Shown here: positions 1 through 64,000 of the stretch, piece after piece
Layout of the letters: the number at the start of each line of letters is the position of its first letter
Position numbering within the stretch: position 1 is the stretch's first letter
From: Candidatus Kapaibacterium sp.
GTDB taxonomy: Bacteria; Bacteroidota; Ignavibacteria; Kapaibacteriales; UBA2268
Length of the DNA stretch: 64,000 bases
Assembly: GCA_963665665.1 (NCBI GenBank)
Contig: OY762428.1
Span: 2,848,001-2,912,000 of the forward strand
Direction of reading: 5' to 3'
The notes under the pieces: model-generated
The model's input: the letters and a program-made list of their open reading frames with translations, nothing else
Told to the model about the DNA's origin: nothing
Databases searched by the model: none
Made by a program: the position numbers and the translations under genes

Positions 1-49
1 TCACCAGCCTTTCACGCTGGCAGTAGGGGTTCGAATCCCCTCAGGGTCA
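1..49 (+). tRNA. tRNA-Glu (TTC), 5' part cut off by window start
   Basis: Anticodon arm CCAGC-CTTTCAC-GCTGG, T arm AGGGG-TTCGAAT-CCCCT, acceptor 3' strand CAGGGTC plus discriminator A; CCA not encoded. Confidence 0.9.
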
Positions 50-64
50 CACAAAAAACGAGAT

Positions 65-106
65 AAGCCTTTGTAAAATAAATACTTGCAAAGGCTTTAC
101 TTTTTG
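65..106 (+). terminator. Hairpin downstream of tRNA-Glu (terminator or att-flanking palindrome)
   Basis: AAGCCTTTGTAA...TTGCAAAGGCTT followed by TACTTTTTG. Confidence 0.55.
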
Positions 107-200
107 TCTTAAACATTCCGTAAACTTTTCTGGTACATTTGTATTTCATGATTTATCAAAATAAGGATGTACCGTTTTACATTATCCAACCCAAAAAACC

Positions 201-1499
201 CTACAACTCCAGCTTCTCTCCATCCCGAAGACTAATTACATTCTGGGTGAAAATCCTGCTGTACTTATTTTTCTGCAAAGTATGAATTGGAATAATATGT
301 TTGGGATTGAAAGCATTAACAAAGCGAAGCAGGGATTCCTGGCCTGCATGTCCGCTGGTGTGGATATAGTGTTCGGTAAAGTTCCTTTTCCGGATCCACT
401 CCAGCAATTTTATTGTGTCGGGCCTGTTTTTATAGCCTTCCCATAGTGAATAGATGAAATTACCAAGCTTCAGATTTGGTATTTTCTCCATATCAATTAT
501 CTGTGACGGACGTGTGAGGATTACATAGTCAGACGGCTGCAAGTTAATTTCATCTTTGCTGATCTTGTATCCGGCAAACTCATAGAGTATATCCTTTCTT
601 GCAAGTCTGGCCAGTCGGTCGCAAACGTACTTCGTAAACCAAACCCCGATATTATACGACTTATTCGGGAAAGGAAATTTGTTGTACTCAGAAAGCGTCT
701 TCAGAATTTTTGCTATATAAACATCAACGACCAAAGTTTTTCCTGCTTTCTGGCAGGCTTTGAAAATGGAAACAACTCGGTCGATATTTTGGCCTGATAC
801 GTAAACAAGGCCGGGTTTGTTTTCTGAGAATACAGTTGTCAGATTGTTTTCTATCGAATTTTCAGTAACAATAGGTTTTGCTGAATCGACAATATTTGTT
901 CCTTCCAGTATAAGATAGTCAATATTTTCAGGTGGATTTGCAAGCAGTTTATCCATCATTTTGCTTTTCCTACCATGCATTCGAAAATCACCTGAATATA
1001 CTATTCTTTTTCCATCGGCTTCCACAAGGAGCATATATGAGTCATAAGCGGAATGGTCAACCCAGAACGGCGTAATTTTAATTTCACCGATACAGAATGG
1101 TACATTTGAGCGGAAATGACTGATCCGGGATATATTAATACCGTTATTTGAAAAAATGTTTGATAGTTCTATCAAATCATTTGTCGGTTTTCCCATATAT
1201 ACATCAATATTGCTGTCTATAAAATTGAGAAGACCATAATGATCCTGATGCGGATGAGATAATAATACTGCGTCAACTTTCGAACCAGGGTTGTCATACA
1301 AACCCTGTATATCAGGAAGAATTCTCTCGTTTATAAGTTCCTTCCTTGATAAATATTTATATTGGTCAAAATTGAACTCGTTCCTGTCTTGATCAAGCAG
1401 GGGCAAACCGAAATCAATAATAATTCTGGTTTGCCCGGCTTTAATCTCTACACAGGAACCGCCAATCTCATTCGTACCTCTATGGATGGTCAGTTGCAT
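201..1499 (-). CDS. MBL-fold / beta-CASP metallo-hydrolase (RNase J-like)
   Basis: EIGGSC, IIIDFG, LSHPHQDHYG (HxHxDH), VDHS, YSGDFRMHG, HTSGHA, IPIHT. Confidence 0.85.
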   Translation of the reverse strand: MQLTIHRGTNEIGGSCVEIKAGQTRIIIDFGLPLLDQDRNEFNFDQYKYLSRKELINERILPDIQGLYDNPGSKVDAVLLSHPHQDHYGLLNFIDSNIDVYMGKPTNDLIELSNIFSNNGINISRISHFRSNVPFCIGEIKITPFWVDHSAYDSYMLLVEADGKRIVYSGDFRMHGRKSKMMDKLLANPPENIDYLILEGTNIVDSAKPIVTENSIENNLTTVFSENKPGLVYVSGQNIDRVVSIFKACQKAGKTLVVDVYIAKILKTLSEYNKFPFPNKSYNIGVWFTKYVCDRLARLARKDILYEFAGYKISKDEINLQPSDYVILTRPSQIIDMEKIPNLKLGNFIYSLWEGYKNRPDTIKLLEWIRKRNFTEHYIHTSGHAGQESLLRFVNAFNPKHIIPIHTLQKNKYSRIFTQNVISLRDGEKLEL

Positions 1500-2266
1500 C
1501 AGATACCATCTTTACAACATTTGATTCTTTGTATTTCATCTGGTTCGGTAAAAATATTCTTTAAAATTACTTCCTGATCAATATTTGATTTGTTCTCGGA
1601 TTTCTTAAGATATATCGTTTTACTTAAAGTAAAGCATTCGCTGATTTTATTGTTTACTTCTTTATATCCCAAACAGCAGACAAAGAAAATTATTTTCTTT
1701 GAATCTTTAAATAGCTTATCGGAAATTATATATTCATTTCCGCAGATTTTATTTAAGGATGCAATATACTTATCAAAAATACCTTTTTTAGTGCCACTTT
1801 TATTTCGAAATGTTCCACTATCACTTGATTTAAGCAGATGGAAGAAAAGCCCGTCTCCGGGTTCAATTATTAATTTTAGCAGATCTTTTTCAATAGCTTT
1901 TATTTCAGGATTATGCGCTTTAAATTCAATATTTAAAATTGGATTTTTCTCTTCATTTGCCTTGTAAAGACTCATATCAATTTCAGCTGATCTTCCTCCT
2001 TGGTCATGTCTGGGGTTAGTACCGAATTTATATTTTTTTATTGTAGGAGTTTCTACTGAAACCTTATATTTACCCAATCTCTCAACTTCGCTGAAAAAAG
2101 CGAAACGCGCTTCCTGTTCGCTGATTCTATGTTCGCTGATTCTAACTTCTCCGTCTGAATATTTTGGGAAAATAATACCGGAACTGTTTTTCCGGTTTAT
2201 CATTTCGTGTAAGCGATATGATGTTTTATTACTTAAATCAATTACTTCATTGACGAAATTACTCAT
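1499..2266 (-). CDS. Hypothetical protein, PD-(D/E)xK nuclease-like
   Basis: SEQE...VETPT...IDMSL...IEFKAHN...KDLLKL pattern; stop overlaps start of the MBL gene. Confidence 0.5.
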   Translation of the reverse strand: MSNFVNEVIDLSNKTSYRLHEMINRKNSSGIIFPKYSDGEVRISEHRISEQEARFAFFSEVERLGKYKVSVETPTIKKYKFGTNPRHDQGGRSAEIDMSLYKANEEKNPILNIEFKAHNPEIKAIEKDLLKLIIEPGDGLFFHLLKSSDSGTFRNKSGTKKGIFDKYIASLNKICGNEYIISDKLFKDSKKIIFFVCCLGYKEVNNKISECFTLSKTIYLKKSENKSNIDQEVILKNIFTEPDEIQRIKCCKDGI

Positions 2267-2344
2267 AATTCACAACTCCTTTTATTCCGAAAATCAAATT
2301 GAATGATCAATAATTATTTGTTAAACATAAGCATTTCCCCCTTC

Positions 2345-4474
2345 CTAAGCAATCTTCAGCCTGCCGTTTTTAATGTCGGGATGCAAAGAAACGGGCTGCT
2401 CTTCTTCGTCGGACAAAATGGATTCCAGGTAGCGGCTTTTCAGTATCTGCCGGTGGTTATTGTAGTTTTCCGTATTTCCTGATTTGCTTACAAGGCCAAA
2501 ATTCTCTTTGGCATAGTCGTTAACCATTTCCATTATCTGCCATTCCTTTATTTCCGGATTGTCCGCCAGGTAATCGGCAAGGTGCAGGAGCAGGGGCATA
2601 TTTGATTTTATAATATTTTCGCATTTTCTATAGCATTGGGCTGTCAGTTCAATTATTTCATCGTCGGTGTCTTTCTGATGGAACACAGTATCAATCATGT
2701 GGGGATTTTCAACTCCGATTGTTGCTTTCAGTCTCCCAAGGCCATATCTTTTTATTGCCATGGCCGCCAATCCGGTAGCTTTTTCCAAATCCTGCGAACT
2801 ACCCGCGGTATATTCCTCCTCTCCGAAAATCAGCCTTTCAGCTGTGAATCCGCCGTAACTTGTTATAATTCTGTCCCTGATTGACCTGAATGTAGGTATG
2901 TCTTCGCCGTCTTTGGTTTCCAGCGCTCCGTGATTATTGTTATTGCTCGATGTTGATTTTATGGAAACAGGTAACAATCCGGTCTGCATAATGTATGCAA
3001 CGGCATGGCCGGCCTCATGCACGGCTACAACAGCCTGGAGATTATCTTTTTTTGCAGTTCTTTTGTTTTCTATCGTCAGTGTAACAGGATGTTCCAAAAC
3101 AATTTTTGCTCTATCCTTACTCCGGGCATTGATTATGAATGTCTGGCGTTCTTTGCTGAATGCCCAGTCTATCTCGTTAATGTTATCATGTTCGATTTGC
3201 AGGTTGCAGAGAATTTCCGAAAAATTGGATTCTATCAGGTTTACGAAAGTTGTTTTCAGTGGCCTGACACCCATTGCCGGAAAAACTCCTTCCCTGAAAA
3301 GAATATCGTTTACTGAGCTGTCGAAATGAATGGAAATGCCCATGTTGTTTTCGATACTCCGGCAGAACAGGTCAAGCTCGTTTTGAATTATTGACTGGAA
3401 AGCGCTGTTATTCAAAGCCGGATAAATCACATGGTTATTGCCGAGGCGGGCTATCTGTTCGTTCCTGAATCTGCGTTGGAGGGCTTGGTTTATGTCGGAA
3501 ATACCTATCTTTGAGCACATTTCAGCGAACATGTCGGGATTGTAGTCCGGTTCAAGTTCGTTATTCATGCCATAAGCTTCGTCAAGGTTGCCGAGTATGA
3601 ATATCAGCGACTTTGATAAATTTAATTCCAGCATTTTCAGTGACTTATAAATTGTTTTTTCCACCAGCTTAACTATCTGCCTGCCGTTCAGAGTATAAAC
3701 ATATTCCTGGAATTTTATAATATCCTCGAACTTATCTGCATGATAAGGGTAGATTGTTTCTACAGCATCGTGGGAAAGGAAATCGTTTTGTTCAAGCCCT
3801 TTTTCATCAAAGTTAAATGCCTTGAAATGTTTCTCGATACTACTTATGTCAATATCCATAACGTCTGTTCTGTTAAGGATCTCAGTATTTCTTCCAAGCC
3901 TGATAAAGGTATCGATTCCGGCAATAATTTTGCCGTTTTCAACTTCTACTCCGCGTTTCAGGCATTTATTTAGAAATTCATGATATATTCTGATATCGCT
4001 TGTTGATGAAGAATAACGATCGCGATAAAATAATTTGCCTGTATCAAGTAACTCCCAGAGTTCGGACAGATTAATCGACTTTTCCCTGCTGCCCTCATCC
4101 TTTGTTCTTACTTGCTGGAATTCATCAAGGCAGAGAATGCAGGGATTATCCTGGAATAATTCCAGGTCCTCGTCCAGATAATATTCGAATGAGTTACCGG
4201 CCATATCAAAATGCAGGTATCTGTCAGTAACGCCAAGAAGTTTCACCAGCCTGTTCACAAGCGAAGTCTTTCCTACGCCTGTCATGCCCCACAGATTTAT
4301 TGTAAGCGGCCTGCTCAGGCGTTCGGGGAAGAAATACCAGGGGCGTATCATCCGGCAGATATTATCTATCATGTCGTCAATGCCGAAAAACTCTTCTTTC
4401 AGATTCCGGTTTATCCTTTCAAGGCGTTCTTTCTTTTCTATCAGGCTTTGTCGATAATTTTTTTCTATGTCCAT
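2345..4474 (-). CDS. AAA+ ATPase fused to C-terminal M41 (FtsH-type) zinc peptidase, no TM anchor
   Basis: Walker A GMTGVGKT, Walker B LCLDEFQ, Clp-like ARLG and MGVRPL, HEAGH zinc motif, GGFTAERL, SQDLEKAT. Confidence 0.8.
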   Translation of the reverse strand: MDIEKNYRQSLIEKKERLERINRNLKEEFFGIDDMIDNICRMIRPWYFFPERLSRPLTINLWGMTGVGKTSLVNRLVKLLGVTDRYLHFDMAGNSFEYYLDEDLELFQDNPCILCLDEFQQVRTKDEGSREKSINLSELWELLDTGKLFYRDRYSSSTSDIRIYHEFLNKCLKRGVEVENGKIIAGIDTFIRLGRNTEILNRTDVMDIDISSIEKHFKAFNFDEKGLEQNDFLSHDAVETIYPYHADKFEDIIKFQEYVYTLNGRQIVKLVEKTIYKSLKMLELNLSKSLIFILGNLDEAYGMNNELEPDYNPDMFAEMCSKIGISDINQALQRRFRNEQIARLGNNHVIYPALNNSAFQSIIQNELDLFCRSIENNMGISIHFDSSVNDILFREGVFPAMGVRPLKTTFVNLIESNFSEILCNLQIEHDNINEIDWAFSKERQTFIINARSKDRAKIVLEHPVTLTIENKRTAKKDNLQAVVAVHEAGHAVAYIMQTGLLPVSIKSTSSNNNNHGALETKDGEDIPTFRSIRDRIITSYGGFTAERLIFGEEEYTAGSSQDLEKATGLAAMAIKRYGLGRLKATIGVENPHMIDTVFHQKDTDDEIIELTAQCYRKCENIIKSNMPLLLHLADYLADNPEIKEWQIMEMVNDYAKENFGLVSKSGNTENYNNHRQILKSRYLESILSDEEEQPVSLHPDIKNGRLKIA

Positions 4475-4526
4475 GATTACTCCTGTTTATTTAAAACATT
4501 TCATTATTTTGCGAAATCTTTATGAA

Positions 4527-4560
4527 CAAATATAGTATTGAATCGGACAGCAGTTGACCG
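4527..4560 (-). promoter_or_regulatory. Putative WYL operator (CGGACA-GCAGT-TGACCG) plus -7 element TATATTTG for the AAA/M41 operon
   Basis: Palindrome at 4544-4560; TATATTTG on minus strand at 4534-4527; 9-nt gap. Confidence 0.65.
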
Positions 4561-4585
4561 AAACAAAAGCAGAGGAAAAAAATAT
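4544..4585. repeat. ~42-bp direct repeat, copy 1 (copy 2 at 6131-6173)
   Basis: CGGACAGCAGTTGACCGAAACAAAAGCAGAGGAAAAAAATAT vs CGGTCAGCAGTTGACCGAAACAATAGCAGAGGAAAAAAAATAT. Confidence 0.9.
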
Positions 4586-4782
4586 TTTATAATATTATTA
4601 TGGTTGAAGATGTTTTTGAAGTAGCAGTCAATTATCTGAAATTGAGACTTGAACAATATTTAAAAAAAGAAAATTTTACCCAAACTTTTTCATAATTTTC
4701 TGTTGAGCATCTACGAATTCATAACAGCTTTACCTGTTTTATTACTCCATTTTGTTTCACCAATAATTTAAATAAAAGTTAA

Positions 4783-5838
4783 TTATTGTTCTATTATCTC
4801 TCCCAAAAACAAATCCGATTCAAGAATCCGATCAATCCCTATATCAAATATATAATTGGAATTGGAACCTAATCTGTATTGGCATTCTGTCTGATACTCA
4901 TCCTTCAGATAACCAAAGCCAACATCTTCAAGCAATTTTATTCCTTTTCCATAATTCATCGTTTTTATGTTGTATTCAAGAGCTACCCCCAAAACAAAAC
5001 AATCCAACAAGTTAGTGTAGTTTTTATCGATAAGAAAATGAATTCCGTTCATTATATCTTCGGTATAATGCGCAATTTCTGAGCTATATCGAAGAGCAAA
5101 ATCGGCATTTGATATTTTACTCTCACACTTCTTCAATAAATCAATACACCATTGTCTGTCGGAAAAATAGAAATCAACTAAATTGATAAAATCAAAATAT
5201 TGCCTGGCATTTTTTAGTAAAACTACAGCTTTTTCGAAAAATGGCCGTGCCCATCTATTCTCTTTTATATGCTCAGAAATACTATAAAGCAGCTTTTTGT
5301 AGTCATCGTAATGATAGCACCTGAAAGCAGCAATTTTCTCATAAATCTTCTTACTCCAATCAATATCGTCCAAATAAACAGCCACAGATTCTGCTATCCC
5401 AATACTCTCACCATCCCTATTTATGATGCTTTGGTATATCTGACTTGCCCACTGCTTATCACCCAACATATCTATCACAGATTTTGCAAGCAGGATATTA
5501 CCTGTTTCATTTAATCCTTTTTCATAAGCACACTTAAAATAATCCCTGCACTTTTCTTTGTTTTTTCCTATAAAGAAGCTGATTTCCCCCAATACTCTGT
5601 ATCCATCTCCAGTTTTAATAATTTTCTCAAGCTCTGATATATATTTAACAGTCCATTGTTTTTCTTCGAAATAATCATATACAAAAACAAAACACTGATT
5701 ATATTCCAAAATTGTCTTGCAGGACTCGAAACCCAAATTCATTAAATCAATATCAACGCTGTCGGATAATTTATGTTTTCCTGATTCCAGAAATTTCTTT
5801 TTCAGAAGACAAATATGTTCAATTGGGTCAATAATCAT
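4783..5838 (-). CDS. Helical (TPR-like) repeat protein with DxxW repeats
   Basis: 351-aa ORF; recurring LGDKQWASQIY / LDDIDWSKKIY / IKENRWARPFF / FSDRQWCIDLL. Confidence 0.65.
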   Translation of the reverse strand: MIIDPIEHICLLKKKFLESGKHKLSDSVDIDLMNLGFESCKTILEYNQCFVFVYDYFEEKQWTVKYISELEKIIKTGDGYRVLGEISFFIGKNKEKCRDYFKCAYEKGLNETGNILLAKSVIDMLGDKQWASQIYQSIINRDGESIGIAESVAVYLDDIDWSKKIYEKIAAFRCYHYDDYKKLLYSISEHIKENRWARPFFEKAVVLLKNARQYFDFINLVDFYFSDRQWCIDLLKKCESKISNADFALRYSSEIAHYTEDIMNGIHFLIDKNYTNLLDCFVLGVALEYNIKTMNYGKGIKLLEDVGFGYLKDEYQTECQYRLGSNSNYIFDIGIDRILESDLFLGEIIEQ

Positions 5839-6113
5839 ATCTGTTAAAATGTTGATTTTTAAATTTCTTTGCCATTTTATTTTCTATAAGTCTTAATTTG
5901 TTTCTAAAGTATTGCCCATAATCCTCATTCAAAAACACCTGCTTTACAAAGGCATGTATTTAATGAAGGAGTTCTTTACTGGTTAATGGATAAATTATAC
6001 AACGGGGAATTTATTTTAAGAATATTTAAAAATTCAGTTACATCTAACATAACAAAACTCCTGAATTTTAATTATGAAATCTTCTTTTGTTGAATATTCT
6101 TTTTTTATACAAT

Positions 6114-6147
6114 ACAATATACTATATTAGCGGTCAGCAGTTGACCG
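6114..6147 (-). promoter_or_regulatory. Putative WYL operator (CGGTCA-GCAGT-TGACCG) plus divergent -7-like element TATATTGT
   Basis: Perfect 6-bp inverted repeat at 6131-6147 just upstream of WYL1; TATATTGT on minus strand after a 9-nt gap. Confidence 0.65.
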
Positions 6148-6171
6148 AAACAATAGCAGAGGAAAAAAAAT

Positions 6172-7152
6172 ATGGAAGATCCCAAATATAGTCAGATTCA
6201 TTGCGCTTTATATATCTATGATAAATTGCGGTCGGGCGGCGAGTATTCTACGGTGGATTTTCAGGATATGCTGAGAAATGAGAAGAATCTTATTGTTTCT
6301 GACAGAACGCTGCGCAGGTATATCAACGAAATCAAGCTTTACATTGGTTCCCTGAAAAGAATCGGAAATAAGTACTGGAAGATGGAAAGGCAGTTAAGAA
6401 AGCAGGGCGCTAAGATCAGGCTGAATTCGGAGCAGTTGCTGTCGTTCCATATTTTAAAATCTCACCTCAGGCAGTACAAAAATACCGTGATCGAGGAGGG
6501 AATAATTGAACTGGAAAAACTGCTCGACAGGTTTGCGCCCGGCAATGTTTTCGAATCTGAAGGAATTTTCAGAGATAAGAATATAGGGCAGTATGATTAT
6601 ACCCGTGATGATATTGTTTTGCGCCGCCTGCTGAAATTTATTCCCGAAAAAAGCTGGGTTTTGGTGGAATACAAAATGGCGGGCAGGGATAAAATTTCGA
6701 AATTCAGATGCTACCCGCGTATGATGTTTGAATTCAAAGGTGGCGTTTATGTGGTTGTTTATGTAAGCGGCAAGTCGGCGGGGCACAGGGCGCTTGCTCT
6801 GCATAATATCGAATCGGTTGAAAAAATTGAGAAGCGGAAAGCCGATATTCCTGATTTCAATTTCGGCGAATGGTCGAAGGAAAGATTCGGCGTTTTCTGG
6901 GGCGATACCCGGAAGATTAAACTGCTGATAAAAAAGAAATATAAGCGCTATTTCGAAAACAGAACATGGCACGCTACCCAGCGCCTTACCACCGATGCCG
7001 GGGGGAATATGATCCTGACGATGAATGCCCCGGTTGTTCCCGACCTTGTATCCTGGATTCTTTCCTGGCATGAAGCAATTACTGTGATTGAACCGCAGGA
7101 ACTGAAAGACAATGTGATTGATGCCCTGAAGAAAAGCCTGGAGAATTATTAG
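6172..7152 (+). CDS. HTH-WYL-WCX transcriptional regulator (WYL1)
   Basis: N-terminal wHTH (VSDRTLRRYI), WYL region (YPRMMFEFKGGVYVV), RFGVFWG, WCX (WHATQ...SWILSW...VIEPQEL). Confidence 0.88.
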   Translation: MEDPKYSQIHCALYIYDKLRSGGEYSTVDFQDMLRNEKNLIVSDRTLRRYINEIKLYIGSLKRIGNKYWKMERQLRKQGAKIRLNSEQLLSFHILKSHLRQYKNTVIEEGIIELEKLLDRFAPGNVFESEGIFRDKNIGQYDYTRDDIVLRRLLKFIPEKSWVLVEYKMAGRDKISKFRCYPRMMFEFKGGVYVVVYVSGKSAGHRALALHNIESVEKIEKRKADIPDFNFGEWSKERFGVFWGDTRKIKLLIKKKYKRYFENRTWHATQRLTTDAGGNMILTMNAPVVPDLVSWILSWHEAITVIEPQELKDNVIDALKKSLENY

Positions 7153-7165
7153 ATTGAAAAATATA

Positions 7166-7199
7166 GCGACACCCTGTGATGCAACTATTGTTATATTGG
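7166..7199 (+). promoter_or_regulatory. Putative WYL operator (GCGACA-CCCTG-TGATGC) plus -7-like element TATATTGG
   Basis: Same box, 9-nt gap and TATATT architecture as at 4544, 6131 and 9613. Confidence 0.55.
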
Positions 7200-7250
7200 T
7201 AAGATTGAAAATATATAAATTTTGTTTTTTGAAAACTATTAGAGGTTAGT

Positions 7251-8537
7251 ATGAATAAAAAAATTGAAACAATTTTTAATGATATTTATTTTAAAGAATT
7301 GTTAAGTTATTATGAACAGGTAGATTATCTTTCAATTTTGAGTTGCGGTAGAAGAGAATTATCACACTCTTCATTTATTGCATGGTTAGCTGATCCATCA
7401 GGAAATCATGGATTGAATGACTTTTTTCTTCAGTCAATTTTTGAAATATTTATTGCCCGTTTTTACAGTAAATCAATAGATATATCAGGCAAAAATATCA
7501 ATATATTTACCGAGAAGACGATAAAATCAGGAAGACTTGATATTTATATTGAATCTGCTGATGAAAAGTGGCAAATTGTAATTGAAAATAAAGTGCATTC
7601 AAAAGAAGGAGATCACCAATTAAAAAAATATTTTGAAGAATTGAATAATAAATACGATGATACATTTTTTCTATATTTAAAACCTCATCTCTTGTCAGGC
7701 TCAGAATATCCACTATCTGCTGATTTTAAAGTAATTTATTATCAAGAAATTATTCCTTTATTAAATTCATCATTTGAGCTTGCAGTAAATAAAGGACATA
7801 TTGAAACTGCATTATTAATAAAATCTTATGTTAGAAGTTTATCAATAATATCATTAGATTCAGTAAATTTTGATGCAATGGCTTTAAGTTGTTTTGAACT
7901 TAAACAATTGAAAAGATTATATAGAAATCATAAATTGTTATTCGAGGATATAAAAAGTGAGATTTCTGAGAGCGAGTCAAATGATTACTTAGATTCGATT
8001 GAAAGTATCAAGAATAGTCTGATGTTCATTAACTTATTAAAATTAATGAGCTTTGGAGAAGTATTGAATTTAGATGATCAAGCTAAAGTAATTTTGTTTT
8101 CAAATGATAAAGATAATTCAAAATACGATGTATTGAATGATGCAGGGATAATTGCTAATTGTGTACCTAAAACTAATTTATTCTATATATTAGTTGAAAA
8201 TTATATTAATAATAATATTGGGATTAATCTAAAAAAATTTGAAGAGGATTTCCCTAATTCTTTTGGAATTGAAGATATTGAAATCGAATTATATAAAGTT
8301 TTTAAAAATAGTAAAGAAGCCCAAATTGAGAACAAAAAACATTACCCTAAACGTAAGAATCCTTTTTTTGATTATGAAAATATTTTTGAACTTGAAGACT
8401 GTGTAATTGTTTTGAAAAAAGCTTGGACAGCAAAACAAAAAAACAAATTGAATGGAAAATCATCAATTGAATTACTTTTACAATTTATTAAAAAAAATGA
8501 GTCAAAGTTTAACATAAGAGTTGAACAATGTAAATAA
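7251..8537 (+). CDS. PD-(D/E)XK nuclease family protein
   Basis: RELSHSSFIAWLADP..NHGL, GRLDIYI, IVIENKV, QLKKY; very AT-rich. Confidence 0.8.
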   Translation: MNKKIETIFNDIYFKELLSYYEQVDYLSILSCGRRELSHSSFIAWLADPSGNHGLNDFFLQSIFEIFIARFYSKSIDISGKNINIFTEKTIKSGRLDIYIESADEKWQIVIENKVHSKEGDHQLKKYFEELNNKYDDTFFLYLKPHLLSGSEYPLSADFKVIYYQEIIPLLNSSFELAVNKGHIETALLIKSYVRSLSIISLDSVNFDAMALSCFELKQLKRLYRNHKLLFEDIKSEISESESNDYLDSIESIKNSLMFINLLKLMSFGEVLNLDDQAKVILFSNDKDNSKYDVLNDAGIIANCVPKTNLFYILVENYINNNIGINLKKFEEDFPNSFGIEDIEIELYKVFKNSKEAQIENKKHYPKRKNPFFDYENIFELEDCVIVLKKAWTAKQKNKLNGKSSIELLLQFIKKNESKFNIRVEQCK

Positions 8538-8549
8538 CATATTAATTTC

Positions 8550-8612
8550 TTTTCCCCTCCTTTTTGAAGGAGGGGAAAACAGGGGAGGTTGTTTCAATTA
8601 TTTCTCCCCCCC
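8550..8612. repeat. REP-like palindrome / bidirectional terminator between convergent genes
   Basis: TTTTCCCCTCCTT-TTTG-AAGGAGGGGAAAA followed by AGGGGAGG; a similar element lies at 42838-42924. Confidence 0.55.
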
Positions 8613-9593
8613 TCACCCCTCCAGATTCTTCAGCGCTTCTTTATGCATGCTTATCAGTTCATCCCGCAATTTTTCGGGTTTAACGGAGCTAATGCAGGAA
8701 CTCCAGCTTATCAGCCATGATTTCAGTTCCGGGCTTAGCGGAACCAGCATTTCCAGAGACAGGCTGCCGTCCTCGTTATCTTTGAATTTCTGTGTCTGAT
8801 GCCAGAACCTGTTCTCGAAATATTTCCTGCTGTCGGCATTTATTATAATTTCCACTTTTTCGGGTTCGCCCCAGAAAACGCCGAACCTGATTGCCGAGAA
8901 TTTTTCCTGGTTGAAATCCGGAACTTCCACATCTTCATGCACTGCTTCCTGAATGTCCGTTATTCTGTGAATTGCCATAGCTATATAATACTGATATTCC
9001 GGGATATAAACCGCCGCGTAAAGATACCCCGCGTTCGAGAACATCCTTGCTATCCTGCCGATATAACTTTTCTGATACCCACTGCCCGATACATCGTAAT
9101 CAATTGTTACCCATTGCTTTTGCGTGATCGCTTCTATCACTTTCTTAATAATCCTGTCATGCCCGGAGTAATCATAGCTGCCGATATTTTTATCCCAGAA
9201 GAATGGCTCCCCGTCGAACACGTCGCCAACGGCGTGGCTGTCTATCTTATTAAGCAGAGCATTTATCTCTTCCTCGAAGTATGTACCCTTAAAATTTTTC
9301 AGGTTGGCCTTCAGCATATAAAGCGAAAGCAGGTCGTTTTCACGGAAAATTATACCCGAACGTAAATTTTCATCAATATGCCAGATGGTTGTTCTTCCTT
9401 CTTCGGTAAATGTTATTTCCGGGGCAATCGCCAGGAGTGTTTGCATGTCCCGCTGTATTGTTCTCGGGGAATAATCTCCTCCATGATCATTAAGCAAACG
9501 CTCTCGTATTTCACTTGTTTTCAGTTTTTTACCGCTAAGCAGCATTCTGTAAATTGCGAAAATTCTTTCTACCTGGGAATTGATTTCATTCAT
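8613..9593 (-). CDS. HTH-WYL-WCX transcriptional regulator (WYL2)
   Basis: SPRTIQRDM HTH; DKNIGSYDY; RFGVFWG; YFENRFWHQTQ; SWLISW; clear paralog of WYL1. Confidence 0.88.
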   Translation of the reverse strand: MNEINSQVERIFAIYRMLLSGKKLKTSEIRERLLNDHGGDYSPRTIQRDMQTLLAIAPEITFTEEGRTTIWHIDENLRSGIIFRENDLLSLYMLKANLKNFKGTYFEEEINALLNKIDSHAVGDVFDGEPFFWDKNIGSYDYSGHDRIIKKVIEAITQKQWVTIDYDVSGSGYQKSYIGRIARMFSNAGYLYAAVYIPEYQYYIAMAIHRITDIQEAVHEDVEVPDFNQEKFSAIRFGVFWGEPEKVEIIINADSRKYFENRFWHQTQKFKDNEDGSLSLEMLVPLSPELKSWLISWSSCISSVKPEKLRDELISMHKEALKNLEG

Positions 9594-9612
9594 TTTTCTA
9601 TTCCATTACAAA

Positions 9613-9646
9613 ACGACATTATATGACGCATGGACGCTTATATTTG
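9613..9646 (+). promoter_or_regulatory. Putative WYL operator (ACGACA-TTATA-TGACGC) plus -7 element TATATTTG
   Basis: Box at 9613-9629, 9-nt gap, TATATTTG at 9639-9646; lies between WYL2 and the divergent gene. Confidence 0.65.
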
Positions 9647-9684
9647 CAAATATTGTGTTTGATAAGCAAGAAAGTACAGAATAC

Positions 9685-10662
9685 ATGACAAAGTTCCTGG
9701 AAAAAATGCTTGACGATAAGCGGGACAGATTTTATACAATCAATGGAATATTTTTTCATAATATCAGGTTCAGGATCCAATGTGCGCGCAAAGTTGAATC
9801 TGCTGACGATATTAACAGGCTGACCGTAGTAGTGGAGGAAATTGCCCGCAATCTGAATGATATTTCCTGGATAAAAAGAATTCTGCTGAATTATTCACCC
9901 AATGCCAGGGCGGAAGAACTTGACAAACTTGCCTCTCTTGCTTTCAAAATAACCGGAGACAGAAATTTTGTTGTTGCTTTGCTGAGCAGGGCTGCAAAAG
10001 ATATTTCCAGAGTCTCCGGGTTTATCAGGAATGCTATGCTTATAGATATTTACCTGAGCAGCAGCAGAAAGCTTACCGGATATTTGAAAAAAAACGACAG
10101 CCCTGATGTTCCGGCGCGGGACTGGCTGAAATTTGCTTCCTTCATTGAAATATTTCACGACATGAACCTTGAGCCGCAGTATAACAATATAATCGGCCTT
10201 TGTTTCGATAATGCTCGTAAATCGATTGTTGATGATAATAATTTCGATGATCTATGTTTCTTCCTTGAGTCTGCCATAGCCTGCAAGGCGCCATGCAGGG
10301 ATATTATTATCAGCAGATACGTGGACTATATAATTTCAATAACCAACAGCGCTGTCAGGAATAACGATGACAGGCTGCGGCTTCTCAGGATTTTTTCGGA
10401 TATTTTCGATAAAAAGTTTTCAGCCAGCGACAGTGAAGTTTTCCATTACATGGCTAAATATTTATCTACACCAAAGGGCAAATGGGCAAAGCAATACTAC
10501 TTTTATATGTACGATATCCGCTGGTGCGAAGTACTTTTCCGCCGCGCGTTCGGCAGGAAGAATTTCGGCCCTGAGGACGATGGAAATTACAGGATACTTG
10601 CCATGCTCATCCGCGAAATTTTCGGCCCGGAGCAGCCCTGCATTATCGAATATATCCAATAA
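9685..10662 (+). CDS. Helical repeat protein with DxxW repeats (start moved to ATG 9685)
   Basis: LNDISWIKRIL, ITGDRNFVVALL, MYDIRWCEVLF; the longer ORF call overlaps the promoter region. Confidence 0.6.
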   Translation: MTKFLEKMLDDKRDRFYTINGIFFHNIRFRIQCARKVESADDINRLTVVVEEIARNLNDISWIKRILLNYSPNARAEELDKLASLAFKITGDRNFVVALLSRAAKDISRVSGFIRNAMLIDIYLSSSRKLTGYLKKNDSPDVPARDWLKFASFIEIFHDMNLEPQYNNIIGLCFDNARKSIVDDNNFDDLCFFLESAIACKAPCRDIIISRYVDYIISITNSAVRNNDDRLRLLRIFSDIFDKKFSASDSEVFHYMAKYLSTPKGKWAKQYYFYMYDIRWCEVLFRRAFGRKNFGPEDDGNYRILAMLIREIFGPEQPCIIEYIQ

Positions 10663-10814
10663 TTGAATGTTTACGATAAAAAAATCACAAGTGCTTTAAT
10701 TTTGAATTAAGAAACGTTAATGTATAGGAATTAATAAATATATTTTGTAATATTAGGAGGGAATTAAATTCAAAGGAAAAAGAAATATATTATAAATTTG
10801 AAAGGAAATTTATT

Positions 10815-12977
10815 GTGAATTACAGTATTATTCAAGAATTAGTATCTGATTTTCAGAAAAAGTATAAGAAAGAGCCAAACGCTTTATTTAAAGATGACGA
10901 CATATTTTTAGAACAACTCAATGAAATTTTTGAAGAAATACTTGATGAACCATTTGAGAGTATTGAAGATGCTGAAGATTTGTTTTTAATTACAAAAAAT
11001 TATTTTGGAAAAGGAAAAATTAGGGTTATTGTCATTCATACAGATTATTTATTAATCAGATCATTTAAAGAAAAATTTTTAGGTGGTTGGAAGATGCTTG
11101 ATGAAGAAGAATTTGAACCACTTCAAATTGACTGGTTGGATATTAAAGGTATCAAGTATCGTAAGAAGTTAAATGAATTTTGTATCAAATTTAAAAATGA
11201 GAATAATACTTTATGTTTCAATTTAGAATTAATTCTCAATGATAATTTTGATTTAAATTTTACATCGGACCTCTTTTTCTTAATTAAAGATATTGCTAAC
11301 AGAGTAAATGAAAATGATGAGACTTTCGATCAATTAATTGAAAAATACAAGAAAAAAATATCAGAAGAAAAGTATGATGTGGCTTTAAAAATTGTAAATA
11401 ATTTGATTGAAATGAAGCCTGATGATCCACTATTTTACCAATGGAAAGGAGATTGTTTATTAAAAATAACAAAGCTATCAGAATCAATTGATATGTCATT
11501 ACTGGCTTTAAAACTTTTACAAGAAATTAATGGTACTGAATTATCTGATTATAACGAAGATTATCTAAATATATATAATAATTCTAATTATAATATCGGA
11601 CTGGCCTATGATCAACTAGGAGATAAATATAATGGTCTTTGGTATATGAATAAATCGTATCATGCTTGTTTGGACAATAATACCAAAATTTTATGGAAAA
11701 AAGATTTGGATAAAGTATATTCCGATTTTATCCAAAAACTACCGGAAATTGATTATTCAGAAAGAAAATTGATTTTTATCGAAAATGGACTACCTGAATT
11801 TAAGGTCGATACTATACTGCCTTTAGATATATCTAATATGGGATCAATAAAATTTCCTCCATCACATCCCAAAAAAGGTGAACTATATATCGGGCATCCT
11901 TTTAAAAATGATACATATTATCCTGTTGAAGATTATGAAAATCAGTTATTTCAAAGTCAGGTAATGGAACTGAATCATTTGCTTCAATGTCTTGGTGCAA
12001 CAGCTATAAAATCTGAAAATGCAAAAATTGTTACTGACAATGGGGCTGTGTCAATGAGCAGCAATAGTAAATCGAATGGGGAATCAGAACATAGTATGGA
12101 TGGTAAGGCAAAAATTCATGATGTTGACGCATCTACTCAGAATAAATCGAATGTTGAAATCCAAGATGATAAAAAATATTGTAGTTCTTCTGATCAACAA
12201 AAATCTATGACAACAGAGCAGCATTTTAATCCAAAGATTAAGCCATATATACCAGATGATTTAGTTTGGTATCACCACAACGATACATGGCAAAGTTTGG
12301 CAAAACAGAGACTACAGGGAGGCTTATTGATGCATGAAATGACAATTTCCACAAAGAACCTCAGCATAATTAATGAAAATGAAAGAAATAAAATCAATGA
12401 AGATTTCAAAAAGTTAGTAAGTGCAGGGTATTCAAATTTGTTGGTTTCAGGGAAACTTTCGGCTAGTACAAACACACAAACTGAAAGGACAAGTGATGTT
12501 TCATATGCAATTTCTAAAAGTGAACATTTTGAACAAAAAATACAAATTGAATTTGCTCCAATTGATGATTTAACTGAAGAACCGTCAATTTATAAAAAAA
12601 ATGAAATTCAACATGAAAATATACTACAACAAGATTTAACCGAGAATGAAAAAGAATATCAGGAATTAATTGAAGATGCTATCGAAGATGGAGAAATTGA
12701 TGACTCTACAAGAAAATTCTTAGATAAAAGATTAAAACGATTAAATATTACACCGGAAAGAGCAACAGAGATAGAAAATTTAATTTTAAATGCTAATAAT
12801 TATACAGAGGATGAACTTGATTATATCGATATGCTTGAAGATGCGATAGATGATGGAATTATCGATGAAGCAGAAAGAAAATTCTTAGATAAAAGAATGC
12901 AAAGATTAAATATTACTAAAGATAGAGCTTCGGAGATAGAAAGAAAGTTTATACAAAATTTGAACAAAAATTCTTAG
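10815..12977 (+). CDS. TPR-containing protein with S/T-rich central domain and two C-terminal TerB-like helical repeats
   Basis: TPR (YDVALKIVNNLIEMKPDDPLFYQWKG); tandem EDAIEDGEIDDSTRKFLDKR / EDAIDDGIIDEAERKFLDKR. Confidence 0.65.
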   Translation: MNYSIIQELVSDFQKKYKKEPNALFKDDDIFLEQLNEIFEEILDEPFESIEDAEDLFLITKNYFGKGKIRVIVIHTDYLLIRSFKEKFLGGWKMLDEEEFEPLQIDWLDIKGIKYRKKLNEFCIKFKNENNTLCFNLELILNDNFDLNFTSDLFFLIKDIANRVNENDETFDQLIEKYKKKISEEKYDVALKIVNNLIEMKPDDPLFYQWKGDCLLKITKLSESIDMSLLALKLLQEINGTELSDYNEDYLNIYNNSNYNIGLAYDQLGDKYNGLWYMNKSYHACLDNNTKILWKKDLDKVYSDFIQKLPEIDYSERKLIFIENGLPEFKVDTILPLDISNMGSIKFPPSHPKKGELYIGHPFKNDTYYPVEDYENQLFQSQVMELNHLLQCLGATAIKSENAKIVTDNGAVSMSSNSKSNGESEHSMDGKAKIHDVDASTQNKSNVEIQDDKKYCSSSDQQKSMTTEQHFNPKIKPYIPDDLVWYHHNDTWQSLAKQRLQGGLLMHEMTISTKNLSIINENERNKINEDFKKLVSAGYSNLLVSGKLSASTNTQTERTSDVSYAISKSEHFEQKIQIEFAPIDDLTEEPSIYKKNEIQHENILQQDLTENEKEYQELIEDAIEDGEIDDSTRKFLDKRLKRLNITPERATEIENLILNANNYTEDELDYIDMLEDAIDDGIIDEAERKFLDKRMQRLNITKDRASEIERKFIQNLNKNS

Positions 12978-13071
12978 TAAGTATGATTTTTGTTCGCAAA
13001 TTGATTTTTAATTAAGTACTATCCAAAAATTTATACTATCGATTTTAATCGATAGAAAAATTTGTTAAAAA

Positions 13072-13094
13072 CTACCCCGCTTGCAGCGGGGTAG
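13072..13094. terminator. GC-rich hairpin, probable terminator
   Basis: CTACCCCGC-TTGCA-GCGGGGTAG flanked by A and T runs. Confidence 0.55.
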
Positions 13095-13140
13095 CCTTAA
13101 ATTTTTCACCCCACCCCACCACAAAAAGGATCTCAAAACC

Positions 13141-15798
13141 ATGCAACAAATAAACACAGAAAAACAGGAAATATTAAATATTGACGGAAACGTGCTCGTG
13201 GCGGCTAATCCCGGTACTGGGAAAACGCTGCTGCTTGCCCATAAATATCTGTCACTTCTGCAAAAGGGTGTTGCCCCGGAAGATATCCTTTGCCTGACTT
13301 TTACCCAAAAGGCTAAGGACGAGATGGAGGAAAGGATCGTCAATTTAGTTAATGATAATGCTATCCCGGCTGATGTTAATAAAATTTGTGTGCATACTTT
13401 CCATTCCTATGCCGTGGAAAATATCGAGGTGCAGAATCTTGTTCCCCCAACTTTGCTGCGCTACACTATTATCAGGTATCTGAAGCGGAATAAATCGTTC
13501 AACTATGGCGATGATTATATTGCCAATCATATTGTCCCCCTTATTGAAAGGCATATAACTTACCTGAAAACTTTCGGAATACTCCCCGACATGATAGATA
13601 TTGCCAAAGTGCAGTCCCTGATTGAAAGTTACGGCAATTATTCGAAAGAGGTTCTCGACAGCTATGCTGAAATTTTTGTGGATGTATTCCGGGAATACGA
13701 AAAGTTCAAATTTAACAAGGGAATTGATTACGCCGATATGCTTATCATGTTCCATGAACTGAAACACAAGCCCCTGTTCGAGTATGTTCTGATAGATGAG
13801 TTGCAGGACGTAAACCCGCTTGAAGCAAAAATGGCAAGGGATTCCGGCAATGTTTATTTTGCCGTGGGAGATCCCAAGCAGTCCATTATGGGTTTTCAGG
13901 GCGGAACAATTGCCAACTTCGAATATTTTCAGGATTCGCAGCAAAGGGTACTTTCCGAGAATTTCAGGTCCGGCAATGAAATAATAGATTATGCCAGGAC
14001 ATTTTATTCAACATACACACAAAACCATGAGCATACAGAGCAGCTGGAATCCCTGGCTAATAATAATATCGATCCGCTGCCGCTGCCGAAACTTTACAGG
14101 GTGGAAAAAGATAAAGCTTTTTCCCGGGCCTGCGACCTGGCCGGGGAATTATACGCCGACGGAAAGAAAGTAGCCCTTATCGCCCGCACGAATAATCATG
14201 TTTCCCAAATATCCGGTGAATTGGAAAAACGCGGCATCAGTCATTCATCCACATTCTTTGCCGCTTCGGATAAAACCAAAAACATGATCATCGAATTTCT
14301 GAAAACATTCTTCACCAAAGAGCCCGAACAGGTGATAAGTTCATTTTTCACTCCCTTTTCTCCTGTCAGCCTGGAGAAAGCCTCGATAATTTCTGATCAG
14401 TCCGGCCTGACCCTGAATGATATTTTCGAACAGGCCCCCGAGATAGAAAAGCTGATAGAACCGGTAAAAACAATCGAGGATCTGAACGATGTATTTAAAA
14501 AGATTATCCTGCCGGTGTCGATAACTTACGGACGGCAATATTTTGATACTGCTATGGCTATTTACAACACTTTCGAGGAAGCCGTTAAAAATATTAAGTT
14601 CAAAAGCTATGAAAGATTTATCGATTACCTGAATGCCGCTGTAACTGACAATAGCAGCAATGCGCCGGAAAAGCAGATAGTTGTAACCACCATACACAAG
14701 GCAAAGGGCAAGGAATGGGATCACGTGATTTATCTTGGGTCGGAAATTAAAAGCAGGCCTACCTTCCAGGATAAAGTATTCGGGAAAATAATTGAAGCCC
14801 TTGATATTTCAATTGAAGAGGAATTGGAGGAAGAGGAATTGCGCCTTGATTTTGTTGCTTTTACAAGGGCAAAGGAAAGCCTGCATCTTGTTCCCGCAGG
14901 TGCCCGGAATTACAATGTCGGCGATATTGAAAAAGAAAGCAAAGAGGCAGAAACCGCCGAATACGAAACAGTATTCTGCGAGAACATGAAAAGGGCCTAC
15001 ACATTGTTTCTGAACAGGGAATATGATCTTGCTAAGGAAGTATTGAATGATGATTCGAAATGGCTGATACAGCATATCGAAAATCATTTCAAAAATCTGA
15101 AACACCTTTCATTTTCCGCCATAAGCGATAATGCCTTTGAATACCTGAAAGAAAGAATACTGAAGCTGAAATTTTTCTCGAAGGCTCTTTCTCTCGGTTC
15201 CGAGGTGCATGACATAGCCGAGAAAATACTGAACGGCGAAAGCCCTGATTATGATCCGAAGCTACAGCCGTATATCGATAATATCAGAGAAGTGATTGGC
15301 AAAATTTCAGTCCGCTACCCGGAAGTATCCGGCGCTGAGATGAAACTGGATATTAAGCTCAGCGATATTTTCGACATCGATGATGATATTAAGTTTATCG
15401 GTTATATCGATGCTGTTTTCAGAAATGGAGATCAATACCTTTTGCTGGACTGGAAAACAAATATTGCTAAAAGCCAAGAGCACAACAAATATCGCAAGCA
15501 GCTGGAAACCTACAGGCAGGGCTTTGCTTTCCAGATGAATATACCGCTTGAAAATATCCGAACAGCCATAGCCTATATCGGCCTGCGCGAAAGGGTGAAT
15601 ACCGGCCTGGTAAACTATGAACTGGCCTATGACACCAAACCCGGAGCAGTATTCAGCAATTTCACTTCGGTAGTCCGAACACTAACGGAATGGAGAAAAG
15701 ACGTAAACATCTTCTGCCGTGAATTCATCGATCAGAATATCGAAGGCGAATACCTCTGGCGCGCAATAGCAGAGCAATTGCAGAAGGAGATGGGGTAG
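13141..15798 (+). CDS. UvrD/PcrA-family SF1 helicase fused to C-terminal PD-(D/E)xK (RecB/AddA-like) nuclease
   Basis: ANPGTGKT, LTFTQKA, TFHS, LIDELQD, VGDPKQSIMGFQG, ENFRS, TIHKAKGKEW, VAFTRAK; nuclease GYIDAV..LLDWKT..QLETY. Confidence 0.9.
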   Translation: MQQINTEKQEILNIDGNVLVAANPGTGKTLLLAHKYLSLLQKGVAPEDILCLTFTQKAKDEMEERIVNLVNDNAIPADVNKICVHTFHSYAVENIEVQNLVPPTLLRYTIIRYLKRNKSFNYGDDYIANHIVPLIERHITYLKTFGILPDMIDIAKVQSLIESYGNYSKEVLDSYAEIFVDVFREYEKFKFNKGIDYADMLIMFHELKHKPLFEYVLIDELQDVNPLEAKMARDSGNVYFAVGDPKQSIMGFQGGTIANFEYFQDSQQRVLSENFRSGNEIIDYARTFYSTYTQNHEHTEQLESLANNNIDPLPLPKLYRVEKDKAFSRACDLAGELYADGKKVALIARTNNHVSQISGELEKRGISHSSTFFAASDKTKNMIIEFLKTFFTKEPEQVISSFFTPFSPVSLEKASIISDQSGLTLNDIFEQAPEIEKLIEPVKTIEDLNDVFKKIILPVSITYGRQYFDTAMAIYNTFEEAVKNIKFKSYERFIDYLNAAVTDNSSNAPEKQIVVTTIHKAKGKEWDHVIYLGSEIKSRPTFQDKVFGKIIEALDISIEEELEEEELRLDFVAFTRAKESLHLVPAGARNYNVGDIEKESKEAETAEYETVFCENMKRAYTLFLNREYDLAKEVLNDDSKWLIQHIENHFKNLKHLSFSAISDNAFEYLKERILKLKFFSKALSLGSEVHDIAEKILNGESPDYDPKLQPYIDNIREVIGKISVRYPEVSGAEMKLDIKLSDIFDIDDDIKFIGYIDAVFRNGDQYLLLDWKTNIAKSQEHNKYRKQLETYRQGFAFQMNIPLENIRTAIAYIGLRERVNTGLVNYELAYDTKPGAVFSNFTSVVRTLTEWRKDVNIFCREFIDQNIEGEYLWRAIAEQLQKEMG

Positions 15799-16004
15799 AA
15801 ATTACTGTATATGTGCTAGTACAATTAAAGCGAAACTTGGAAGTATAAGAATTTATAGTGATTAAAATAATGAAAAAGTTATACAAATTAAACCATTAAA
15901 TAATTATTGTATTTTTACTATAAAATGAGTAATTTTTAGAATTGTTTGAACGCTTACAATATTTATTGATTTTTTAGTTTTCTACACTTATTATTAATAT
16001 TATT

Positions 16005-17141
16005 ATGAATAATATATCAGATTTAATTGCAAAAGAAACAAGTAGTAAAAACTACAAATCATATAAGTATTGTATCGAAAATATTGAGGTTCCAAAAGTA
16101 CAATATGATGATAAACAAGATATCATTATTAAAAAAATTGGTGAGACAGACAAGGGATTAAAAAAAACAAAATCATTGAGAGAATATGCAAAAAAAATTA
16201 ATGGTAATCCATTATTTAAATACTTCCTTGATGGTTCAAGAAGAACTTATAAAGTTGATGATGTAGCCTTTAACAACAAAATTTATCCTATTATTGCTGG
16301 TCAAATAGGAGTTGGAGTTTGTTATCGTGAGAATAGTGATTTATTTAAAGCTTATAAATTTCTTAATCCATTAGCTATTAGTTTGCCAAGTGTTTTGAAT
16401 TCTGTAAGTAAAAATGATAAATTGTATTTCAACCAATTGTTGGAAAAAATAAATCAATTAAATATTTTAAAAAATCAAAATTTAAAATTTAATAGCATCT
16501 TGCCATATAGGTATAATGCTTCAAAAGAAGATGATAAATATGAAGACAGAGGCGTTGCGAAAATTCAAGATGAAATGATACGATTGGAAAAAATAACAGT
16601 AAAAGAGTTAGTTAGAGAAAAAAAACTTAATAAAAATGCATTTCTAATAAAGGATGGCTCTTTAGAATATGAATGGGATAAAAGCGATTTTAAAAATATT
16701 TCTTCGATTAAATCAAACTACGCAAATGTTGTTGGTGTTTCCAAAGCATTTAATCCAGAATCATTATCATCATATAATAAAAAAATTTCCCAAATAATTG
16801 CTGATCTATCAGAATTCCATAGAACGCCTGCATTTATGTATGAAACAACTCGAATTCCAGATGTAAAATTTGCAGTTTGGTATTTGAGGATAAGAAAAAC
16901 CGTAAATCCATTTGATGGGATTGTAAAAATTGAAAAAATTCTTGTTTGGGATAAAGAAGAAGAAGATGGATTAGATTCAGATGAAATTGATTTAATTAGT
17001 GCAAATATTATCAATGAAAGAAATCCTGTATGCTATGGGAAAGATAATAGATGGGCTAAACACTTATACCCCATATTTTTAACAGAGAATTATATTAAAA
17101 GTAAATATCTAAATGATTTTCATTTTATTAGTTTATTTTAG
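16005..17141 (+). CDS. NurA-like RNase H-fold nuclease
   Basis: FLDGSRR, LIKDGSL, VGVSK, WYLRIR, RWAKHLYPIFLTENYIKS; directly upstream of a HerA-like ATPase. Confidence 0.7.
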   Translation: MNNISDLIAKETSSKNYKSYKYCIENIEVPKVQYDDKQDIIIKKIGETDKGLKKTKSLREYAKKINGNPLFKYFLDGSRRTYKVDDVAFNNKIYPIIAGQIGVGVCYRENSDLFKAYKFLNPLAISLPSVLNSVSKNDKLYFNQLLEKINQLNILKNQNLKFNSILPYRYNASKEDDKYEDRGVAKIQDEMIRLEKITVKELVREKKLNKNAFLIKDGSLEYEWDKSDFKNISSIKSNYANVVGVSKAFNPESLSSYNKKISQIIADLSEFHRTPAFMYETTRIPDVKFAVWYLRIRKTVNPFDGIVKIEKILVWDKEEEDGLDSDEIDLISANIINERNPVCYGKDNRWAKHLYPIFLTENYIKSKYLNDFHFISLF

Positions 17142-17152
17142 AGGGTATTAAT

Positions 17153-18826
17153 ATGAGCAAAATAATCGGGAAAGTGGCGGCGACAGAAAAAGCTCCAACA
17201 ACAATTGATTTTTTTTATTTTTGGACTGATAAAAATAGAATATTGAATCCTTTTGATGTTGTAAAAGTTAAACATATTAATAATTCGACAACTTTTGGAG
17301 TTATTGAAGAAATATCTCATATTACTGACTCTGCTAGCTATTTAAGTTGTTATATATCAAATGATTTTGGTAATGTTGATTTGCAACCAAATTCAAATCG
17401 TATAGGACTAAATTATGTTAAAGCAAAGGTTGTTGGAAATAATGATAATATTTATACACCAGTGTTAAATGGGAGTGATGTAAGTATCGCAGATTCAAAT
17501 GAAATTTTGCAAGCTTTAGGGTTAGATAAAATTAAGAATCCGATGCCTTGTGGATATATTGAAATGTATAGGGGAGAGGATAAAAAAATATTACCTGTAA
17601 ATTTCAACGCACAATTTTTAATTGGGCCTGAAGGTGCACATTTGAATATTTCGGGGATATCAGGTCTTGCAGCAAAAACTTCATATTCTATGTTTTTACT
17701 AAAGGCTATTCAAGAAAAATATGGAAATCAATCTGATGATGATGATATTGATTCCGTTGCATTTGTTGTATTTAATGTAAAGGGAAGGGATCTTTTAGCG
17801 ATTGACGAACCCAATACTAATTTAAGTGAAAAGGATAAAGCAATTTATAAAGATATGATGCAACTTAAAACTAACCCATTTGAAAATGTTACATACTTTT
17901 ACCCATATGCAGAACATTCTACTTCAAAAACATTAAGTTATGGAGAAAAAAATGATATTGAAGCACAAATTGACAACAACAAAGCTTTTAAGTATAAATA
18001 TATATACGAAGAAGATAAGGAAAATTTAGAACTACTTTTTGCAAATGTTGAAGATTCCTCAGGGACAATGGGAGATATTATTAATTTTATTGTTAATGGG
18101 AATGGGAAATTTGGTGATGTTGATAGTTGGAATACATTAATGCAGACTGTTTCTGATTATAAACAATCAGGAAGAAAAGATGGAGATAAAGATATTTCAG
18201 TTCTTAGTTGGAGAAAATTCAGTAGAATAATTAGCAAGTCTTTATCACATTCGATATTTCAAAAAAGTATTGTTTCTGGAAAAAATGAACAAAGACTAAA
18301 AGATGCTGTTTCAAATATTAAGAAAAATGAAGTTCAAGTCATTGATATTGCAAAATTAGATGAGGATACTCAAGCTTTTGTTTTTGGTGATGTTGTAAGA
18401 TCTATTTATGACTTAAAGTTAGGGCAAGACAACAGAGATGAAAATGATATACCTTCGAGAATTATTATTTTTATAGATGAATTGAATAAATATGCATCGA
18501 AAGATGTTCCAAAAAATTCACCTATTTTGAGACAAATTTTGGATATTGCAGAAAGAGGCCGTTCTTTAGGGATTATCTTGTTTTCAGTTGAGCAATTTAA
18601 AAGTGCTATTCACGATAGAGTTAAAGGTAACTGTGCTACTAATGCTTTTGGTAGAACAAATGCAATTGAAATTTCAAAAAGTGATTATCATTTTGTTCCT
18701 CAGGTTTATAAAAATATGATGACAAGATTATCTCCCGGTGAATATATTTTAGAGCATCCGGTATTTCGCTCATTATTGAATATAAAATTTCCACTTCCTT
18801 TATATAAACAATTTCCAAATGGTTAA
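17153..18826 (+). CDS. HerA/FtsK-family ATPase (bacterial HerA clade)
   Basis: N-terminal HAS-barrel-like region; HLNISGISGLAAKTSY (variant Walker A), FNVKGRDL, IFIDELNKY, ERGRSLGIILFSVEQ. Confidence 0.85.
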   Translation: MSKIIGKVAATEKAPTTIDFFYFWTDKNRILNPFDVVKVKHINNSTTFGVIEEISHITDSASYLSCYISNDFGNVDLQPNSNRIGLNYVKAKVVGNNDNIYTPVLNGSDVSIADSNEILQALGLDKIKNPMPCGYIEMYRGEDKKILPVNFNAQFLIGPEGAHLNISGISGLAAKTSYSMFLLKAIQEKYGNQSDDDDIDSVAFVVFNVKGRDLLAIDEPNTNLSEKDKAIYKDMMQLKTNPFENVTYFYPYAEHSTSKTLSYGEKNDIEAQIDNNKAFKYKYIYEEDKENLELLFANVEDSSGTMGDIINFIVNGNGKFGDVDSWNTLMQTVSDYKQSGRKDGDKDISVLSWRKFSRIISKSLSHSIFQKSIVSGKNEQRLKDAVSNIKKNEVQVIDIAKLDEDTQAFVFGDVVRSIYDLKLGQDNRDENDIPSRIIIFIDELNKYASKDVPKNSPILRQILDIAERGRSLGIILFSVEQFKSAIHDRVKGNCATNAFGRTNAIEISKSDYHFVPQVYKNMMTRLSPGEYILEHPVFRSLLNIKFPLPLYKQFPNG

Positions 18827-18832
18827 TAGAAT

Positions 18833-20392
18833 ATGATTGAAGAAACAAACAAAACTAGAATTGGTAAAGATGTAATTGAGTCTTTAACATTAGCTATGTA
18901 TGATGATCCGATGTTCATTTACAGAGAGTATATTCAAAATGCCGCTGATCAAATAGATATAGCTTTGGAAGAAGGGATGATTTCATCAAAGGAAGAATGC
19001 AGGATTGAAATAAAAATTGATAAACCTGGTAAAATAATTACAATTTCTGACAATGCTACAGGTGTTCAAAAAGAAAATGTGTTATCAGTATTAAAAAGTA
19101 TCGCACAAGGTGTTAAAGATAGAACAAAGCATAAAGGGTTCAGAGGAATTGGTCGTCTTGGGGGATTGGCATACTGTGATAAATTGATTTTTGAGACAAG
19201 TTTTAAAGGTGAAAATGTTAAATCTATTCTTATATGGAATGCAAAAGAATTAAAGCAAATAATTAATGATAGGACTAAAATTGAGGATGCGACAGAAGTT
19301 ATTGATTTAATTACTGATCATGATTTTAAAGAAGAAAATGAGGATAAAAGATATTTTAAGGTAATATTAAAAAACGTAACAAACGATATACTTTTAAATC
19401 ACGAAGAAGTATACAATTACTTATCAATGGTTGCGCCTGTTCCTTATAATAAGGGATTTTTCTTTCAGGAAAAAATTTATGCCAGAGCTAAAGAATATCA
19501 TTTTCCTATAGATGAATATAATTTGTATATCAATAATAATCAAGTATTTAAAGAATATACGACTACGATTTATGAAGGAGAAAAGCATAATAAAAAGAGA
19601 AGTGATGATGAAATTTTTGACATAGATTTTTTTGATATAAAAAATAAATTCGAAGAAATTTTGTGTTGGGGATGGTATAGTGTTTCCACTTTAAAAAAGC
19701 AGATGCCTCCAGTTAATATTGCTAGAGGAATTCGATTAAGAAAAGGTAATATCCAAATAGGTAATGAGAAACAACTAGTAAAACTATTTAAAGAACCTAG
19801 GGGTTCATTCTATTTTTTTGGAGAAGTTCATGCTACTAGTTCTGATTTAATTCCTAATGCAAGAAGAGATTATTTTACTGAAAATAAAATTTTTAAAATT
19901 TTTGAAAAAGGACTCGAATCAAAATTTAGGGAATTACATGAATTATATCATTTCTCGTCAAGTACAAGAAGTGAGAAGAAAAAAATTGATAACCTAATTA
20001 CCTTTACAGAAGAATTTAACAAAAAAGTAGAAAAGGGGTTTACAAGGCCACAGGAGAAGGAAGAATATGAAGATAAATTAAAAAAATACAAAGAGGATGC
20101 AGAAAAAGCAAGTATCAAAATTGAAAAAATCAAGAATAATGTCGCTAGTGATAAAACTAAAAAAAAGATTGTTGAAAAAATTGCAGCTGATATTAAAGTT
20201 CGTACACCAGAAACAAACAAGATAACAAATAAAAAACCAAAATTATTAACAGATAATCTCCAAAAACTCAATAGGCACGATAGAAAATTAGTTGGTAAAA
20301 TATTGTCAATTATCGATAATATTTTAAAAAAGGATTTGTCTGATAATGTTAAACAAAAAATTATTGAAGAACTTAATAAATCGAAAAATTGA
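18833..20392 (+). CDS. GHKL (Hsp90/MORC-like) ATPase with coiled-coil tail
   Basis: YREYIQNAAD (N-box), ISDNATG (G1), GFRGIGRLGG (G2), IPNARRDYF (S5-like). Confidence 0.85.
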   Translation: MIEETNKTRIGKDVIESLTLAMYDDPMFIYREYIQNAADQIDIALEEGMISSKEECRIEIKIDKPGKIITISDNATGVQKENVLSVLKSIAQGVKDRTKHKGFRGIGRLGGLAYCDKLIFETSFKGENVKSILIWNAKELKQIINDRTKIEDATEVIDLITDHDFKEENEDKRYFKVILKNVTNDILLNHEEVYNYLSMVAPVPYNKGFFFQEKIYARAKEYHFPIDEYNLYINNNQVFKEYTTTIYEGEKHNKKRSDDEIFDIDFFDIKNKFEEILCWGWYSVSTLKKQMPPVNIARGIRLRKGNIQIGNEKQLVKLFKEPRGSFYFFGEVHATSSDLIPNARRDYFTENKIFKIFEKGLESKFRELHELYHFSSSTRSEKKKIDNLITFTEEFNKKVEKGFTRPQEKEEYEDKLKKYKEDAEKASIKIEKIKNNVASDKTKKKIVEKIAADIKVRTPETNKITNKKPKLLTDNLQKLNRHDRKLVGKILSIIDNILKKDLSDNVKQKIIEELNKSKN

Positions 20393-22299
20393 TGAAAAAT
20401 GTTGGCAAAAGACGAGTTATATTAATTGAACCAAATTATAAGAACAAATATCCTCCAATTGGATTAATGAAACTTGCGACATATCACCGAAAAATTGGAT
20501 ATGAAGTAGTCTTCTATAAAGGAGATTTAAAGAATTATATTCACCTTGATATTTATACAGACTTACTTTTCAAACTCAAAAAAATTGACAATGGGGTTTT
20601 ATGGCAAGAATATAAATCATTATTAATCAATTATATTAAAACTGGTAAAAACGAATATTTTGAAGAATTGGTAATACTTTCAAAATATGGTATTCTTGTA
20701 AAGGAGTGTTTAAAATATTATAGAAACTACTATTACTCAAAAGAATATTTAAATTTCCCAAAATGGGATAGAGTTTGTGTTACTACACTGTTTACATTTA
20801 ATTGGAATATTACGATTGAGACAATTAATTTTGCTAAAACAATTGTCAAGGATATCAAACAAATTTTTGTCGGTGGTGTATTAGCTACTGTTTTAGCAGA
20901 AGAGCTTGAGAAAGAAACAGGTATTAAGCCTCACAAAGGTCTTTTAAATAAACCTAAGATTATTGATAAAGATAATGAAATTATTATTGACGAACTACCT
21001 CTTGATTATTCGATTCTAGATGAGATTGATTATAAATATCCTGAAAATGATGCTTATTATAGTTATGTAACTAGAGGATGTATAAGAAAATGTAAGTTTT
21101 GTGCTGTATGGAAGATCGAACCAAAATTCGAACAATATATCTCAATTAAAAATAACATCGATAAAGCAAAATTAATATATGGAGAAAAAAGGAACTTACT
21201 TTTATTAGACAATAACGTACTTGCTTCAAATCAATTTCCAAAAATTATCAAAGAAATTAAAGCATGTGGTTTTTTTAAGGGTGCAAAATATATTGAACCA
21301 AATTATTTAGATATTGCAGTGGAAAATCTCAAAAATTGTATAAATGATAAAGCATATATAAATAAAAGTTTTGAATTGTATCACTATCTATTAAATAAAT
21401 TAAAGGGAGATAAACAACAAGAACTTTATAACCTTCTCAATGAATATAATTTATTAAACATTGATACGGCAACAAAAGAAAATATATTATTAGTTTATTT
21501 AGAAGTAAAGGACTTATTTGAGAAACATAGAAATAAAACAAAGAAATTGAGGTACGTTGATTTTAATCAAGGTGTTGACGCCAGATTAATTAATGAGGAT
21601 AATATGCGGCTATTAAGTGAAATCCCAATTAAACCGTTAAGGATTGCATTTGATAATATTGCATACAAAGATATATATATTAAGGCTATTCAATTGGCAA
21701 AAAAGTATGGAATAAATGATCTCTCCAACTATTTATTATATAATGAAAATGATAAGCCATCGGAATTATATGAGAGGTTAGAAATAAATGTTCTTCTATC
21801 TGAGGAGTTAAACATTAGTATATATTCATTTCCTATGAAATATCATCCGATATCTGGAGAAAAATTTTTAACTCGTGATTATCTCGGATTACATTGGAAT
21901 AGAAAATATATTAGAGCCATTCAAACGATTTTAAATTCAACTAAAGGAAAAATTGGAAAAGGTGTAAGCTTCTTTTATGAAGCTTTTGGCAATAATCTAA
22001 ATGAATATCATAAAATTTTAATAATGCCGGAAACCTATATATTATATCGTTTTTTCTTTAGAGATATCGGATTTACTTCTAAATGGTGGCAAGACTATAA
22101 TAATTTATCTATTAATCAAAAAAATAATGCGTTGGATATAATAAAAACTAACGAGTTTAATAATATTGAGAAATATACAAATAGTTATGTTATTAAATCA
22201 TTTATCAAAGAACATTATTTAATTAGTCGAAATGATATTGTAAATCCAAAATCAAAAATTTATAAATTAAAGGAAAAATACAATAGAAATAAAAAATAA
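20392..22299 (+). CDS. Radical SAM enzyme with N-terminal B12-binding-like domain
   Basis: YPPIGLMKLATYH, FVGGVLAT, TRGCIRKCKFCAV (CxxxCxxC), LLDNN, VDFNQGVDARL, LRIAFD; TGATG coupling with the upstream gene. Confidence 0.85.
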   Translation: MKNVGKRRVILIEPNYKNKYPPIGLMKLATYHRKIGYEVVFYKGDLKNYIHLDIYTDLLFKLKKIDNGVLWQEYKSLLINYIKTGKNEYFEELVILSKYGILVKECLKYYRNYYYSKEYLNFPKWDRVCVTTLFTFNWNITIETINFAKTIVKDIKQIFVGGVLATVLAEELEKETGIKPHKGLLNKPKIIDKDNEIIIDELPLDYSILDEIDYKYPENDAYYSYVTRGCIRKCKFCAVWKIEPKFEQYISIKNNIDKAKLIYGEKRNLLLLDNNVLASNQFPKIIKEIKACGFFKGAKYIEPNYLDIAVENLKNCINDKAYINKSFELYHYLLNKLKGDKQQELYNLLNEYNLLNIDTATKENILLVYLEVKDLFEKHRNKTKKLRYVDFNQGVDARLINEDNMRLLSEIPIKPLRIAFDNIAYKDIYIKAIQLAKKYGINDLSNYLLYNENDKPSELYERLEINVLLSEELNISIYSFPMKYHPISGEKFLTRDYLGLHWNRKYIRAIQTILNSTKGKIGKGVSFFYEAFGNNLNEYHKILIMPETYILYRFFFRDIGFTSKWWQDYNNLSINQKNNALDIIKTNEFNNIEKYTNSYVIKSFIKEHYLISRNDIVNPKSKIYKLKEKYNRNKK

Positions 22300-22379
22300 A
22301 AAATATTTTTATTCCTAAAATATCAATAATTTTTTTGGTTTAGATTATGCAACAAATATATACAATTAATAAGCCTCTA

Positions 22380-22505
22380 CCATATTTATCAGGATCCCTC
22401 CTTCAAATTTTTTTATCCTGTCTCACCCAATATTCGAGGCCGGCAGCAAACTCCTCAGTTGCTATCAGCCCCCGTATGTAATTTTATTTCGGCTTTGTGG
22501 GCCAT
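22380..22505 (-). pseudogene. Possible frameshifted Txe/YoeB-type toxin remnant
   Basis: Minus-strand fragment LIATEEFAAGLEYWVRQDKKI resembles the YoeB N-terminus; broken by a frameshift and a stop. Confidence 0.3.
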
Positions 22506-22626
22506 CACCCTATAGGAATTCTGCTAAACAGGCTTTTGTTGATGTAAATGTATGATAATATTGACTTTAATGCCGTTGGTATGTTCTTTGGAAACAATTT
22601 TTTGTGCCGGAAACCCGCTGTTTTAT

Positions 22627-23007
22627 GCTTCCCGAGCGTTCCCCCGAGCTTCCCGAGCATTACCCCGTGCCTGCCGAGCGTTCCCTCATGCTTTCCGAGC
22701 ATTCCCTCGTACTTCCCGAGCGTTCCCTCGTGCTTTCCGAGCTTTCTCCAGAGCTTCCCGAGCGTTCCCCCGAGCTTTCCGAGCATTCCCCCGTGCTTTC
22801 CGAGCATTCCCCCGAGCCTGCCGAGCATTCCCCCGAGCTTCCCGAGCGTTCCCCCGAGCTTCCCGAGCGTTCCCCCGAGCTTCCCGAGCGTTCCCCCGAG
22901 CTTCCCGAGCGTTCCCCCGAGCTTTCCGAGCGTTCCCCCGAGCTTTCCGAGCCTTCCCTCGTGCTTCCCGAGCCTTCCCCCAAGCTTTCCGAGCTTTCTC
23001 CAGAGCC
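22627..23007. repeat. Tandem array A: ~18 degenerate copies of 21-bp GCTTCCCGAGCGTTCCCCCGA
   Basis: Read directly; 7-aa periodicity in every ORF frame. Confidence 0.95.
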
Positions 23008-23023
23008 TGATTATCGCTGATAT

Positions 23024-23258
23024 ATGTCATCTTAGCGTTGGGATGTGCCGTCTTAACGTTGGTTCGTGTCATCTTAGCCTTGGTTTGTGTTATCTTAGCC
23101 TTGGTATGTGTCATCTTAGCCTTGGTTCGTGTCGTCTTAGCCTTGGTATGTGTCGTCTTAGTCTTGGTATGTTACGTCTTAGCCTTGGTATGTGTCGTCT
23201 TAGCCTTGGTTCGTGTCGTCTTAGCCTTGGTTTGTGTCATTTTAGCGTTGGTTTGTGC
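23024..23258. repeat. Tandem array B: ~11 degenerate copies of 21-bp TGTCGTCTTAGCCTTGGTATG
   Basis: Read directly; sequence unrelated to array A but same 21-bp period. Confidence 0.95.
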
Positions 23259-23626
23259 TTCCAAAAACATTTTTTCAGGTAAAATTTTACTCAGAAAAGA
23301 CAGAAATTTACTTTTTTGATATAGATTTTCGTTCTATTGGTCCGTTCGATCCATTTTATCAATTGCTGCTTCTATCCGAAAGTGCCGGTAATCGCTTTTG
23401 CCGGGTGAATATTTGGTTTTTAAATATTGGGGTTTGCTATGCCCGGCATGGTTGAGAATCCAAAGGCACATAATTTCCATCGGACGGGGGCGGAAGTGCC
23501 CCGGGCGCTTTGCCGTGACAGTATTATTGTTTCGGATTATCATATTTTTGCTTGCTCCATTATATTTCTGCCATTAATAAAAGTATTCTATTCTATCCTG
23601 ATCGATAGCATGGGAAAGAGTTAAGT

Positions 23627-24637
23627 TCAATCCCTTGGTTCAGGTGTTGGAATATTATACTCCTTCATCCCTTCCTTTAGATTCTTCTTTATCCTGTCGG
23701 CCAGTTCGAGTGGTTCCAGGACTTTTATTACGCCGGTCCAGCTCATTATCCATGATTCGAAGTCCTTTACGAGGGGGACGGTCATTTCCAGTATCATGTT
23801 GCCGTTTTTATCTTTGCTGATCTTCTGTGAGTTGTGCCAGAAACGCTTTTCGAAATACTGTGTGAATTCCTTTTTTATAAGCAGTTTTACGTTTGCCGGT
23901 TTGCCGTGATAAACGCCGAATCTTTCTTTGCTCCACTCGTTGAAGTCGAAAGGAAGGATTTTATCGCTTACTTTTTCGCAGGGGGATATTTGGCTTATGT
24001 TTTGTATCAGCAGAACCCTGTGCTCGTCCACTTTGCCGCAGGTGAACACGACAGCGTAGAGGTTGCCTTTGTTCTCGAACATTGTTCTTGGCAGGCATTT
24101 GAACCTGCTTTTCTTTTTTCCGTCTGATGACAGGTATTCAACTTCCACCCATTGCTTTTCGGCGATATGCCTTATCAGGGGCCTGATTACCAGGTCTTCC
24201 TGTGTGTAGTCGTAGTAGCCGATGTTTTTATTCCATAGCATGCTGTCCATGCGGAATACCTCGCCGGGGAAAAGTTTGTCCAGCTTTTTGTCCAGCTCTT
24301 CAATGCCTTCGGCAATCACCGTTTTTTTGAAATGCTTGATATAGGCTTTCAGCATGTAGTATGAAAGCATTTCGTTCTGCTGGATTCTCACCGTTTTCGT
24401 CGTATTTCCGGTGATCCCCATATATTCCCAGATTCTTTCCTTATGGCTGTAGTCGCGAAAATCCACCAGATTATGCTCAAACATCAGGGCAAGGTCTCTT
24501 TGTATTGATTTTTTCTCTGCTGACAGGCCTTCGCCGTTCAGGTAATTTATTATATCGCTTACCGTTCCGATATGTTCCTTATTGAAAAATTTCAACAGCC
24601 ATAATATTCTGTCGGCTTTTCCCGGTTTCTTTAGCAT
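23627..24637 (-). CDS. HTH-WYL-WCX transcriptional regulator (WYL3; start moved to ATG 24637)
   Basis: KSIQRDL HTH; NKNIGYYDY; EWSKERFGVYHG; RFWHNSQ; SWIMSW; GGAG RBS before MLKKPG. Confidence 0.88.
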   Translation of the reverse strand: MLKKPGKADRILWLLKFFNKEHIGTVSDIINYLNGEGLSAEKKSIQRDLALMFEHNLVDFRDYSHKERIWEYMGITGNTTKTVRIQQNEMLSYYMLKAYIKHFKKTVIAEGIEELDKKLDKLFPGEVFRMDSMLWNKNIGYYDYTQEDLVIRPLIRHIAEKQWVEVEYLSSDGKKKSRFKCLPRTMFENKGNLYAVVFTCGKVDEHRVLLIQNISQISPCEKVSDKILPFDFNEWSKERFGVYHGKPANVKLLIKKEFTQYFEKRFWHNSQKISKDKNGNMILEMTVPLVKDFESWIMSWTGVIKVLEPLELADRIKKNLKEGMKEYNIPTPEPRD

Positions 24638-24688
24638 TGCTGACTCCAAATAAAAAAAATATAATATTTCAACGGCTGCAAATGTCAT

Positions 24689-24721
24689 TCGACAAATAAT
24701 GTCCCTCAAAATTTACATTCG
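24689..24721 (+). promoter_or_regulatory. Putative WYL operator (TCGACA-AATAA-TGTCCC) plus -7-like element TACATTCG
   Basis: GACA-N5-TGTC palindrome between WYL3 and the divergent lipoprotein gene; 8-nt gap. Confidence 0.55.
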
Positions 24722-24781
24722 AAAGTAAGATTTATTGACAAAATAAAAAAATGATTTTCTTTTACTAATGGAGTTATTATA

Positions 24782-25747
24782 ATGAAACACTTTTTTATGA
24801 CACTTGCAACAGCTATCCTTCTTTTTTCATGTTCGAACACTCATGAAACCGGACGCAAAGCGGCTGAAGACGTTATTAACCTGGTAAAGAGCAACAGGGA
24901 CAATGTGGAAGCTATCGTTAAAGGCCTGGATTCGCTTGAAAAGATTTACCACGAGGATAAGCTGGAAAGGGATTTCGAGATTGGTTTCGAGAATGCGATT
25001 AAGCCTATTGTAAATGCCGGATTCAAACACGAGGTGCATTATAACAGGTACGATACCAAGCTGACAGGCAATCTGCCGATTATTTACAGTCCGGAAGATA
25101 GTCACGTATTCACAATCGTCGACGGCATTAACGATCCGGAAATTGCCGTAAATGTGAAATTATATAATGAGGAAGATTATGGCTGGGAGCCTTATGATGA
25201 ATTTACCGGCGAGATGGACCTGGTATTGACTTCGGGCGGAAGCAGGAATTATGAATTTTCTTATAGCGAGGTTCAGGATATCGGGAATCTGGGAGATCAG
25301 GAAGACATCAGGTTGGCTTTCAGATATCGCAATCTTATCGGGGTTATATCCGATACGCCCCTGGATGATGTGATTGCAACATTCAATGAGATAAACAATA
25401 TAACAACCGTAAACATGCGTTTCGAGGGTAAATTCAATGAAGAAGAGAAGAAAAACCATTCATCCGATAATACAATCCGAAGCCGTTCGGAAGAACAAAT
25501 GGACGACGACGAATTGGACGATGCATTAGAGGAATACGACGATTTCGTTATGAGCTATATTGAACTGATAAAAAAGGTGAATAACAACGATATGACAGCC
25601 TTGGCTGAATACCCGGCGATGATGCAGAAGGCTCAGTCCGCCCAGGAGAAAATGAATAAATTGCAGGGACAGATGACCCCTGCCCAGCTCGGCAAATTTA
25701 TGAAACTACAGGCGAAATACCTCGAGGCAATGCAGGATATGGAGTGA
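24782..25747 (+). CDS. Lipoprotein, unknown function
   Basis: Signal peptide with lipobox LLFSC; helical C-terminal domain (DDALEEYDDFV...MQKAQ). Confidence 0.75.
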   Translation: MKHFFMTLATAILLFSCSNTHETGRKAAEDVINLVKSNRDNVEAIVKGLDSLEKIYHEDKLERDFEIGFENAIKPIVNAGFKHEVHYNRYDTKLTGNLPIIYSPEDSHVFTIVDGINDPEIAVNVKLYNEEDYGWEPYDEFTGEMDLVLTSGGSRNYEFSYSEVQDIGNLGDQEDIRLAFRYRNLIGVISDTPLDDVIATFNEINNITTVNMRFEGKFNEEEKKNHSSDNTIRSRSEEQMDDDELDDALEEYDDFVMSYIELIKKVNNNDMTALAEYPAMMQKAQSAQEKMNKLQGQMTPAQLGKFMKLQAKYLEAMQDME

Positions 25748-25831
25748 AAAGGAATTCTTTGTTAGAAATATCAGAAAATTTTCGTATTTTATACCAAATC
25801 ATTGAAAAATTAATTCGGAAAATCATCTGAT

Positions 25832-26902
25832 ATGATTGTTAAGGAGAAGACCTTTCAGAAGGTTTTGGTATTGAATCCGATGCTGATCGCAAAAACGATC
25901 GGATGTGACGAGAAAAAATTAAGAGTGCTAAGCGTTGAATATGCTTATGCTCATCATATTGAAAATATTAGTTCGAGGTTTGATATCGTCATTCGTATCG
26001 ATAATAAAGATGATTTCCGGGATATTTATCTTGAGCTGAAAACCCTTGACAGCAGTAGTTCGATTGGACAAATCGAAAAATATTACGAGATAGTGACTTT
26101 TGATAAATACCATCAACTGTCTGATAATAAAAGGGAACTGCATTTCATGGTTCTGGAAAGCGAGTATGGTTATCCTTCTTTAGCGGGATACCTGGAAAAA
26201 TTCAACAGGACTATCAGTGAAAATATCAATCTTTATGTTGTTCGAAAGGATGACTTTATCAAATACCTCGGAAACGATTCGAAGGGATTTGAAATGAAAA
26301 ACAGAATACAAGATTACAAGCTAAGCGATATAAATGTTGAAACTGTAAACAGGTTTATTGAAGGGGAATATAACGAGGAATACCTGCTGAACTTTATTAA
26401 TTATCTCAGCCCGAGGTACGGCGCTGAAAACAGCGGGAAGCGTTATAACAATGCCGCTGATTTCTTTTACCGGGTTTTTGAAACAGTTTGTTCCGGATTC
26501 GAATATTACGATGATATTAAGATTGGAGAAAATAAAATCCTGAAAAACGGAAATTCCCGGACGATAAATTTCAGGTATAAGAACAGGACTGTTCTGTCCT
26601 TGTTTGCCAATAATTATCCCTTACAGTTCAAACTATTCTTACGTGATGGTTTTGATAAGGGCCTGCAATTAATGATTGAGTACCTTGAAAGCAACTCTGA
26701 TATAATTCTTAAAGACGTTAGGAACAACCATGAAGGCTGGAGCAGGGACAACAGAATGATTTTCAAAGCATTTCCGGCAAAAGGAAAAAAGCAGCTTTTC
26801 CTGCCGCTTGATAAATGGTATGAGGAAAAACAAAGCAATATAGATTCTTTAGTTGTTACTTTAAATTACATTTTTAAAACAATATTGGATGGAGGAGAAT
26901 AA
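25832..26902 (+). CDS. Hypothetical protein with N-terminal PD-(D/E)xK (NucS-like) nuclease motif
   Basis: EKTFQ...VEY...RFDIVIR...IYLELK...IGQIEKY. Confidence 0.6.
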   Translation: MIVKEKTFQKVLVLNPMLIAKTIGCDEKKLRVLSVEYAYAHHIENISSRFDIVIRIDNKDDFRDIYLELKTLDSSSSIGQIEKYYEIVTFDKYHQLSDNKRELHFMVLESEYGYPSLAGYLEKFNRTISENINLYVVRKDDFIKYLGNDSKGFEMKNRIQDYKLSDINVETVNRFIEGEYNEEYLLNFINYLSPRYGAENSGKRYNNAADFFYRVFETVCSGFEYYDDIKIGENKILKNGNSRTINFRYKNRTVLSLFANNYPLQFKLFLRDGFDKGLQLMIEYLESNSDIILKDVRNNHEGWSRDNRMIFKAFPAKGKKQLFLPLDKWYEEKQSNIDSLVVTLNYIFKTILDGGE

Positions 26903-27954
26903 TGAAGGATGTTAGTTCACAAGCAAACAAAGTAGCTGAAATACTCGACAAGTTTTATGAAAAATCTGTAAACGGATATTCTAAAATGAAATCGGCAAAG
27001 GATTTAGCTTCTTCCTATTCCGATAAGAAACTAACTCAAAATGCTGCTATTGATTCATTAATCAAATGGCAGGTATCAAAAACTGCAACATCAGGTTTTG
27101 TAACAAGTTTGGGCGGGTTTGCAACTATGCCGATAACCCTGCCAAGTAATATTGCTATTCTGCTTTTTCAGCAAATGCGTATGACGGCGGCTATCGCGCA
27201 TATCAGGGGATATGATATTAATGATCCGGGAACAAAAAGCCTTGTGTATTTAACTCTTACCGGAAATAAAATGAGCGGTATTGTAAATGACTTAGGCTTG
27301 GATATAGAGATAATAAAAAAATCAGCAATAAAAGCTACTAAAGATGTTGCTAAGAAAGTATTAACAGACGAAGTAATTGAGAAAATCACCAAATTGATAG
27401 CACGTAAAGTATCCGAAAGGATTGCCGTAAAAAGCTCGAAATACATTGTTAAACTGGTACCTGTAGCAGGTGGTATAGTCGGGGGTACTTTCGATAGTGT
27501 TCAAACTTTAGCAGTAGCAAAAAAAGCCAAAGAAGTATTCAGCCAGCCGGAAATTGATAACAGCGATAATACAGCTACTCGGGAATCATCCAAAGTTGAT
27601 GATGCTATTGATCTTGAAACAAATAAACTGAATATATATATTAATTTGATCAAAGCAGACGGAAGAATTGACAGAAAAGAGATGGAACTGTTTGATGATG
27701 CTATTCAAAACTCTTTACTGGATGATTCCTCGAAAGATTTACTTTATAAAAATATTATGAATGATTCCTTTATTCCTGTCAATTATGAATTTATTAAGAA
27801 GCATCCCGCTTCAATACCAGGTATATTATATGATCTTCTTGATTTGGCAAAAGTTGACGGAACTATTCACGACAAAGAAATAGAATACATCCGCGAAGTA
27901 GCCCATAAATTAGATGTTGGCGATGCTTTCATTAATGATTTGTTGGATATTTAA
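26902..27954 (+). CDS. EcsC-family protein fused to C-terminal TerB-like domain
   Basis: SGFVTSLGGFATMPITLP, QMRMTAAIAHIRGYD, KLVPVAGGIVGGTFD; ADGRIDRKE and VDGTIHDKE. Confidence 0.8.
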   Translation: MKDVSSQANKVAEILDKFYEKSVNGYSKMKSAKDLASSYSDKKLTQNAAIDSLIKWQVSKTATSGFVTSLGGFATMPITLPSNIAILLFQQMRMTAAIAHIRGYDINDPGTKSLVYLTLTGNKMSGIVNDLGLDIEIIKKSAIKATKDVAKKVLTDEVIEKITKLIARKVSERIAVKSSKYIVKLVPVAGGIVGGTFDSVQTLAVAKKAKEVFSQPEIDNSDNTATRESSKVDDAIDLETNKLNIYINLIKADGRIDRKEMELFDDAIQNSLLDDSSKDLLYKNIMNDSFIPVNYEFIKKHPASIPGILYDLLDLAKVDGTIHDKEIEYIREVAHKLDVGDAFINDLLDI

Positions 27955-27969
27955 ATTGTAAATTAACCT

Positions 27970-28000
27970 GCCCCTGCCGGAACAAATCTCCGGCAGGGGT
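27970..28000. terminator. Stable hairpin after the EcsC gene
   Basis: GCCCCTGCCGGA-ACAAATC-TCCGGCAGGGGT. Confidence 0.6.
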
Positions 28001-28281
28001 AAATTATGGAATAGGTTATTAATTATTAGATTTCGACGCAATCTAAAATGTTTTTGAAAATTTGCTGCCAAAAAAAATCAAATTCTAAATTGTAATTGCC
28101 TGAGCTTTGAAAATCGAGTTTAAGGATATTACAAATAAAAAAAAATTGGGCTGCAAGAGAATTTTTAATTAGATTGAATTTTAGCTGCCGGGGCTGAGAG
28201 CTTTTACACGAAACTACCAGTGAATATGAGCGAATTTAACAAACCGGATAATAAAATTCCAACATTAATTTTGGATTGTAA

Positions 28282-28812
28282 ATGAGTAAAGATATTGAAA
28301 AACTATCAAATGATTTTGTAAGTGAAGTTAGAAATATTATCGGGAATGCACGTATTTCTGCTGTTCGGAGTGTTGAATTTCACCGGGTTGAAATGTACTG
28401 GAAACTTGGTGAACGTATTTTTAATGAAGAACAGAAAGGTAAAGAAAGAGCTGATTATGGCTCTTATTTAATAAAAAATCTTTCTAAAGAACTTGTTCCT
28501 GAATTCGGAAGTGGTTTTTCAATCCGACAATTACACTGGTGTCGTCAATTGTACAGAGAATATCCAAAAGTGTACGCACTGCGTACACAATTAAATTGGA
28601 CTCAGTACCGTATTCTTATATCCATTAATGACAAGGATAAAAGAGAATATTACGAGTTAGAAGCTGTTAAGAACGCATGGACAGCAAGAGAATTAGAAAG
28701 GCAGGTAAACTCCGGATTATACGAGCGATTGCTATTAAGTAATGATAAAAAATCCGTACTTGATGTTGCACGAAATATTAGAATTCCAGAATCTGCTCTT
28801 GAGATTGTATAG
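28282..28812 (+). pseudogene. YhcG/DUF1016 family, N-terminal domain only (nuclease half missing)
   Basis: MYWKLGERI, RADYG, EFGSGFS, LNWTQY, REYYELEA, LERQVNSGLYERLLLS; stops before the conserved KDPY region. Confidence 0.75.
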
Positions 28813-28971
28813 CCTCAGATGAATATAAACAAAACGGCATAAATATCTTATTTTAGTAAAAATTATTTTTCCCTATTCAAGTCATTCAATGGCAAATGTT
28901 GGCTTCAGGTGTATTGGGTTAGCTATTCATACAAGTTGTTTCTGATGAAGGCGTATAATTTTATTTCTCCC

Positions 28972-29169
28972 TCACTCGTCCCTTACGCGTCTAACAGCAT
29001 CAAATGCCCGTTTTCGGGCTGCGCCAATACATTTCTGGAGCTGGTGCGGTGTAATCTTCATTACTTCCTCGGGCAGGAGTCCTTTTTTCGGGGAACTGAT
29101 GATGAAAGTCCTCCTGCCTGTGTGGGAACTGATGTTTTTGTTAAGGATGATAAAACTATCAACGAGCGC
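28972..29169 (-). pseudogene. Tyrosine recombinase/integrase C-terminal remnant (not in the ORF track)
   Basis: Minus frame reads ...ISSHTGRRTFIISSPKKGLLPEEVMKITPHQLQKCIG...; matches the HxxR(R)TF...VMKITGH box; no start codon and no catalytic Tyr. Confidence 0.7.
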
Positions 29170-29219
29170 TTACTGAAAAATTTGCTTCTCATATATGGCC
29201 TGTCAGTATCATTAACACA

Positions 29220-30140
29220 TTAAGCGACTTTTTCAAAAACAATTCTGTAATGCTCGAATATCTCCTTCTCAAAGAGCATTTTATTCCCGTCGATTTTCGT
29301 GAGTTGGTACCATTCCCTGAATGCGCTGTTAGTAAATAATCTCGGCAACAAGGAGATATATAGAAGAAGCTTTCTTGCCGACAATTTCCCAAATGCAGCG
29401 GTCCACCTGTTAATTGTTTCGATATAGTCCAACCTGCCACTCTCTACCGAGATCAGCTTGAAATGTTTCCCGGCCGGATCTATGAGACCTTCTTTTCCGT
29501 ATGGCAACCACGACCCCGGGAATTTACGGCAAATGATGTCCATGAGTTCCTCGTCACTGAACTCCGTTTTAGTCAGGTCAGTTTTCCCAAATGGGATGTT
29601 CTCGAATTCGACCATATTGGGGCCGAACACCATCGACTGACAGTAGAATCGACCGCCCACGGGCAGTAGACTTGCAACCTGATCAAAATATTTTCTGTAG
29701 ATATCTTCCTGTTGTCCGGCCTTGTACTGCTCCACTGAGCATAAGTGTTCCGGGCTTCCCATGGCGGTTACAGCGTCGAAGGTGCCAAAAGTGTCCGGAC
29801 GGATATCTTTTGAATCCATGTGTTTCACATTCAAACCATTTTTAATACAAGCGTCTGCCTGGCCCTTTGCCAATACAACACCGTATGGCTTGGCGCCAAT
29901 GCTGTTCAAGTAGTTCAAAAAGGCACCCCAACCGCAGCCCATGTCTAAAACCTTGCTCCCTTTGTTGATTTTGCAGCTTTCAACAATATAGCGGTGCTTT
30001 CTATCCTGAGCTTCTTCAATTGTCATCGAAAAATCGCCATCGAACTTCGCTCCGCTGTAAGCTCCCTTTTCACCAAGGCTTAAGCGAAAAATCTTGTCCA
30101 TTATTGTGTAGTGGGCATCTAAATCTTTTTGGTTTGCCAT
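29220..30140 (-). CDS. SAM-dependent methyltransferase, cyclopropane fatty acid/mycolic acid synthase-like
   Basis: HYTIMD, AYSGAKF, EEAQDRK, VLDMGCGWG, FDAV, DYIETINRW. Confidence 0.8.
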   Translation of the reverse strand: MANQKDLDAHYTIMDKIFRLSLGEKGAYSGAKFDGDFSMTIEEAQDRKHRYIVESCKINKGSKVLDMGCGWGAFLNYLNSIGAKPYGVVLAKGQADACIKNGLNVKHMDSKDIRPDTFGTFDAVTAMGSPEHLCSVEQYKAGQQEDIYRKYFDQVASLLPVGGRFYCQSMVFGPNMVEFENIPFGKTDLTKTEFSDEELMDIICRKFPGSWLPYGKEGLIDPAGKHFKLISVESGRLDYIETINRWTAAFGKLSARKLLLYISLLPRLFTNSAFREWYQLTKIDGNKMLFEKEIFEHYRIVFEKVA

Positions 30141-30452
30141 GATATTCTCTCCCTAAAAAAATATGAGCATTATCGTAATTCTATAATTTTTTAAATTTAT
30201 ATTTTGCTGAGAACAATTCCCTGAATAGTATATCTATTTATAAAGATAGATGGTTTTTATAAAATATGCAACAATTTTTTTTGTAAATATTTACACTTCT
30301 CTACTATTTAGATATCACTAAAAACTGATCAATATGCAACATACAATAGTGCAACGTGACGGCGAAAGCCTCAATTACCATTGTTGTTTAATGGTTTATC
30401 AGCCGTTGAGACTTTAAATATTTTGTTTTCTGAATCTGTGTAAGTCTGGTTT

Positions 30453-31034
30453 TTAATCAAACTTTCTTCGAAGTTCAATTGCTTCGGATAGCATTCCCAG
30501 ATATAATCCCTTGGGAATTTCCACTGCTCCAAGGTTTTCTGTGTGGCGGTTCAGGTATTGGGAATCTAGGAGAACAAAACGTCTTGATTTTAGCCTTTCG
30601 ATAAGAAAATAGAAAGCTGCTTTTGATGAATCCGTTGTTTTCATGAACATAGACTCTCCGAAAAATGCTCCTCCGATTGCCACACCGTATAATCCGCCAA
30701 CAAGCTTTCCGTTACTTCTGGTTTCAACCGAATGGGCGTAACCCTGTTTATGAAGATCGCGGTAAAGTTCAATAACGTTCTCTGAAATCCAGGTATCCTC
30801 ACGGTCGGAGCAGGCTTCGATAACTTTAGTAAAATCATTGTTCACTGTAAAGGTGAAATTATTCTTCCGGATAGATTGACGTAAGGAACGAGGTATTTTT
30901 AGGGCAGTGAACGGGAATATAGCTCTCGGGTCGGGGCTATGCCAATATATGTCCCCATCCTTTGATTCTGCCATTGGAAAGAATCCGATTTTGTATGCGT
31001 ATATCAGTTCGTCAATTGTTATTGTGTCGTTCAA
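30453..31034 (-). CDS. aat: Leucyl/phenylalanyl-tRNA--protein transferase
   Basis: AYKIGFFPMA, WHSPDPRAI, TWIS, AHSVE, LVGGLYGVAIGGAFFGESMF, LLDSQ. Confidence 0.93.
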   Translation of the reverse strand: MNDTITIDELIYAYKIGFFPMAESKDGDIYWHSPDPRAIFPFTALKIPRSLRQSIRKNNFTFTVNNDFTKVIEACSDREDTWISENVIELYRDLHKQGYAHSVETRSNGKLVGGLYGVAIGGAFFGESMFMKTTDSSKAAFYFLIERLKSRRFVLLDSQYLNRHTENLGAVEIPKGLYLGMLSEAIELRRKFD

Positions 31035-31139
31035 TTTGCCTGTCTATATTGTTTATTCACCTATGAAAGATAACAATCTTTTTAATTATTAAAATTTTTT
31101 TTTTCATATTTTTCAATACCAGCTTTTCAACTTCATCTG

Positions 31140-31760
31140 CTATTCCATATTTTTCAGGGCTTCAGGGTATTCTTTAAATAAATCCTGCATCTCTTCCTGC
31201 GATTTGAAATAAAACTCAGGGCTCCCGAGCTTCAAATCTGTTATATCGATACTGGCAGATTTAATTTTACGATTTTGGCGGGCCAGCATCATTACATTAT
31301 GTGCAATGGCGTCTTCTTTATTAATGTAAAATGATTCATTAGCAGCAACAAGGCTTATATCAAAATCCCCGGCCAGTTTGATTATCGATTCTTTTAGCTG
31401 TTTGTTAAAAGACAGCTTATGATCCTGAATAGAAAGATAAAAATCTTCTCCGAACAGTAGTTTATAGTAGCGGGCTTCCTCGCCGGCCTGGCTGAAATTA
31501 TCATTTAGCAGGTGATAATTGATAACGCTGTCATATCCTCCGGAAAAAGCAATGATGCCATCGTGATATTTTAACAGATCATCCTTTGTAACTGTTGACT
31601 TGTAATTGTTTCCCCCTCCTTTGCCCACAGAAGCAATTTTGATAAGATTTTTATAACCTGTCTTGTCTTTTGCCAGGAGTACAAGTTTTAACGCTTCGCA
31701 CTCTTTGTTTTCATTCTCCTGAGTATAAACATAAGTCTCGATGCCGATTATTGGTTTAAG
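31140..31760 (-). pseudogene. 5'-truncated DnaE-type PHP domain fragment
   Basis: KPIIGIETYV, LVLLAKDKTGYKNLIKI, FGEDFYLSIQDH, EFYFKSQEEM; lacks the N-terminal HxH; ANESFY in place of TNDxHY. Confidence 0.7.
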
Positions 31761-32118
31761 TGGCAATAAATTAGGTATAATACCGGAATGGATTCGTGAA
31801 ATGACTTTCTTATATGGACTTGATCTGTCTGATAATCATATTGAGATAATCCCCGATTGCCTGAGTTATTGTGAAAATTTGGAATCGTTGTTTTTATCCA
31901 ATAATAAAATTGTTACGATACCGGACTGGATTGGTGACTTCGAAAATTTGGAATCGTTATGGTTGTCGAACAACAAAATTGAGAAACTGCCTCCTTCATT
32001 GTTTAAACTTAAGGAACTGAAAGAATTATATATTGACGGAAACAATATCAGTAAAGAAGATTTAAAAGCAGCGGAAAAGAATTTTCCCAAGCTATACAAT
32101 CCATTGAATTCAAATTGA
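31752..32118 (+). pseudogene. 5'-truncated leucine-rich repeat protein
   Basis: LSGNKL, LDLSDNHI, LFLSNNKI, LWLSNNKI, LYIDGNNI; begins mid-repeat, back-to-back with the PHP fragment. Confidence 0.7.
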
Positions 32119-32141
32119 CAGGAGCCCTAAAATGCCAGCAC
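32119..32141. repeat. 23-bp perfect direct repeat, copy 1 (copy 2 at 33880-33902)
   Basis: CAGGAGCCCTAAAATGCCAGCAC on both sides of the AlbA gene. Confidence 0.9.
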
Positions 32142-32374
32142 CAGACCTTATAAAAATTGATCTTTATCTTTTGTCCTGGGGTAAAAAATTACTATTTCGG
32201 ACGATATAAATTCAATTCTGCTGATCCGTATTTCTTGTTGAATAAGAATGATGGCTGTTTTTTTTATTTAGGTATCAGGTATGGACTTTTGAACTATATT
32301 AAACAAAGGAAATAAAATTAAAATTCTTATATTACAGCAAATTAATAATTGGAGTATTATCAATTCTAAATCTT

Positions 32375-33724
32375 ATGCCTGAAAATCAAAACATAGAATG
32401 GAAAAAATCCTGGAAAGATGAATATCTGAAATGGATTTGCGGCTTTGCAAATGCTGAAGGCGGGAAATTATACATTGGGAAAAATGATAACGGTGAAATT
32501 TCCGGCCTGGAAAATTCCAAAAAGCTTTTGCAAGATATACCGAATAAGATCAGGGATATTTTAGGTATCGTGGTTGAAGTGAATCTTATTAAAGAAAACG
32601 AAAAGGAATATTTGGAGATCATTGTTGATAAATACCCGTTCCCGGTTAGCTATAAAGGACAATATCATTTCAGGAGCGGTTCAACTAAGCAGGAGCTTAA
32701 GGGTGCGGCTCTGGATAAATTCCTTTTGAAAAAAACAGGTAAACGCTGGGACAGCGTTCCGATGCACGATATTGAAATTTCGGATTTCAGTAATGATACG
32801 ATTGAACGATATAAAAATATGGCTTTTGATAGTAGAAGGTCCCAAAAAGAGATATTAACCAACAGTAAAGAATTACTGCTGGAAAACCTAAATCTGCTTG
32901 ATGGCCTGTATTACAAAAGGGCGGCTGTGCTTTTATTCCATAAAAATCCAGAAAAATATTTTACAGGAACCAGCATCAAGATCGGTTTTTTCCGGACTGT
33001 TGATGATCTGATTTACCAGGATATTGTTTCCGGAAATTTATTTGACCAGGCAGAGAATGCTTTGGATCTGCTATTGACAAAATATCTAAAAGCATATATA
33101 AGCTACAATGGTATTAACAGAGTTGAAAAATTCCCTTATCCTGTGGAGGCGCTAAGGGAAGCTTTGCTGAATGCGATTGTCCATAAAGATTATGCCACGG
33201 GAACACCAATTCAAATAAGGGTTTATGACAATAGAATCGTATTTTGGAATGATGGCACTTTACCTGAAGGATGGGATGTCGATCAGCTGTTAAATGAGCA
33301 CCCTTCAAAACCTTTCAATCCTGATATTGCAAATGCCTTCTTCCGTGCCGGGCTTGTGGAATCCTGGGGCAGGGGCATAAAGAAGATCAGAAAGGAATGC
33401 CTTGAATACGGTCTTCCTGAACCGCGTTTCAGATATGATGTCTCAGGGCTTTGGGTGGAATTGATACTAAACAGTGCCGGTTCGGATAAGGGTTCGGATA
33501 AGGGTTCGGATAAGGGTTCGGATAAGGGTTCGGATAAGACATCTGATAAAGTTCTTCAATTGATGATGGAAAATGACATTATTACTATATCTGAACTTGC
33601 TAATAGTTTAAAATTATCTACTAGAACGATTGAAAAACACATATCAAGATTGAAGGATCAAGGACTTCTAAAAAGGATTGGTTCAAAGAAATTCGGCAAG
33701 TGGAAAGTTGATATCGATAAGTGA
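32375..33724 (+). CDS. AlbA_2/Schlafen domain + RecG-C-like ATP-binding domain + HTH protein
   Basis: ENQNIEWK, ICGFANAEGGKLYIG, ALREALLNAIVHKDY, PFNPDIANAF, ESWGRG, C-terminal HTH. Confidence 0.88.
   Translation: MPENQNIEWKKSWKDEYLKWICGFANAEGGKLYIGKNDNGEISGLENSKKLLQDIPNKIRDILGIVVEVNLIKENEKEYLEIIVDKYPFPVSYKGQYHFRSGSTKQELKGAALDKFLLKKTGKRWDSVPMHDIEISDFSNDTIERYKNMAFDSRRSQKEILTNSKELLLENLNLLDGLYYKRAAVLLFHKNPEKYFTGTSIKIGFFRTVDDLIYQDIVSGNLFDQAENALDLLLTKYLKAYISYNGINRVEKFPYPVEALREALLNAIVHKDYATGTPIQIRVYDNRIVFWNDGTLPEGWDVDQLLNEHPSKPFNPDIANAFFRAGLVESWGRGIKKIRKECLEYGLPEPRFRYDVSGLWVELILNSAGSDKGSDKGSDKGSDKGSDKTSDKVLQLMMENDIITISELANSLKLSTRTIEKHISRLKDQGLLKRIGSKKFGKWKVDIDK
33479..33538 (+). repeat. In-frame 12-bp tandem repeat (GGTTCGGATAAG x5; GSDK linker)
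   Basis: Read directly. Confidence 0.95.
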
Positions 33725-33740
33725 AAACGTCTGTATAAAT

Positions 33741-33821
33741 TTCGGATAAATTTCGGATATTTCGGATAAATGGCGGTAATGTTCGGTAAATGTCCGATAA
33801 ACATAATAAATGTCCGATAAA
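33741..33821 (+). repeat. Degenerate ~10-bp periodic array (TTCGGATAA / GTCCGATAA cores)
   Basis: Cores at 33741, 33752, 33761, 33772, 33782, 33792, 33812. Confidence 0.8.
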
Positions 33822-33892
33822 ATTTTAAAAAAAGTAATAGATGAATTAATTGTATAATTTTAATGTACGACAAAACAAGCAGGAGCCCTAAA

Positions 33893-33955
33893 ATGCCAGC
33901 ACTGGAAAGAGCAATAGGAATAGCCGAGCAGGCGGATAATGCGATAGAATTGTGA
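33893..33955 (+). pseudogene. Short remnant resembling the N-terminus of small HD-domain proteins
   Basis: AGGAG RBS followed by MPALERAIGIAEQA (cf. LERAIxIAxxAH). Confidence 0.35.
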
Positions 33956-34004
33956 AACAGCAGTAAGCCTTTTACATATTAATGATTAAAACAATAATCA
34001 TCTC

Positions 34005-37000
34005 CTAAAAAAGCCTTTCCTGTCCGGGCCGTTTATTCAGCTCATCCTTGAAAATCAGATTAGCTTTTCCCGGCCTGAGGTTTTTATCACAAAGCGATTT
34101 ATAAATACCGAGAAGGTGTCCGGCATAATACTCGTAATCATAAGGAATGATTATCTGTCGTGATATATCTTCAATACCACCCGGATTATTTGCAAGGCCG
34201 CGAATAATATTGGCCAGTTCCTGCTCTGAATTATGATCATAAAGGAAACCATTTCTGTCATGTTCGATAAAATCAGGAATACCGCCAATTTCGGCACCGA
34301 TTACCGGCAAACCGAGTGACAGCGCCTCGAGTATAACCAGCCCGGCGCCTTCCTCCCAGATACTTGGAACAATCACGGCATCAAGCTCGTTCCCAAGCGA
34401 GGCCATTTCCCGCCTGTGGTAAGGGCCGGTCCATTTAATATTCTCCGAATTATAAAGCTTAAGCAGTTCGTTTTTATATATTTGGGATGCAAAACCGTGG
34501 ATGATAAATTCTGTATTTTCAGGATCAACTCGTTTTGCGGCTCCTATAATCTTATGTATTCCTTTGTGTGGTATCACAGTTCCAAAGAAGCCGAACCTTG
34601 CCGGATGGTGTTGTGCTTTCAATTCATTCTTACTGCTTATTAATGCCGACATATTGTCGGGAATTTGGTGTACAACAGCCATTTTGTTCTTGTTTGCGCC
34701 GAATTCGCTAAGCAGTTCTTTCACTCTTGTAGAAATGGCCAAAGTAATATTCAATTTTTCATTTATAAGTTCGCGGGCTTTATCAAATCTCTGTCTGTAA
34801 AGTTCTTCTCTTTCCGGAAATACTTTTGCAAGAGGCGAGTTTGCAAAGAAATCAGTATTTTTCCATTTTCGCATATCATTATTGAACATATAAAGCAGAG
34901 GGTCAATGAAATGATAATTATGCGGAGTATAAACCGTAGGGATGCCCTTTGCTTCGGCAACATCAGCTATTGCAAACGACAATCCGAGAAAATTATGAAA
35001 ATGGACTATATCTGGTTCGAACCTTTCGAGTGTGGATTCAAATAAGCTTACAATTTTTTCATCCTTTATCTCGCGTGCCGGATTCAGCTCGTCAGTCATA
35101 TCCACGGGACGATTATAAACTCCGAAAAGATGTACACCGCTGTCGTTACTCTCCTCGAAAAAATATTGTTCTTTAACTTTCGGATGTTTAAGTCCGGCAA
35201 AAAATACGGCAACGTCATATCCCCTCGCAGCAAAATATCTTGCCAGAGAACGTGGGTGAAGAGTACCGCCCCCGGATTCATTCCATCCGAACATAGTGAA
35301 TAATATAGCCGGATGTTTCTCATTTCTCTTTTTTACTTTTCCCTTCCCTGCCGGGATTATAACAGCCGGATTCGACGGAATTTCATTTTCTTCCGGTTCT
35401 GCTATTGGTATCCCGCTCGGGCCGGTATAAACATCGCTGAATTCCTGTTCGGTTTCAATAGCAATCAGCTCATTGTTTTCAATTACAAATGCCCTGGCTT
35501 TTCTGGATTCCTTAACAACATCGTGAAGCAATAATGAAACAGCAAAATTTATGGGGGCATGGAATTGCCCGGAGGTATTTTGCTGCAAATATTTAATATT
35601 CTCTGTTGTTTCAGGCAGCGTCATAGAACGTTTCCAAAGTTCCTGAGCCTGTTTTATGTCACCGCTGCAAAAAGAAATTATACCAGCATTATTATAGAAC
35701 ATTTTTACCAGACGCGACCTGAAATCAGGTGTAAGCCCCTGTAGGTTTAACGCTTTCTTGAACATATCCAGAGCCATTGGAAAATCCCGGTAAGGCGATA
35801 GCATACACAGATTCCCAAGATCCCAAAGCGCTGCCGCCAGCGCTGTTTTATCTTCTTTGAACCTGTCCCTTCCGGGATAAATATCTGTCAGTGGTATTTC
35901 TTTTCTGAAACGGGACATAATGTAGCGTAATTCTTTTGCTGTTTTTAAAGCATTATCTTTTCCGCTCAGGCTGTCATCTCGTTTTAGAAACAGGCTTAGG
36001 TTCTCCTTCAGGTGTGCAGCCCCGAATCGATGTGCAATTCTAATAAACAGATCATAATCTCCTGCTACTTCAAGCTCCTCGTCAAAAAGCCCGACTGTCA
36101 GATGCGCCTCCCGCCTCCACATTGGATTTGAACCGAAAAGGCTTGTTGACAAAGCCGTACCGATATTGAAGTCCGGCCAGGCATATTTCAATTTGGCGCT
36201 ATTGTTCCCGAAAGTTTCATTCTCTATGTCAGTTATCAGTGAGTCTGCATAAACAAGTCCTAAATCGCTGTTCCTGTCCAATATGTTTGAAAGAACTTCG
36301 AATGCATCATTTCTCAGCCTGTCGTCAGTATTGGTATTTATAAGGTATTTCCCCCTGGCGTATTTTACAGCACGATTCCAGGCAGTGTAAAGCGATTCCC
36401 TTGATTCGGTTCGGATATATTTAATATTCGGGCATCGCGATCGAAATTCCATAACAATTTCTTTTTCATTTTCTTCGGATCCGCTGTCAATAACGATTAG
36501 TTCCGATGAATCAAAGATCGATTGTTCACACAGATTTTCAAGGCAGCCTTTAATAAATTTCTCGGAGTTGTAGGTAGAAATAATTGCGCTAACCTTAATC
36601 TCATTATCAGGCGGGTTGTCGATAATTTTATCCCTGCTGAATGAAATTTCCTCAACGTCAATATTTTCAAACAATGAATATTCTTTCAGGTCGATCAATT
36701 TTGGCGAGGAGTGCTTTTTATTCCATTCTTCCCGGTCAGCTGTTAAAATCAGAGGCCTTTCATTTTTGTTATCCAATGTTCTTTTGAACGCTGATTCTAT
36801 CAGGGATTTGGGAATATCTTTCACACAATAGGGTGTCTGATAGAAACATTCCCAGTTGCACGAAAAACACTCCACGGGCGCTGCCGCTATTGTTGTTAGT
36901 CCGGAATAGGGCATAAACCTTCCGAAATGTCCTCCGCCGAGTAATATTGCATTCGGAGTTCCAACAGCGCAGGCTACATGGGCAAGGCCGGTCTCGGCTC

Positions 37001-40000
37001 CGATTGCAGCGCGGCATTTTTTAATAATGGCCGCAGCCTGCAAAATCGTTGTTTTACCTGATAGATTTATAGCCCTTACACCTGCATCATCAATACATTG
37101 CTGATTTATCTTATAATCGCTTTCCGAGCCAAGCGTTATAATCGAAAGCCCGCGTTCTTTACAAATTTGCGATATTGCTTTTCCATATTCCTTGTACAGC
37201 CTTACATCAAACTGCGCTCCGGCAAAAAGAGCTATTGTTTTTTCGGGTGCAAGGCCGTTTTCGGCAAACAGGCTGTCTGTATAATTTATTTCTTCTTTGT
37301 TTAGCCATATTCTTGGCTTTAGTTCCGTTTTTTCTATTCCAAGTCCGGAGAGGAAATCCTGATGCCGTTGTATCTCATTCTTATATTCGCCGGGAGACGG
37401 AATTATTTTAGAATAGCGTCCGTTGTTTTTCAGCAAAACATCATAAGGCATGTTCGAAGTATCGCCTTCAATAGCAACAGTTTCCTTAGCATTGCTGCCC
37501 AGGACCATAGCGTCCCCGTGTTCAGTCCTGGAATACACCGGATGCAAGGCTATATCAGCTTCTAATTCTTTTAGTTTATTTATAAATTCAACCCGGTAGT
37601 TATCGTCGGCCTGGAGCAGCAGCCCGTCAAAGCTGATAACTTCATCAATATAGGGGCATGCTTTATAAAAATCCGTAAGCTTATTATCACACACTGCGAT
37701 TATATCATGATCGCCGAATTTTGCTCTGAATTCCGGGAGCATGGAAGCAGAAAGCACTGCGTCCCCTATCGAATCCGGCCTTATATAAAGTAATCTATTC
37801 TTTTTTTTTGATCCTTTGTCTCCGTACTCAGGATTGAATTTTGCAATACAAAAGCCAAATTTTTCCTTCGAATCAACAATAATCTCAAATCTCGGGTCGC
37901 TTTTCATTTCAAGGAAGCTCTTATGATGCTTGATATGATATATATCGTCAAGAGCTATATAGCATGGTCCTTCAAGCAACTGAATCAGATATTGGAATTC
38001 CACGTACCCGATGTGTCCGGCGCTGTCAAGCAGGACAAAATCAGGTTTGTTTTGGAATTGTGCCAGGCTTTTGCCGAGAATATCGTCCGGAACGTCGCTG
38101 AAATTTGTTTCACGATAATAATTCATCGCCCTTTCGTGTTCTTTGTGGTCAACGAAAATATCTTCGAATTCAATATTTTCAACTGTCCGGTCTTTGATTT
38201 CCTGCATTGTTGGCAGCATTCTTCGCGGTACTGATAAACCGTGAAGCAATTTTACATTCTCAATCAGCCCGTTGTTCTGAAGATTGAAATAAGCATGGCG
38301 AATATGCAGTGGGTTTACTTCAATTGAAAGAAACGCTGCATTTTCGATACCAATCCTTTTAATCGATCCGGCAATAATCGTTGTGGTTCCTGTTCCGAGA
38401 TAAGTGCCGGTTTCAATTATCTTCTTCGGCCTGATTTCCTTGAACAGCGAATGGATTGCCGAACCGAATTCCGATTCCTTTCCTACTGCCGTCAGGTCCT
38501 TTTCAACTTCATCCTGGCCTGCAATTTTTACTTTAGGTTTTTCCTGTTTCTGCAAAGTATCGTTTGCTTCATATTTATTCCCAAGAATTTCATCGGGCAG
38601 CATGTTTTTAAGGAAAATTGCCGTACCATTGTCCTGGCTTGAATTAATTATCAGTTTTAGTTCCGGAAATTCTTCAAGGAACTGATGGGCAGTGTCAAGA
38701 AGGTAGCCGTGCGAAGGATGTATAATATCATCGAAAATTATGGCGCCCTTTTCATTCAAAAGCTCATACGCGTCGCGAAGGTCTTCCAAAGCGCCCTCAG
38801 CGCTGTGGTCTCCGTCAACATTTATCAGGTCAAATTTCAGCCCTTCATCTTTAAATTTTTTCAGAACCAGGTGGCTGTTTCCCTGTATCATCTTCAGGTT
38901 TGTTTTCGAGTTTGTTTTCGAGAAAAATCCTTCAATCTGCTTTTTCGTGAATTCCATGGTATTTGGCATACCGGCGTACTGCCCCGACCACATATCAAGG
39001 GCGTAAGCGGTTTCAATATTTACGCCGTTCAGCGCCTGAACGAAAGATCCGCCGGTTCTTACTCCGATTTCAAGATAAGATTCCGGTTTCAAAATTCTTG
39101 TAAGGTATGCCAGGCCGACATGTACATTCCAGAATTTTACGCCGTCCCTGATATTTTCCCTGATAGTATCTCTTCTTCTAAGCAGCGGTTCATCAAGCTC
39201 GATATAGTCCCAGGCGTCCAGAGCTGCCTGCTGATACTTAGCCGAACCAATTACTTCAATAGCAAGCTTTTCATCAGTTTTTTTTGTTTCTATATTACTA
39301 TTCTGTGGCTCATCAACAGAATTGAAATTTTTAATAAAATCAAGCATTACTTCCGGATGGGAGCCGTCGAATATTCTTGTGTAGGAGTTTTTATCGCCCG
39401 TCCAGGGGCCGTATTCTTTTTCCAGTTCAGCCCTGTTTTCAGGAGTCCACTTCATGTAGAAATCATTCATCCACTTATCAAGGTCAGTTGCCCAAAGTTT
39501 ATCCCAGCCATATTGTTTATAAAGAGAAATTTTCTGCTGAACCTGGTTTTTGGTTACATAACTATAATGGCAGGGGATAATTCCCAACTCCCTTGTTTCG
39601 CTGCCGTCAATAATTTTCCCGTCTTCGGTGGTTCTTCCGTTCGGGAGAAGCATTTTTGGCGGCCGGTGATCGATGAATTTTGCGCCGGGTTCAAATTTGA
39701 ATATTCTCCTGTATTGTGCACCAGGATCTCTGAACCGGGGCGATTCGAATATATAATCAAATCCTTTCCAGAAATTATCAGGTATGAAATTAACCTGGCT
39801 GATATCCGGATTTTCATGCAGCAGTTCCAGAATCTTTTCAAGGTCAGATTTCCTGTAAACTTCATCTGAATCAACTAAGAAAATATAATTTCCGCTCGCT
39901 GATTCCAGAGCTTTGTTCTGCATTTGCATTTTCTCGGGCCAGCTTCCCCTTATTAGTTGAATTTTGGAATCCGGGTCATCAAAATTTTCGAGCAATTCAA

Positions 40001-42530
40001 CAGTTCCGTCAACCGAAGCCCCCTGGGGATCGGCAAAATCCATACAGTTTTCAACAGCGCCTTCAACAATGATTATTTCATGTGCAATGTTATAAACAGA
40101 TTTCAGGGCATATTCAACAAAAGGCATTCCGTTTAATACTATCATAACAACAGAAAGCCTGACATCCCTCAAAGTTTCCTCTTCAGTGATTTCACGGCTT
40201 TTAATAAATTCCATAACCCTGTCCAGGGCGGTATTTATTTCAACATCATCAGGATTATCAAGCAATGAATAAGTGAGTAATCTTTCTGCGTCCTTCGGAT
40301 AGCCTTCATTCATCAGCCTTTCACCTTCCCGTATCAGCATCTGCTTCTCTTCGCTGTCGGTATCGGCTGATTTTACCAGGTCAACAACAATAGACATAGG
40401 GCGGTAAGGATTTTTAACCCTGTCGTCATGGTCGGGTGTTCTTAGAATATATCCTTTTGAATAATCAATATTTTTTGTGATAAATGTTCCGTCAGGAAGG
40501 TATGAATGCAGAAATTCTATACTTCCTTCGCGGCCAAACATTGTTTTCTTCAGGATTGGTTCAAGGGTCTCATAAAGCGGGAACCACTTATAGCCCGGAT
40601 TTTCCTTTGTACCTCCGCCGGCAGGATCGAATATAATATTCCCATTCTCATCCTTTTCGCAACGATCAATGATAAGCTGGCATCTATAGTCCGGAACAGA
40701 AATTCTTAGCACTCCGCCGGGTTTAAGAACACGCCAGATTTCATTGATAACGGGATGCAAAGCCTGGTAGTCAAGCCGTCCGAAAATATCCTCAGCAAGA
40801 TACAGATCAACTGATCTGTCTTCAAGAGGCATTGAGTTTGTAATATCATGAAGTATATGTCTTGGGTCAGATTTATGTTCGGAAAGCCCGATCAGTCCCT
40901 GATAATTATCATCATCGGGAATATCTCCTGCATAAAGTTTGATTTCCGGTTCAAAAATAATATCGTCGAATGTAAGTTTTTTATCAACTTCTGTTTCATG
41001 ATCTTCTGTTGCGTTTATTTCGGGCAAGTTATCAATTTCTGTTTCAGCAGGTTGCGACAAATATTCAGAATAATTATTATACACATTGATAAGAATATTT
41101 TCCGGGAGTTCTGATTCCAACTCTGCGCTGATTCTCCTGAGTAAATCAATATCGTCTGACAGGAAAAAGAGTTGAATGTTTTTGCCTTCAAGCTGCATAT
41201 CCGGATTTTCAATAATCAATATGGCCATACCTGCCGGAATTCCTTTGTGATACTGAATCCTCTGGGCATCATGAAGAGCCAGCAGCCCGCCTTCTTTCAT
41301 CAGGATTGAACCAATTTTAAGGCATTCAGCCCTTGCCCTGCCGTCAACGATAACCATATCGAATCGTTTATTCAAACTTACCGGGTGAAAAATATAATCT
41401 CTGAACGATTCTGCATCGCCGTCTGTTCCGTATGGAAATTCCATATTATTAGGTACATGATTCAGTTGTACGTTTTGCAGCCCGAATTTTTTAAGCTTTT
41501 CAGCAACTTCTTCATACCATTTTTCGTCATGTTCAATGCAATGCCATACGCTGCCGGGCGGTATCAACCTGCTATAATAAATTGTACTTGTGCCCGAACC
41601 CCATTCTAGAACATCAACCGGTAATTTGAAACGATCCAGGACATGCTCGAAAGCCTTTATCTCGTGTTCTTTCATAAATGGGAGCGGTATTTCAGAATTG
41701 TCAACAATTTGTATATTATTTATATCGGGTATATCAGGAGTTTCAATTTTATCAGTTTTAATTTCCACTTTGCAATATTCATCAATATACTTTTCCAGGC
41801 TTTCCTGAGAATCGAAAAGTGCCTGAACAGCTATTGAACTTCCAAGAACAAGGTTTTGCCGGCCAGTTTCATCCGGCAAATCAGACATGAAGTATTGTAC
41901 TCTGTCAGGTTTTGAAGCGGGATCAACATTGAACTTGGAAAAGTCCTTTCCAAACCAGCAGAATATTGGTGGAAGCTGGTCTCCAAATGGCGGTTTAACA
42001 GGGGCAAAATTGTATTTTTCGCCATTACCGCTATTAATATCTGTAATAATTTGTGAATGAATTTCATCCCGGCTCTCATTACCGGTAAAAATTCCTTTAT
42101 TTTTTAGAATATCTAATGATTGCTCTGAATTAAGCGTATTAGCTGATACCAGTAATGGTTCAGGATTTTTTATCCTGTATTCAATAAGCGATTTAATGCT
42201 ATCTGCATCGAGATAACAAATATCTGCATTTATTTGAATATATATAGTCTTAGCGTCCCGGCAGTATGAATAAAATTCCGACAGGGTTTTCTCACCCTCT
42301 GGTTTCACGCTTAGCCTTACTAATTTAATAAATTCCTTTTTTTCCCTTGCCAAAGCAATCATTGAAGAAATATAGTTTTTATTCTCTGTATTAACCCAAA
42401 TATGCCACTGGTCAATAATACCGCATTTCTCTATCCCCTTATATATAATACTGAGCAATCCTCTGTCATCAGAAGGTGTTATTGCAATTATTCTGTATTT
42501 TTCTATCATTTCCCGACCTGCTATATTCAT
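34005..42530 (-). CDS. Giant (2841 aa) multi-domain glycosyltransferase/methyltransferase
   Basis: Several SAM MTase motifs (VLEWGSG, WRVLKPGG, YLEIGVRTG..VDGDH, IIETGTYLG), two GT2 domains (VDSDE; STYNSE..NTDDR), GT9 (RPDSIGDAVL, ETGLAHVA), GT4 (PSIWEEGAGLVILEA), TPR-like segments. Confidence 0.88.
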   Translation of the reverse strand: MNIAGREMIEKYRIIAITPSDDRGLLSIIYKGIEKCGIIDQWHIWVNTENKNYISSMIALAREKKEFIKLVRLSVKPEGEKTLSEFYSYCRDAKTIYIQINADICYLDADSIKSLIEYRIKNPEPLLVSANTLNSEQSLDILKNKGIFTGNESRDEIHSQIITDINSGNGEKYNFAPVKPPFGDQLPPIFCWFGKDFSKFNVDPASKPDRVQYFMSDLPDETGRQNLVLGSSIAVQALFDSQESLEKYIDEYCKVEIKTDKIETPDIPDINNIQIVDNSEIPLPFMKEHEIKAFEHVLDRFKLPVDVLEWGSGTSTIYYSRLIPPGSVWHCIEHDEKWYEEVAEKLKKFGLQNVQLNHVPNNMEFPYGTDGDAESFRDYIFHPVSLNKRFDMVIVDGRARAECLKIGSILMKEGGLLALHDAQRIQYHKGIPAGMAILIIENPDMQLEGKNIQLFFLSDDIDLLRRISAELESELPENILINVYNNYSEYLSQPAETEIDNLPEINATEDHETEVDKKLTFDDIIFEPEIKLYAGDIPDDDNYQGLIGLSEHKSDPRHILHDITNSMPLEDRSVDLYLAEDIFGRLDYQALHPVINEIWRVLKPGGVLRISVPDYRCQLIIDRCEKDENGNIIFDPAGGGTKENPGYKWFPLYETLEPILKKTMFGREGSIEFLHSYLPDGTFITKNIDYSKGYILRTPDHDDRVKNPYRPMSIVVDLVKSADTDSEEKQMLIREGERLMNEGYPKDAERLLTYSLLDNPDDVEINTALDRVMEFIKSREITEEETLRDVRLSVVMIVLNGMPFVEYALKSVYNIAHEIIIVEGAVENCMDFADPQGASVDGTVELLENFDDPDSKIQLIRGSWPEKMQMQNKALESASGNYIFLVDSDEVYRKSDLEKILELLHENPDISQVNFIPDNFWKGFDYIFESPRFRDPGAQYRRIFKFEPGAKFIDHRPPKMLLPNGRTTEDGKIIDGSETRELGIIPCHYSYVTKNQVQQKISLYKQYGWDKLWATDLDKWMNDFYMKWTPENRAELEKEYGPWTGDKNSYTRIFDGSHPEVMLDFIKNFNSVDEPQNSNIETKKTDEKLAIEVIGSAKYQQAALDAWDYIELDEPLLRRRDTIRENIRDGVKFWNVHVGLAYLTRILKPESYLEIGVRTGGSFVQALNGVNIETAYALDMWSGQYAGMPNTMEFTKKQIEGFFSKTNSKTNLKMIQGNSHLVLKKFKDEGLKFDLINVDGDHSAEGALEDLRDAYELLNEKGAIIFDDIIHPSHGYLLDTAHQFLEEFPELKLIINSSQDNGTAIFLKNMLPDEILGNKYEANDTLQKQEKPKVKIAGQDEVEKDLTAVGKESEFGSAIHSLFKEIRPKKIIETGTYLGTGTTTIIAGSIKRIGIENAAFLSIEVNPLHIRHAYFNLQNNGLIENVKLLHGLSVPRRMLPTMQEIKDRTVENIEFEDIFVDHKEHERAMNYYRETNFSDVPDDILGKSLAQFQNKPDFVLLDSAGHIGYVEFQYLIQLLEGPCYIALDDIYHIKHHKSFLEMKSDPRFEIIVDSKEKFGFCIAKFNPEYGDKGSKKKNRLLYIRPDSIGDAVLSASMLPEFRAKFGDHDIIAVCDNKLTDFYKACPYIDEVISFDGLLLQADDNYRVEFINKLKELEADIALHPVYSRTEHGDAMVLGSNAKETVAIEGDTSNMPYDVLLKNNGRYSKIIPSPGEYKNEIQRHQDFLSGLGIEKTELKPRIWLNKEEINYTDSLFAENGLAPEKTIALFAGAQFDVRLYKEYGKAISQICKERGLSIITLGSESDYKINQQCIDDAGVRAINLSGKTTILQAAAIIKKCRAAIGAETGLAHVACAVGTPNAILLGGGHFGRFMPYSGLTTIAAAPVECFSCNWECFYQTPYCVKDIPKSLIESAFKRTLDNKNERPLILTADREEWNKKHSSPKLIDLKEYSLFENIDVEEISFSRDKIIDNPPDNEIKVSAIISTYNSEKFIKGCLENLCEQSIFDSSELIVIDSGSEENEKEIVMEFRSRCPNIKYIRTESRESLYTAWNRAVKYARGKYLINTNTDDRLRNDAFEVLSNILDRNSDLGLVYADSLITDIENETFGNNSAKLKYAWPDFNIGTALSTSLFGSNPMWRREAHLTVGLFDEELEVAGDYDLFIRIAHRFGAAHLKENLSLFLKRDDSLSGKDNALKTAKELRYIMSRFRKEIPLTDIYPGRDRFKEDKTALAAALWDLGNLCMLSPYRDFPMALDMFKKALNLQGLTPDFRSRLVKMFYNNAGIISFCSGDIKQAQELWKRSMTLPETTENIKYLQQNTSGQFHAPINFAVSLLLHDVVKESRKARAFVIENNELIAIETEQEFSDVYTGPSGIPIAEPEENEIPSNPAVIIPAGKGKVKKRNEKHPAILFTMFGWNESGGGTLHPRSLARYFAARGYDVAVFFAGLKHPKVKEQYFFEESNDSGVHLFGVYNRPVDMTDELNPAREIKDEKIVSLFESTLERFEPDIVHFHNFLGLSFAIADVAEAKGIPTVYTPHNYHFIDPLLYMFNNDMRKWKNTDFFANSPLAKVFPEREELYRQRFDKARELINEKLNITLAISTRVKELLSEFGANKNKMAVVHQIPDNMSALISSKNELKAQHHPARFGFFGTVIPHKGIHKIIGAAKRVDPENTEFIIHGFASQIYKNELLKLYNSENIKWTGPYHRREMASLGNELDAVIVPSIWEEGAGLVILEALSLGLPVIGAEIGGIPDFIEHDRNGFLYDHNSEQELANIIRGLANNPGGIEDISRQIIIPYDYEYYAGHLLGIYKSLCDKNLRPGKANLIFKDELNKRPGQERLF

Positions 42531-42661
42531 TATGGTTTAAAATAGCAAAAGGGTAAATAACAGCAAAATCATTGCCAAACTAAATAAAGGATAGTTTTCA
42601 ACATTTAGAGGTTAGTGGAATATTATTTTGAAACGGATAATTCAAGTACCAAAACAATATT

Positions 42662-42694
42662 AAAAAAGCCCCTTCAATTTTGAATCAAAGGGGC
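42662..42694 (-). terminator. Rho-independent terminator on the minus strand, upstream of the giant GT gene
   Basis: GCCCCTT...AAGGGGC followed by T6 on the minus strand. Confidence 0.65.
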
Positions 42695-42837
42695 CGGCTT
42701 ATAATTAATATCAAAAATCCTGATCCGCGAGGGAAAATTAATAAGTTATAGAAACAAGCCGCAAATTAGTATGTTGTTTATATTAATGAAATTTGCCATA
42801 TCAATTTATCTAAACTATGAAATATTATCATGCCTGA

Positions 42838-42924
42838 CCTCACCAAACCCTTCCGAAGGAGGGGCTTACTGCAAAGCCCTCCCCTTCGGGAAGGCGTGGC
42901 CCCTTACGAGGGTTAGGAGGGGTC
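42838..42924. repeat. GC-rich REP/MITE-like palindromic element
   Basis: CCCTTCCGAAGGAGGGGC...GCCCTCCCCTTCGGGAAGG...GGGTTAGGAGGGG inside an AT-rich intergenic region. Confidence 0.55.
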
Positions 42925-43097
42925 GTAAACTGAATTGAAACAATCAAAACTGTAACATTAAAAATTACGTGGATTCCGGATGTCTGATTTTAATAATGAG
43001 AATTTAAACAGTATATCTATAAAAAAAGTCAGGTATTTGTATACCTTATTTATTATCTTAGCTTAATAAAGTATTGCTAATATCGGAGGGAGTAAAC

Positions 43098-44399
43098 ATG
43101 TTTCGACTGATAATTATTACAGCGATATTAATTTTTGCACCTTTGCAGGGAAGCAATTTACTGATTTCGCGAACTTCAGGTGCTGACATATATATTATTG
43201 AAATAGATGGCGGGATAGGCCCCGCAACGGCTTCCTATATCGGGAATAATCTGGAGAAAGCCGCTGATGATAAAGTGGAAGCTCTGATTATCAGGCTGAA
43301 TACTCCGGGTGGCCTGCTGGAATCCACAAGAGATATTGTAAGTTCAATACTTGAATCTCCCGTTCCGGTTATTGTGTTTGTTGGTCCCGGTGGTGCCCGT
43401 GCCGGGTCGGCAGGAGTATTTATCACTCTGGCAGCAAATATTGCCGTAATGGCTCCGGGAACTAATATCGGAGCTGCTCATCCGGTGGGTATTGGCGGAG
43501 AATCCGATTCAAGCGCTATGTTCGATAAAGTTACTAATGATGCTTCGGCTTTTATCAGGTCCATTGCCCAGAAACGCGGCAGGAATGAAGAATGGGCCGA
43601 ACTCGCGGTAAGGGAATCAATATCTGCAACTGAAAATGAAGCCCTGGAATCTGAAGTTATTGATTATGTGACGGATGATATTGAATCAGTAATTTCAGTT
43701 ATTGATGGCGATACGGTGGATTGTGCAGGTAAGCAAATAGTTCTGAAAACGAAAAATGCAAATCTTGTTTTTATCGAAAAGAACTGGCGCGAGAAAATGC
43801 TGGATGTTCTCAGCAATCCGAATTTCGCATATATTTTTATGATGCTTGCTATTTATGGGATATTGTTCGAACTGTATAATCCCGGTGCAATTTTTCCGGG
43901 CGTTATAGGAGGAATTTCAGCAGTTCTGGCAGCTTACAGCCTGCAAATGCTTCCCGTTAATTATGCCGGGCTTGGGCTGATAATGCTCTCGGTGATACTT
44001 TTTATTATCGAGATTAAAGTGCAAAGCTATGGTATGCTGACTGTGGGTGGTGTTTTGTCCCTGCTTCTTGGTTCTATTATGCTAATCGATTCGCCATTTG
44101 AATTCATGGAAATATCATTAACTGTAATTATTACAGCGGTGGTGCTTACAACTGCTTTCTTTTCAGTTGTTATTGCGCTCGGGCTGAAAGCACAGCAGGC
44201 AAAGAAAACAGGGGGGAGCGATGGTATAGCAGGAGAAAAAGGTGTGGCAATACAGAATATCAGCCCGGGTATCAAGGGCAAAGTAAAAGTTCACGGAGAG
44301 ATTTGGCAGGCGGAATCCAAAGAATCAATTATAAGTGGCGACAGGATAGTTGTAAAAGATGCAATTGGATTTGTGCTTAAAGTGATTAAGGACAAGTAA
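43098..44399 (+). CDS. nfeD: NfeD-family membrane-bound ClpP-class serine protease
   Basis: LNTPGGL, RAGSAGVFI, APGTNIGAAHPV, TM block, C-terminal OB domain (GKVKVHGEIWQA). Confidence 0.9.
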   Translation: MFRLIIITAILIFAPLQGSNLLISRTSGADIYIIEIDGGIGPATASYIGNNLEKAADDKVEALIIRLNTPGGLLESTRDIVSSILESPVPVIVFVGPGGARAGSAGVFITLAANIAVMAPGTNIGAAHPVGIGGESDSSAMFDKVTNDASAFIRSIAQKRGRNEEWAELAVRESISATENEALESEVIDYVTDDIESVISVIDGDTVDCAGKQIVLKTKNANLVFIEKNWREKMLDVLSNPNFAYIFMMLAIYGILFELYNPGAIFPGVIGGISAVLAAYSLQMLPVNYAGLGLIMLSVILFIIEIKVQSYGMLTVGGVLSLLLGSIMLIDSPFEFMEISLTVIITAVVLTTAFFSVVIALGLKAQQAKKTGGSDGIAGEKGVAIQNISPGIKGKVKVHGEIWQAESKESIISGDRIVVKDAIGFVLKVIKDK

Positions 44400-44515
44400 C
44401 AGCAGGAATTTCAGTTTGCTTTCATTTTGTGTTTAAAATATAATGCTATTTGCTTTTACGGAAATTGGTGGATATTTGATTTATATGTTTTCTGTCAATA
44501 TATTATTGTCTTTTT

Positions 44516-45925
44516 TCAATTCTGAGCCTTGCTGTATGCCTTTCCTGCAAGCAATGCAAATATCAGAGCTAAAGTACAAAAAATGGCACCGGCAATGAAT
44601 ATATCCTGAAAACCTGGTATCATGGATGATTTTGATATGCCTGATACTCCTGAGTTTGCTGAATCATTTGAATTCAAACCAAATGAATATATCATTTCGA
44701 AAAATGTGATCCCCGCTGCCATCGAGAATCTGTAAACTGTCTGTTCTGTACCGAATAATGATCCCTGGGCATCAGCCCTGCCAAGATTTTTAACAAAATT
44801 GTGGTTGGGGGAATTGAAGGATCCGAAAGCAACTCCAAGCAGAAACAAACATCCGATAACTACATAAATATTTTCTAAATGCAGAAACAATGCAAATAAA
44901 AGGGCCGCCGATGCTGCAAGCAACATAGCAGATGAACAAAATACCGTAGAGCCTTTTATTGATGACCATTTTCCTGCAATCGGCCCGACAAACATCAAAG
45001 GAAGGGCATAACTGAGAAGAACCATACCGGATTCTTCGGAATTAAGCCCGATAATATTTTCCAGGTAGAATGGCATGAAAAAATTACTTGAAGCAAGAAA
45101 AATATACCCGGCCATTCCGGAGAGAACTGCAAAAACCAGTGCTTTGTTTTTGAACAATGAAAAATCGATCAGGGGGTTGTGGACTCTTTTCTCAAATAAT
45201 ATAAATGCTGTAAGACCGATTACAAAAATTGCAATTAGTATTAATATCTGTTCCGAAAACCAGCCAATATCTCCACCCTTATTAAGAATATATAGAAAAC
45301 TGATAACGGTTATAATGTATAAAATTAATCCAACATAGTCAGGTTTAACTTTTTTAGTGATTGTGCTGACTTTTTCGTGCAGCTTTGTAGATACAATATA
45401 TATAGCCAGCAGTCCTATTGGAATATTTATCAGGAAAATCCATTGCCAGCTGAGATATCCGGTTAATAGGCCGCCGACAGGATTGCCCAGAGTGGTTCCA
45501 ACAGCTGCCGAAGTGGTTATTACCCCGAATACCTTGCCTGTTTGTTCCGGAGGAAAGAATTTGGGAACAAACACGAAAACACCGATATTCAGTGCAGCGC
45601 CCCCTACCCCCTGAAAGAACCTGCTGAAGATCAACATGTATATGTTCGTGCTTAAAGCACACAGTATCGAAAAAAGTACAAATATTGAATACCCGGCAAG
45701 TATAATTTTTTTTACGCCGTAAATATCACACAGCCTGCCGAAGAAGAGTAATGTGCAACTTACTGCTAACAAATAGACCATAACACACCACGATACAAGG
45801 CCCGTATCAACGGAAAAATAATCTGCTATGGTGGGCAATGAAACATTAACGATTGTCCCGTCCAGCTGAACCATTAAAACGGCTAATATCAGGCTGAAGG
45901 AAGCTGCTTTATTTTCTTTGAACAA
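44516..45925 (-). CDS. MFS transporter, DHA2 (14-TM drug:H+ antiporter) family
   Basis: LDGTIVNVSLPTI, FGRLCDIYG, SRFFQGVG, WQWIFLINIPIG, PLIDFSLFKN. Confidence 0.9.
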   Translation of the reverse strand: MFKENKAASFSLILAVLMVQLDGTIVNVSLPTIADYFSVDTGLVSWCVMVYLLAVSCTLLFFGRLCDIYGVKKIILAGYSIFVLFSILCALSTNIYMLIFSRFFQGVGGAALNIGVFVFVPKFFPPEQTGKVFGVITTSAAVGTTLGNPVGGLLTGYLSWQWIFLINIPIGLLAIYIVSTKLHEKVSTITKKVKPDYVGLILYIITVISFLYILNKGGDIGWFSEQILILIAIFVIGLTAFILFEKRVHNPLIDFSLFKNKALVFAVLSGMAGYIFLASSNFFMPFYLENIIGLNSEESGMVLLSYALPLMFVGPIAGKWSSIKGSTVFCSSAMLLAASAALLFALFLHLENIYVVIGCLFLLGVAFGSFNSPNHNFVKNLGRADAQGSLFGTEQTVYRFSMAAGITFFEMIYSFGLNSNDSANSGVSGISKSSMIPGFQDIFIAGAIFCTLALIFALLAGKAYSKAQN

Positions 45926-45928
45926 TAT

Positions 45929-47023
45929 TTACACCCAGTTGGTTACATATTTAATCAAATCATCCTTTGTCATTCCGCTTAGCCCGAGATTTTCCACATT
46001 CCTTCCATTATCGGTGTAACTCACCTGATTTGCTATGGAAGCTATCTGTATAATAGAATCAATGGCCGGAGTATCCACTCCGATTATATCTCCAAGGTTG
46101 GCAACGGTAACTAATCCGTAAGGAACATCTTCGGTAACATAGCGATGGAATAAATTGTTTGGAGCCATCTGTACTTTATGTGCACTAATCTGGATTTCAG
46201 TTTCATAGATAGTTGCGGATTTAACTTTATACATAATATCTGCAAATTCCAGGAAAGTAAAAGATTCATAGCAAATTGCCCTTGATACATCCACTCTTTC
46301 TTTGTCGACAGCTTCCATGATCCTGCCAACAGATGGTGTTGTATCATAGTTAGAAGTTCTGTAAGGCCCCATCTGTTCAATTCGGCTCATGTTCATTAAT
46401 GTTGTAATAGGGTGAATAACCATGCCCGGATCGTTAATACTGGTTTCAAGCACATTGAATGACGGGCTGAGCTGTGGAAATACATCCATTAATCTCCAGA
46501 TGATCTCTGCTGTTCTTTTGGCCGGAAAAGCCGCAAACGGAAGCTGGCTTTTGACAGCTTTAATATTTATATGCCCGATACCTTTTGTTTTTGCGGCATA
46601 TAGCAGGCAATTTGTTTCCCCAAAAAGAAAATCGTCTTTTCTTCCGGTATCAGTAAGTTTTTTTGCGAAAAGCAGCGAGGCAAATTTCCCGGGGTTGAAT
46701 ATTACTATTTGGCCTTTTGTACCATGCTCAATTATCAGGTCCATATATCTGTCCTGACCGAAGGCCGGAACAACTATCATTATTATTTCTGCATCTTTAA
46801 TAGCTGCCTGAACATCGGTTGTTATCATGTCAAGTTTTGCAAATCCGGGTTCCACACCGGAAGAAGTAACACCTTCAACAACTATACCGCCAAAAACCTT
46901 TAATAATTTAATATTTGTTGAGTGCTCGGGAACTGCGGCAAAGCGAACCGAGTGCCCGGCAAGAGCAAGGTCTGCTGCCATGGCCTGCCCGCCATGCCCG
47001 GCTCCTAATATTGCTATTATCAT
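45929..47023 (-). CDS. NAD/NADP octopine/nopaline (opine) dehydrogenase family
   Basis: GAGHGGQAMAADL, VVPAFG, IHP...MNMSRIE, VDKER, HRYVTEDVPYGL. Confidence 0.88.
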   Translation of the reverse strand: MIIAILGAGHGGQAMAADLALAGHSVRFAAVPEHSTNIKLLKVFGGIVVEGVTSSGVEPGFAKLDMITTDVQAAIKDAEIIMIVVPAFGQDRYMDLIIEHGTKGQIVIFNPGKFASLLFAKKLTDTGRKDDFLFGETNCLLYAAKTKGIGHINIKAVKSQLPFAAFPAKRTAEIIWRLMDVFPQLSPSFNVLETSINDPGMVIHPITTLMNMSRIEQMGPYRTSNYDTTPSVGRIMEAVDKERVDVSRAICYESFTFLEFADIMYKVKSATIYETEIQISAHKVQMAPNNLFHRYVTEDVPYGLVTVANLGDIIGVDTPAIDSIIQIASIANQVSYTDNGRNVENLGLSGMTKDDLIKYVTNWV

Positions 47024-47034
47024 TTATCAATCCT

Positions 47035-48393
47035 TTAATTATACAAACACCATCCACCGTCGACAACAATCCTGCCATTTATTATAACAGTTTCTACTTT
47101 TGCCAGGTTTAATTTATCAACCAGAACAAGGTCTGCAATTTTTCCTTCTTCAATTAACCCGCGCCCGATAAAGCTATTTCCGAATATTTCAGGTATCCGG
47201 CCTGTCGCCATGTGAATACCTTCAGCAAGGCCTAATAAACCCCTTTTGAAAAAATACTGAATCAATTCGAGTATGCCGTCCCATACTCCTCCTCCGAAAT
47301 CGGTTGTAATTATATCCGGTAGTCCTTCAGTTAAAAGGGCTGTCATGTTTTCAATAGATTCTTTATTGTAGCCGCTGAAACTATTAATACTTGCAAGGTC
47401 GATGATAACGCCTTCATCTTTCAGTTTCTTCGCCCATGAAACACATTCTTCAAGTGTGAATGTAGTATGGTTGCAATGTGCAGCAATAATTGTTGTTGTT
47501 GATCTTTTCTTTAATGCAAGTTCATATATTTTCGCAGCTGATGTTGATGCATGGTGGAAAATTATCGGCAATTCATGATCTTCTGCAAATTCAAATGCTT
47601 CATCAAAACTTTTCAGTGAGTAGTTAACCGGTTTATTAGTATAAAAATCATAAATCTCAGCAATTTCCTCCAAACTTATCTTTGAATCAAGGCCAAATTT
47701 GATGATGAGTTCAGTCATTTTTTCTGTTTTTCGCTTCTTATCAAAATATCCGGATTCCAGGAATTCTTTTTTCAATTCCCTGACCTGTTCTACGGTAAGG
47801 CTTACACTAGTCCTCTTTTCAATCGATTCCGGTATATATTTATATTCGCTTACCCCACCGCCCAGGGTAGCTCCGCTTCCAATTTCTCCGATCAGGACAG
47901 CACCGCCGGCAAGCGCTTTTTCTGCATTCATTCTAAAATGTTTATCTTTCATGCCGGAAGCATCGATGATTTTGGCAGCTTTATAAGTTGAAGGGAACTG
48001 CGCTGTAGTATTATAAATATTTACCGGGTGGCTGTTGTTTACTATGTCATACTCTTCCTTTGTGCCCATTCCGCATACATTTATCAGTGATGTGGTTCCC
48101 TGCAGCATGTGTCTGTCTGTATTTCTCAGGGCTTTTTTTAATGATGCCGGTTTGGCGCCGCTGGTATATAAAGGGCCTGTCGAGCATCCGTGGGTGTGAC
48201 TGTTAATTATCCCCGGGATCAGGTAACAGCCTGAGCCATCGAGTACATTCCCGGCTTCCGATAAAACTGAATCAGGTATTCCGGATTGGGATACATGCCG
48301 GATATAGCCGTTATCAATTCCTGTCCATGCGTTCTTGAGAATAGAATGTCCGTCGCCGGTAATAATATCGCAGTTTTTAATTATTAAATCCAT
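47035..48393 (-). CDS. Amidohydrolase superfamily protein (start moved to ATG 48393)
   Basis: MDLIIKN, LIPGIINSHTHG, GTTS, AAHCNH, ITTDFGG, GLIEEGKIADLV. Confidence 0.85.
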   Translation of the reverse strand: MDLIIKNCDIITGDGHSILKNAWTGIDNGYIRHVSQSGIPDSVLSEAGNVLDGSGCYLIPGIINSHTHGCSTGPLYTSGAKPASLKKALRNTDRHMLQGTTSLINVCGMGTKEEYDIVNNSHPVNIYNTTAQFPSTYKAAKIIDASGMKDKHFRMNAEKALAGGAVLIGEIGSGATLGGGVSEYKYIPESIEKRTSVSLTVEQVRELKKEFLESGYFDKKRKTEKMTELIIKFGLDSKISLEEIAEIYDFYTNKPVNYSLKSFDEAFEFAEDHELPIIFHHASTSAAKIYELALKKRSTTTIIAAHCNHTTFTLEECVSWAKKLKDEGVIIDLASINSFSGYNKESIENMTALLTEGLPDIITTDFGGGVWDGILELIQYFFKRGLLGLAEGIHMATGRIPEIFGNSFIGRGLIEEGKIADLVLVDKLNLAKVETVIINGRIVVDGGWCLYN

Positions 48394-48789
48394 TATTTCC
48401 CAGGTATTAATTACATATTTGATCACAGTTGCAAACCCCAAGGTAAATTTTGGGATGAATTGTGCAGCAAGCTGCGTGGTGTTTACCCGTCGACTTGTGG
48501 CCCCGAATTGCCGGGGCTGTCAAATTTCATTTAGCTTTGGCAATGAAATTTGTGTCTCAGGAATAAAATACGTAAAGTTGATCAATTTTTTAAAATAAAT
48601 CATCAATTATTACGGCCAATATGTAAATTTTTTTAATTATAAGGCATTCTTCAAGCTTTGGATCATTTTAAAAGAACTGTAATTAGAAATAATTTATAAT
48701 AAATGGCCTGTTATAATAATGCTGATTTATTTCTTGTGGGTATTATTCGGGTGTTTGGGTTAGGCAAAATGATTGAAAAATATTAATAA

Positions 48790-48822
48790 AAAGAAAAAAA
48801 ACTGCTCCCGGAAGAGAGCAGT
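48790..48822 (-). terminator. Terminator downstream of groES
   Basis: ACTGCTC-N8-GAGCAGT followed by a long T run on the minus strand. Confidence 0.7.
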
Positions 48823-48851
48823 CAACAACATTTTATAATCTTTTTCAGTGA

Positions 48852-49124
48852 TCAGTCTTCGATTACAGCAAGTATATCAGCCCTTTGAATAATCTTGTAA
48901 TCGATATTTTCAACAGAAATATCTTCCCCGCCATATTTTGCATATAGTACTTTATCACCAATATTGATGATTTCCTGAAGTTCTTCGTCAGTACCAACGG
49001 CAATAACTTTACCCATTACCGGTTTTTCTTTTGCAGTATCCGGAATAATAATCCCGCCTGAAGTTCTGCTCTGCTCAACCATGGGTTCAATCAGCAGCCT
49101 GTCGTCAAGTGGTTTAATATTCAT
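48852..49124 (-). CDS. groES: Co-chaperonin GroES
   Basis: MNIKPLDDRLL, TSGGIIIPDTAKEKP, GDKVLYAKYGG, DILAVI. Confidence 0.95.
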   Translation of the reverse strand: MNIKPLDDRLLIEPMVEQSRTSGGIIIPDTAKEKPVMGKVIAVGTDEELQEIINIGDKVLYAKYGGEDISVENIDYKIIQRADILAVIED

Positions 49125-49139
49125 AATAGTTCTCCTTTT

Positions 49140-49388
49140 TTAATTTGTAATATTCAACAATCTGTTAATTTTTGGTTTATCGAATCCAACTATCGGCCTG
49201 TTATTTATCAATATTACCGGAACGCCTGTCTGCCCTGATTTTCTTTGCATATCCCTGGCAGCTGCGAGGTCCCTGGAAACGTCAACATCCTTGAACCTGA
49301 TCTTTTTTTCCCTGAAATACCCTTTGGCCTGAGTACAAAAACTACAGGTTGGTGTGGAAAAAACAATAACTTTGGGTTGTGATGTCAT
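49140..49388 (-). CDS. Glutaredoxin-like (NrdH/YruB-type) redoxin
   Basis: STPTCSFC (CxxC), SGQTGVPVI, IVGFD. Confidence 0.9.
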   Translation of the reverse strand: MTSQPKVIVFSTPTCSFCTQAKGYFREKKIRFKDVDVSRDLAAARDMQRKSGQTGVPVILINNRPIVGFDKPKINRLLNITN

Positions 49389-49611
49389 TTTTCAATCTCC
49401 TTAATATTTTATGCATTTCATCAATTGCTGTAAATAATCAAAAAAAAATGCTATGCTTGTGAAAAAAGTGCTTTGTTATTTAAAAAAAAATCACAATTTT
49501 TATAATTCTGTTTATGTGCAATAAAATTTGTAATAAACATTCTGTATAACGAAAGTTGGCAAATTATATTGCCGTATGGTAATATTAAAAATATTAAAAA
49601 ATGGCTTTTAT

Positions 49612-49923
49612 ATGAAAGATAAAATTATATTTAACGACGAAGAACTTCAATCGCTTGCCAGAAGGTTCAAAATATTATCGGAACCATCCAGGCTTAAAAT
49701 TTTAAGGTGCCTTTTCAAAGGGGAAAAATGTGTTACCGATATTGTTGATACCACAGGGCTTCTTCAGGCAAATGTTTCCAAGCAACTGCGGGTATTGCTG
49801 ATTAACAAAGCTGTTGAATGCCGTCAGGAAGGTTTGCAGAGATTTTACAGTGTTTCGGACGAAAAAATTCAGAAGATTTGCAAATTATTATGCGATTCCA
49901 GGAAAAAGGATGATGATAAATGA
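49612..49923 (+). CDS. ArsR/SmtB-family transcriptional regulator
   Basis: FKILSEPSRLKIL, GEKCV, QANVSKQLRVL, RQEG..RFY. Confidence 0.88.
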   Translation: MKDKIIFNDEELQSLARRFKILSEPSRLKILRCLFKGEKCVTDIVDTTGLLQANVSKQLRVLLINKAVECRQEGLQRFYSVSDEKIQKICKLLCDSRKKDDDK

Positions 49924-50657
49924 ATAACGCGGACAGTATTGGAGGGCTGATAACATTTTATTTAAAGCTTCTGGGTTTTGCTCTCGTAACAATTTATTAT
50001 TCCTTTTGCGTGATTTTCACAATGCTTTTGCCGGGGGGCAGGCAAAAATTTCATAAATTTACAAAGGCCTGGGCAATTTCAGCCCTTAAGATATTTGGTA
50101 TAAAAGTAAAAAAATTGGGTATTTACAACAATACTGACAACAACACATATATTTATGTTGCCAATCATTCCACATGGTGGGACATACCCGTACTGATAGC
50201 TTCGATTGATCAGAACGTAAGGATAATTTACAAGAAGGAACTCGAGAAAATTCCGATTTTCGGGTGGGGCCTGGCAGCATGCCCTTATATATCTATTGAC
50301 AGGAGCGATGCAAGAAAATCCATGCAAAGCCTGAAGGAAGCAATAAAATCAATTGACGAAGGTGATTCGGTTATTATTTATCCCGAGGGAACCCGATCAA
50401 AAACCGGTAAGCTCGGAGAATTCAAGCGCGGGGCATTTATGCTTGCATCCAAAGCAAGTAAAAAAATTATCCCTCTAACACTTGCCGGGATGCAGAAAAT
50501 TCAGCCTGAGGGTTCAAAAGTTATCAGGCCGGTGGAAATAGAATTACGTTTCCATCCGGCTATGGATAATATTTCCGGTAACAGAAAAGAAGAAGACGAA
50601 TTCAGGGATAAAGTACGCACGATAGTTGCATCCGGCCTTCCGGCGGAACTTAGATAA
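49920..50657 (+). CDS. plsC: 1-acyl-sn-glycerol-3-phosphate acyltransferase
   Basis: ANHSTWWD (HxxxxD), KKEL..IPIFG, IDR, YPEGTRS, FKRGAF. Confidence 0.88.
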   Translation: MNNADSIGGLITFYLKLLGFALVTIYYSFCVIFTMLLPGGRQKFHKFTKAWAISALKIFGIKVKKLGIYNNTDNNTYIYVANHSTWWDIPVLIASIDQNVRIIYKKELEKIPIFGWGLAACPYISIDRSDARKSMQSLKEAIKSIDEGDSVIIYPEGTRSKTGKLGEFKRGAFMLASKASKKIIPLTLAGMQKIQPEGSKVIRPVEIELRFHPAMDNISGNRKEEDEFRDKVRTIVASGLPAELR

Positions 50658-50705
50658 TTTTTTTGAATCTTAAATTTTTCTTTTGGAAAATAGAAGTATA
50701 GTCCG

Positions 50706-50713
50706 TAACTTTG
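50706..50713 (+). promoter_or_regulatory. Bacteroidota-type -7 promoter element for tRNA-Phe
   Basis: TAACTTTG about 30 nt upstream of the tRNA. Confidence 0.5.
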
Positions 50714-50744
50714 TACTCTCGTTTGACGAGTGATTGAAAATGGA

Positions 50745-50817
<73 letters not shown>

Positions 50818-50823
50818 CAAAGA

Positions 50824-50862
50824 AACCGCAAAAACTTAGTGTTGATGCGGTTTTTTATTTTT
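50824..50862 (+). terminator. Hairpin plus T run after tRNA-Phe
   Basis: AACCGCA...TGCGGTT followed by TTTTATTT. Confidence 0.55.
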
Positions 50863-50873
50863 TAAAAGCTCTT

Positions 50874-50895
50874 CAGTCCGATTCCAGTCCGATTC
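50874..50895. repeat. 11-bp tandem repeat CAGTCCGATTC x2 (possible integrase arm-type sites)
   Basis: Read directly; about 55 bp from the tRNA 3' end. Confidence 0.5.
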
Positions 50896-50988
50896 AACTC
50901 AAAAAAGGTTAAAATTAACCATACATTTTTCTGTCAAAATGATCTGCTATATTTTGGCAATATTTACTCTTTATTGCCAGTAATTTGA

Positions 50989-53900
50989 TTACCTCCCTCT
51001 CTTATTTCTCATATTTAAGCTTCTTTTAAGGGCGATATCAATATCACTGCCTTTGAGAGTTGTTTTAAGTTCCTGACCGGCAAGTATAGCCTTCAAACTT
51101 CTGATCTCAGAAAGTAGCTGAGAATTTGCTCCGGCTGATGCCATTTGGACAGTAGCTATCAACTGATCATCCCGAAATATCCATTCCCTGTTTCTACCAC
51201 CAAGTGTTGTTGCATCACCGATCAGTGCAAAAGTTGGCTCATCGATACGGCCTCCGGAAGAGAAGCTGAGAATGGAGCTGATTACAGGATCAGTAACTGC
51301 TTTTACAGCTGCATTGACTACCGCTGTGATTACAGGGATTGAAACAACATTAGCCGGGAAAGGCAGGGCTGACAGATATTCCATCGTTCCGGGAGAAAGA
51401 ATCAGGTCAAGAACAAAGGCTGATGCTTTTGCCTGTAGCATACCTGCAAGTTGTCCGAAGAATTTACGCCAGTTCTCGGCTGCCGCTTCCGGATCAGCTG
51501 CAAATAGGTTTGTAAGGCTGTCTGTAACAGTAGTTTGCAGACCGCCTACTAATAAACCTATCGAATCAGCCTTTTGTGATAGAAGCGATTCTGTATTCTG
51601 TAACTGTGAGCTAAGTGATTCATAGGCTTCCCGGTCTGCTTTGCTGTCGAATATTGGTTTACCGGCTTCATCAAAGGCCTTGGCTTTTTCAGCTAACAAT
51701 GCCAATTGATCCTGTAAGGACTGTCTTTGTAAATTGAGGTTCTCTTCGTCTTTCCTTCGTTGCAGTTCCAGTTCTAATCCATTTCTTTGAGATTCAATAA
51801 TGGTTTGTTGTTTTGCATACTTTTCTTCTTTCTCAGCTCTTTTCTTTCTTCCGGATGCTTCAATCTCAGCTTTTCGCTTTTCAAACTCCTCGGCAGATAT
51901 AGCTTCCATGTCCCGCCATTTTTCCAGTTCTGCAATCTTTGCCTTTTCATCAGATTCAATTTTCTTCAGGGCATCATCTTTATCGGAACTGATTTTCTTC
52001 TCTCCGGCTGATGAATAAATCTCATTAAACCTGTTTAGCAGTTCTTCTTCCTTTTTGTACTTGTCCTCAATTTCCTTGATCCTGCCTTCTTCAAATTTCT
52101 TAAGCTCATCAAGCTTGGACTGATATATCCTGTCCTCAAGGTCTTTGATTGCCTGCATAGTCTCAAACTCTTCATTTTGAAGGTTCAGGTTCTGGTTTCT
52201 TAGCTCTCGCACCTTCAAACCATACTGAATCCTTATCCTTTCCTTTTCCTGTTCAGCATTTTCACCGGATACCTGTGCAAGCTCTTCATTCATCTGCCTG
52301 TTTAGTTCGATTATTTCATTATTACTGGATTTAATAGCATCTCTTAATCCGGATAGCTTGCTTTGATATTCCTCAACAACTCCCTCGTAAATATCTTCAT
52401 CCTTGATACCTATTGAAATTTCCCAATCAATTTTCTTCTGCTCAAGTTCTTTGAGTTTATCCTGCATATCAAGGTCATCAGCTTTGAGTTTCAGCTTTAG
52501 CTCCTGAATCTTTGCCTGCTCCTTAAGAATCTTCTCATTGAAATCCTGAATTACTGATCTAATTTCTGTTTTATCAGCTTCCTTTACTTTTGCATGGAAG
52601 ATTATTTCACCATCCGATGTAACATCGCCTATCAGTTTCTTTGCTTTGAGGGCTTCAATCCATGCTAATCTTTGGTTCTTTATTGTCTCAAGTTGTTTTT
52701 GGTTTATAAGAAGTTCATCGTAGTCATCAGCTTTTCTTTCTTCTGCCAGTAATTTTTCTTTCTGAACATACTCATAATTCTGCATTTCCAGATCGAGGGA
52801 TTTTGTCTTAATATCAGCCTGTTCCTTTGCCAGTTCTAAAGCTGATTTGCCCTGCCTGACAATCAAACCTGCCCTGATCTGATTAAGTTCATCAATTTTG
52901 TCCAGATTTTTCTTTTCTTTAGCCTGATCTTTTAGGTTTCTGATAGCTTCATTATATTGTTCCTTCAGCTCTTTTCTTTCCTCATCTGACAAAGCTTTAT
53001 TCTGCAACTGTTTGTATATTTCATTAGCGGCAGAGAGTTGGGATTTCAGGTTCTTCTCAACATTCGACGTCGCATTATCCCATGCTTCGGCAAGCTTGTC
53101 AACAGCTGCAGCCTGAGCTTCGGCTTCTTTCTTGCTCTTTTCCTGAACATCGACAATATCCTCTGCTTTGTTTCTTAACTGATATAACTGTTTTGAGAAC
53201 TGCTGTTCTACTTTGTCAGGCAGTTTAATTTTATCAAATTCGATATCTATCTTTGCCCCATCCTCAAGGGATTTTGACATCTCCAAAGTCTGTGATTTTA
53301 GTTCCTGAGTTAGCTTGGAATATTTCAGCTTAATATCGCTAACATCTTCGCCTTTCTTCAATCCTTCAACGATCTGATTGGCAAGGTTCTCAGCTTCCTG
53401 AGATACTTTCTGATACAGCTCTACCTTTTCCTGTAAAGCTTCTGCAAAAGCATCCTGCTCGGATTTCAGCTTATTGGAGTATGATTCTTCATTGGCTTTG
53501 GTATATTCCTTAACTTTGTCAATATTCAGATCAATAGCCTGAACTACCTTGCCGTTTTCATCAATTATTTCTTTATATCCATTGACTGCATTCGGAACTT
53601 CTTTTGCCAGTTCCTTTGCAATATTATACTTTTGTATCTCAGTTTTTGCAGACTGGAACTTAGCCACAAGCTCGTCAAGTTTCTTATTCTTGTCCAGGTC
53701 ATCTTTAAGTTCCATAGCGTTCTGTAGGGCAAAATCCATCTTTGATTCAGCTATAGTGGCATTGGCTTTGACCATAGCCCCGCTGATCGCTTTATTCAGC
53801 CGGTTTGAAAGTTCATTTTCAAATTCCTCGTCTCCGGAAATCCAATTAACAGGATTAAGATAATACTGAGCATAGTCCATCAGAACCGAGAATAGTTCCG

Positions 53901-56157
53901 GGATAGCCTCTACAAAACCAATAACATAATCCTTCGCTGTCCTGACTGCATATATCATTATCTGTACGCCTTTGGCAGCAGTCTCGAAGTAATTGCCAAT
54001 CAGCTTCAATACATCTCCAAGATTCTGAAATGTTCCGGCAGATTCATTTGAAACACCGGTCAGGCTCAGGAAAGTCTCAATGATAGTCGTTACATATGAA
54101 ATGGCAATTTCAACCGGAGCAATAAGCATCTCAAATATCAGTTCACCGTATTTTATCAGATAGCCGACTACTTCTTCGCCCATATCAAGAAATCCCTGTA
54201 TTGCAGGCTGAGCCCTGTCCCAAAGTTCCTCTGCTGCATCGCCCCATCTTTCAAGTATCTGCTGTCCTTTTTCTGTCTTGGTCAGGAAGAGTGTTATACC
54301 TGCCACTGCTGCAGCTGTTCCAAGCACCCAGGGATTTGTCATCATCGGTCCCAGCTTTGCAAGAATACCACCGCTCGACTGCATCTGTGCCGATAATCCT
54401 TTTAGTATCCCTCCGGTTTTATTGGCATTTTTGAATAGCGAAGTGAACTGTCCGGAAATTCCGGATAGTTGAGCTTTGATTTTATCTGCAGGAATGATAT
54501 TTCCTATCTGTCCGAATGTCATTACCATCGGGGCTATCTGATTTGATAAGGCTAACACTTGAGTAAAACCATCGCCGACAGCTCCGAAAAATTTAAAGAA
54601 TCCTGCTTCTATCTTATTTAAAACTCCCTGTACTTTGACACCAATCCCTTCATTTGCAATATCAAAAGCCCTCTGGGTAGAACCGATAGCATCAGTGGTA
54701 TAAGTGCTGAGAACATCTGCAAATTTCTCAGCATTTTCTCCTGACAAGGCAAGAGCGGCACCAGCAGCTTCAACAGAAGAGAAGACCTGGTTAGCTCTTA
54801 ATCCTGTCTCAGACATTGCCAAACCGAGTTTTTCAAGAGATACCTGTAAACCGTCTTTCTGCAATGAATCAAGTGAAACGCCAGCCTTTTCCATAATTGG
54901 CGCTAATGTAGCTCCCGGTTTGGCAAGTTCGACAAGGGCAGCACGAATCTGTGTTGTCGCCTGGGCAGTTGGAACGCCCTGCTGTGTCATAGTGGCAATG
55001 GCAGCCGTTACCTGCTCGAAAGATACCCCGAAAGATGCGGCTGTTGGAATCACATTGGATAATGAAGCATTGAGTTCGGGAATTGTGGTAACACCATTGT
55101 TCACAGTGTTGAAGAGGATATCAGAATATCTTTCTGCCTGATCCATAGATTCGCCATAGGCATTCAGGTTGGCAGCCAGTGATTTTATTGCAGCGTTAGT
55201 ATCGGTAAGGCCTGCAACGGCAAGCTTCGAAGCCTGCTCAACAAAACCCATACCTCCGGCAACATCAGCAATACCGTTGGTAACTTTAATAGCTCCTGCT
55301 GAGATAGCATTATAAATACCTTCGGTAACACCGGCAACGGTATCAGGAACTCCGGAAGCAAGTTCTATAGCTTTATCCCGGAACTCTTCAAAGTTCTTTA
55401 CACCGAGTGTTCCGATATTGCGGAGTTGTTTATCAAATTCCTTGTAGGGTCCGATGAATCTTTCAAAGGCATCTGTGATCTGCTGGACTCCCTGAACAGC
55501 AAGCCCGAATGTAGCCATCTTCTCGCCAAAGCTTTTCCCTGTGTTCTGGGCAGTCATTCCCATGGATTTGAGTTTTTTCTCTGCCTGGGCTATTTCCTGT
55601 TCCAGTTTATTATAGGCATCAGAGCCTTGCTTGCCTGAGTTTTTGAGAGCCTGTAAAGCTAATTTCTGCTTGCCGATAAGCTGTTCTGTTTCCTGCTTTG
55701 CCTGAAAGAATGAATCTGCAAGCTTCTCAATTTCCTGATTGAATTTATCGGCATCAAGATTTTCGAGAGCTATGTCAATTTCAGCAATATTCTTATCAAT
55801 TCCGGATTGTTCAAGCTCCTGAAAAGCTTTTTCAATATCCGACAGATCAATTTTGTCAATCTCTTTCATGGCGGATTCAATGTCTTCAAGAGCTTTTTGT
55901 GCTTCATCGGTATTCAGGTCAACATCAAGGGCAGAGAGGACTTTTTCGAGGTCTTCAGCTCCGTTTTCTGCTTCCTGAAGGAATTGAACAAGTTGTTTGA
56001 TTCCCTGCTTTGCTTCGGAACTGTTAAAATCTATATCTGGATTGATATTGCTGAGGATATTTTCTACATCCTTTGCCAGCTTTTCTACTTTGGATTTGTC
56101 TGATTTCAGGTCAACCAGAAAATCCAGCACAACTTGAAAATTCTTCTGCATTGCCAA
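50989..56157 (-). CDS. Phage tail tape measure protein (TP901-like core)
   Basis: 1722 aa; YNAISAG, ASKLAVAGLTD, GVTTIPELNASL, GVSFEQVTAAIATMT, ATTQIRAAL; long coiled coil; FSSGG near the C-terminus. Confidence 0.92.
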   Translation of the reverse strand: MAMQKNFQVVLDFLVDLKSDKSKVEKLAKDVENILSNINPDIDFNSSEAKQGIKQLVQFLQEAENGAEDLEKVLSALDVDLNTDEAQKALEDIESAMKEIDKIDLSDIEKAFQELEQSGIDKNIAEIDIALENLDADKFNQEIEKLADSFFQAKQETEQLIGKQKLALQALKNSGKQGSDAYNKLEQEIAQAEKKLKSMGMTAQNTGKSFGEKMATFGLAVQGVQQITDAFERFIGPYKEFDKQLRNIGTLGVKNFEEFRDKAIELASGVPDTVAGVTEGIYNAISAGAIKVTNGIADVAGGMGFVEQASKLAVAGLTDTNAAIKSLAANLNAYGESMDQAERYSDILFNTVNNGVTTIPELNASLSNVIPTAASFGVSFEQVTAAIATMTQQGVPTAQATTQIRAALVELAKPGATLAPIMEKAGVSLDSLQKDGLQVSLEKLGLAMSETGLRANQVFSSVEAAGAALALSGENAEKFADVLSTYTTDAIGSTQRAFDIANEGIGVKVQGVLNKIEAGFFKFFGAVGDGFTQVLALSNQIAPMVMTFGQIGNIIPADKIKAQLSGISGQFTSLFKNANKTGGILKGLSAQMQSSGGILAKLGPMMTNPWVLGTAAAVAGITLFLTKTEKGQQILERWGDAAEELWDRAQPAIQGFLDMGEEVVGYLIKYGELIFEMLIAPVEIAISYVTTIIETFLSLTGVSNESAGTFQNLGDVLKLIGNYFETAAKGVQIMIYAVRTAKDYVIGFVEAIPELFSVLMDYAQYYLNPVNWISGDEEFENELSNRLNKAISGAMVKANATIAESKMDFALQNAMELKDDLDKNKKLDELVAKFQSAKTEIQKYNIAKELAKEVPNAVNGYKEIIDENGKVVQAIDLNIDKVKEYTKANEESYSNKLKSEQDAFAEALQEKVELYQKVSQEAENLANQIVEGLKKGEDVSDIKLKYSKLTQELKSQTLEMSKSLEDGAKIDIEFDKIKLPDKVEQQFSKQLYQLRNKAEDIVDVQEKSKKEAEAQAAAVDKLAEAWDNATSNVEKNLKSQLSAANEIYKQLQNKALSDEERKELKEQYNEAIRNLKDQAKEKKNLDKIDELNQIRAGLIVRQGKSALELAKEQADIKTKSLDLEMQNYEYVQKEKLLAEERKADDYDELLINQKQLETIKNQRLAWIEALKAKKLIGDVTSDGEIIFHAKVKEADKTEIRSVIQDFNEKILKEQAKIQELKLKLKADDLDMQDKLKELEQKKIDWEISIGIKDEDIYEGVVEEYQSKLSGLRDAIKSSNNEIIELNRQMNEELAQVSGENAEQEKERIRIQYGLKVRELRNQNLNLQNEEFETMQAIKDLEDRIYQSKLDELKKFEEGRIKEIEDKYKKEEELLNRFNEIYSSAGEKKISSDKDDALKKIESDEKAKIAELEKWRDMEAISAEEFEKRKAEIEASGRKKRAEKEEKYAKQQTIIESQRNGLELELQRRKDEENLNLQRQSLQDQLALLAEKAKAFDEAGKPIFDSKADREAYESLSSQLQNTESLLSQKADSIGLLVGGLQTTVTDSLTNLFAADPEAAAENWRKFFGQLAGMLQAKASAFVLDLILSPGTMEYLSALPFPANVVSIPVITAVVNAAVKAVTDPVISSILSFSSGGRIDEPTFALIGDATTLGGRNREWIFRDDQLIATVQMASAGANSQLLSEIRSLKAILAGQELKTTLKGSDIDIALKRSLNMRNKRGR

Positions 56158-56172
56158 CTCTTTCGTAAATAT

Positions 56173-56210
56173 GGCAATGTATTTGATAGATGTGTATGAT
56201 TACAGGTATT
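56173..56210 (-). promoter_or_regulatory. Putative phage late promoter, copy 1 (before the tape-measure gene)
   Basis: 28/38 ungapped identity with 63661-63698; minus strand AATACCTGTAA-N2-ATACA-...-TAnATTGCC. Confidence 0.6.
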
Positions 56211-56238
56211 TAATGCTTGAATTAAATACAATTTATTC

Positions 56239-57531
56239 ATGATTATAATAAGAAAGATGAATAAACCTATACAGCTGTGGGAATATGATGAAATAACTGA
56301 TCCAAATTTACTTGAGATTCTTAAAAAAGAAATAAAAAAGAAAGAGTCTCATTATAAGGATTATTTTACTTTATCTTGGGGAAGCACTTTTAAACCCAAT
56401 GGATACTGTGGATCTTTTGCATTCAATGGAGAAACTTATAGCATCTTACCAAAAATTGAAGGAAAAGGAGATGATGACTGGGATGATGTAAGGAACCTCT
56501 CCTATCTTACTTATATGTTTCTAAAAGCCGAGAATATTGATTTAAAAAATGAAGACATTAGCAATGCTATGAATAGGGAAAGGCTTTCACTCTATGATGT
56601 CTTAATAAAAATATTTACGAACAAATTGCTACCAGAACTGCAAAAAGGTATTCATCGTGAATACGTAAGCAAACGTGATAATGTTAATAAGATCAAAGGC
56701 CGTTGGCTAGTTAGAAAGCATATTACAAAGAATTACTTCAATGAGAAAATATATTGTGAATTTGATGAGTTTTCCGAAAATAACCGGTTGAACAAGTTGT
56801 TTCTTTATGCCGCAAAAGTACTTAAACCACAAAGCCAAGAAACCAGGAAAGACTTGAGAAGAATTGAGTTGGTTCTTGACGAAGTTGAATATGAAGTAAT
56901 AGATGTAAAAAAATTCAATTATTCATTTCATCGAATGAATAAACGCTTTGAGAAATCAGCAAACCTTGCGTTATTATTACTTCGTTATTTACTCCCAAAC
57001 TTTTCTGGTGGGAGTAAGAATAGTTTTATATTCCTATTTAAAATGCACGATGTATTCGAAAGATTCATTGCTAATATTCTTAAGGATTTGGAGCCTGAGT
57101 TGGACGACAGAGAAGTATTAATTCAGCCCCCAAAATATGATAAAGATAACGATTTAAATATTAAACCTGATATGGTAATAAAGAAAGATGATCGGGTAGA
57201 ATTAATTATTGATACGAAATATAAGCTTTTTACAGGTAATCCTACACCAGGAGATAAATATCAGATGTATGCTTATGGTATGAGTTATGATTTTCAAAAT
57301 AATAGAAATCGCTCTATTCTTCTTTTGTACCCTGAGAAAGAAGGGAATGAACAAAAAGAAAGAGATTTTCATTTACAAGGAAATGTTGATGAAAGCCATG
57401 TTGATCTTTATGTCGAGAAGATAAATGTTAAGACTGATAGTAAGATTGTAGGTTTTGATCAATATATTAGTGATATAAAAGATAGATTGAAAGAAATTAT
57501 TGAATCACAAATAAATAGGTATAAAAAATGA
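56239..57531 (+). CDS. mcrC: McrC-family type IV restriction nuclease subunit
   Basis: ILPKI, GIHREY, IKGRW, CEFDEFSENN, FKMHDVFERFI, IKPDMV..IIDTKYK, DKYQMYAY, LLYP. Confidence 0.88.
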   Translation: MIIIRKMNKPIQLWEYDEITDPNLLEILKKEIKKKESHYKDYFTLSWGSTFKPNGYCGSFAFNGETYSILPKIEGKGDDDWDDVRNLSYLTYMFLKAENIDLKNEDISNAMNRERLSLYDVLIKIFTNKLLPELQKGIHREYVSKRDNVNKIKGRWLVRKHITKNYFNEKIYCEFDEFSENNRLNKLFLYAAKVLKPQSQETRKDLRRIELVLDEVEYEVIDVKKFNYSFHRMNKRFEKSANLALLLLRYLLPNFSGGSKNSFIFLFKMHDVFERFIANILKDLEPELDDREVLIQPPKYDKDNDLNIKPDMVIKKDDRVELIIDTKYKLFTGNPTPGDKYQMYAYGMSYDFQNNRNRSILLLYPEKEGNEQKERDFHLQGNVDESHVDLYVEKINVKTDSKIVGFDQYISDIKDRLKEIIESQINRYKK

Positions 57532-59246
57532 AATTTGAAGAAAAAGTTTTACTGCTTATAAATAGTGGTAATTATAATTATTTGGCTAATAGTGATGAAT
57601 TCTATTTCGAAAAAGCAGTGGAGCAGTTTCGAACATTTATGAAATTTGAAATAGATGATAATGAAATCAATGAATTAATTAATGAATTTAATGAAATAAA
57701 AGGATTCAAAGAATATTTAGATCAACTCGACAATGATTCAATTAAGTATAAACTTTTTAACCTTTTAGGTAAAGTAATTGCTCATATTGATTATCATGCT
57801 GCAAATAAATATGAATTAAACAGTTACAATGACAAGAGGGTTATTGCAAAATCAATGGTGAGACAAACCGACTGGATTAACCATTTACTAAAATATAAAT
57901 TATCAAACAACTTAAATGTTTTTTCAGAATCCACTAAAAATGCAGTTCTTTATTTAATGAACCCAGCTGAGAGAATAACCATTCTATCTGATAATCAAAG
58001 AAAAGCTATTTCAAAATCAATTCTTAAAACAACATATAACTCTGAATCATTTGACCAGGAGATTATCGAGAAAATCGGATTCCCCAAATCAAAAATTATC
58101 AATAATGATAACATTGGCTATATAACTTCAATAATGCTCTATTCTGATTTGAAAAATTATTGGCAACCTGATGAACACAGTAATAATTTACAACTTAATA
58201 ACGACATAAAAAAAGAAAATCTCTATCCAAAAAATATCATTCTATACGGCCCTCCTGGCACTGGTAAAACTTATCTTCATAAATATTTGATAAATCAACT
58301 TGAAAATTCTAAATCTGATTCTGATGTTTTCAAAGTAATTGATTCTCTTAAGAGTGTCCCAAAGGGTGAAAACTCTTTTATTGATGAGCTTGAAGATCGT
58401 TACGATTTTGTAAGTTTTCATCAGTCATATTCATATGAGGACTTTGTTGAAGGTTTTAGACCTGTCGCCCCAAAAAAGGTAAATATTAAAGAAAATGACA
58501 GTGATGAAGGTAATACTTCAAGTTTAAATATAGAATTAAGAAATGGTATTTTCAAAAAAATGGTTGATAAGGCTAAAAATAAAAAAGAGAATTATTATCT
58601 GGTAATTGATGAGATTAACCGCGGTAATATTTCTAAAATCTTTGGCGAATTAATTACCTTAATTGAAGAAGATAAAAGGTTGGGAGCTAAAAATGAATTA
58701 AAAGTGTCATTACCATATTCTTCTGACAAGAACGAAATATTTAAAGATTTTGGAGTACCTAAAAATCTATTTATAATCGGAACTATGAATACAGCCGATA
58801 AATCTATTGCTCAAATAGATGTTGCTTTAAGACGTAGATTTACTTTTGTCAGGATTGATCCCAGGCCGGATTTAATTGAGCCAAATCCTATTTCTAAAGA
58901 GGGATGGAAAAATTTAGATATTCGAGAAGAATATAAGTCAAATAATGATGATAGGAGCTATAAATGGACTACTGATCCAAAAGACCTACAAGAATGGTTT
59001 ATCAACCTCAATATATTTATTGAAAGTAAATTAGGAAAAGACTATCTAATCGGCCATAGTTATTTCATGAAAGTTGACTCTGATCAAGAGTTACAGTTTG
59101 TTCTTAAATACAAAATCATACCTCTCATGGAAGAATATTTCTTTAATGAGGATAAAAATACTATTGAAGATATTGCGAAGTATTGTAGCATAAGATTGAT
59201 AGAGAAAGAATTAACAAATCAAAATGATGATAAGAGTCCTGACTGA
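57528..59246 (+). CDS. mcrB: McrB-family AAA+ GTPase with unrecognised N-terminal domain
   Basis: ILYGPPGTGKT, FHQSYSYEDFVEG, IDEINRGNISKIFGELITLIE, GTMNTADKS, ALRRRF, IGHSYF. Confidence 0.9.
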   Translation: MKFEEKVLLLINSGNYNYLANSDEFYFEKAVEQFRTFMKFEIDDNEINELINEFNEIKGFKEYLDQLDNDSIKYKLFNLLGKVIAHIDYHAANKYELNSYNDKRVIAKSMVRQTDWINHLLKYKLSNNLNVFSESTKNAVLYLMNPAERITILSDNQRKAISKSILKTTYNSESFDQEIIEKIGFPKSKIINNDNIGYITSIMLYSDLKNYWQPDEHSNNLQLNNDIKKENLYPKNIILYGPPGTGKTYLHKYLINQLENSKSDSDVFKVIDSLKSVPKGENSFIDELEDRYDFVSFHQSYSYEDFVEGFRPVAPKKVNIKENDSDEGNTSSLNIELRNGIFKKMVDKAKNKKENYYLVIDEINRGNISKIFGELITLIEEDKRLGAKNELKVSLPYSSDKNEIFKDFGVPKNLFIIGTMNTADKSIAQIDVALRRRFTFVRIDPRPDLIEPNPISKEGWKNLDIREEYKSNNDDRSYKWTTDPKDLQEWFINLNIFIESKLGKDYLIGHSYFMKVDSDQELQFVLKYKIIPLMEEYFFNEDKNTIEDIAKYCSIRLIEKELTNQNDDKSPD

Positions 59247-59330
59247 AGAGATGTTTTATCAAAAATTGAGCAACATCATAATCCAAATGAATCAAGAAAA
59301 AAACTTACTATACTAAATAATCAATTTAAA

Positions 59331-59606
59331 TTGGAATATGGATCCCCAAAAAGGGAATTTCGAAGTAAAAAGTTTGACAATGAAAACGAATTAATAATAT
59401 ATTTAGCATACTTTCTCGAAAATGCTTATTGGGAAGAGATTAAAAGTGATAAACAAAATAAGACAAAATTTGAAATAAAACTCTCAAAAAATGAAGTTTT
59501 TGGAACAGGTTATTATGGATCTAAAGTTGATATTAATAAAACGAAAAAAGGTTTCAAAGCTGTATTAAATAGTCTAAAAATAATTGGATTAGACATGAAA
59601 AGGTAA
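59331..59606 (+). CDS. Small hypothetical protein in the moron cassette
   Basis: 91-aa AT-rich ORF ending just before a terminator; start uncertain. Confidence 0.4.
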   Translation: MEYGSPKREFRSKKFDNENELIIYLAYFLENAYWEEIKSDKQNKTKFEIKLSKNEVFGTGYYGSKVDINKTKKGFKAVLNSLKIIGLDMKR

Positions 59607-59622
59607 ATTAAAATAAACAGTT

Positions 59623-59647
59623 AGCAGAGCTTCGGCTCTGCTTTTTT
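59623..59647 (+). terminator. Rho-independent terminator closing the mcrCB cassette
   Basis: AGCAGAGC-TTCG-GCTCTGCT-TTTTT. Confidence 0.85.
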
Positions 59648-59966
59648 ATTTACTAATCATCTGCTCAATACTATTCATCCCCTCCAAAAACAAACTCTGC
59701 CTAACTTCATTGTGTTTAGTAACATCCCCCTTAGCCAGAGCAGTAAGATACCAAATACCGATTCTCGCCCGGCTGAGACGGTGATAAAGTTCTCCGGGAT
59801 TGAAGCAGTTCTCTATTTTTTCCTGCTCCTCGATCAGCCTTCTTTGTCTAAGCTCCCTTGTACTGTCTTCTGAAAAATCGGCAACAACATTTCTATCCCG
59901 TTCTTCTTTCTTTCGCCTTGCAAGATCGCTGATACGAGAGGTTTCTTCCCGATACCGGTAAAAAAA
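59646..59966 (-). CDS. Tail assembly chaperone T-frame extension (probably made as a G-T fusion by -1 frameshift)
   Basis: -1 frame overlapping the G ORF; WYLTALAKGDVTKHNEV; position upstream of the tape-measure gene. Confidence 0.6.
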   Translation of the reverse strand, partial: FFYRYREETSRISDLARRKKEERDRNVVADFSEDSTRELRQRRLIEEQEKIENCFNPGELYHRLSRARIGIWYLTALAKGDVTKHNEVRQSLFLEGMNSIEQMISK

Positions 59967-60307
59967 TCCGATACGCACTCCTTCAGGTTATTCAGGTGCT
60001 TAATAGGAAGTGATTTTATGAATTGTTCGGTTTCTATTTCTGCTTTGTCCTTGTTGAAAGGCTGTTTGGCATTATCTTTCATTTCTCTAAGCAGGTAACG
60101 GGCAACAATAGTCAGCCATTCCGCCCCTCCGGATTTTACAATCTGCCTGAAAGATTCCGCTCCGGCCTGCAACTGATTATACTTGAATTCCCCGGCTTCC
60201 CGGGCAAGTTCCGCCTGCTCAATAGTCAATTGGTAGAAGTCATATTTATATTTCTTTCCTTCATACTCAAATGTTTTTGCCTCGATCGGCTTGTGTTCTT
60301 CATTCAT
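59834..60307 (-). CDS. Putative tail assembly chaperone (gpG-like)
   Basis: 157 aa; GAT TTT TTT slippery run; overlapping -1 ORF; synteny. Confidence 0.65.
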   Translation of the reverse strand: MNEEHKPIEAKTFEYEGKKYKYDFYQLTIEQAELAREAGEFKYNQLQAGAESFRQIVKSGGAEWLTIVARYLLREMKDNAKQPFNKDKAEIETEQFIKSLPIKHLNNLKECVSDFFTGIGKKPLVSAILQGERKKNGIEMLLPIFQKTVQGSLDKEG

Positions 60308-60810
60308 TAAAACAGTACTCCTAACAGTGCTTTAGTAAAATAGTTAGTTCTGATTATCAGCCTCGGGCGGTATTCAATGCTCTCGATCTCAAGATTCAGA
60401 ACCGGGTTCCTCAGTTCTATCCACATTCCCTTGTTCTTACTTGTATTGATGTATCCAGATGACGGTGGATTAATGCTCGAATCGCCAAGCATGAGAATGA
60501 AATGATAATATTTAACTCCCGGCGACCAGATGTTGTTCAATTCCTGTATTATGTCAGGCTCTCCATCCGGAACATTAATAAGAAGATTATGGGCAATATA
60601 TACAGTTACTGTGATTATGTATCCCAGAGTCCTGTTGTTCCTGTAATGATCCTGTCTCGTGACCGGAACAATGCTATATGAACTTTCGGCCTCAATATTA
60701 TGTATATATATTATATCCTCGATTCCGTCGCCATGCTTACAAATCCGGACACCGTTTATCGGTATCAGATTGATTTTTCCGGCAATATCTCTGAAATTTA
60801 TCGTCGCCAT
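60307..60810 (-). CDS. Phage hypothetical protein (tail module)
   Basis: 167-aa ORF coupled to both neighbours. Confidence 0.6.
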   Translation of the reverse strand: MATINFRDIAGKINLIPINGVRICKHGDGIEDIIYIHNIEAESSYSIVPVTRQDHYRNNRTLGYIITVTVYIAHNLLINVPDGEPDIIQELNNIWSPGVKYYHFILMLGDSSINPPSSGYINTSKNKGMWIELRNPVLNLEIESIEYRPRLIIRTNYFTKALLGVLF

Positions 60811-60812
60811 AA

Positions 60813-61223
60813 TTATACCGGCTCCGCATAGCTGAATAAAAATGATATTTCCCTTAGTTCCTTGATCTCTTCGATATAGCTGAGAGGAAACCGCCCGGAT
60901 TCAGTCATAACCTGCACATAATCGCCCCAAGTGTCACTTTTATTTAATGCTATATACTTGAAGCCGGCTGACCAGAAATCCTGCAAGAATGCCAGTATAT
61001 CGGTATCTATTTCATCTGCAGATATGATCACTTCAACCTCTTTATGCTGATACAGTAGATGATTGAACTTTCTGCCATTAAGAAGGATTCCCTGTTCTTC
61101 GGAAGTATTGACAATTGGATCAGCACATTTCACTGTCTCGAATACATTCTGATTTGCTCCCTCTTCATCAAAAGTAAGACTGCTTAATTTGGTATCGCTA
61201 TATTTTAAAGCTATCTCTATCAT
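60813..61223 (-). CDS. Phage hypothetical protein (tail module)
   Basis: 136-aa ORF, ATGA overlap with the upstream gene. Confidence 0.6.
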   Translation of the reverse strand: MIEIALKYSDTKLSSLTFDEEGANQNVFETVKCADPIVNTSEEQGILLNGRKFNHLLYQHKEVEVIISADEIDTDILAFLQDFWSAGFKYIALNKSDTWGDYVQVMTESGRFPLSYIEEIKELREISFLFSYAEPV

Positions 61224-63628
61224 GCCTGTACCAGTCCGCTTTCAAATGGGAATTCAGTGATATCAAGGATAAAGCTCTTCTCGGAATCTATTTTGCCAAG
61301 ACAGAGTATCATGTCTTCGTTTGCTGTTGGCGTTTCAAGTATTTCCTCAGTAATATTAGTTTCGATTAGGTTAGTCCTTGCAAATATCTGTCCACTGATA
61401 TTAGTAAAACTGTATCCATCGTAATATACCCGGCCGCTTATCTGGACAATTATTTTATCTCCGGTAGTTCCATTCTCTTTAGCAATGCCGATTGTCTTAT
61501 TCTGATATCCGCTATAGCTCAGGGATTTTGCCAGTTTGCCATTATCCAACAGCATTACAGCATCTCCGGCAAGGATTTCCTCGTTATCCTCCACATCATA
61601 ACTTTCGATAACAACCGAATCATCTGACAGAAAACCGAACTGATTGCTTGTGAACATGAAGAGTGGCAATTGCCCTTCATCGCCGTCCCACCAGCCAAAA
61701 GCAAAACGCTCGAGAGAATGCAGTTTGAGCTTGGTTTCAGGTTTCTGCAGGTTGATTTCAATTCCAACGACCACATAATCCCGCACCACCTGTTCCTCAA
61801 TCCATGTCCCGTCATACCTTTTTACTGTTTCAGCAAGTTTGATTTTCGAGCCAAGAGATATATTCTTCCATGAAGGATTCGAGCCGTCAGCATTCTTTGA
61901 AAAGCCGTTCCAGAAAGGCACTGTCAGACTGTACTCAGTTTCATAATACTGCTTGTCCCTTGACAGAATGTAATTCACATACTTTGTCAGGGAATCGAAA
62001 TCCATATCGCTGTCATTTATCTTAGCGAAAACCTTTGATGCAGGCCTCCAGACCGGAGTTGTACCGAGCCTGCCTATCTGGTTTGCTTTGATCGGGGCAG
62101 TCTTCAGATAGATTCCTGAATGAAGCCTTTCAGTTGCAGCGCTGTTGCCATTTCCGGGAGCATTCGCAAGGCTATATAGCCCGTATGTATCCCAGGAAAC
62201 ATTATTCTGTGTTATATTCATGGGAGCAGTTTTAAAGGCATGACCACCATAGCTGTTAACCGCATCAAGAGTGTGGGTAATTACTGAAGTAGTGAGCAGA
62301 AGCCTTTCTGACTCAATGCCTTTTTTCTCTTTTGCATACTTCCTTTCCTGATCGGCATCCTGAAATTTCTTTGATGGAAGCGGTTCGTTGGTATTGGCTT
62401 TATTGATAATCTCATCAAATTCATCAACGGCCAAGTTGTTTCCCAGCCCATAAAATTCATTCGACTCCTTAGTAATCACCGAGCTTGTATCAAAACCTGC
62501 TTCCTCAGCTCCAATAAGATAAGTATATTCATCCTCTACAAGCCCTTTTCGGGACTTAAATTCTATGTTGATGCTTGTTCCTGATGTGTATGATATAAAC
62601 AGATAACAGGCAAATGACCGGGCAATCTCAAAGAGCAGGTCTGAAACATTGTCGATATTCTTGAAGGAATAGGATTTCTCGCTCGAAACCTGATTCTTCT
62701 GCCATTCCTCTTGCTGAGTGTTACCCAATGAAGGATCTATCATCTTCCGGTGAATAAAAGGTGCGCTCCAATCTACCCCGGAATCTGAATTTGAGAGCTT
62801 CAATTCAATTCGTACCGTCTGTTCTGTCTTTACTTCCGTTACATCAATATTAAATTCTTCCTCTAATTCAAAAGATACAGGTGAAGACTGGATACCAAGT
62901 GATTTTTCAACAAGGTTCAATGCCATATTCGTATTTGTTAACTGGGCAATTATCTCGGAAGCTTTATCCAGGTAAAGGTCAATTACCTTATAAAGATTAC
63001 CAAGATGGCAGAAGTAAGCATAAGGAGTAACGACGCTGGAAGTTGAATAGGCAAGCCTGTAATTGAAAATATTCTTTATCGATGACCAGTTCTCAGCTTC
63101 AAATCTTTCATAAATATTTGAAACCGGAGTTCCGGACATATCTTCAATATTTCCGGTCAGCTTAACCTGATCGAGAATGGAAATATCGAAGCTGTATGCA
63201 GAAAGCTTGTACTCCCTTTTTGGATTGACAATATACTCGTATTCCTGACCTTCCCAATATTTATCATCCCCACTTATTTTATTACCTATTTTTCCAATAA
63301 AAAGCATATTGGTAAGGCTTGCAGTCTCACCGAAGAACAAAGCACAGTAGCGGTTTACCTTGATATTCGCTGAATCAAGAACAAAATACATAGCTTTGAA
63401 ATCATCTTCACTCTGGCAGGTCAGATGAGAAACGGAAAAAGGCAGTTCGTCAATAGCATAACTGCCTTCCTCAGTATTCAGATCTTTTTTTACAGATTCA
63501 AGCATGAAAATATCAGTCTCTGAACCAATATCCTGAAATAATTCAGTATAGGTATCTGAAACCGCAAACAGTACCGATTGAACGCCGAAAAGGTATTCTC
63601 TATATTGATATTTCTGGAAGAATCTCAT
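61220..63628 (-). CDS. Large phage structural-type protein with C-terminal DUF2190/cement-like motif (start 63628 or 63655)
   Basis: About 800 aa; EILAGDAVML...TIGIAKENGTTGDKIIVQISG. Confidence 0.6.
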   Translation of the reverse strand: MRFFQKYQYREYLFGVQSVLFAVSDTYTELFQDIGSETDIFMLESVKKDLNTEEGSYAIDELPFSVSHLTCQSEDDFKAMYFVLDSANIKVNRYCALFFGETASLTNMLFIGKIGNKISGDDKYWEGQEYEYIVNPKREYKLSAYSFDISILDQVKLTGNIEDMSGTPVSNIYERFEAENWSSIKNIFNYRLAYSTSSVVTPYAYFCHLGNLYKVIDLYLDKASEIIAQLTNTNMALNLVEKSLGIQSSPVSFELEEEFNIDVTEVKTEQTVRIELKLSNSDSGVDWSAPFIHRKMIDPSLGNTQQEEWQKNQVSSEKSYSFKNIDNVSDLLFEIARSFACYLFISYTSGTSINIEFKSRKGLVEDEYTYLIGAEEAGFDTSSVITKESNEFYGLGNNLAVDEFDEIINKANTNEPLPSKKFQDADQERKYAKEKKGIESERLLLTTSVITHTLDAVNSYGGHAFKTAPMNITQNNVSWDTYGLYSLANAPGNGNSAATERLHSGIYLKTAPIKANQIGRLGTTPVWRPASKVFAKINDSDMDFDSLTKYVNYILSRDKQYYETEYSLTVPFWNGFSKNADGSNPSWKNISLGSKIKLAETVKRYDGTWIEEQVVRDYVVVGIEINLQKPETKLKLHSLERFAFGWWDGDEGQLPLFMFTSNQFGFLSDDSVVIESYDVEDNEEILAGDAVMLLDNGKLAKSLSYSGYQNKTIGIAKENGTTGDKIIVQISGRVYYDGYSFTNISGQIFARTNLIETNITEEILETPTANEDMILCLGKIDSEKSFILDITEFPFESGLVQA

Positions 63629-63660
63629 AGAAAGCCAACTAATTTCTTTAATCATTAACT

Positions 63661-63698
63661 GGCAATCTAAATGTTCAGTATGTATTTTTACAGGTATT
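63661..63698 (-). promoter_or_regulatory. Putative phage late promoter, copy 2
   Basis: Matches 56173-56210; directly upstream of the structural gene run. Confidence 0.6.
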
Positions 63699-63840
63699 GA
63701 GTGTCAATAGGAAATGAAAGAATCAATGAAATGGGGATACAAAATGATGGCATTTCTATCCTTTTACCAGATAATAGTATCATAAAGTTAGTAATCTCGA
63801 TGATATATAGTGCAAAATACTACTATTATGGTTTAACCAT

Positions 63841-63999
63841 TTATTGACGTTCTGGAGGTAAAATTATATCTCCTTCATCATAAGATGCTATTGACAAAAC
63901 ATCTTGAATATAAGATTGAAATGGAGGTGGATATAGCTGTGTGGAAGTTAAATGTTCATATAAAGATAGCATTAATAAAATTAATGCATGGGCATCACA
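63841..63999 (-). CDS. 3' end of an ORF entering from beyond the window
   Basis: Open frame CDAHALILL...IILPPERQ* reaching the window edge. Confidence 0.35.
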   Translation of the reverse strand, partial: CDAHALILLMLSLYEHLTSTQLYPPPFQSYIQDVLSIASYDEGDIILPPERQ

Positions 64000-64000
64000 A

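Follow-up and report, generated by a model that had tools for sequence, protein, structure and literature searches.

The window, that is the whole 64-kb stretch of DNA analyzed here, holds three WYL genes whose setting is a defence island. All three were confirmed by WCX and WYL models and share 30–33% identity with one another. The start of WYL-3 was corrected to ATG 24637 (not TTG 24709), and that of the first gene of cargo D to 9685. The genes are listed below, with cargo denoting genes faced by the promoter-like elements.

201..2266, minus strand: gene pair lying downstream of cargo A and probably in its operon, coding for a 255-aa unknown and for a 432-aa metallo-beta-lactamase/beta-CASP nuclease-like protein
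2345..4474, minus strand: cargo A, 709 aa, AAA+ / ClpB-D2-small / M41 peptidase (Pfam)
4783..5838, minus strand: cargo B, 351 aa, between WYL-1 and the AAA+/M41 gene; no family match
6172..7152, plus strand: WYL-1, 326 aa, wHTH-WYL-WCX, diverged recognition helix RTLRRY
7251..8537, plus strand: cargo C, PD-(D/E)XK nuclease (PDDEXK_4), PADLOC candidate system PDC-S26
8613..9593, minus strand: WYL-2, 326 aa, wHTH-WYL-WCX, recognition helix RTIQRD
9685..22299, plus strand: cargo D and co-directional genes, containing a 325-aa, a 720-aa and a 378-aa unknown, a UvrD helicase with PD-(D/E)XK nuclease, and HerA-like, HATPase_c_3 and radical SAM/B12-binding proteins
23627..24637, minus strand: WYL-3, 336 aa, wHTH-WYL-WCX, recognition helix KKSIQRD
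24782..27954, plus strand: cargo E and followers, a 321-aa protein (hydrophobic N-terminus, weak DUF6591 match), a 356-aa unknown and an EcsC/TerB protein (PADLOC PDC-S29)

The earlier note had claimed five boxes, beginning at 4544, 6131, 7166, 9613 and 24689, and each of the 17-mers was found there; the long run 9685..22299 contains no additional box. The boxes and the elements around them are as follows.

4527-4534, minus strand: −10/−7-like element of unit A, TATATTTG, 9 nt from box A and 52 nt before ATG 4474
4544..4560, minus strand: box A, CGGACAGCAGTTGACCG, reading CGGTCAACTGCTGTCCG toward the cargo; GG-type, DriD/DdaA-like putative operator
4561..4586, plus strand: relic copy of the WYL-1 leader, GAAACAAAAGCAGAGG-A7-TAT
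6114-6121, minus strand: −10/−7-like element of unit B, TATATTGT, 9 nt from box B
6123..6130, plus strand: candidate WYL-1 promoter element, TATATTAG, abutting box B
6131..6147: box B, CGGTCAGCAGTTGACCG, perfect palindrome CGGTCA-GCAGT-TGACCG, GG-type
7166..7182, plus strand: box C, GCGACACCCTGTGATGC, GCGACA-CCCTG-TGATGC, CG-type, 14 nt past the WYL-1 stop
7192-7199, plus strand: −10/−7-like element of unit C, TATATTGG, 9 nt from box C and 51 nt before ATG 7251
9613..9629, plus strand: box D, ACGACATTATATGACGC, ACGACA-TTATA-TGACGC, CG-type
9639-9646, plus strand: −10/−7-like element of unit D, TATATTTG, 9 nt from box D and 38 nt before ATG 9685
24689..24705, plus strand: box E, TCGACAAATAATGTCCC, TCGACA-AATAA-TGTCCC, CG-type
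24710..24715, minus strand: candidate WYL-3 promoter element, TAAATT(TTG), ending 4 nt ahead of box E as read on the WYL-3 strand
24714-24721, plus strand: −10/−7-like element of unit E, TACATTCG, 8 nt from box E and 60 nt before ATG 24782

Judged by its sequence, the box reads as the published DriD/DdaA operator motif, which is given as CGWCA-N5-TGWCG for DdaA (PMC12392091; PMC13010146). Box D fits this motif exactly, and boxes A, B, C, and E deviate from it at one or two positions, with G2, C4, G12, and C14 kept in all except box C; the right half-site of box C, which breaks C14, is the weakest among the five. The centers of boxes A and B are GC-rich. The outer bases had been thought to form three classes; two are clear, the GG-type (A and B) and the CG-type (C, D, and E), and the further split of C and D from E is unconvincing.

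The gap between the box and a TATATT-type element was confirmed to be 9 nt in four units and 8 nt in the fifth, with each element (TATATT or TACATT across the five units) facing a gene; that of unit B faces a 24-aa small open reading frame (5976-6050) and, 275 nt away, the 351-aa gene. The promoter-proximal GWC triplet of the box lies 11 nt upstream of the TAnnTT(TG) element (10 nt in unit E), and the box therefore sits where a −33/−35 element would be. It spans 10–26 nt upstream of the TA and thus covers the −33 position, rather than lying between −7 and −33 as first proposed. TAnnTT-type elements do accompany all the boxes, as the earlier note had it; however, the sequence TAnnTTTG was not enriched in the intergenic DNA of the window relative to permuted controls, so that its label as a "−7 element" rests on analogy, and TATATT is equally readable as a generic TAnnnT −10-like hexamer.

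On their other side, the start codon of WYL-1 lies 24 nt beyond box B, that of WYL-2 19 nt beyond box D, and that of WYL-3 51 nt beyond box E, which bears out the placement of three boxes just upstream of divergent WYL genes; the WYL-2 and WYL-3 starts lie on the opposite strand to boxes D and E. From TATATTAG, the WYL-1 start site would fall inside box B. On the WYL strand, a TAnnTT ends 0–5 nt before the box in six of eight cases, an arrangement suited to autoregulation.

It should be noted that the units at 4544 and 6131, formerly counted separately, are copies of one duplicated cassette of ~60 nt that takes in the TATATT element, the box, and the WYL-1 leader. The relic leader beside box A is part of this duplication, and no WYL open reading frame lies behind it in 4587-4780. 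Boxes A and B are therefore one class by descent, and their units are not independent in counts of spacing or chance.

In the window, the bare core GWCA-N5-TGWY shows no enrichment: it matches 16 times, with 10.3 ± 3.5 expected, and 16 was attained in 8 of 100 shuffles. A composite of the core, 10–11 nt, and TAYATT, which was defined post hoc after the boxes had been noticed, has exactly five matches on both strands of the 64 kb, and these are the five units; 300 dinucleotide shuffles averaged 0.023 matches, and none attained five. A looser composite (8–13 nt, TANNTT) returns the same five matches only, with a shuffle mean of 0.57 and 1 shuffle in 300 reaching five. A high-scoring box also lies within a housekeeping gene, at 30939.

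Nine related loci from Ignavibacteria and Bacteroidetes metagenome-assembled genomes, with WYL relatives of 31–38% identity, were compared. A full box ends 21–34 nt before the WYL start in four of these, and a half box is present in one more; the four matches in 540 nt compare with 0.11 expected (P = 6e-6). The remaining four loci (L006-L009) have no box, despite the same recognition helix. The spacing of 9 nt between box and TAnnTT is seen again: among 12 chosen boxes it is found in 10 of 24 oriented flanks against a background of 2.0% (P = 1.7e-11), and with all 17 pattern matches of the nine loci taken unselected, in 6 of 34 flanks (P = 1.5e-5). Across the window units and the related loci, spacer length is kept while spacer sequences differ. 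Part of the spacing signal is nevertheless inherited, because A and B are duplicates, L003-2612 and L003-3931 are likewise one duplicated cassette with ~45 nt in common (element, spacer, and box), and L004 is orthologous to L003. Elements at offset 8 or 9 without a gene ahead were seen on the minus strands of L005-3931 and L005-5009. The AAA+/M41 protein is a conserved partner of the box-bearing WYL genes in L004 and L003, with 35% identity over ~670 aa to cargo A (E 7e-137 and 2e-132); the gene pair at 201..2266 is not conserved in L004.

Profile searches of the PDB place DriD, rather than BrxR or CapW, as the closest solved relative of the three paralogs. A profile of 31 family members matched the DriD chains with E 3e-16 (62.7 bits, collinear over residues 191–320), against 0.006–0.046 for BrxR, 0.015 for PafBC, and 0.5–0.8 for CapW, and a three-sequence profile agreed that DriD is nearest. 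Most of the similarity resides in the WCX half; searched by themselves, the N-terminal 75 aa gave no PDB match. Y166 and Y192 are invariant in all 31 sequences, the latter aligning with Tyr192 of DriD. The ssDNA-contacting Arg204 and Trp206 of DriD are not conserved: Arg stands at the first position in 3 of 31 sequences, and Leu or Phe at the second.

In DriD, Arg37 and Arg41 read G2, C4, G12, and C14 of the motif CGAC-N7-GTCG (PMC10853764). The recognition helix of WYL-1 and WYL-2 has R-x-x-x-R, and that of WYL-3 K-x-x-x-R. With the helix aligned to Arg37/Glu40/Arg41 of DriD on its R-T-x-x-R motif rather than by structural superposition, the position taken as Glu40, which contacts base 1, is Arg in WYL-1 alone against Gln in the family, and the WYL-1 boxes alone carry G, not C, at base 1. 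Among 121 sequences this position is Q in 72, Y in 18, R in 10, and E in 6. The diverged recognition helix of WYL-1 would thus match its own GG-type boxes.

The motif with its spacing, its presence in other genomes, and the kinship to DriD lead us to infer a scheme of binding, promoter activity, ligand, and sign of regulation that we hold, taken whole, at even chances: WYL operators in promoter cassettes, with activation of the cargo on ligand and self-repression. The five boxes would be DriD/DdaA-type operators (core G-x-C-A, N5, T-G-x-C) for the three wHTH-WYL-WCX paralogs, each embedded in a compact promoter cassette in place of the −33/−35 element. A WYL homodimer would bind the box via two arginines of its recognition helix, and once its WYL domain had taken up a ligand (by analogy, ssDNA), the dimer would help RNA polymerase to start at the cargo promoter, as for DriD and PafBC; at boxes B, D, and E the bound dimer would lie over the start site or leader of the divergent gene that encodes it and so repress that gene. 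WYL-1 may read the GG-type boxes A and B, and WYL-2 and WYL-3 the CG-type boxes C, D, and E, with possible cross-talk. We consider it very probable that the boxes serve as promoter-linked WYL operators, and on this point the earlier note is borne out by boxes upstream of WYL homologues elsewhere, the recurring 9-nt gap, and the match to the DriD/DdaA operator. Activation, as opposed to repression, we rate as an even or slightly better prospect for their mode of action.

It is possible, at clearly less than even chances, that the paralogs are BrxR/CapW-like repressors at the same sites. The unliganded dimer would then block the upstream part of the cargo promoter and the start site of its own, and a ligand from infection or DNA damage would release it so that both promoters fire. 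The defence-island setting fits such a role, since BrxR and CapW repress such islands and are released by ssDNA; a single box between two overlapping divergent promoters is all that a simple repressor needs, and the box covers the start region of the WYL gene itself in those six of eight cases. The missing −33 motif is weak evidence: TAnnTTTG promoters are too few in the window for a baseline, and the absence weighs little in this bacterial group because no global −33 motif could be found in Flavobacterium johnsoniae (PMC7366714). Against repression, DriD (E 3e-16) is far closer than BrxR or CapW, the RWHVR motif described for these repressors is missing from the paralogs, and the box is the DriD/DdaA activator motif and not the BrxR operator, which lies downstream of the −10 and consists of an 11-bp inverted repeat spaced by 5 bp. 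An exact 9-nt gap, kept with unrelated spacers, would moreover be needless for a steric repressor. The "PafBC-like activation" first suggested gains support from the nearest solved relative, DriD, being an activator, and from the promoters of DriD and PafBC having the same fixed-distance design without a −35. Less probable by far is that the boxes are WYL operators whose constant gap is mere inheritance of a copied cassette, functionally meaningless: the A/B duplication, the ~45 nt shared by L003-2612 and L003-3931, and the orthology of L003 and L004 speak for this, but the spacers of C, D, E, L005-982, and L005-5009 are unrelated in sequence and still of length 9 (8 in E), and because the WYL proteins of these loci are only 30–38% identical, AT-rich DNA under no constraint should have gathered neutral indels. 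That the composite arises by chance or from the base composition of AT-rich intergenic DNA, or is bound by a non-WYL factor, is very improbable, for although the bare core and TAnnTTTG are unenriched, the pattern is post hoc, and a high-scoring box lies in a housekeeping gene, the composite occurs five times against 0.023 expected (0 of 300 shuffles), recurs beside WYL homologues in other genomes, matches an experimentally defined WYL operator, and its box co-varies with the recognition helix.

Returning to operators that activate the cargo and repress their own gene, we compared the layout with known systems. Controller (C) proteins of restriction-modification systems, similar by analogy only, are small dimeric regulators of defence genes with operators at a fixed place overlapping the −35, and the same site serves defence-gene activation and autoregulation; they differ in an unrelated fold and in having no ligand-sensing domain. 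BrxR and CapW, WYL proteins that repress BREX, CBASS, and other defence islands, share the wHTH-WYL-WCX architecture, the adjoining and often divergent placement, and autoregulation; their sequence similarity is marginal (E 0.006–0.8), and the published CapW site does not fit the GxC-N7-GxC pattern. SiwR of Mycobacterium smegmatis, compared by description, is a homodimeric WYL activator whose gene diverges from the operon it controls, and an imperfect palindrome of 19 bp stands between the −35 and −10 regions; it belongs to another phylum and its cargo is DinB-like genes. Mycobacterial PafBC, which acts by sigma adaptation, likewise has a GTC element, read by two arginines, at a fixed distance upstream of TAnnnT with no −35 (consensus tGTCgg-N10-tAnnnT; PMC8635444). 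In contrast to the layout here, it is a heterodimer with a non-palindromic half-site and no DNA binding without RNA polymerase, whereas the boxes here are dyad-symmetric and the WYL genes are not adjacent pairs; its PDB match is weak (E 0.015).

DdaA of Acinetobacter and other Moraxellaceae, compared by motif and description, is a WYL activator of DNA-damage and anti-phage genes that has the identical motif and activates defence genes (CRISPR-Cas, restriction-modification) alongside repair genes. It is, however, one global regulator, and its motif is reported ~50 bp upstream of start sites (~160 bp at aciT) rather than abutting the −10, which means that the mechanism cannot be read from the motif by itself. 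DriD of Caulobacter crescentus, a homodimeric wHTH/three-helix bundle/WYL/WCX activator triggered by ssDNA, is a single global DNA-damage regulator in an alpha-proteobacterium, in contrast to three local paralogs in an FCB-group defence island; its GWC-to-TA distance is 12 nt (from published oligos, assuming a 17-bp spacer to the engineered −35) against 11 nt here, its ssDNA-pocket residues Arg204 and Trp206 are not shared, and its operator has an AT-rich center, unlike boxes A and B. It agrees with the present proteins in length (327 aa against 326–336) and in the operator architecture CGxC-N7-GxCG, and the box stands in the regulator's own promoter, as in 68 of 69 DriD homologues. In five promoters that have no −35, DriD binds across the −35 position, always equally far from the −10, and its site in the gap between driD and a divergent operon serves to activate that operon (PMC13004042); the boxes here likewise face the divergent genes. 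The layout resembles that of the known DNA-damage-sensing activators more than the usual defence-island repressors.

The left 28 kb of the window (GC 37%) forms a defence-type gene island, in which three paralogous WYL regulator genes (WYL-1, WYL-2 and WYL-3) are interspersed with the genes listed here.

Gene content of the island (window positions)
201-4474, minus strand: one operon of an AAA+/ClpB-D2-small/M41-peptidase protein, an unknown protein and a beta-CASP metallo-beta-lactamase
4783-5838, minus strand: 351-aa gene, no family assigned
6172-7152, plus strand: WYL-1
7251-8537, plus strand: PDDEXK_4 nuclease (PADLOC PDC-S26)
8613-9593, minus strand: WYL-2
9685-22299, plus strand: co-directional run including a UvrD/PD-(D/E)XK helicase-nuclease, a HerA-like ATPase, HATPase_c_3 and radical-SAM/B12
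23627-24637, minus strand: WYL-3
24782-27954, plus strand: three genes, the last an EcsC/TerB protein (PADLOC PDC-S29)

The WYL genes adjoin phage-defence-type genes, as identified with the PADLOC models PDC-S26, PDC-S29, GajB-like UvrD and HerA-like. Relaxed Pfam searches gave nothing credible for the unknown proteins among the cargo, by which we mean the genes faced by the putative promoter cassettes described below. The co-directional genes at 13081-22299 (plus strand), encoding the GajB-like UvrD/PD-(D/E)XK protein, a 378-aa unknown protein, the HerA-like protein, a MORC/Hsp90-like HATPase_c_3 protein and a radical-SAM/B12-binding protein, look like a multi-gene defence system without a PADLOC model name. 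The 3' part of a tRNA gene lies beside the island at the window start (1-49, plus strand; Rfam, 35.9 bits); a search of the rest of the window for direct repeats of this fragment of at least 13 nt found none, and the island boundary was therefore not located.

Beyond the island, and outside the WYL units, a Schlafen/AlbA_2 protein with HATPase_c_4 and wHTH domains, a common companion of defence loci, is encoded at 32375-33724 (plus strand), and a single ORF of 2841 aa at 34005-42530 (minus strand) joins several GT2, GT4 and GT9 glycosyltransferase domains with methyltransferase domains. A tRNA-Phe, a 1722-aa protein with a phage tail tape-measure domain on the opposite strand, and a McrBC-type pair (McrBC component, 56239-57531; AAA_5 ATPase, 57528-59246) follow one another at 50745-59246, which may be a second mobile or defence patch.

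Five putative promoter cassettes, units A to E, each combine a box, the probable WYL operator, with a nearby TATATT or TACATT element. The box is a 17-mer of the DriD/DdaA type with the core G-x-C-A, N5, T-G-x-C. All five boxes proposed in the earlier note (4544, 6131, 7166, 9613 and 24689, for A to E) were confirmed, and the downstream TAnnTT elements agree with its description, provided that units A and B are taken on the minus strand. Box and element are separated by 9 nt in four of the five units and by 8 nt in the fifth. The element precedes a start codon by 38-60 nt in units A, C, D and E, and in unit B lies 63 nt ahead of a 24-aa sORF and 275 nt ahead of the 351-aa gene; boxes are also found 19-51 nt ahead of the start of all three WYL paralogs. 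G2, C4 and G12 are kept in every window box and C14 in four of them (box C reads TGATGC); box D is a perfect CGWCA-N5-TGWCG, the other boxes being off at one or two positions.

Taken alone, the core shows no enrichment in the window (16 matches vs. 10.3 expected). The composite of core, 10-11 nt and TAYATT, a pattern chosen after the data had been seen, occurs five times vs. 0.023 expected, and none of 300 shuffles reached five. A position-weight-matrix scan of the window revealed no further units in intergenic DNA; the matrix was built including the window's own sites, and the scan is circular for those five. The only other strong match, a box-like 17-mer at 30939-30955 (ATGCCAATATATGTCCC, 15.4 bits) within the Leu/Phe-tRNA-protein transferase gene, has no TAnnTT element at 9 nt and probably arose by chance. 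A possible second box beside box E (24672-24688) ranked below the top 30 in the scan and was dropped; it is also superfluous, because a TAAATT element abuts box E.

It should be noted that TAnnTTTG by itself is not enriched in the intergenic DNA of the window (1.43 per kb vs. 0.65-1.82 in permuted controls), and that its seven sites upstream of the 38 window genes are too few for a -33 baseline. The label "-7 element" derives from a Bacteroidota consensus that may not be that of the host, possibly no classical member of the Bacteroidia. A sigma-70 and terminator scan of 4400-10000 returned 25 promoter-like sites vs. 22.1 expected, too small an excess to be informative. AGGAG/GGAG-like sequences precede several gene starts, for example those at 4474, 7251 and 24637.

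One genome scan recovered nine further loci (L001-L009) encoding WYL homologues of 31-38% identity, from metagenome-assembled genomes labelled Ignavibacteria, Bacteroidetes or Kapaibacterium, or with a doubtful label or none; a tblastn search of plasmids and phages with WYL-2 gave no match. A full box, GCG[T/A]CA-N5-TG[G/T]CAT, ends 21-34 nt ahead of the WYL start in four of the nine (L001, L003, L004 and L005), and L002 carries a half box. L006-L009 have no box upstream of WYL, and inverted-repeat searches upstream of the homologues in these loci and L002 gave nothing convincing. The expectation that the box is commoner just upstream of WYL genes than in background DNA is borne out across the nine loci, with four boxes in 540 nt vs. 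0.11 expected from the rest of the same loci (P = 6e-6). Additional boxes are present in L003 (a second, at 2612) and in L005 (two more, at 982-998 and 5009-5025). On the three-box L005 contig, the box at 982-998 is flanked on either side, at 9 nt, by a TAnnTT element, the two elements facing a pair of divergent genes, and a Cas4/DUF2779 nuclease gene stands in an operon ahead of the WYL gene.

The spacing is also kept in this wider set. Among 12 chosen boxes (five from the window, seven from the loci), a TAnnTT element lies exactly 9 nt away in 10 of 24 oriented flanks and 8 nt away in two more (P = 1.7e-11; background, 17 of 840 position-flanks). The chosen set omits 10 of the 17 pattern hits of the loci, mostly in coding DNA, and one of them, L003-5102, is intergenic and has no such element; with all 17 hits taken unselected, 6 of 34 flanks have the element at offset 9 (P = 1.5e-5). 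The instances are partly non-independent, A/B and L003-2612/L003-3931 being duplicated cassettes and L004 being orthologous to L003. C, D, E, L005-982 and L005-5009 have spacers of conserved length whose sequences bear no resemblance to one another.

The three regulators are proteins of 326-336 aa with WYL and WCX domains, 30-33% identical pairwise. The WCX domain (Pfam PF25583) scores above cut-off in all three (42.8, 34.3 and 41.4 bits vs. 23.9), and the WYL domain is found in all three by the PADLOC WYL models (E 1e-16 to 3e-20); Pfam PF13280 passes its cut-off in WYL-3 only (22.2 vs. 21.8 bits). No Pfam HTH match was obtained for the window proteins at E <= 0.001, and the N-terminal 75 aa of WYL-2 alone found no match in the PDB; the recognition-helix motif S-x-R-T-I-Q-R-D is present, and a family member (P0009) has a precomputed PF08279 annotation. 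A tree built from 31 family members joins WYL-1 and WYL-3 as sisters (support 98/96) and puts WYL-2 in another subclade, which together with the low pairwise identity indicates old paralogs. The wider subfamily is not tiny, with about 500 cluster representatives at E <= 1e-30.

A PDB search with the 31-member profile gave DriD chains as the sole strong match (E 3e-16, collinear, residues 191-320 only), followed by BrxR (E 0.006-0.046), PafBC (0.015) and CapW (0.5-0.8). By alignment offsets, the family is collinear with DriD and has about 25 more residues ahead of the WYL domain than BrxR, the sole pointers to a DriD-type three-helix bundle between the wHTH and WYL domains. Y166 and Y192 are invariant in all 31 sequences, the latter aligning with the ssDNA-contacting Tyr192 of DriD; the equivalents of two other DriD pocket residues are not conserved, with Arg at the Arg204 position in 3 of 31 and Leu or Phe at the Trp206 position. 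The RWHVR motif described for the CapW/BrxR repressors (PMC11662680) is absent, the corresponding strand reading YLYAAV, GVYVVV and NLYAVV in the three window proteins.

The earlier note had divided the boxes into three classes. Two classes, GG-type (A and B) and CG-type (C, D and E), are supported, because the WYL-1 helix and base 1 of A/B deviate together; a third class setting E apart from C and D is not. Almost all family members carry the recognition helix R-[TS]-[IV]-Q-R-D. WYL-1 has R-T-L-R-R-Y, WYL-2 R-T-I-Q-R and WYL-3 K-S-I-Q-R-D, with Lys replacing the first Arg. By motif alignment, the Gln/Arg position corresponds to Glu40 of DriD, contacting base 1. Only boxes A and B, which adjoin WYL-1, combine G at base 1 (CGGWCA) with a centre rich in GC; in each of the other three, C, D and E, base 1 is C in at least one half. 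The Glu40 equivalent varies in the wider family as well (Q 72, Y 18, R 10 and E 6 of 121 sequences, these being the representatives with the motif found, out of 150). WYL-1 is predicted to read boxes A and B, and WYL-2 and WYL-3 boxes C, D and E, where cross-talk between these two is possible.

The cargo of unit A, the AAA+/M41 gene, is a conserved divergent partner of a box-bearing WYL gene.

AAA+/ClpB-D2-small/M41-peptidase protein in three genomes
Window, 2345-4474, minus strand
L003, 531-2552, minus strand
L004, 1867-3888, minus strand

The protein is soluble, 673-709 aa long and 35% identical between genomes. In L004 the gene divergent from WYL encodes the full-length homologue, and in L003 the homologue stands one gene farther from the WYL gene. 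Its only PADLOC match is weak (DolB N-terminus, E 8e-6), and it is a candidate for an inducible protease acting in defence or stress. One segment of about 60 nt, reaching from the TATATT element across the box into the WYL-1 leader and ending at the position of the WYL-1 ATG, is present twice, as units A and B; unit A, a copy that no WYL gene follows, thus looks like the remnant of a control region of WYL-1 type. The 351-aa gene (4783-5838) sits between WYL-1 and the AAA+/M41 gene, flanked by the stretches 4561-4780 and 5839-6113. It appears to have been inserted there and the control region duplicated along with the insertion. The same slot in L003 holds a different, unrelated 351-aa gene, again with a separate box cassette ahead of each gene. 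Unit B is followed by the 24-aa sORF (5976-6050), preceded by AGGAG, and then by the leader of about 275 nt.

The earlier note placed the box between the -7 and -33 positions. The box instead occupies the stretch 10-26 nt ahead of the TA in the TAnnTT element, and hence covers the -33/-35 position, where no TTTG or TTGACA-like element could be read in units A-E. By analogy, a box over the -35 position at fixed distance is the design of WYL-activated promoters (DriD, PafBC, SiwR). DriD sites are reported to overlap the -35 position at identical distance to the -10 in five promoters without a -35, and the site between driD and a divergent operon to drive that operon (PMC13004042); the PafBC promoter formula is given as tGTCgg-N10-tAnnnT (PMC8635444), and for SiwR the palindrome is reported to lie in the promoter of a divergent operon, between its -35 and -10 (PMC10693628). 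In six of eight cases the strand coding for WYL also carries a TAnnTT whose end is 0-5 nt ahead of the box. Transcription of the WYL gene would then start within the box, an arrangement suggestive of autorepression.

Both features favour a reading in which a ligand would trigger WYL activation of the cargo promoter from the box, and WYL would repress its own gene from the same site. A repressor acting at a single operator between two overlapping promoters would suit the arrangement equally well, and the missing -33 element is weak evidence for activation, since such an element is reported as not generally detectable in at least one Bacteroidota species (PMC7366714). At 9639-9654 in unit D, TATATTTG on the plus strand directly abuts a near mirror image, AATATTTG on the minus strand, so that two elements facing away from each other would overlap. 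One could serve cargo D and the other possibly WYL-2, with polymerase occupying only one at once. Extending the favoured reading of activation plus autorepression, we put forward a tentative, rather doubtful general model: defence islands of the FCB group would be wired by portable cassettes (box, 9 nt, -10/-7-like element) copied ahead of newly acquired defence genes and read by several orthogonal DriD-like activators, not repressors. A Gln-to-Arg exchange at a single position of the recognition helix, matched by C to G at base 1 of the box, would reset specificity, and the bound dimer would make RNA polymerase leave the regulator's promoter for the overlapping one of the cargo, giving each module an induced, low-leak, separately triggered switch.

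Should the favoured reading hold, the CGWCA-N5-TGWCG code and the fixed-distance, -35-replacing promoter design would reach the Bacteroidota/Ignavibacteriota, beyond Proteobacteria and Actinobacteria, and the same operator code would extend from global DNA-damage regulons to local defence-gene control. The locus, with three paralogs, five sites and one clear protein-DNA specificity change in 20 kb, would be a compact natural test bed for WYL divergence without cross-talk and for defence-island WYL proteins as activators. The AAA+/M41 protease gene, paired with a WYL gene in three genomes, would be flagged as a candidate inducible defence effector, and box plus spacing would provide a simple annotation rule predicting WYL-controlled island genes.

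Published work already covers defence-island WYL regulators and WYL activators that act on defence genes, as well as the CGWCA-N5-TGWCG operator and fixed-distance promoters that lack a -35. The open-access literature searched yielded no account, for Bacteroidota or Ignavibacteriota, of this WYL family or of a WYL operator coupled to an element of the TAnnTTTG type. Notable here are the adjoining paralogs, the readable specificity change and the cassette duplication ahead of swapped-in cargo. DriD of Caulobacter is reported to bind ATACGAC-N7-GTCGTAT with an AT-rich centre, Arg37 and Arg41 reading G2 and the G opposite C4 and Glu40 touching C1, and CGxC-N7-GxCG to occur in the own promoter of 68 of 69 DriD homologues (PMC10853764; PMC9186387). 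DdaA of Acinetobacter is described as activating DNA-damage, CRISPR-Cas and restriction-modification genes from CGWCA-N5-TGWCG (PMC12392091; PMC13010146).

The window boxes carry this same motif (G2, C4 and G12 in 5/5, C14 in 4/5), and the window proteins are nearer in kinship to DriD than to the repressor clade, as judged on residues 191-320 only. The base-reading Arg pairs are R37/R41 in DriD, R47/R51 in DdaA and R46/R50 in PafB, the window equivalents being assigned by motif rather than superposition. DriD is further resembled in the box within the regulator's own promoter region (3/3 paralogs) and in its overlap with the -35 position at a constant gap, the promoter role of the TATATT elements being inferred. 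With BrxR and CapW the window WYL genes share co-location with phage-defence genes, but their proteins lack RWHVR. PafBC is a heterodimer of two adjacent paralogs on a non-palindromic -26 element, whereas the three window WYL genes are separated by cargo genes and their boxes are dyad-symmetric. The proximal GTC/GWC triplet lies 12 nt from the TA in PafBC and 11 nt in the window; for DriD our own oligo count, which assumes a 17-bp spacer to the engineered -35, gives 12 nt.

Follow-up and report, generated by a model that had tools for sequence, protein, structure and literature searches.

We describe a cassette of four genes, g1 to g4, encoding a NurA-like nuclease, a HerA-type ATPase, an Hsp90-like GHKL ATPase and a radical SAM enzyme, in a 64,000-nucleotide stretch of Candidatus Kapaibacterium sp. 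DNA (the window). The set is a non-chance neighbourhood, with co-occurrence far beyond chance. We sampled one genome per species and took the best 80 of 555 loci, ranked by how similar their radical SAM gene is to g4; NurA-HerA lies upstream of the radical SAM gene in 63 of these 80, and the same gene order spans at least eight named phyla, which answers the gene-neighbourhood check for four-gene conservation proposed in an earlier, sequence-only reading of this DNA. Our tentative interpretation is that of a horizontally mobile, self-contained defence cassette against invading DNA, in which the radical SAM enzyme would supply a shared self mark.

A compact, AT-rich operon and its four products

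The open reading frame listing of the window places all four genes on the same strand (Table 1). The TAG stop of g1 is separated by 11 nt from the ATG of g2, the TAA stop of g2 by 6 nt from the ATG of g3, and at the g3/g4 junction, TGATG, an ATG overlaps the TGA stop of g3. The g4 frame can be read from a TTG at 20389 to 22299 (636 aa), but the database protein of the window has 635 aa, and the start is therefore most likely the ATG at 20392. GC content is 0.259, 0.294, 0.275 and 0.252 for g1 to g4, as against 0.428 in the UvrD/PD-(D/E)XK gene at 13081-15798 and 0.370 across the whole window. The junctions and the AT-richness relative to the UvrD neighbour (25-29% versus 43% GC) had been claimed before and are borne out, as is the placing of the genes as a single AT-rich unit within a nuclease-rich island, where regulators are abundant too: the window also contains three WYL/WCX regulators, PD-(D/E)XK nucleases, a GajB-like UvrD and McrBC. 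The spacer upstream of g1 is the sole 5'-side gap exceeding 11 nt; promoter-like matches in it were no better than in shuffled sequence.

Table 1. Features of the cassette, in window coordinates
Feature	Position	Strand	Basis or conservation
Spacer 5' of operon, AT-rich, probable promoter region	15799..16004	+	GC 0.184
g1, NurA-like RNase H-fold nuclease, 378 aa	16005..17141	+	AlphaFold model and Foldseek
g1 Asp76, first DGS motif (FLDGSRR)	16230..16232	+	invariant in 36/36 sequences
g1 Asp217, second DGS motif (IKDGSLEY)	16653..16655	+	invariant in 36/36 sequences
g2, HerA-type hexameric translocase ATPase, 557 aa	17153..18826	+	profile match to HerA
g2 Walker A (GISGLAAKT)	17654..17680	+	G168, G171, K175, T176 invariant in 36/36
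g2 Walker B Asp442-Glu443	18476..18481	+	invariant in 36/36 sequences
g3, Hsp90-like GHKL ATPase, variable Lys-rich helical tail, 519 aa	18833..20392	+	Pfam and profile
g3 GHKL N-box (E32..N36..D39)	18926..18949	+	E32, N36, D39 invariant in 36/36
g4, radical SAM enzyme, Rossmann-like (B12-binding-like) N-terminal domain, 635 aa	20392..22299	+	Pfam and model
g4 CxxxCxxC cluster motif, C231/C235/C238 (numbering from 20389)	21079..21102	+	invariant in 23/23

No match to g1 was found in Pfam, PADLOC or NCBIfam. Its AlphaFold model (pLDDT 84.7) has Deinococcus radiodurans NurA as its best Foldseek match in the PDB (7f6d_G, 1.4e-10), with TM1739 (1zup), S. solfataricus NurA (2ygk) and TdpAB (8wfd_G, 3e-5) among the other top matches; the g1 family profile returned a single match against PDB sequences, again NurA (7f6d_H, E 0.77). 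By predicted structure, g1 is a NurA-fold nuclease, in which we take Asp76 to be the putative catalytic aspartate of NurA and Asp217 presumably another catalytic residue. The g2 family profile matches D. radiodurans HerA (7f6d_B) with an E-value of 1e-46, accompanied by weak matches to HerA in NCBIfam (1.1e-5) and to mad8 (3.6e-7) and HerA (4.5e-5) in PADLOC, and by sequence comparison g2 is a bacterial-type HerA ATPase. In its Walker A motif Ala replaces the usual Gly ahead of the Lys, and an ERGRSLG motif (R468, R470) lies downstream of Walker B.

The GHKL assignment of g3 comes from Pfam HATPase_c_3 (1.7e-8; 35 bits, cut-off 25) and from a family profile that matches the N-domains of HtpG, TRAP1 and Hsp90, from 1.6e-10. 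The GHKL residues N36, D39, D73, G77 and G102/G105/G107 are invariant in 36/36 sequences, and conservation is lowest in residues 361-519. A rare GHKL relative (P0272) is fused to ankyrin repeats, which suggests protein sensing and counts against the reading of a DNA mark.

In Pfam, g4 passes the Radical_SAM threshold (31.2 bits, cut-off 29.5) and stays under that of B12-binding (20.6 bits, cut-off 32.1). The predicted model (pLDDT 87.3) has MgmA (9ccb, 9e-6) as its top Foldseek match in the PDB and also finds MiaB (7mjw), TsrM (6wte), CysS, TokK and, at rank 20 (E 6e-3), OxsB; it resembles B12-type radical SAM methylases, and on this model we assign g4 to the radical SAM enzymes of the B12-binding-domain type. 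The three cysteines of the cluster motif are the sole invariant ones in 23 aligned sequences. These structural relatives act on proteins (MgmA), tRNA (MiaB), tryptophan (TsrM) and small molecules (CysS, TokK, OxsB); no DNA-acting enzyme is among the Foldseek PDB relatives, and neither Pfam nor NCBIfam recognised a DNA-binding or target-recognition domain in g4, both of which speak against a DNA mark. OxsB is a B12-type radical SAM enzyme whose substrate is a deoxyadenosine nucleotide. All four domain assignments of the sequence-only reading hold, through Pfam or profile matches for g2-g4 and fold matches for g1 and g4, and the motifs that it had named are present, the catalytic ones being kept in all four proteins in alignments of 23 or 36 sequences. 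HerA is better conserved than the radical SAM enzyme (mean majority fraction 0.73 against 0.65 in this sample), so the pattern of a modification enzyme as the most conserved component fails here.

Interchangeable modules ahead of one radical SAM gene

Contig ends interrupt 14 of the best 80 of 555 loci; in all 74 whose contig does not break off directly at the radical SAM gene, GHKL precedes that gene, and the combination of GHKL with radical SAM is what stays constant across the wider family. Within this sample, 42 loci have the architecture A-rSAM, where A is NurA-HerA-GHKL. Module B, a Menshen-like ABC-ATPase/nuclease-GHKL set (ABC-C286-GHKL1), joins A in nine loci and one cut locus, and module C, consisting of GHKL2 and P330 of undefined family, joins it in another nine. 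Two loci read NurA-HerA-ABC-C286-GHKL1 and one NurA-HerA-GHKL2-P330, while GHKL2-P330-rSAM is found alone in three (L009, L021 and L071) plus one cut locus, and in 13/80 overall. The system is thus modular: one or two nuclease modules, which can replace each other and as a rule bring their own GHKL paralogue, stand ahead of a single terminal radical SAM gene. The earlier reading needs correction on one point: NurA-HerA, though conserved, is a swappable effector module among several and not the heart of the system.

The ABC ATPase of module B matches NsnB of Menshen in PADLOC (2e-63 to 5e-68), its partner protein is weakly NsnC-like (5.6e-4), and one module B ATPase matches mad3 (3.4e-11); judged by these sequence matches, module B is a known type of defence effector. 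The GHKL1 copies downstream of module B form one clade (13/13, SH-aLRT 98), and GHKL therefore travels with its effector pair. On the radical SAM tree, by contrast, modules B and C are scattered, with at least 10 changes for the 13 carriers of B and 12 changes for the 12 of C, so that a module can be combined with any of the family's radical SAM enzymes. This freedom is easier to reconcile with a shared mark or product than with protein contacts that co-evolve.

That NurA-HerA can be exchanged for a Menshen-type effector pair also argues against a non-defence role in DNA end resection and repair or in mobile-element maintenance, with NurA-HerA resecting and the radical SAM enzyme repairing or processing damaged DNA. 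HerA-NurA is classically a resection machine, according to the accessible text of PMC12977600, and the resection complex of D. radiodurans (7f6d) and archaea gives the best sequence match to g2 and the best fold match to g1, genes that are adjacent and co-oriented in the cassette; on two plasmids, moreover, distant HerA relatives sit in HerA-SbcD-SMC operons. However, the latter share just 23% identity with g2, neither the cassette nor any of the best 80 of 555 loci contains an SbcCD/Mre11-Rad50 gene, and the NurA-HerA pair of the cassette, unlike the resection complex, is mobile, low in GC and tied to genes for a GHKL ATPase and a radical SAM enzyme. Its distribution across phyla is patchy, its GC content is foreign to the host, and its sites are mobile elements and defence islands: among 138 ORFs flanking 23 other loci, inspected by eye and without a background control, conjugative-element, integrase or transposase genes turn up at 10 loci and other defence-type genes at 7, and no gene outside the cassette is common to them. 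We consider a repair function highly improbable.

What the radical SAM enzyme may do

Distant radical SAM homologues (35-40% identity) are found on alphaproteobacterial plasmids within DGQHR-rSAM-GHKL operons, which adjoin PIN_8-GHKL pairs; these two GHKLs share 33% (E 3e-52) and 27% (E 6e-38) identity with g3. The plasmid DGQHR protein is DndB/DpdB-like (TIGR03187, 7e-45). It follows from the NCBIfam names that DGQHR proteins are members of DNA-modification systems. Close relatives of g2 occur in 2 of 50,697 phage records, and a radical SAM homologue adjoins both, in favour of the proposed cassette; the variant of Marinitoga camini virus 1, which comprises radical SAM, HerA and NurA genes without GHKL within 5 kb, counts against it.

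The company of DGQHR proteins weighs against a switch-and-effector conflict system that lacks a DNA mark, which we regard as unlikely. In such a system GHKL would be an Hsp90-type switch sensing an invader cue. The radical SAM enzyme would work with it as a regulator, or much as an antitoxin does, and would modify, for example, the effector, GHKL or an invader protein, keeping the nucleases restrained until infection. GHKL is indeed module-specific, one relative carries ankyrin repeats, and MgmA, the top fold match of g4, is a protein methylase. The available text of a preprint (10.64898/2026.10.19.760177) reads HSP90 plus radical SAM contexts as toxin-antitoxin-like and HSP90-like NTPases as switches, and gives one line to a three-gene neighbourhood of HSP90, radical SAM and PAACC. 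The pair of families is identical by name to ours, and that neighbourhood may be module C, although the match is by family names only and NurA-HerA is not part of the neighbourhood as given there. Free module shuffling relative to the radical SAM phylogeny is hard to square with this enzyme regulating particular partner proteins, and the tight and overlapping junctions leave no room for a conserved small substrate ORF.

The same shuffling is compatible with a diffusible product, as expected if the radical SAM enzyme were itself the effector and, upon infection, made an antiviral analogue or a signal from a nucleotide, as viperins do and as has been proposed for Ophion, with the GHKL-nuclease modules acting in parallel or responding to that molecule. 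The presence of OxsB among the fold matches agrees with this, yet PADLOC finds no viperin match for g4, the fold search leads to B12-type methylases and MiaB and not to viperin, and GHKL is always coupled to the enzyme in the sampled loci, with DndB-like proteins accompanying distant relatives. To our knowledge, neither coupling occurs in nucleotide-analogue systems. Ophion and prokaryotic viperins are proven radical SAM defence effectors (10.1101/2025.09.30.679545), but they belong, as described in the available text, to another radical SAM family and have PHP and PRTase partners; we judge this possibility quite improbable.

Relation to known systems and a proposed mechanism

No match in PADLOC-DB v2.0.0 was found for g1, g3 or g4, and a full-text literature search found no description of the four-gene combination. 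The earlier statement that this is not a characterised system stands to that extent, with the qualification that the preprint already mentions HSP90 and radical SAM genes together. The accessible text on MADS (mad1-mad8) describes m6A marks and two non-redundant ATPase-nuclease modules with one modification function (PMC13662399); our sister loci, too, have two modules, NurA-HerA and ABC-C286, and the matches of g2 and of the module B ATPase to mad8 and mad3 concern ATPase cores only. In contrast to MADS, g1-g4 include none of the mad genes, be it the methyltransferase, the kinase or another, and have a radical SAM enzyme and GHKL ATPases instead. TdpAB is a HerA/NurA-like restriction pair of a phosphorothioate system, coupled to a DNA-modification gene in the text available to us (PMC12914056), and resembles the cassette in the fold of g1 and, as with Dnd, in the DGQHR proteins beside distant g4 relatives. 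However, the cassette lacks DndA/C/D/E and a TdpC-like gene, loci of the window type lack a DGQHR gene, and the chemistry would be radical-based and not sulfur insertion. Sir2-HerA and DUF4297-HerA, as far as their accessible descriptions go, likewise join a HerA ATPase to an effector in a defence context, whereas here the effector is NurA, two further enzymes are present and the PADLOC HerA match is weak. Menshen (NsnA-NsnB-NsnC) resembles module B of sister loci, but the ParB-DUF262 sensor NsnA is missing, with a GHKL gene in its position, and the window has no module B; radical SAM, GHKL and HerA all go unmentioned in the Menshen paper.

In the defence cassette that we propose, HerA would thread DNA into NurA, which would degrade it, and the GHKL ATPase of each module would act as an ATP-driven switch licensing the nuclease. 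Self/non-self discrimination, common to all modules, would fall to the radical SAM enzyme, most likely by placing a covalent mark on host DNA, by analogy with the MADS methylase or the Dnd/Tdp phosphorothioation enzymes, each of which serves several ATPase-nuclease modules. On the comparative sequence evidence, a product or mark common to the modules, combined with a module-specific GHKL, is plausible. The cassette looks like an undescribed anti-invader system that recurs across many bacterial phyla.

Predicted activities of the four cassette proteins

The cassette comprises g1 (NurA-like), g2 (HerA-type), g3 (GHKL ATPase) and g4 (radical SAM). The sequence-only reading had described four co-oriented, AT-rich genes with 11-nt, 6-nt and TGATG junctions, and coordinates, sequence and GC content all agree with it: an 11-nt spacer separates g1 from g2, a 6-nt spacer separates g2 from g3, and g3 and g4 meet in a TGATG stop-start overlap. 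GC content is 0.25-0.29 in the four genes and 0.18 in the 206-nt spacer upstream of them; it is 0.43 in the UvrD/PD-(D/E)XK gene directly upstream and 0.37 over the window. As the window's own g4 database protein is 635 aa long, the most likely g4 start is the ATG at 20392. Rfam gave no riboswitch or other RNA by the operon and 2 tRNA hits in the whole window, promoter and terminator scans at the operon scored no higher than shuffles, and no direct repeats were found flanking the cassette as a mark of insertion. Two 21-nt tandem repeat arrays immediately 3' of the cassette (18.1 and 11.1 copies, 86% and 85% matches, GC 0.54) contain ORFs in several frames on both strands, the + frame being a proline/serine-rich heptad repeat.

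Features of the cassette and its surroundings in the window
Feature	Position	Strand	Remark
WYL/WCX regulator-like gene	6172-7152	+	
WYL/WCX regulator-like gene	8613-9593	-	
AT-rich 720-aa gene	10815-12977		GC 0.28; weak PDC-S48 match over last 55 residues
UvrD helicase-PD-(D/E)XK fusion	13081-15798		strong GajB and RT-associated-helicase PADLOC matches, 1e-40
g1	16005-17141	+	ORF listing
g2	17153-18826	+	ORF listing
g3	18833-20392	+	ORF listing
g4	20389/20392-22299	+	ORF listing
21-nt tandem repeat array	22627-23006		18.1 copies
21-nt tandem repeat array	23025-23257		11.1 copies
WYL/WCX regulator-like gene	23627-24709	-	
Schlafen-AlbA_2 + HATPase_c_4 + HTH protein	32375-33724		
Very long ORF	34005-42530	-	2841 aa
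Very long ORF	50989-56157	-	1722 aa
McrBC-like pair, low GC	56239-59246		PF10117 1.7e-52, then AAA_5 ATPase gene, overlapping junction

The four domain calls made earlier (NurA-like, HerA, GHKL and radical SAM) proved right by profile and fold matches. The first gene, g1, has no match in Pfam, PADLOC or NCBIfam, and its family profile has a sole, non-significant match among PDB sequences, Deinococcus NurA (E 0.77). A structure model built from 36 homologues (pLDDT 84.7) gives, by Foldseek, D. radiodurans NurA (7f6d_G, 1.4e-10), TM1739 and S. solfataricus NurA as its best PDB matches, and it also matches the NurA-like chain of TdpAB (8wfd_G, 3e-5); at E <= 0.001 there are six matches, five to NurA proteins or TdpAB and one to the NurA-like TM1739. 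D76 and D217 (in two DGS motifs), D85/D86, E310, E338 and D347 are invariant in all 36 sequences, and we take these acidic residues to be the putative NurA catalytic residues. On this model, g1 is predicted to be a NurA-type nuclease of RNase H-like fold with conserved acidic residues.

At E <= 1 the g2 family profile has a single PDB match, D. radiodurans HerA (7f6d_B, E 1e-46). In its Walker A motif, GISGLAAKT, the usual Gly before Lys is replaced by Ala; K175/T176, Walker B D442/E443 and R468/R470 of ERGRSLG are invariant (36/36). Judged by its Walker A, Walker B and arginine-rich ERGR motifs, g2 is an FtsK/HerA-type P-loop ATPase. We considered a repair operon and rejected it, there being no SbcCD gene: HerA-NurA repair operons are linked to Mre11/Rad50, whereas a scan of 34 window ORFs and of the intervals between cassette genes in 80 related loci showed no Mre11/Rad50 (SbcD/SbcC) domain. 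Two plasmids (L085 and L086) do have a HerA gene in linkage with SbcD and SMC-type ATPase genes; this HerA is only 23% identical to g2.

The third protein, g3, scores 35 bits against Pfam HATPase_c_3 (cut-off 25), and the nearest sequences with a known structure are N-domains of HtpG, TRAP1 and Hsp90. Invariant are E32, N36 and D39 of the N-box, D73 and G77 of DxGxG, and G102, G105 and G107 of the Gly-rich lid. The N-box ExxxNxxD, DxGxG and lid motifs assign g3 to the Hsp90/MORC branch of the GHKL (Bergerat-fold) ATPases. Its last 160 residues form a Lys-rich helical tail with the lowest conservation of any stretch in the four proteins. Longer g3 relatives are rare; of the two found (P0272 and P0273), one carries ankyrin repeats (about residues 280-450) N-terminal to the GHKL domain and the other about 890 residues without assignment in that position.

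The last protein, g4, is a member of the radical SAM superfamily: it passes the Pfam Radical_SAM cut-off (31.2 bits, cut-off 29.5), the CxxxCxxC cysteines C231/C235/C238 are its only invariant cysteines, and its model (pLDDT 87.3) matches the folds of MgmA, MiaB, TsrM, CysS, OxsB and TokK by Foldseek against the PDB. With these relatives it appears to share a common architecture, a Rossmann-like N-domain followed by a radical SAM barrel. Its Pfam B12-binding score of 20.6 bits lies below the cut-off of 32.1; MiaB works without B12. There are no sequence relatives of g4 among solved structures. Two known types were tried and rejected. As a MiaB/RimO-type methylthiotransferase g4 would lack the second triad of invariant N-terminal cysteines, and a second cluster of that type is excluded because only the CxxxCxxC cysteines are invariant. 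The viperin-family radical SAM domain that marks prokaryotic viperins is absent from g4, which has no PADLOC match and resembles B12-type enzymes and MiaB in fold. Plasmid and phage homologues are without two helical insertions (about residues 47-125 and 306-368), whose conservation is also comparatively low across the 80 loci; these insertions are candidate specificity elements. The finding of no longer (fused) g4 forms is weak evidence.

Architectures and exchange of modules

A one-genome-per-species scan yielded 555 loci with a g4 relative, and the best 80 of the 555 were kept; eight protein families were mapped onto these by tblastn and the architectures were then counted. The proposed four-gene association holds up in these neighbourhoods: NurA-HerA is present, in the same adjacent and co-oriented order as in the window, in 63/80 loci, and a GHKL gene lies 5' of the radical SAM gene in all 74 loci where this is visible. 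Among the best 80 of 555 loci the radical SAM gene is always single-copy and always last in the cluster. The cassette is real, widespread, conserved and modular, and its core is GHKL plus radical SAM.

Architectures of the 80 loci (rSAM, radical SAM gene; GHKL1 and GHKL2, two types of GHKL gene; C286 and P330, side-module proteins)
Architecture	Loci
NurA-HerA-GHKL1-rSAM (window's type)	42, 5 of these near contig end
NurA-HerA-GHKL1 + ABC-C286-GHKL1 + rSAM	9, plus 1 cut at 5' end
NurA-HerA-GHKL1 + GHKL2-P330 + rSAM	9, one with split GHKL2
NurA-HerA-ABC-C286-GHKL1-rSAM	2
NurA-HerA-GHKL2-P330-rSAM	1
GHKL2-P330-rSAM, no NurA-HerA despite 7 kb upstream sequence	3 (L009, L021, L071)
Contig end inside or just before cluster	13

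By NCBI lineage the carriers of the 80 loci are Bacteroidota (61), Ignavibacteriota (5), Bacillota (2), Melainabacteria (2) and one each of Thermodesulfobacteriota, Kiritimatiellota, Spirochaetota and Cyanobacteriota, with six lacking a lineage assignment; one locus has an archaeal contig title (Altiarchaeales). A protein search with g4 returned at least 7,996 cluster representatives. Where g4 relatives are named in databases, they are called 'hypothetical' or 'radical SAM', one odd label apart, and the stored homologue P0066 leads to protein-atlas clusters named only hypothetical protein, putative Radical SAM protein and Radical SAM superfamily protein.

Two further modules accompany or replace NurA-HerA-GHKL1. 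In ABC-C286-GHKL1 the ABC ATPase matches the NsnB model of Menshen at 2e-63 to 5e-68, and its partner C286 weakly matches NsnC; the C286 profile has one weak match among solved structures (E 0.087). In GHKL2-P330, the P330 protein (320-370 aa) always lies between GHKL2 and the radical SAM gene (L003 9034-9990 and 13 other loci) and has the invariant motifs YxG..P, DG..E and NLDFC. Neither P330 (alignment A5) nor C286 (A6) has a Pfam match at E <= 0.01. No Pfam family recurs among the 14 P330 members even at E <= 5, the P330 profile matches no solved structure, and a weak NCBIfam PP_RS20740-family match is the sole database match; only 256 representatives occur among 1.84 billion proteins. Nothing supports the idea, taken from its motifs, that P330 is a Rossmann methyltransferase.

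A quick GHKL1 tree (76 proteins) groups all 13 of the copies located after C286 in a single clade (SH-aLRT 98), which branches from within the copies located after HerA; each GHKL thus goes with its own effector pair. On the radical SAM tree (77 proteins, likewise quick, with 20 of 74 forks without resolution) the extra modules are scattered, the C286 module requiring at least 10 changes for its 13 carriers and the P330 module 12 for its 12. A module that arose once has therefore been joined repeatedly to different radical SAM members. We infer that the modules would depend on a shared mark or product of the radical SAM enzyme rather than on co-evolved contact with it.

Genomic surroundings and distant relatives

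A stretch of 18 kb in the window contains three WYL/WCX regulator-like genes with nuclease genes between them, and regulators of this kind interleaved with nucleases are a typical defence-island layout. The cassette is also surrounded by a PDDEXK_4 nuclease and a TerB/EcsC protein. The 720-aa gene and the UvrD-PD-(D/E)XK gene upstream probably form a separate defence unit, and the McrBC-like pair is farther from the cassette than the other listed neighbours. The Schlafen-AlbA_2 + HATPase_c_4 + HTH family found in the window lies directly 3' of the cassette in two other loci (L017 11993-13315, L042 12049-13578). In a flank survey of 138 ORFs from 23 of 38 loci with long flanks, which had no background control and so gives no measure of enrichment, 10/23 loci had, by our own reading, integrase, transposase, relaxase, coupling-protein or conjugative-element topoisomerase genes, and 7/23 had other defence-type families (TIR_2, OLD-TOPRIM + UvrD, Mrr_cat, Schlafen-AlbA_2, AAA_15, Fic). 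The remaining flank genes are housekeeping genes, and no family among the 138 ORFs is a frequent enough neighbour of the cassette to count as part of it.

Twelve records of alphaproteobacterial plasmids carry a g4 homologue with 35-40% identity. On pNL1 (Novosphingobium; L081 3934-14336) and pR132505 (Rhizobium; L082 3789-15578) DGQHR-rSAM-GHKL operons adjoin PIN_8-GHKL pairs, and pR132505 carries, in addition, genes for a SNF2 helicase and a ParB-like protein. The plasmid DGQHR protein matches TIGR03187 at 7e-45, with weaker matches to the DpdB and DndB models. A second DGQHR protein, of 769 aa, is found on pNL1, and both plasmid regions look like a related, larger modification-type island. 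Over about 390 residues g3 aligns with the plasmid GHKLs at 33% (E 3e-52) and 27% (E 6e-38) identity, and it aligns with GHKL2 at 27% (E 9e-20). One GHKL family therefore travels with the radical SAM family.

In the temperate phage Marinitoga camini virus 1, the region L084 4464-8290 encodes a minimal g4 homologue of 360 aa, convergent with a HerA (33% identity to g2) and a NurA (29% identity to g1) that belong to the cassette's subfamily; there is no GHKL gene within 5 kb. Close g2 relatives in 50,697 phage records are confined to this virus and one unverified 8.9-kb contig. MT836743.1 ('Bacteriophage sp.') was considered as a phage-borne orphan enzyme and rejected, being an unverified 8.9-kb contig with the whole four-gene cassette.

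Known systems and a possible self mark

The sequence-only reading did not recognise the combination as a characterised system. It is likewise no system of PADLOC-DB v2.0.0 (2023), which has no family for g1, g3 or g4 and gives only weak mad8 and HerA matches for g2 (residues 380-495), and no description of the gene set was found in full-text searches, whose coverage mostly leaves out subscription journals and leaves out supplements. The nearest literature match is an October 2026 preprint (10.64898/2026.10.19.760177), with a one-line mention of an HSP90, radical SAM and PAACC neighbourhood that may be GHKL2-P330-rSAM, P330 being a candidate for the PAACC domain. None of radical SAM, GHKL, HerA, NurA, HATPase and Hsp90 is mentioned in the Menshen paper, and none of NurA, GHKL, Hsp90, MORC and 'SAM radical' in the BREX survey. 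A phosphorothioate reappraisal names radical SAM only in connection with DndC, and the radical SAM contexts in two older surveys are unrelated. Ophion (10.1101/2025.09.30.679545) is a different radical SAM system with PHP and PRTase partners.

MADS has an m6A DNA methyltransferase, whereas g1-g4 have no methyltransferase domain; it has two ATPase-nuclease modules, whereas the window has one and 12/80 sister loci have two. In MADS a single m6A function serves both the MAD3-MAD4 and the MAD7-MAD8 modules (PMC13662399). Unlike Dnd, Ssp and Tdp, the cassette has no DndC-type or TdpC gene by Pfam and NCBIfam, and the only likeness is the predicted TdpAB-like fold of g1. TdpAB itself is a NurA/HerA-like pair that works with DNA modification (PMC12914056).

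In the mechanism that we propose, NurA-HerA would be the DNA-degrading effector, the GHKL ATPase of its module would act as a licensing switch, and the radical SAM enzyme would supply what all modules share. We favour a covalent self mark on DNA as this shared element, because one enzyme stands with many modules, a layout that MADS shows for m6A, because the distant branch has a DndB/DpdB-like partner, because TdpAB sets a precedent, and because the modules shuffle freely. Known DNA self marks are SAM-methylation, phosphorothioation and 7-deazaguanine. Several observations speak against a self mark: the enzymes structurally related to g4 have proteins, tRNA or small molecules as substrates; g4 showed no DNA-recognition domain; conservation across the 80-locus sample is highest in HerA rather than in the radical SAM enzyme; a rare GHKL relative carries ankyrin repeats; and we know of no radical SAM enzyme that marks DNA for self-recognition. 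As the main rival we see a switch-and-effector system, where the radical SAM enzyme would modify a protein or be a regulator of antitoxin-like type, and the preprint reads its neighbourhood as toxin-antitoxin-like. The self mark in its full form, in which the radical SAM enzyme would put a novel radical-chemistry mark (e.g. C-methyl or another carbon adduct) on host DNA, and Hsp90-like GHKLs would read its absence and release plug-in nucleases such as NurA-HerA, is a tentative and rather doubtful proposal; that the cassette hides a new kind of DNA mark at all has a substantial chance, well short of even. Very probably the cassette acts in conflict with mobile DNA, and we rate it as ATPase-nuclease defence modules coupled to a discriminating enzyme.

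As a defence system, the cassette would add a new enzymatic core, a radical SAM enzyme plus an Hsp90-like ATPase, to the known repertoire, and would offer a clean example of plug-in effector modules. Were the radical SAM enzyme to mark DNA, this would be a new modification chemistry, useful for epigenetic tools, and a novel mark would define a new epigenetic self-marking class across many phyla. The family is large and spans Bacteroidota, Ignavibacteriota, Bacillota, Cyanobacteriota, Spirochaetota and others. Since many of the carriers belong to the gut Bacteroidales, the system may shape the traffic of phages and conjugative elements in gut communities.
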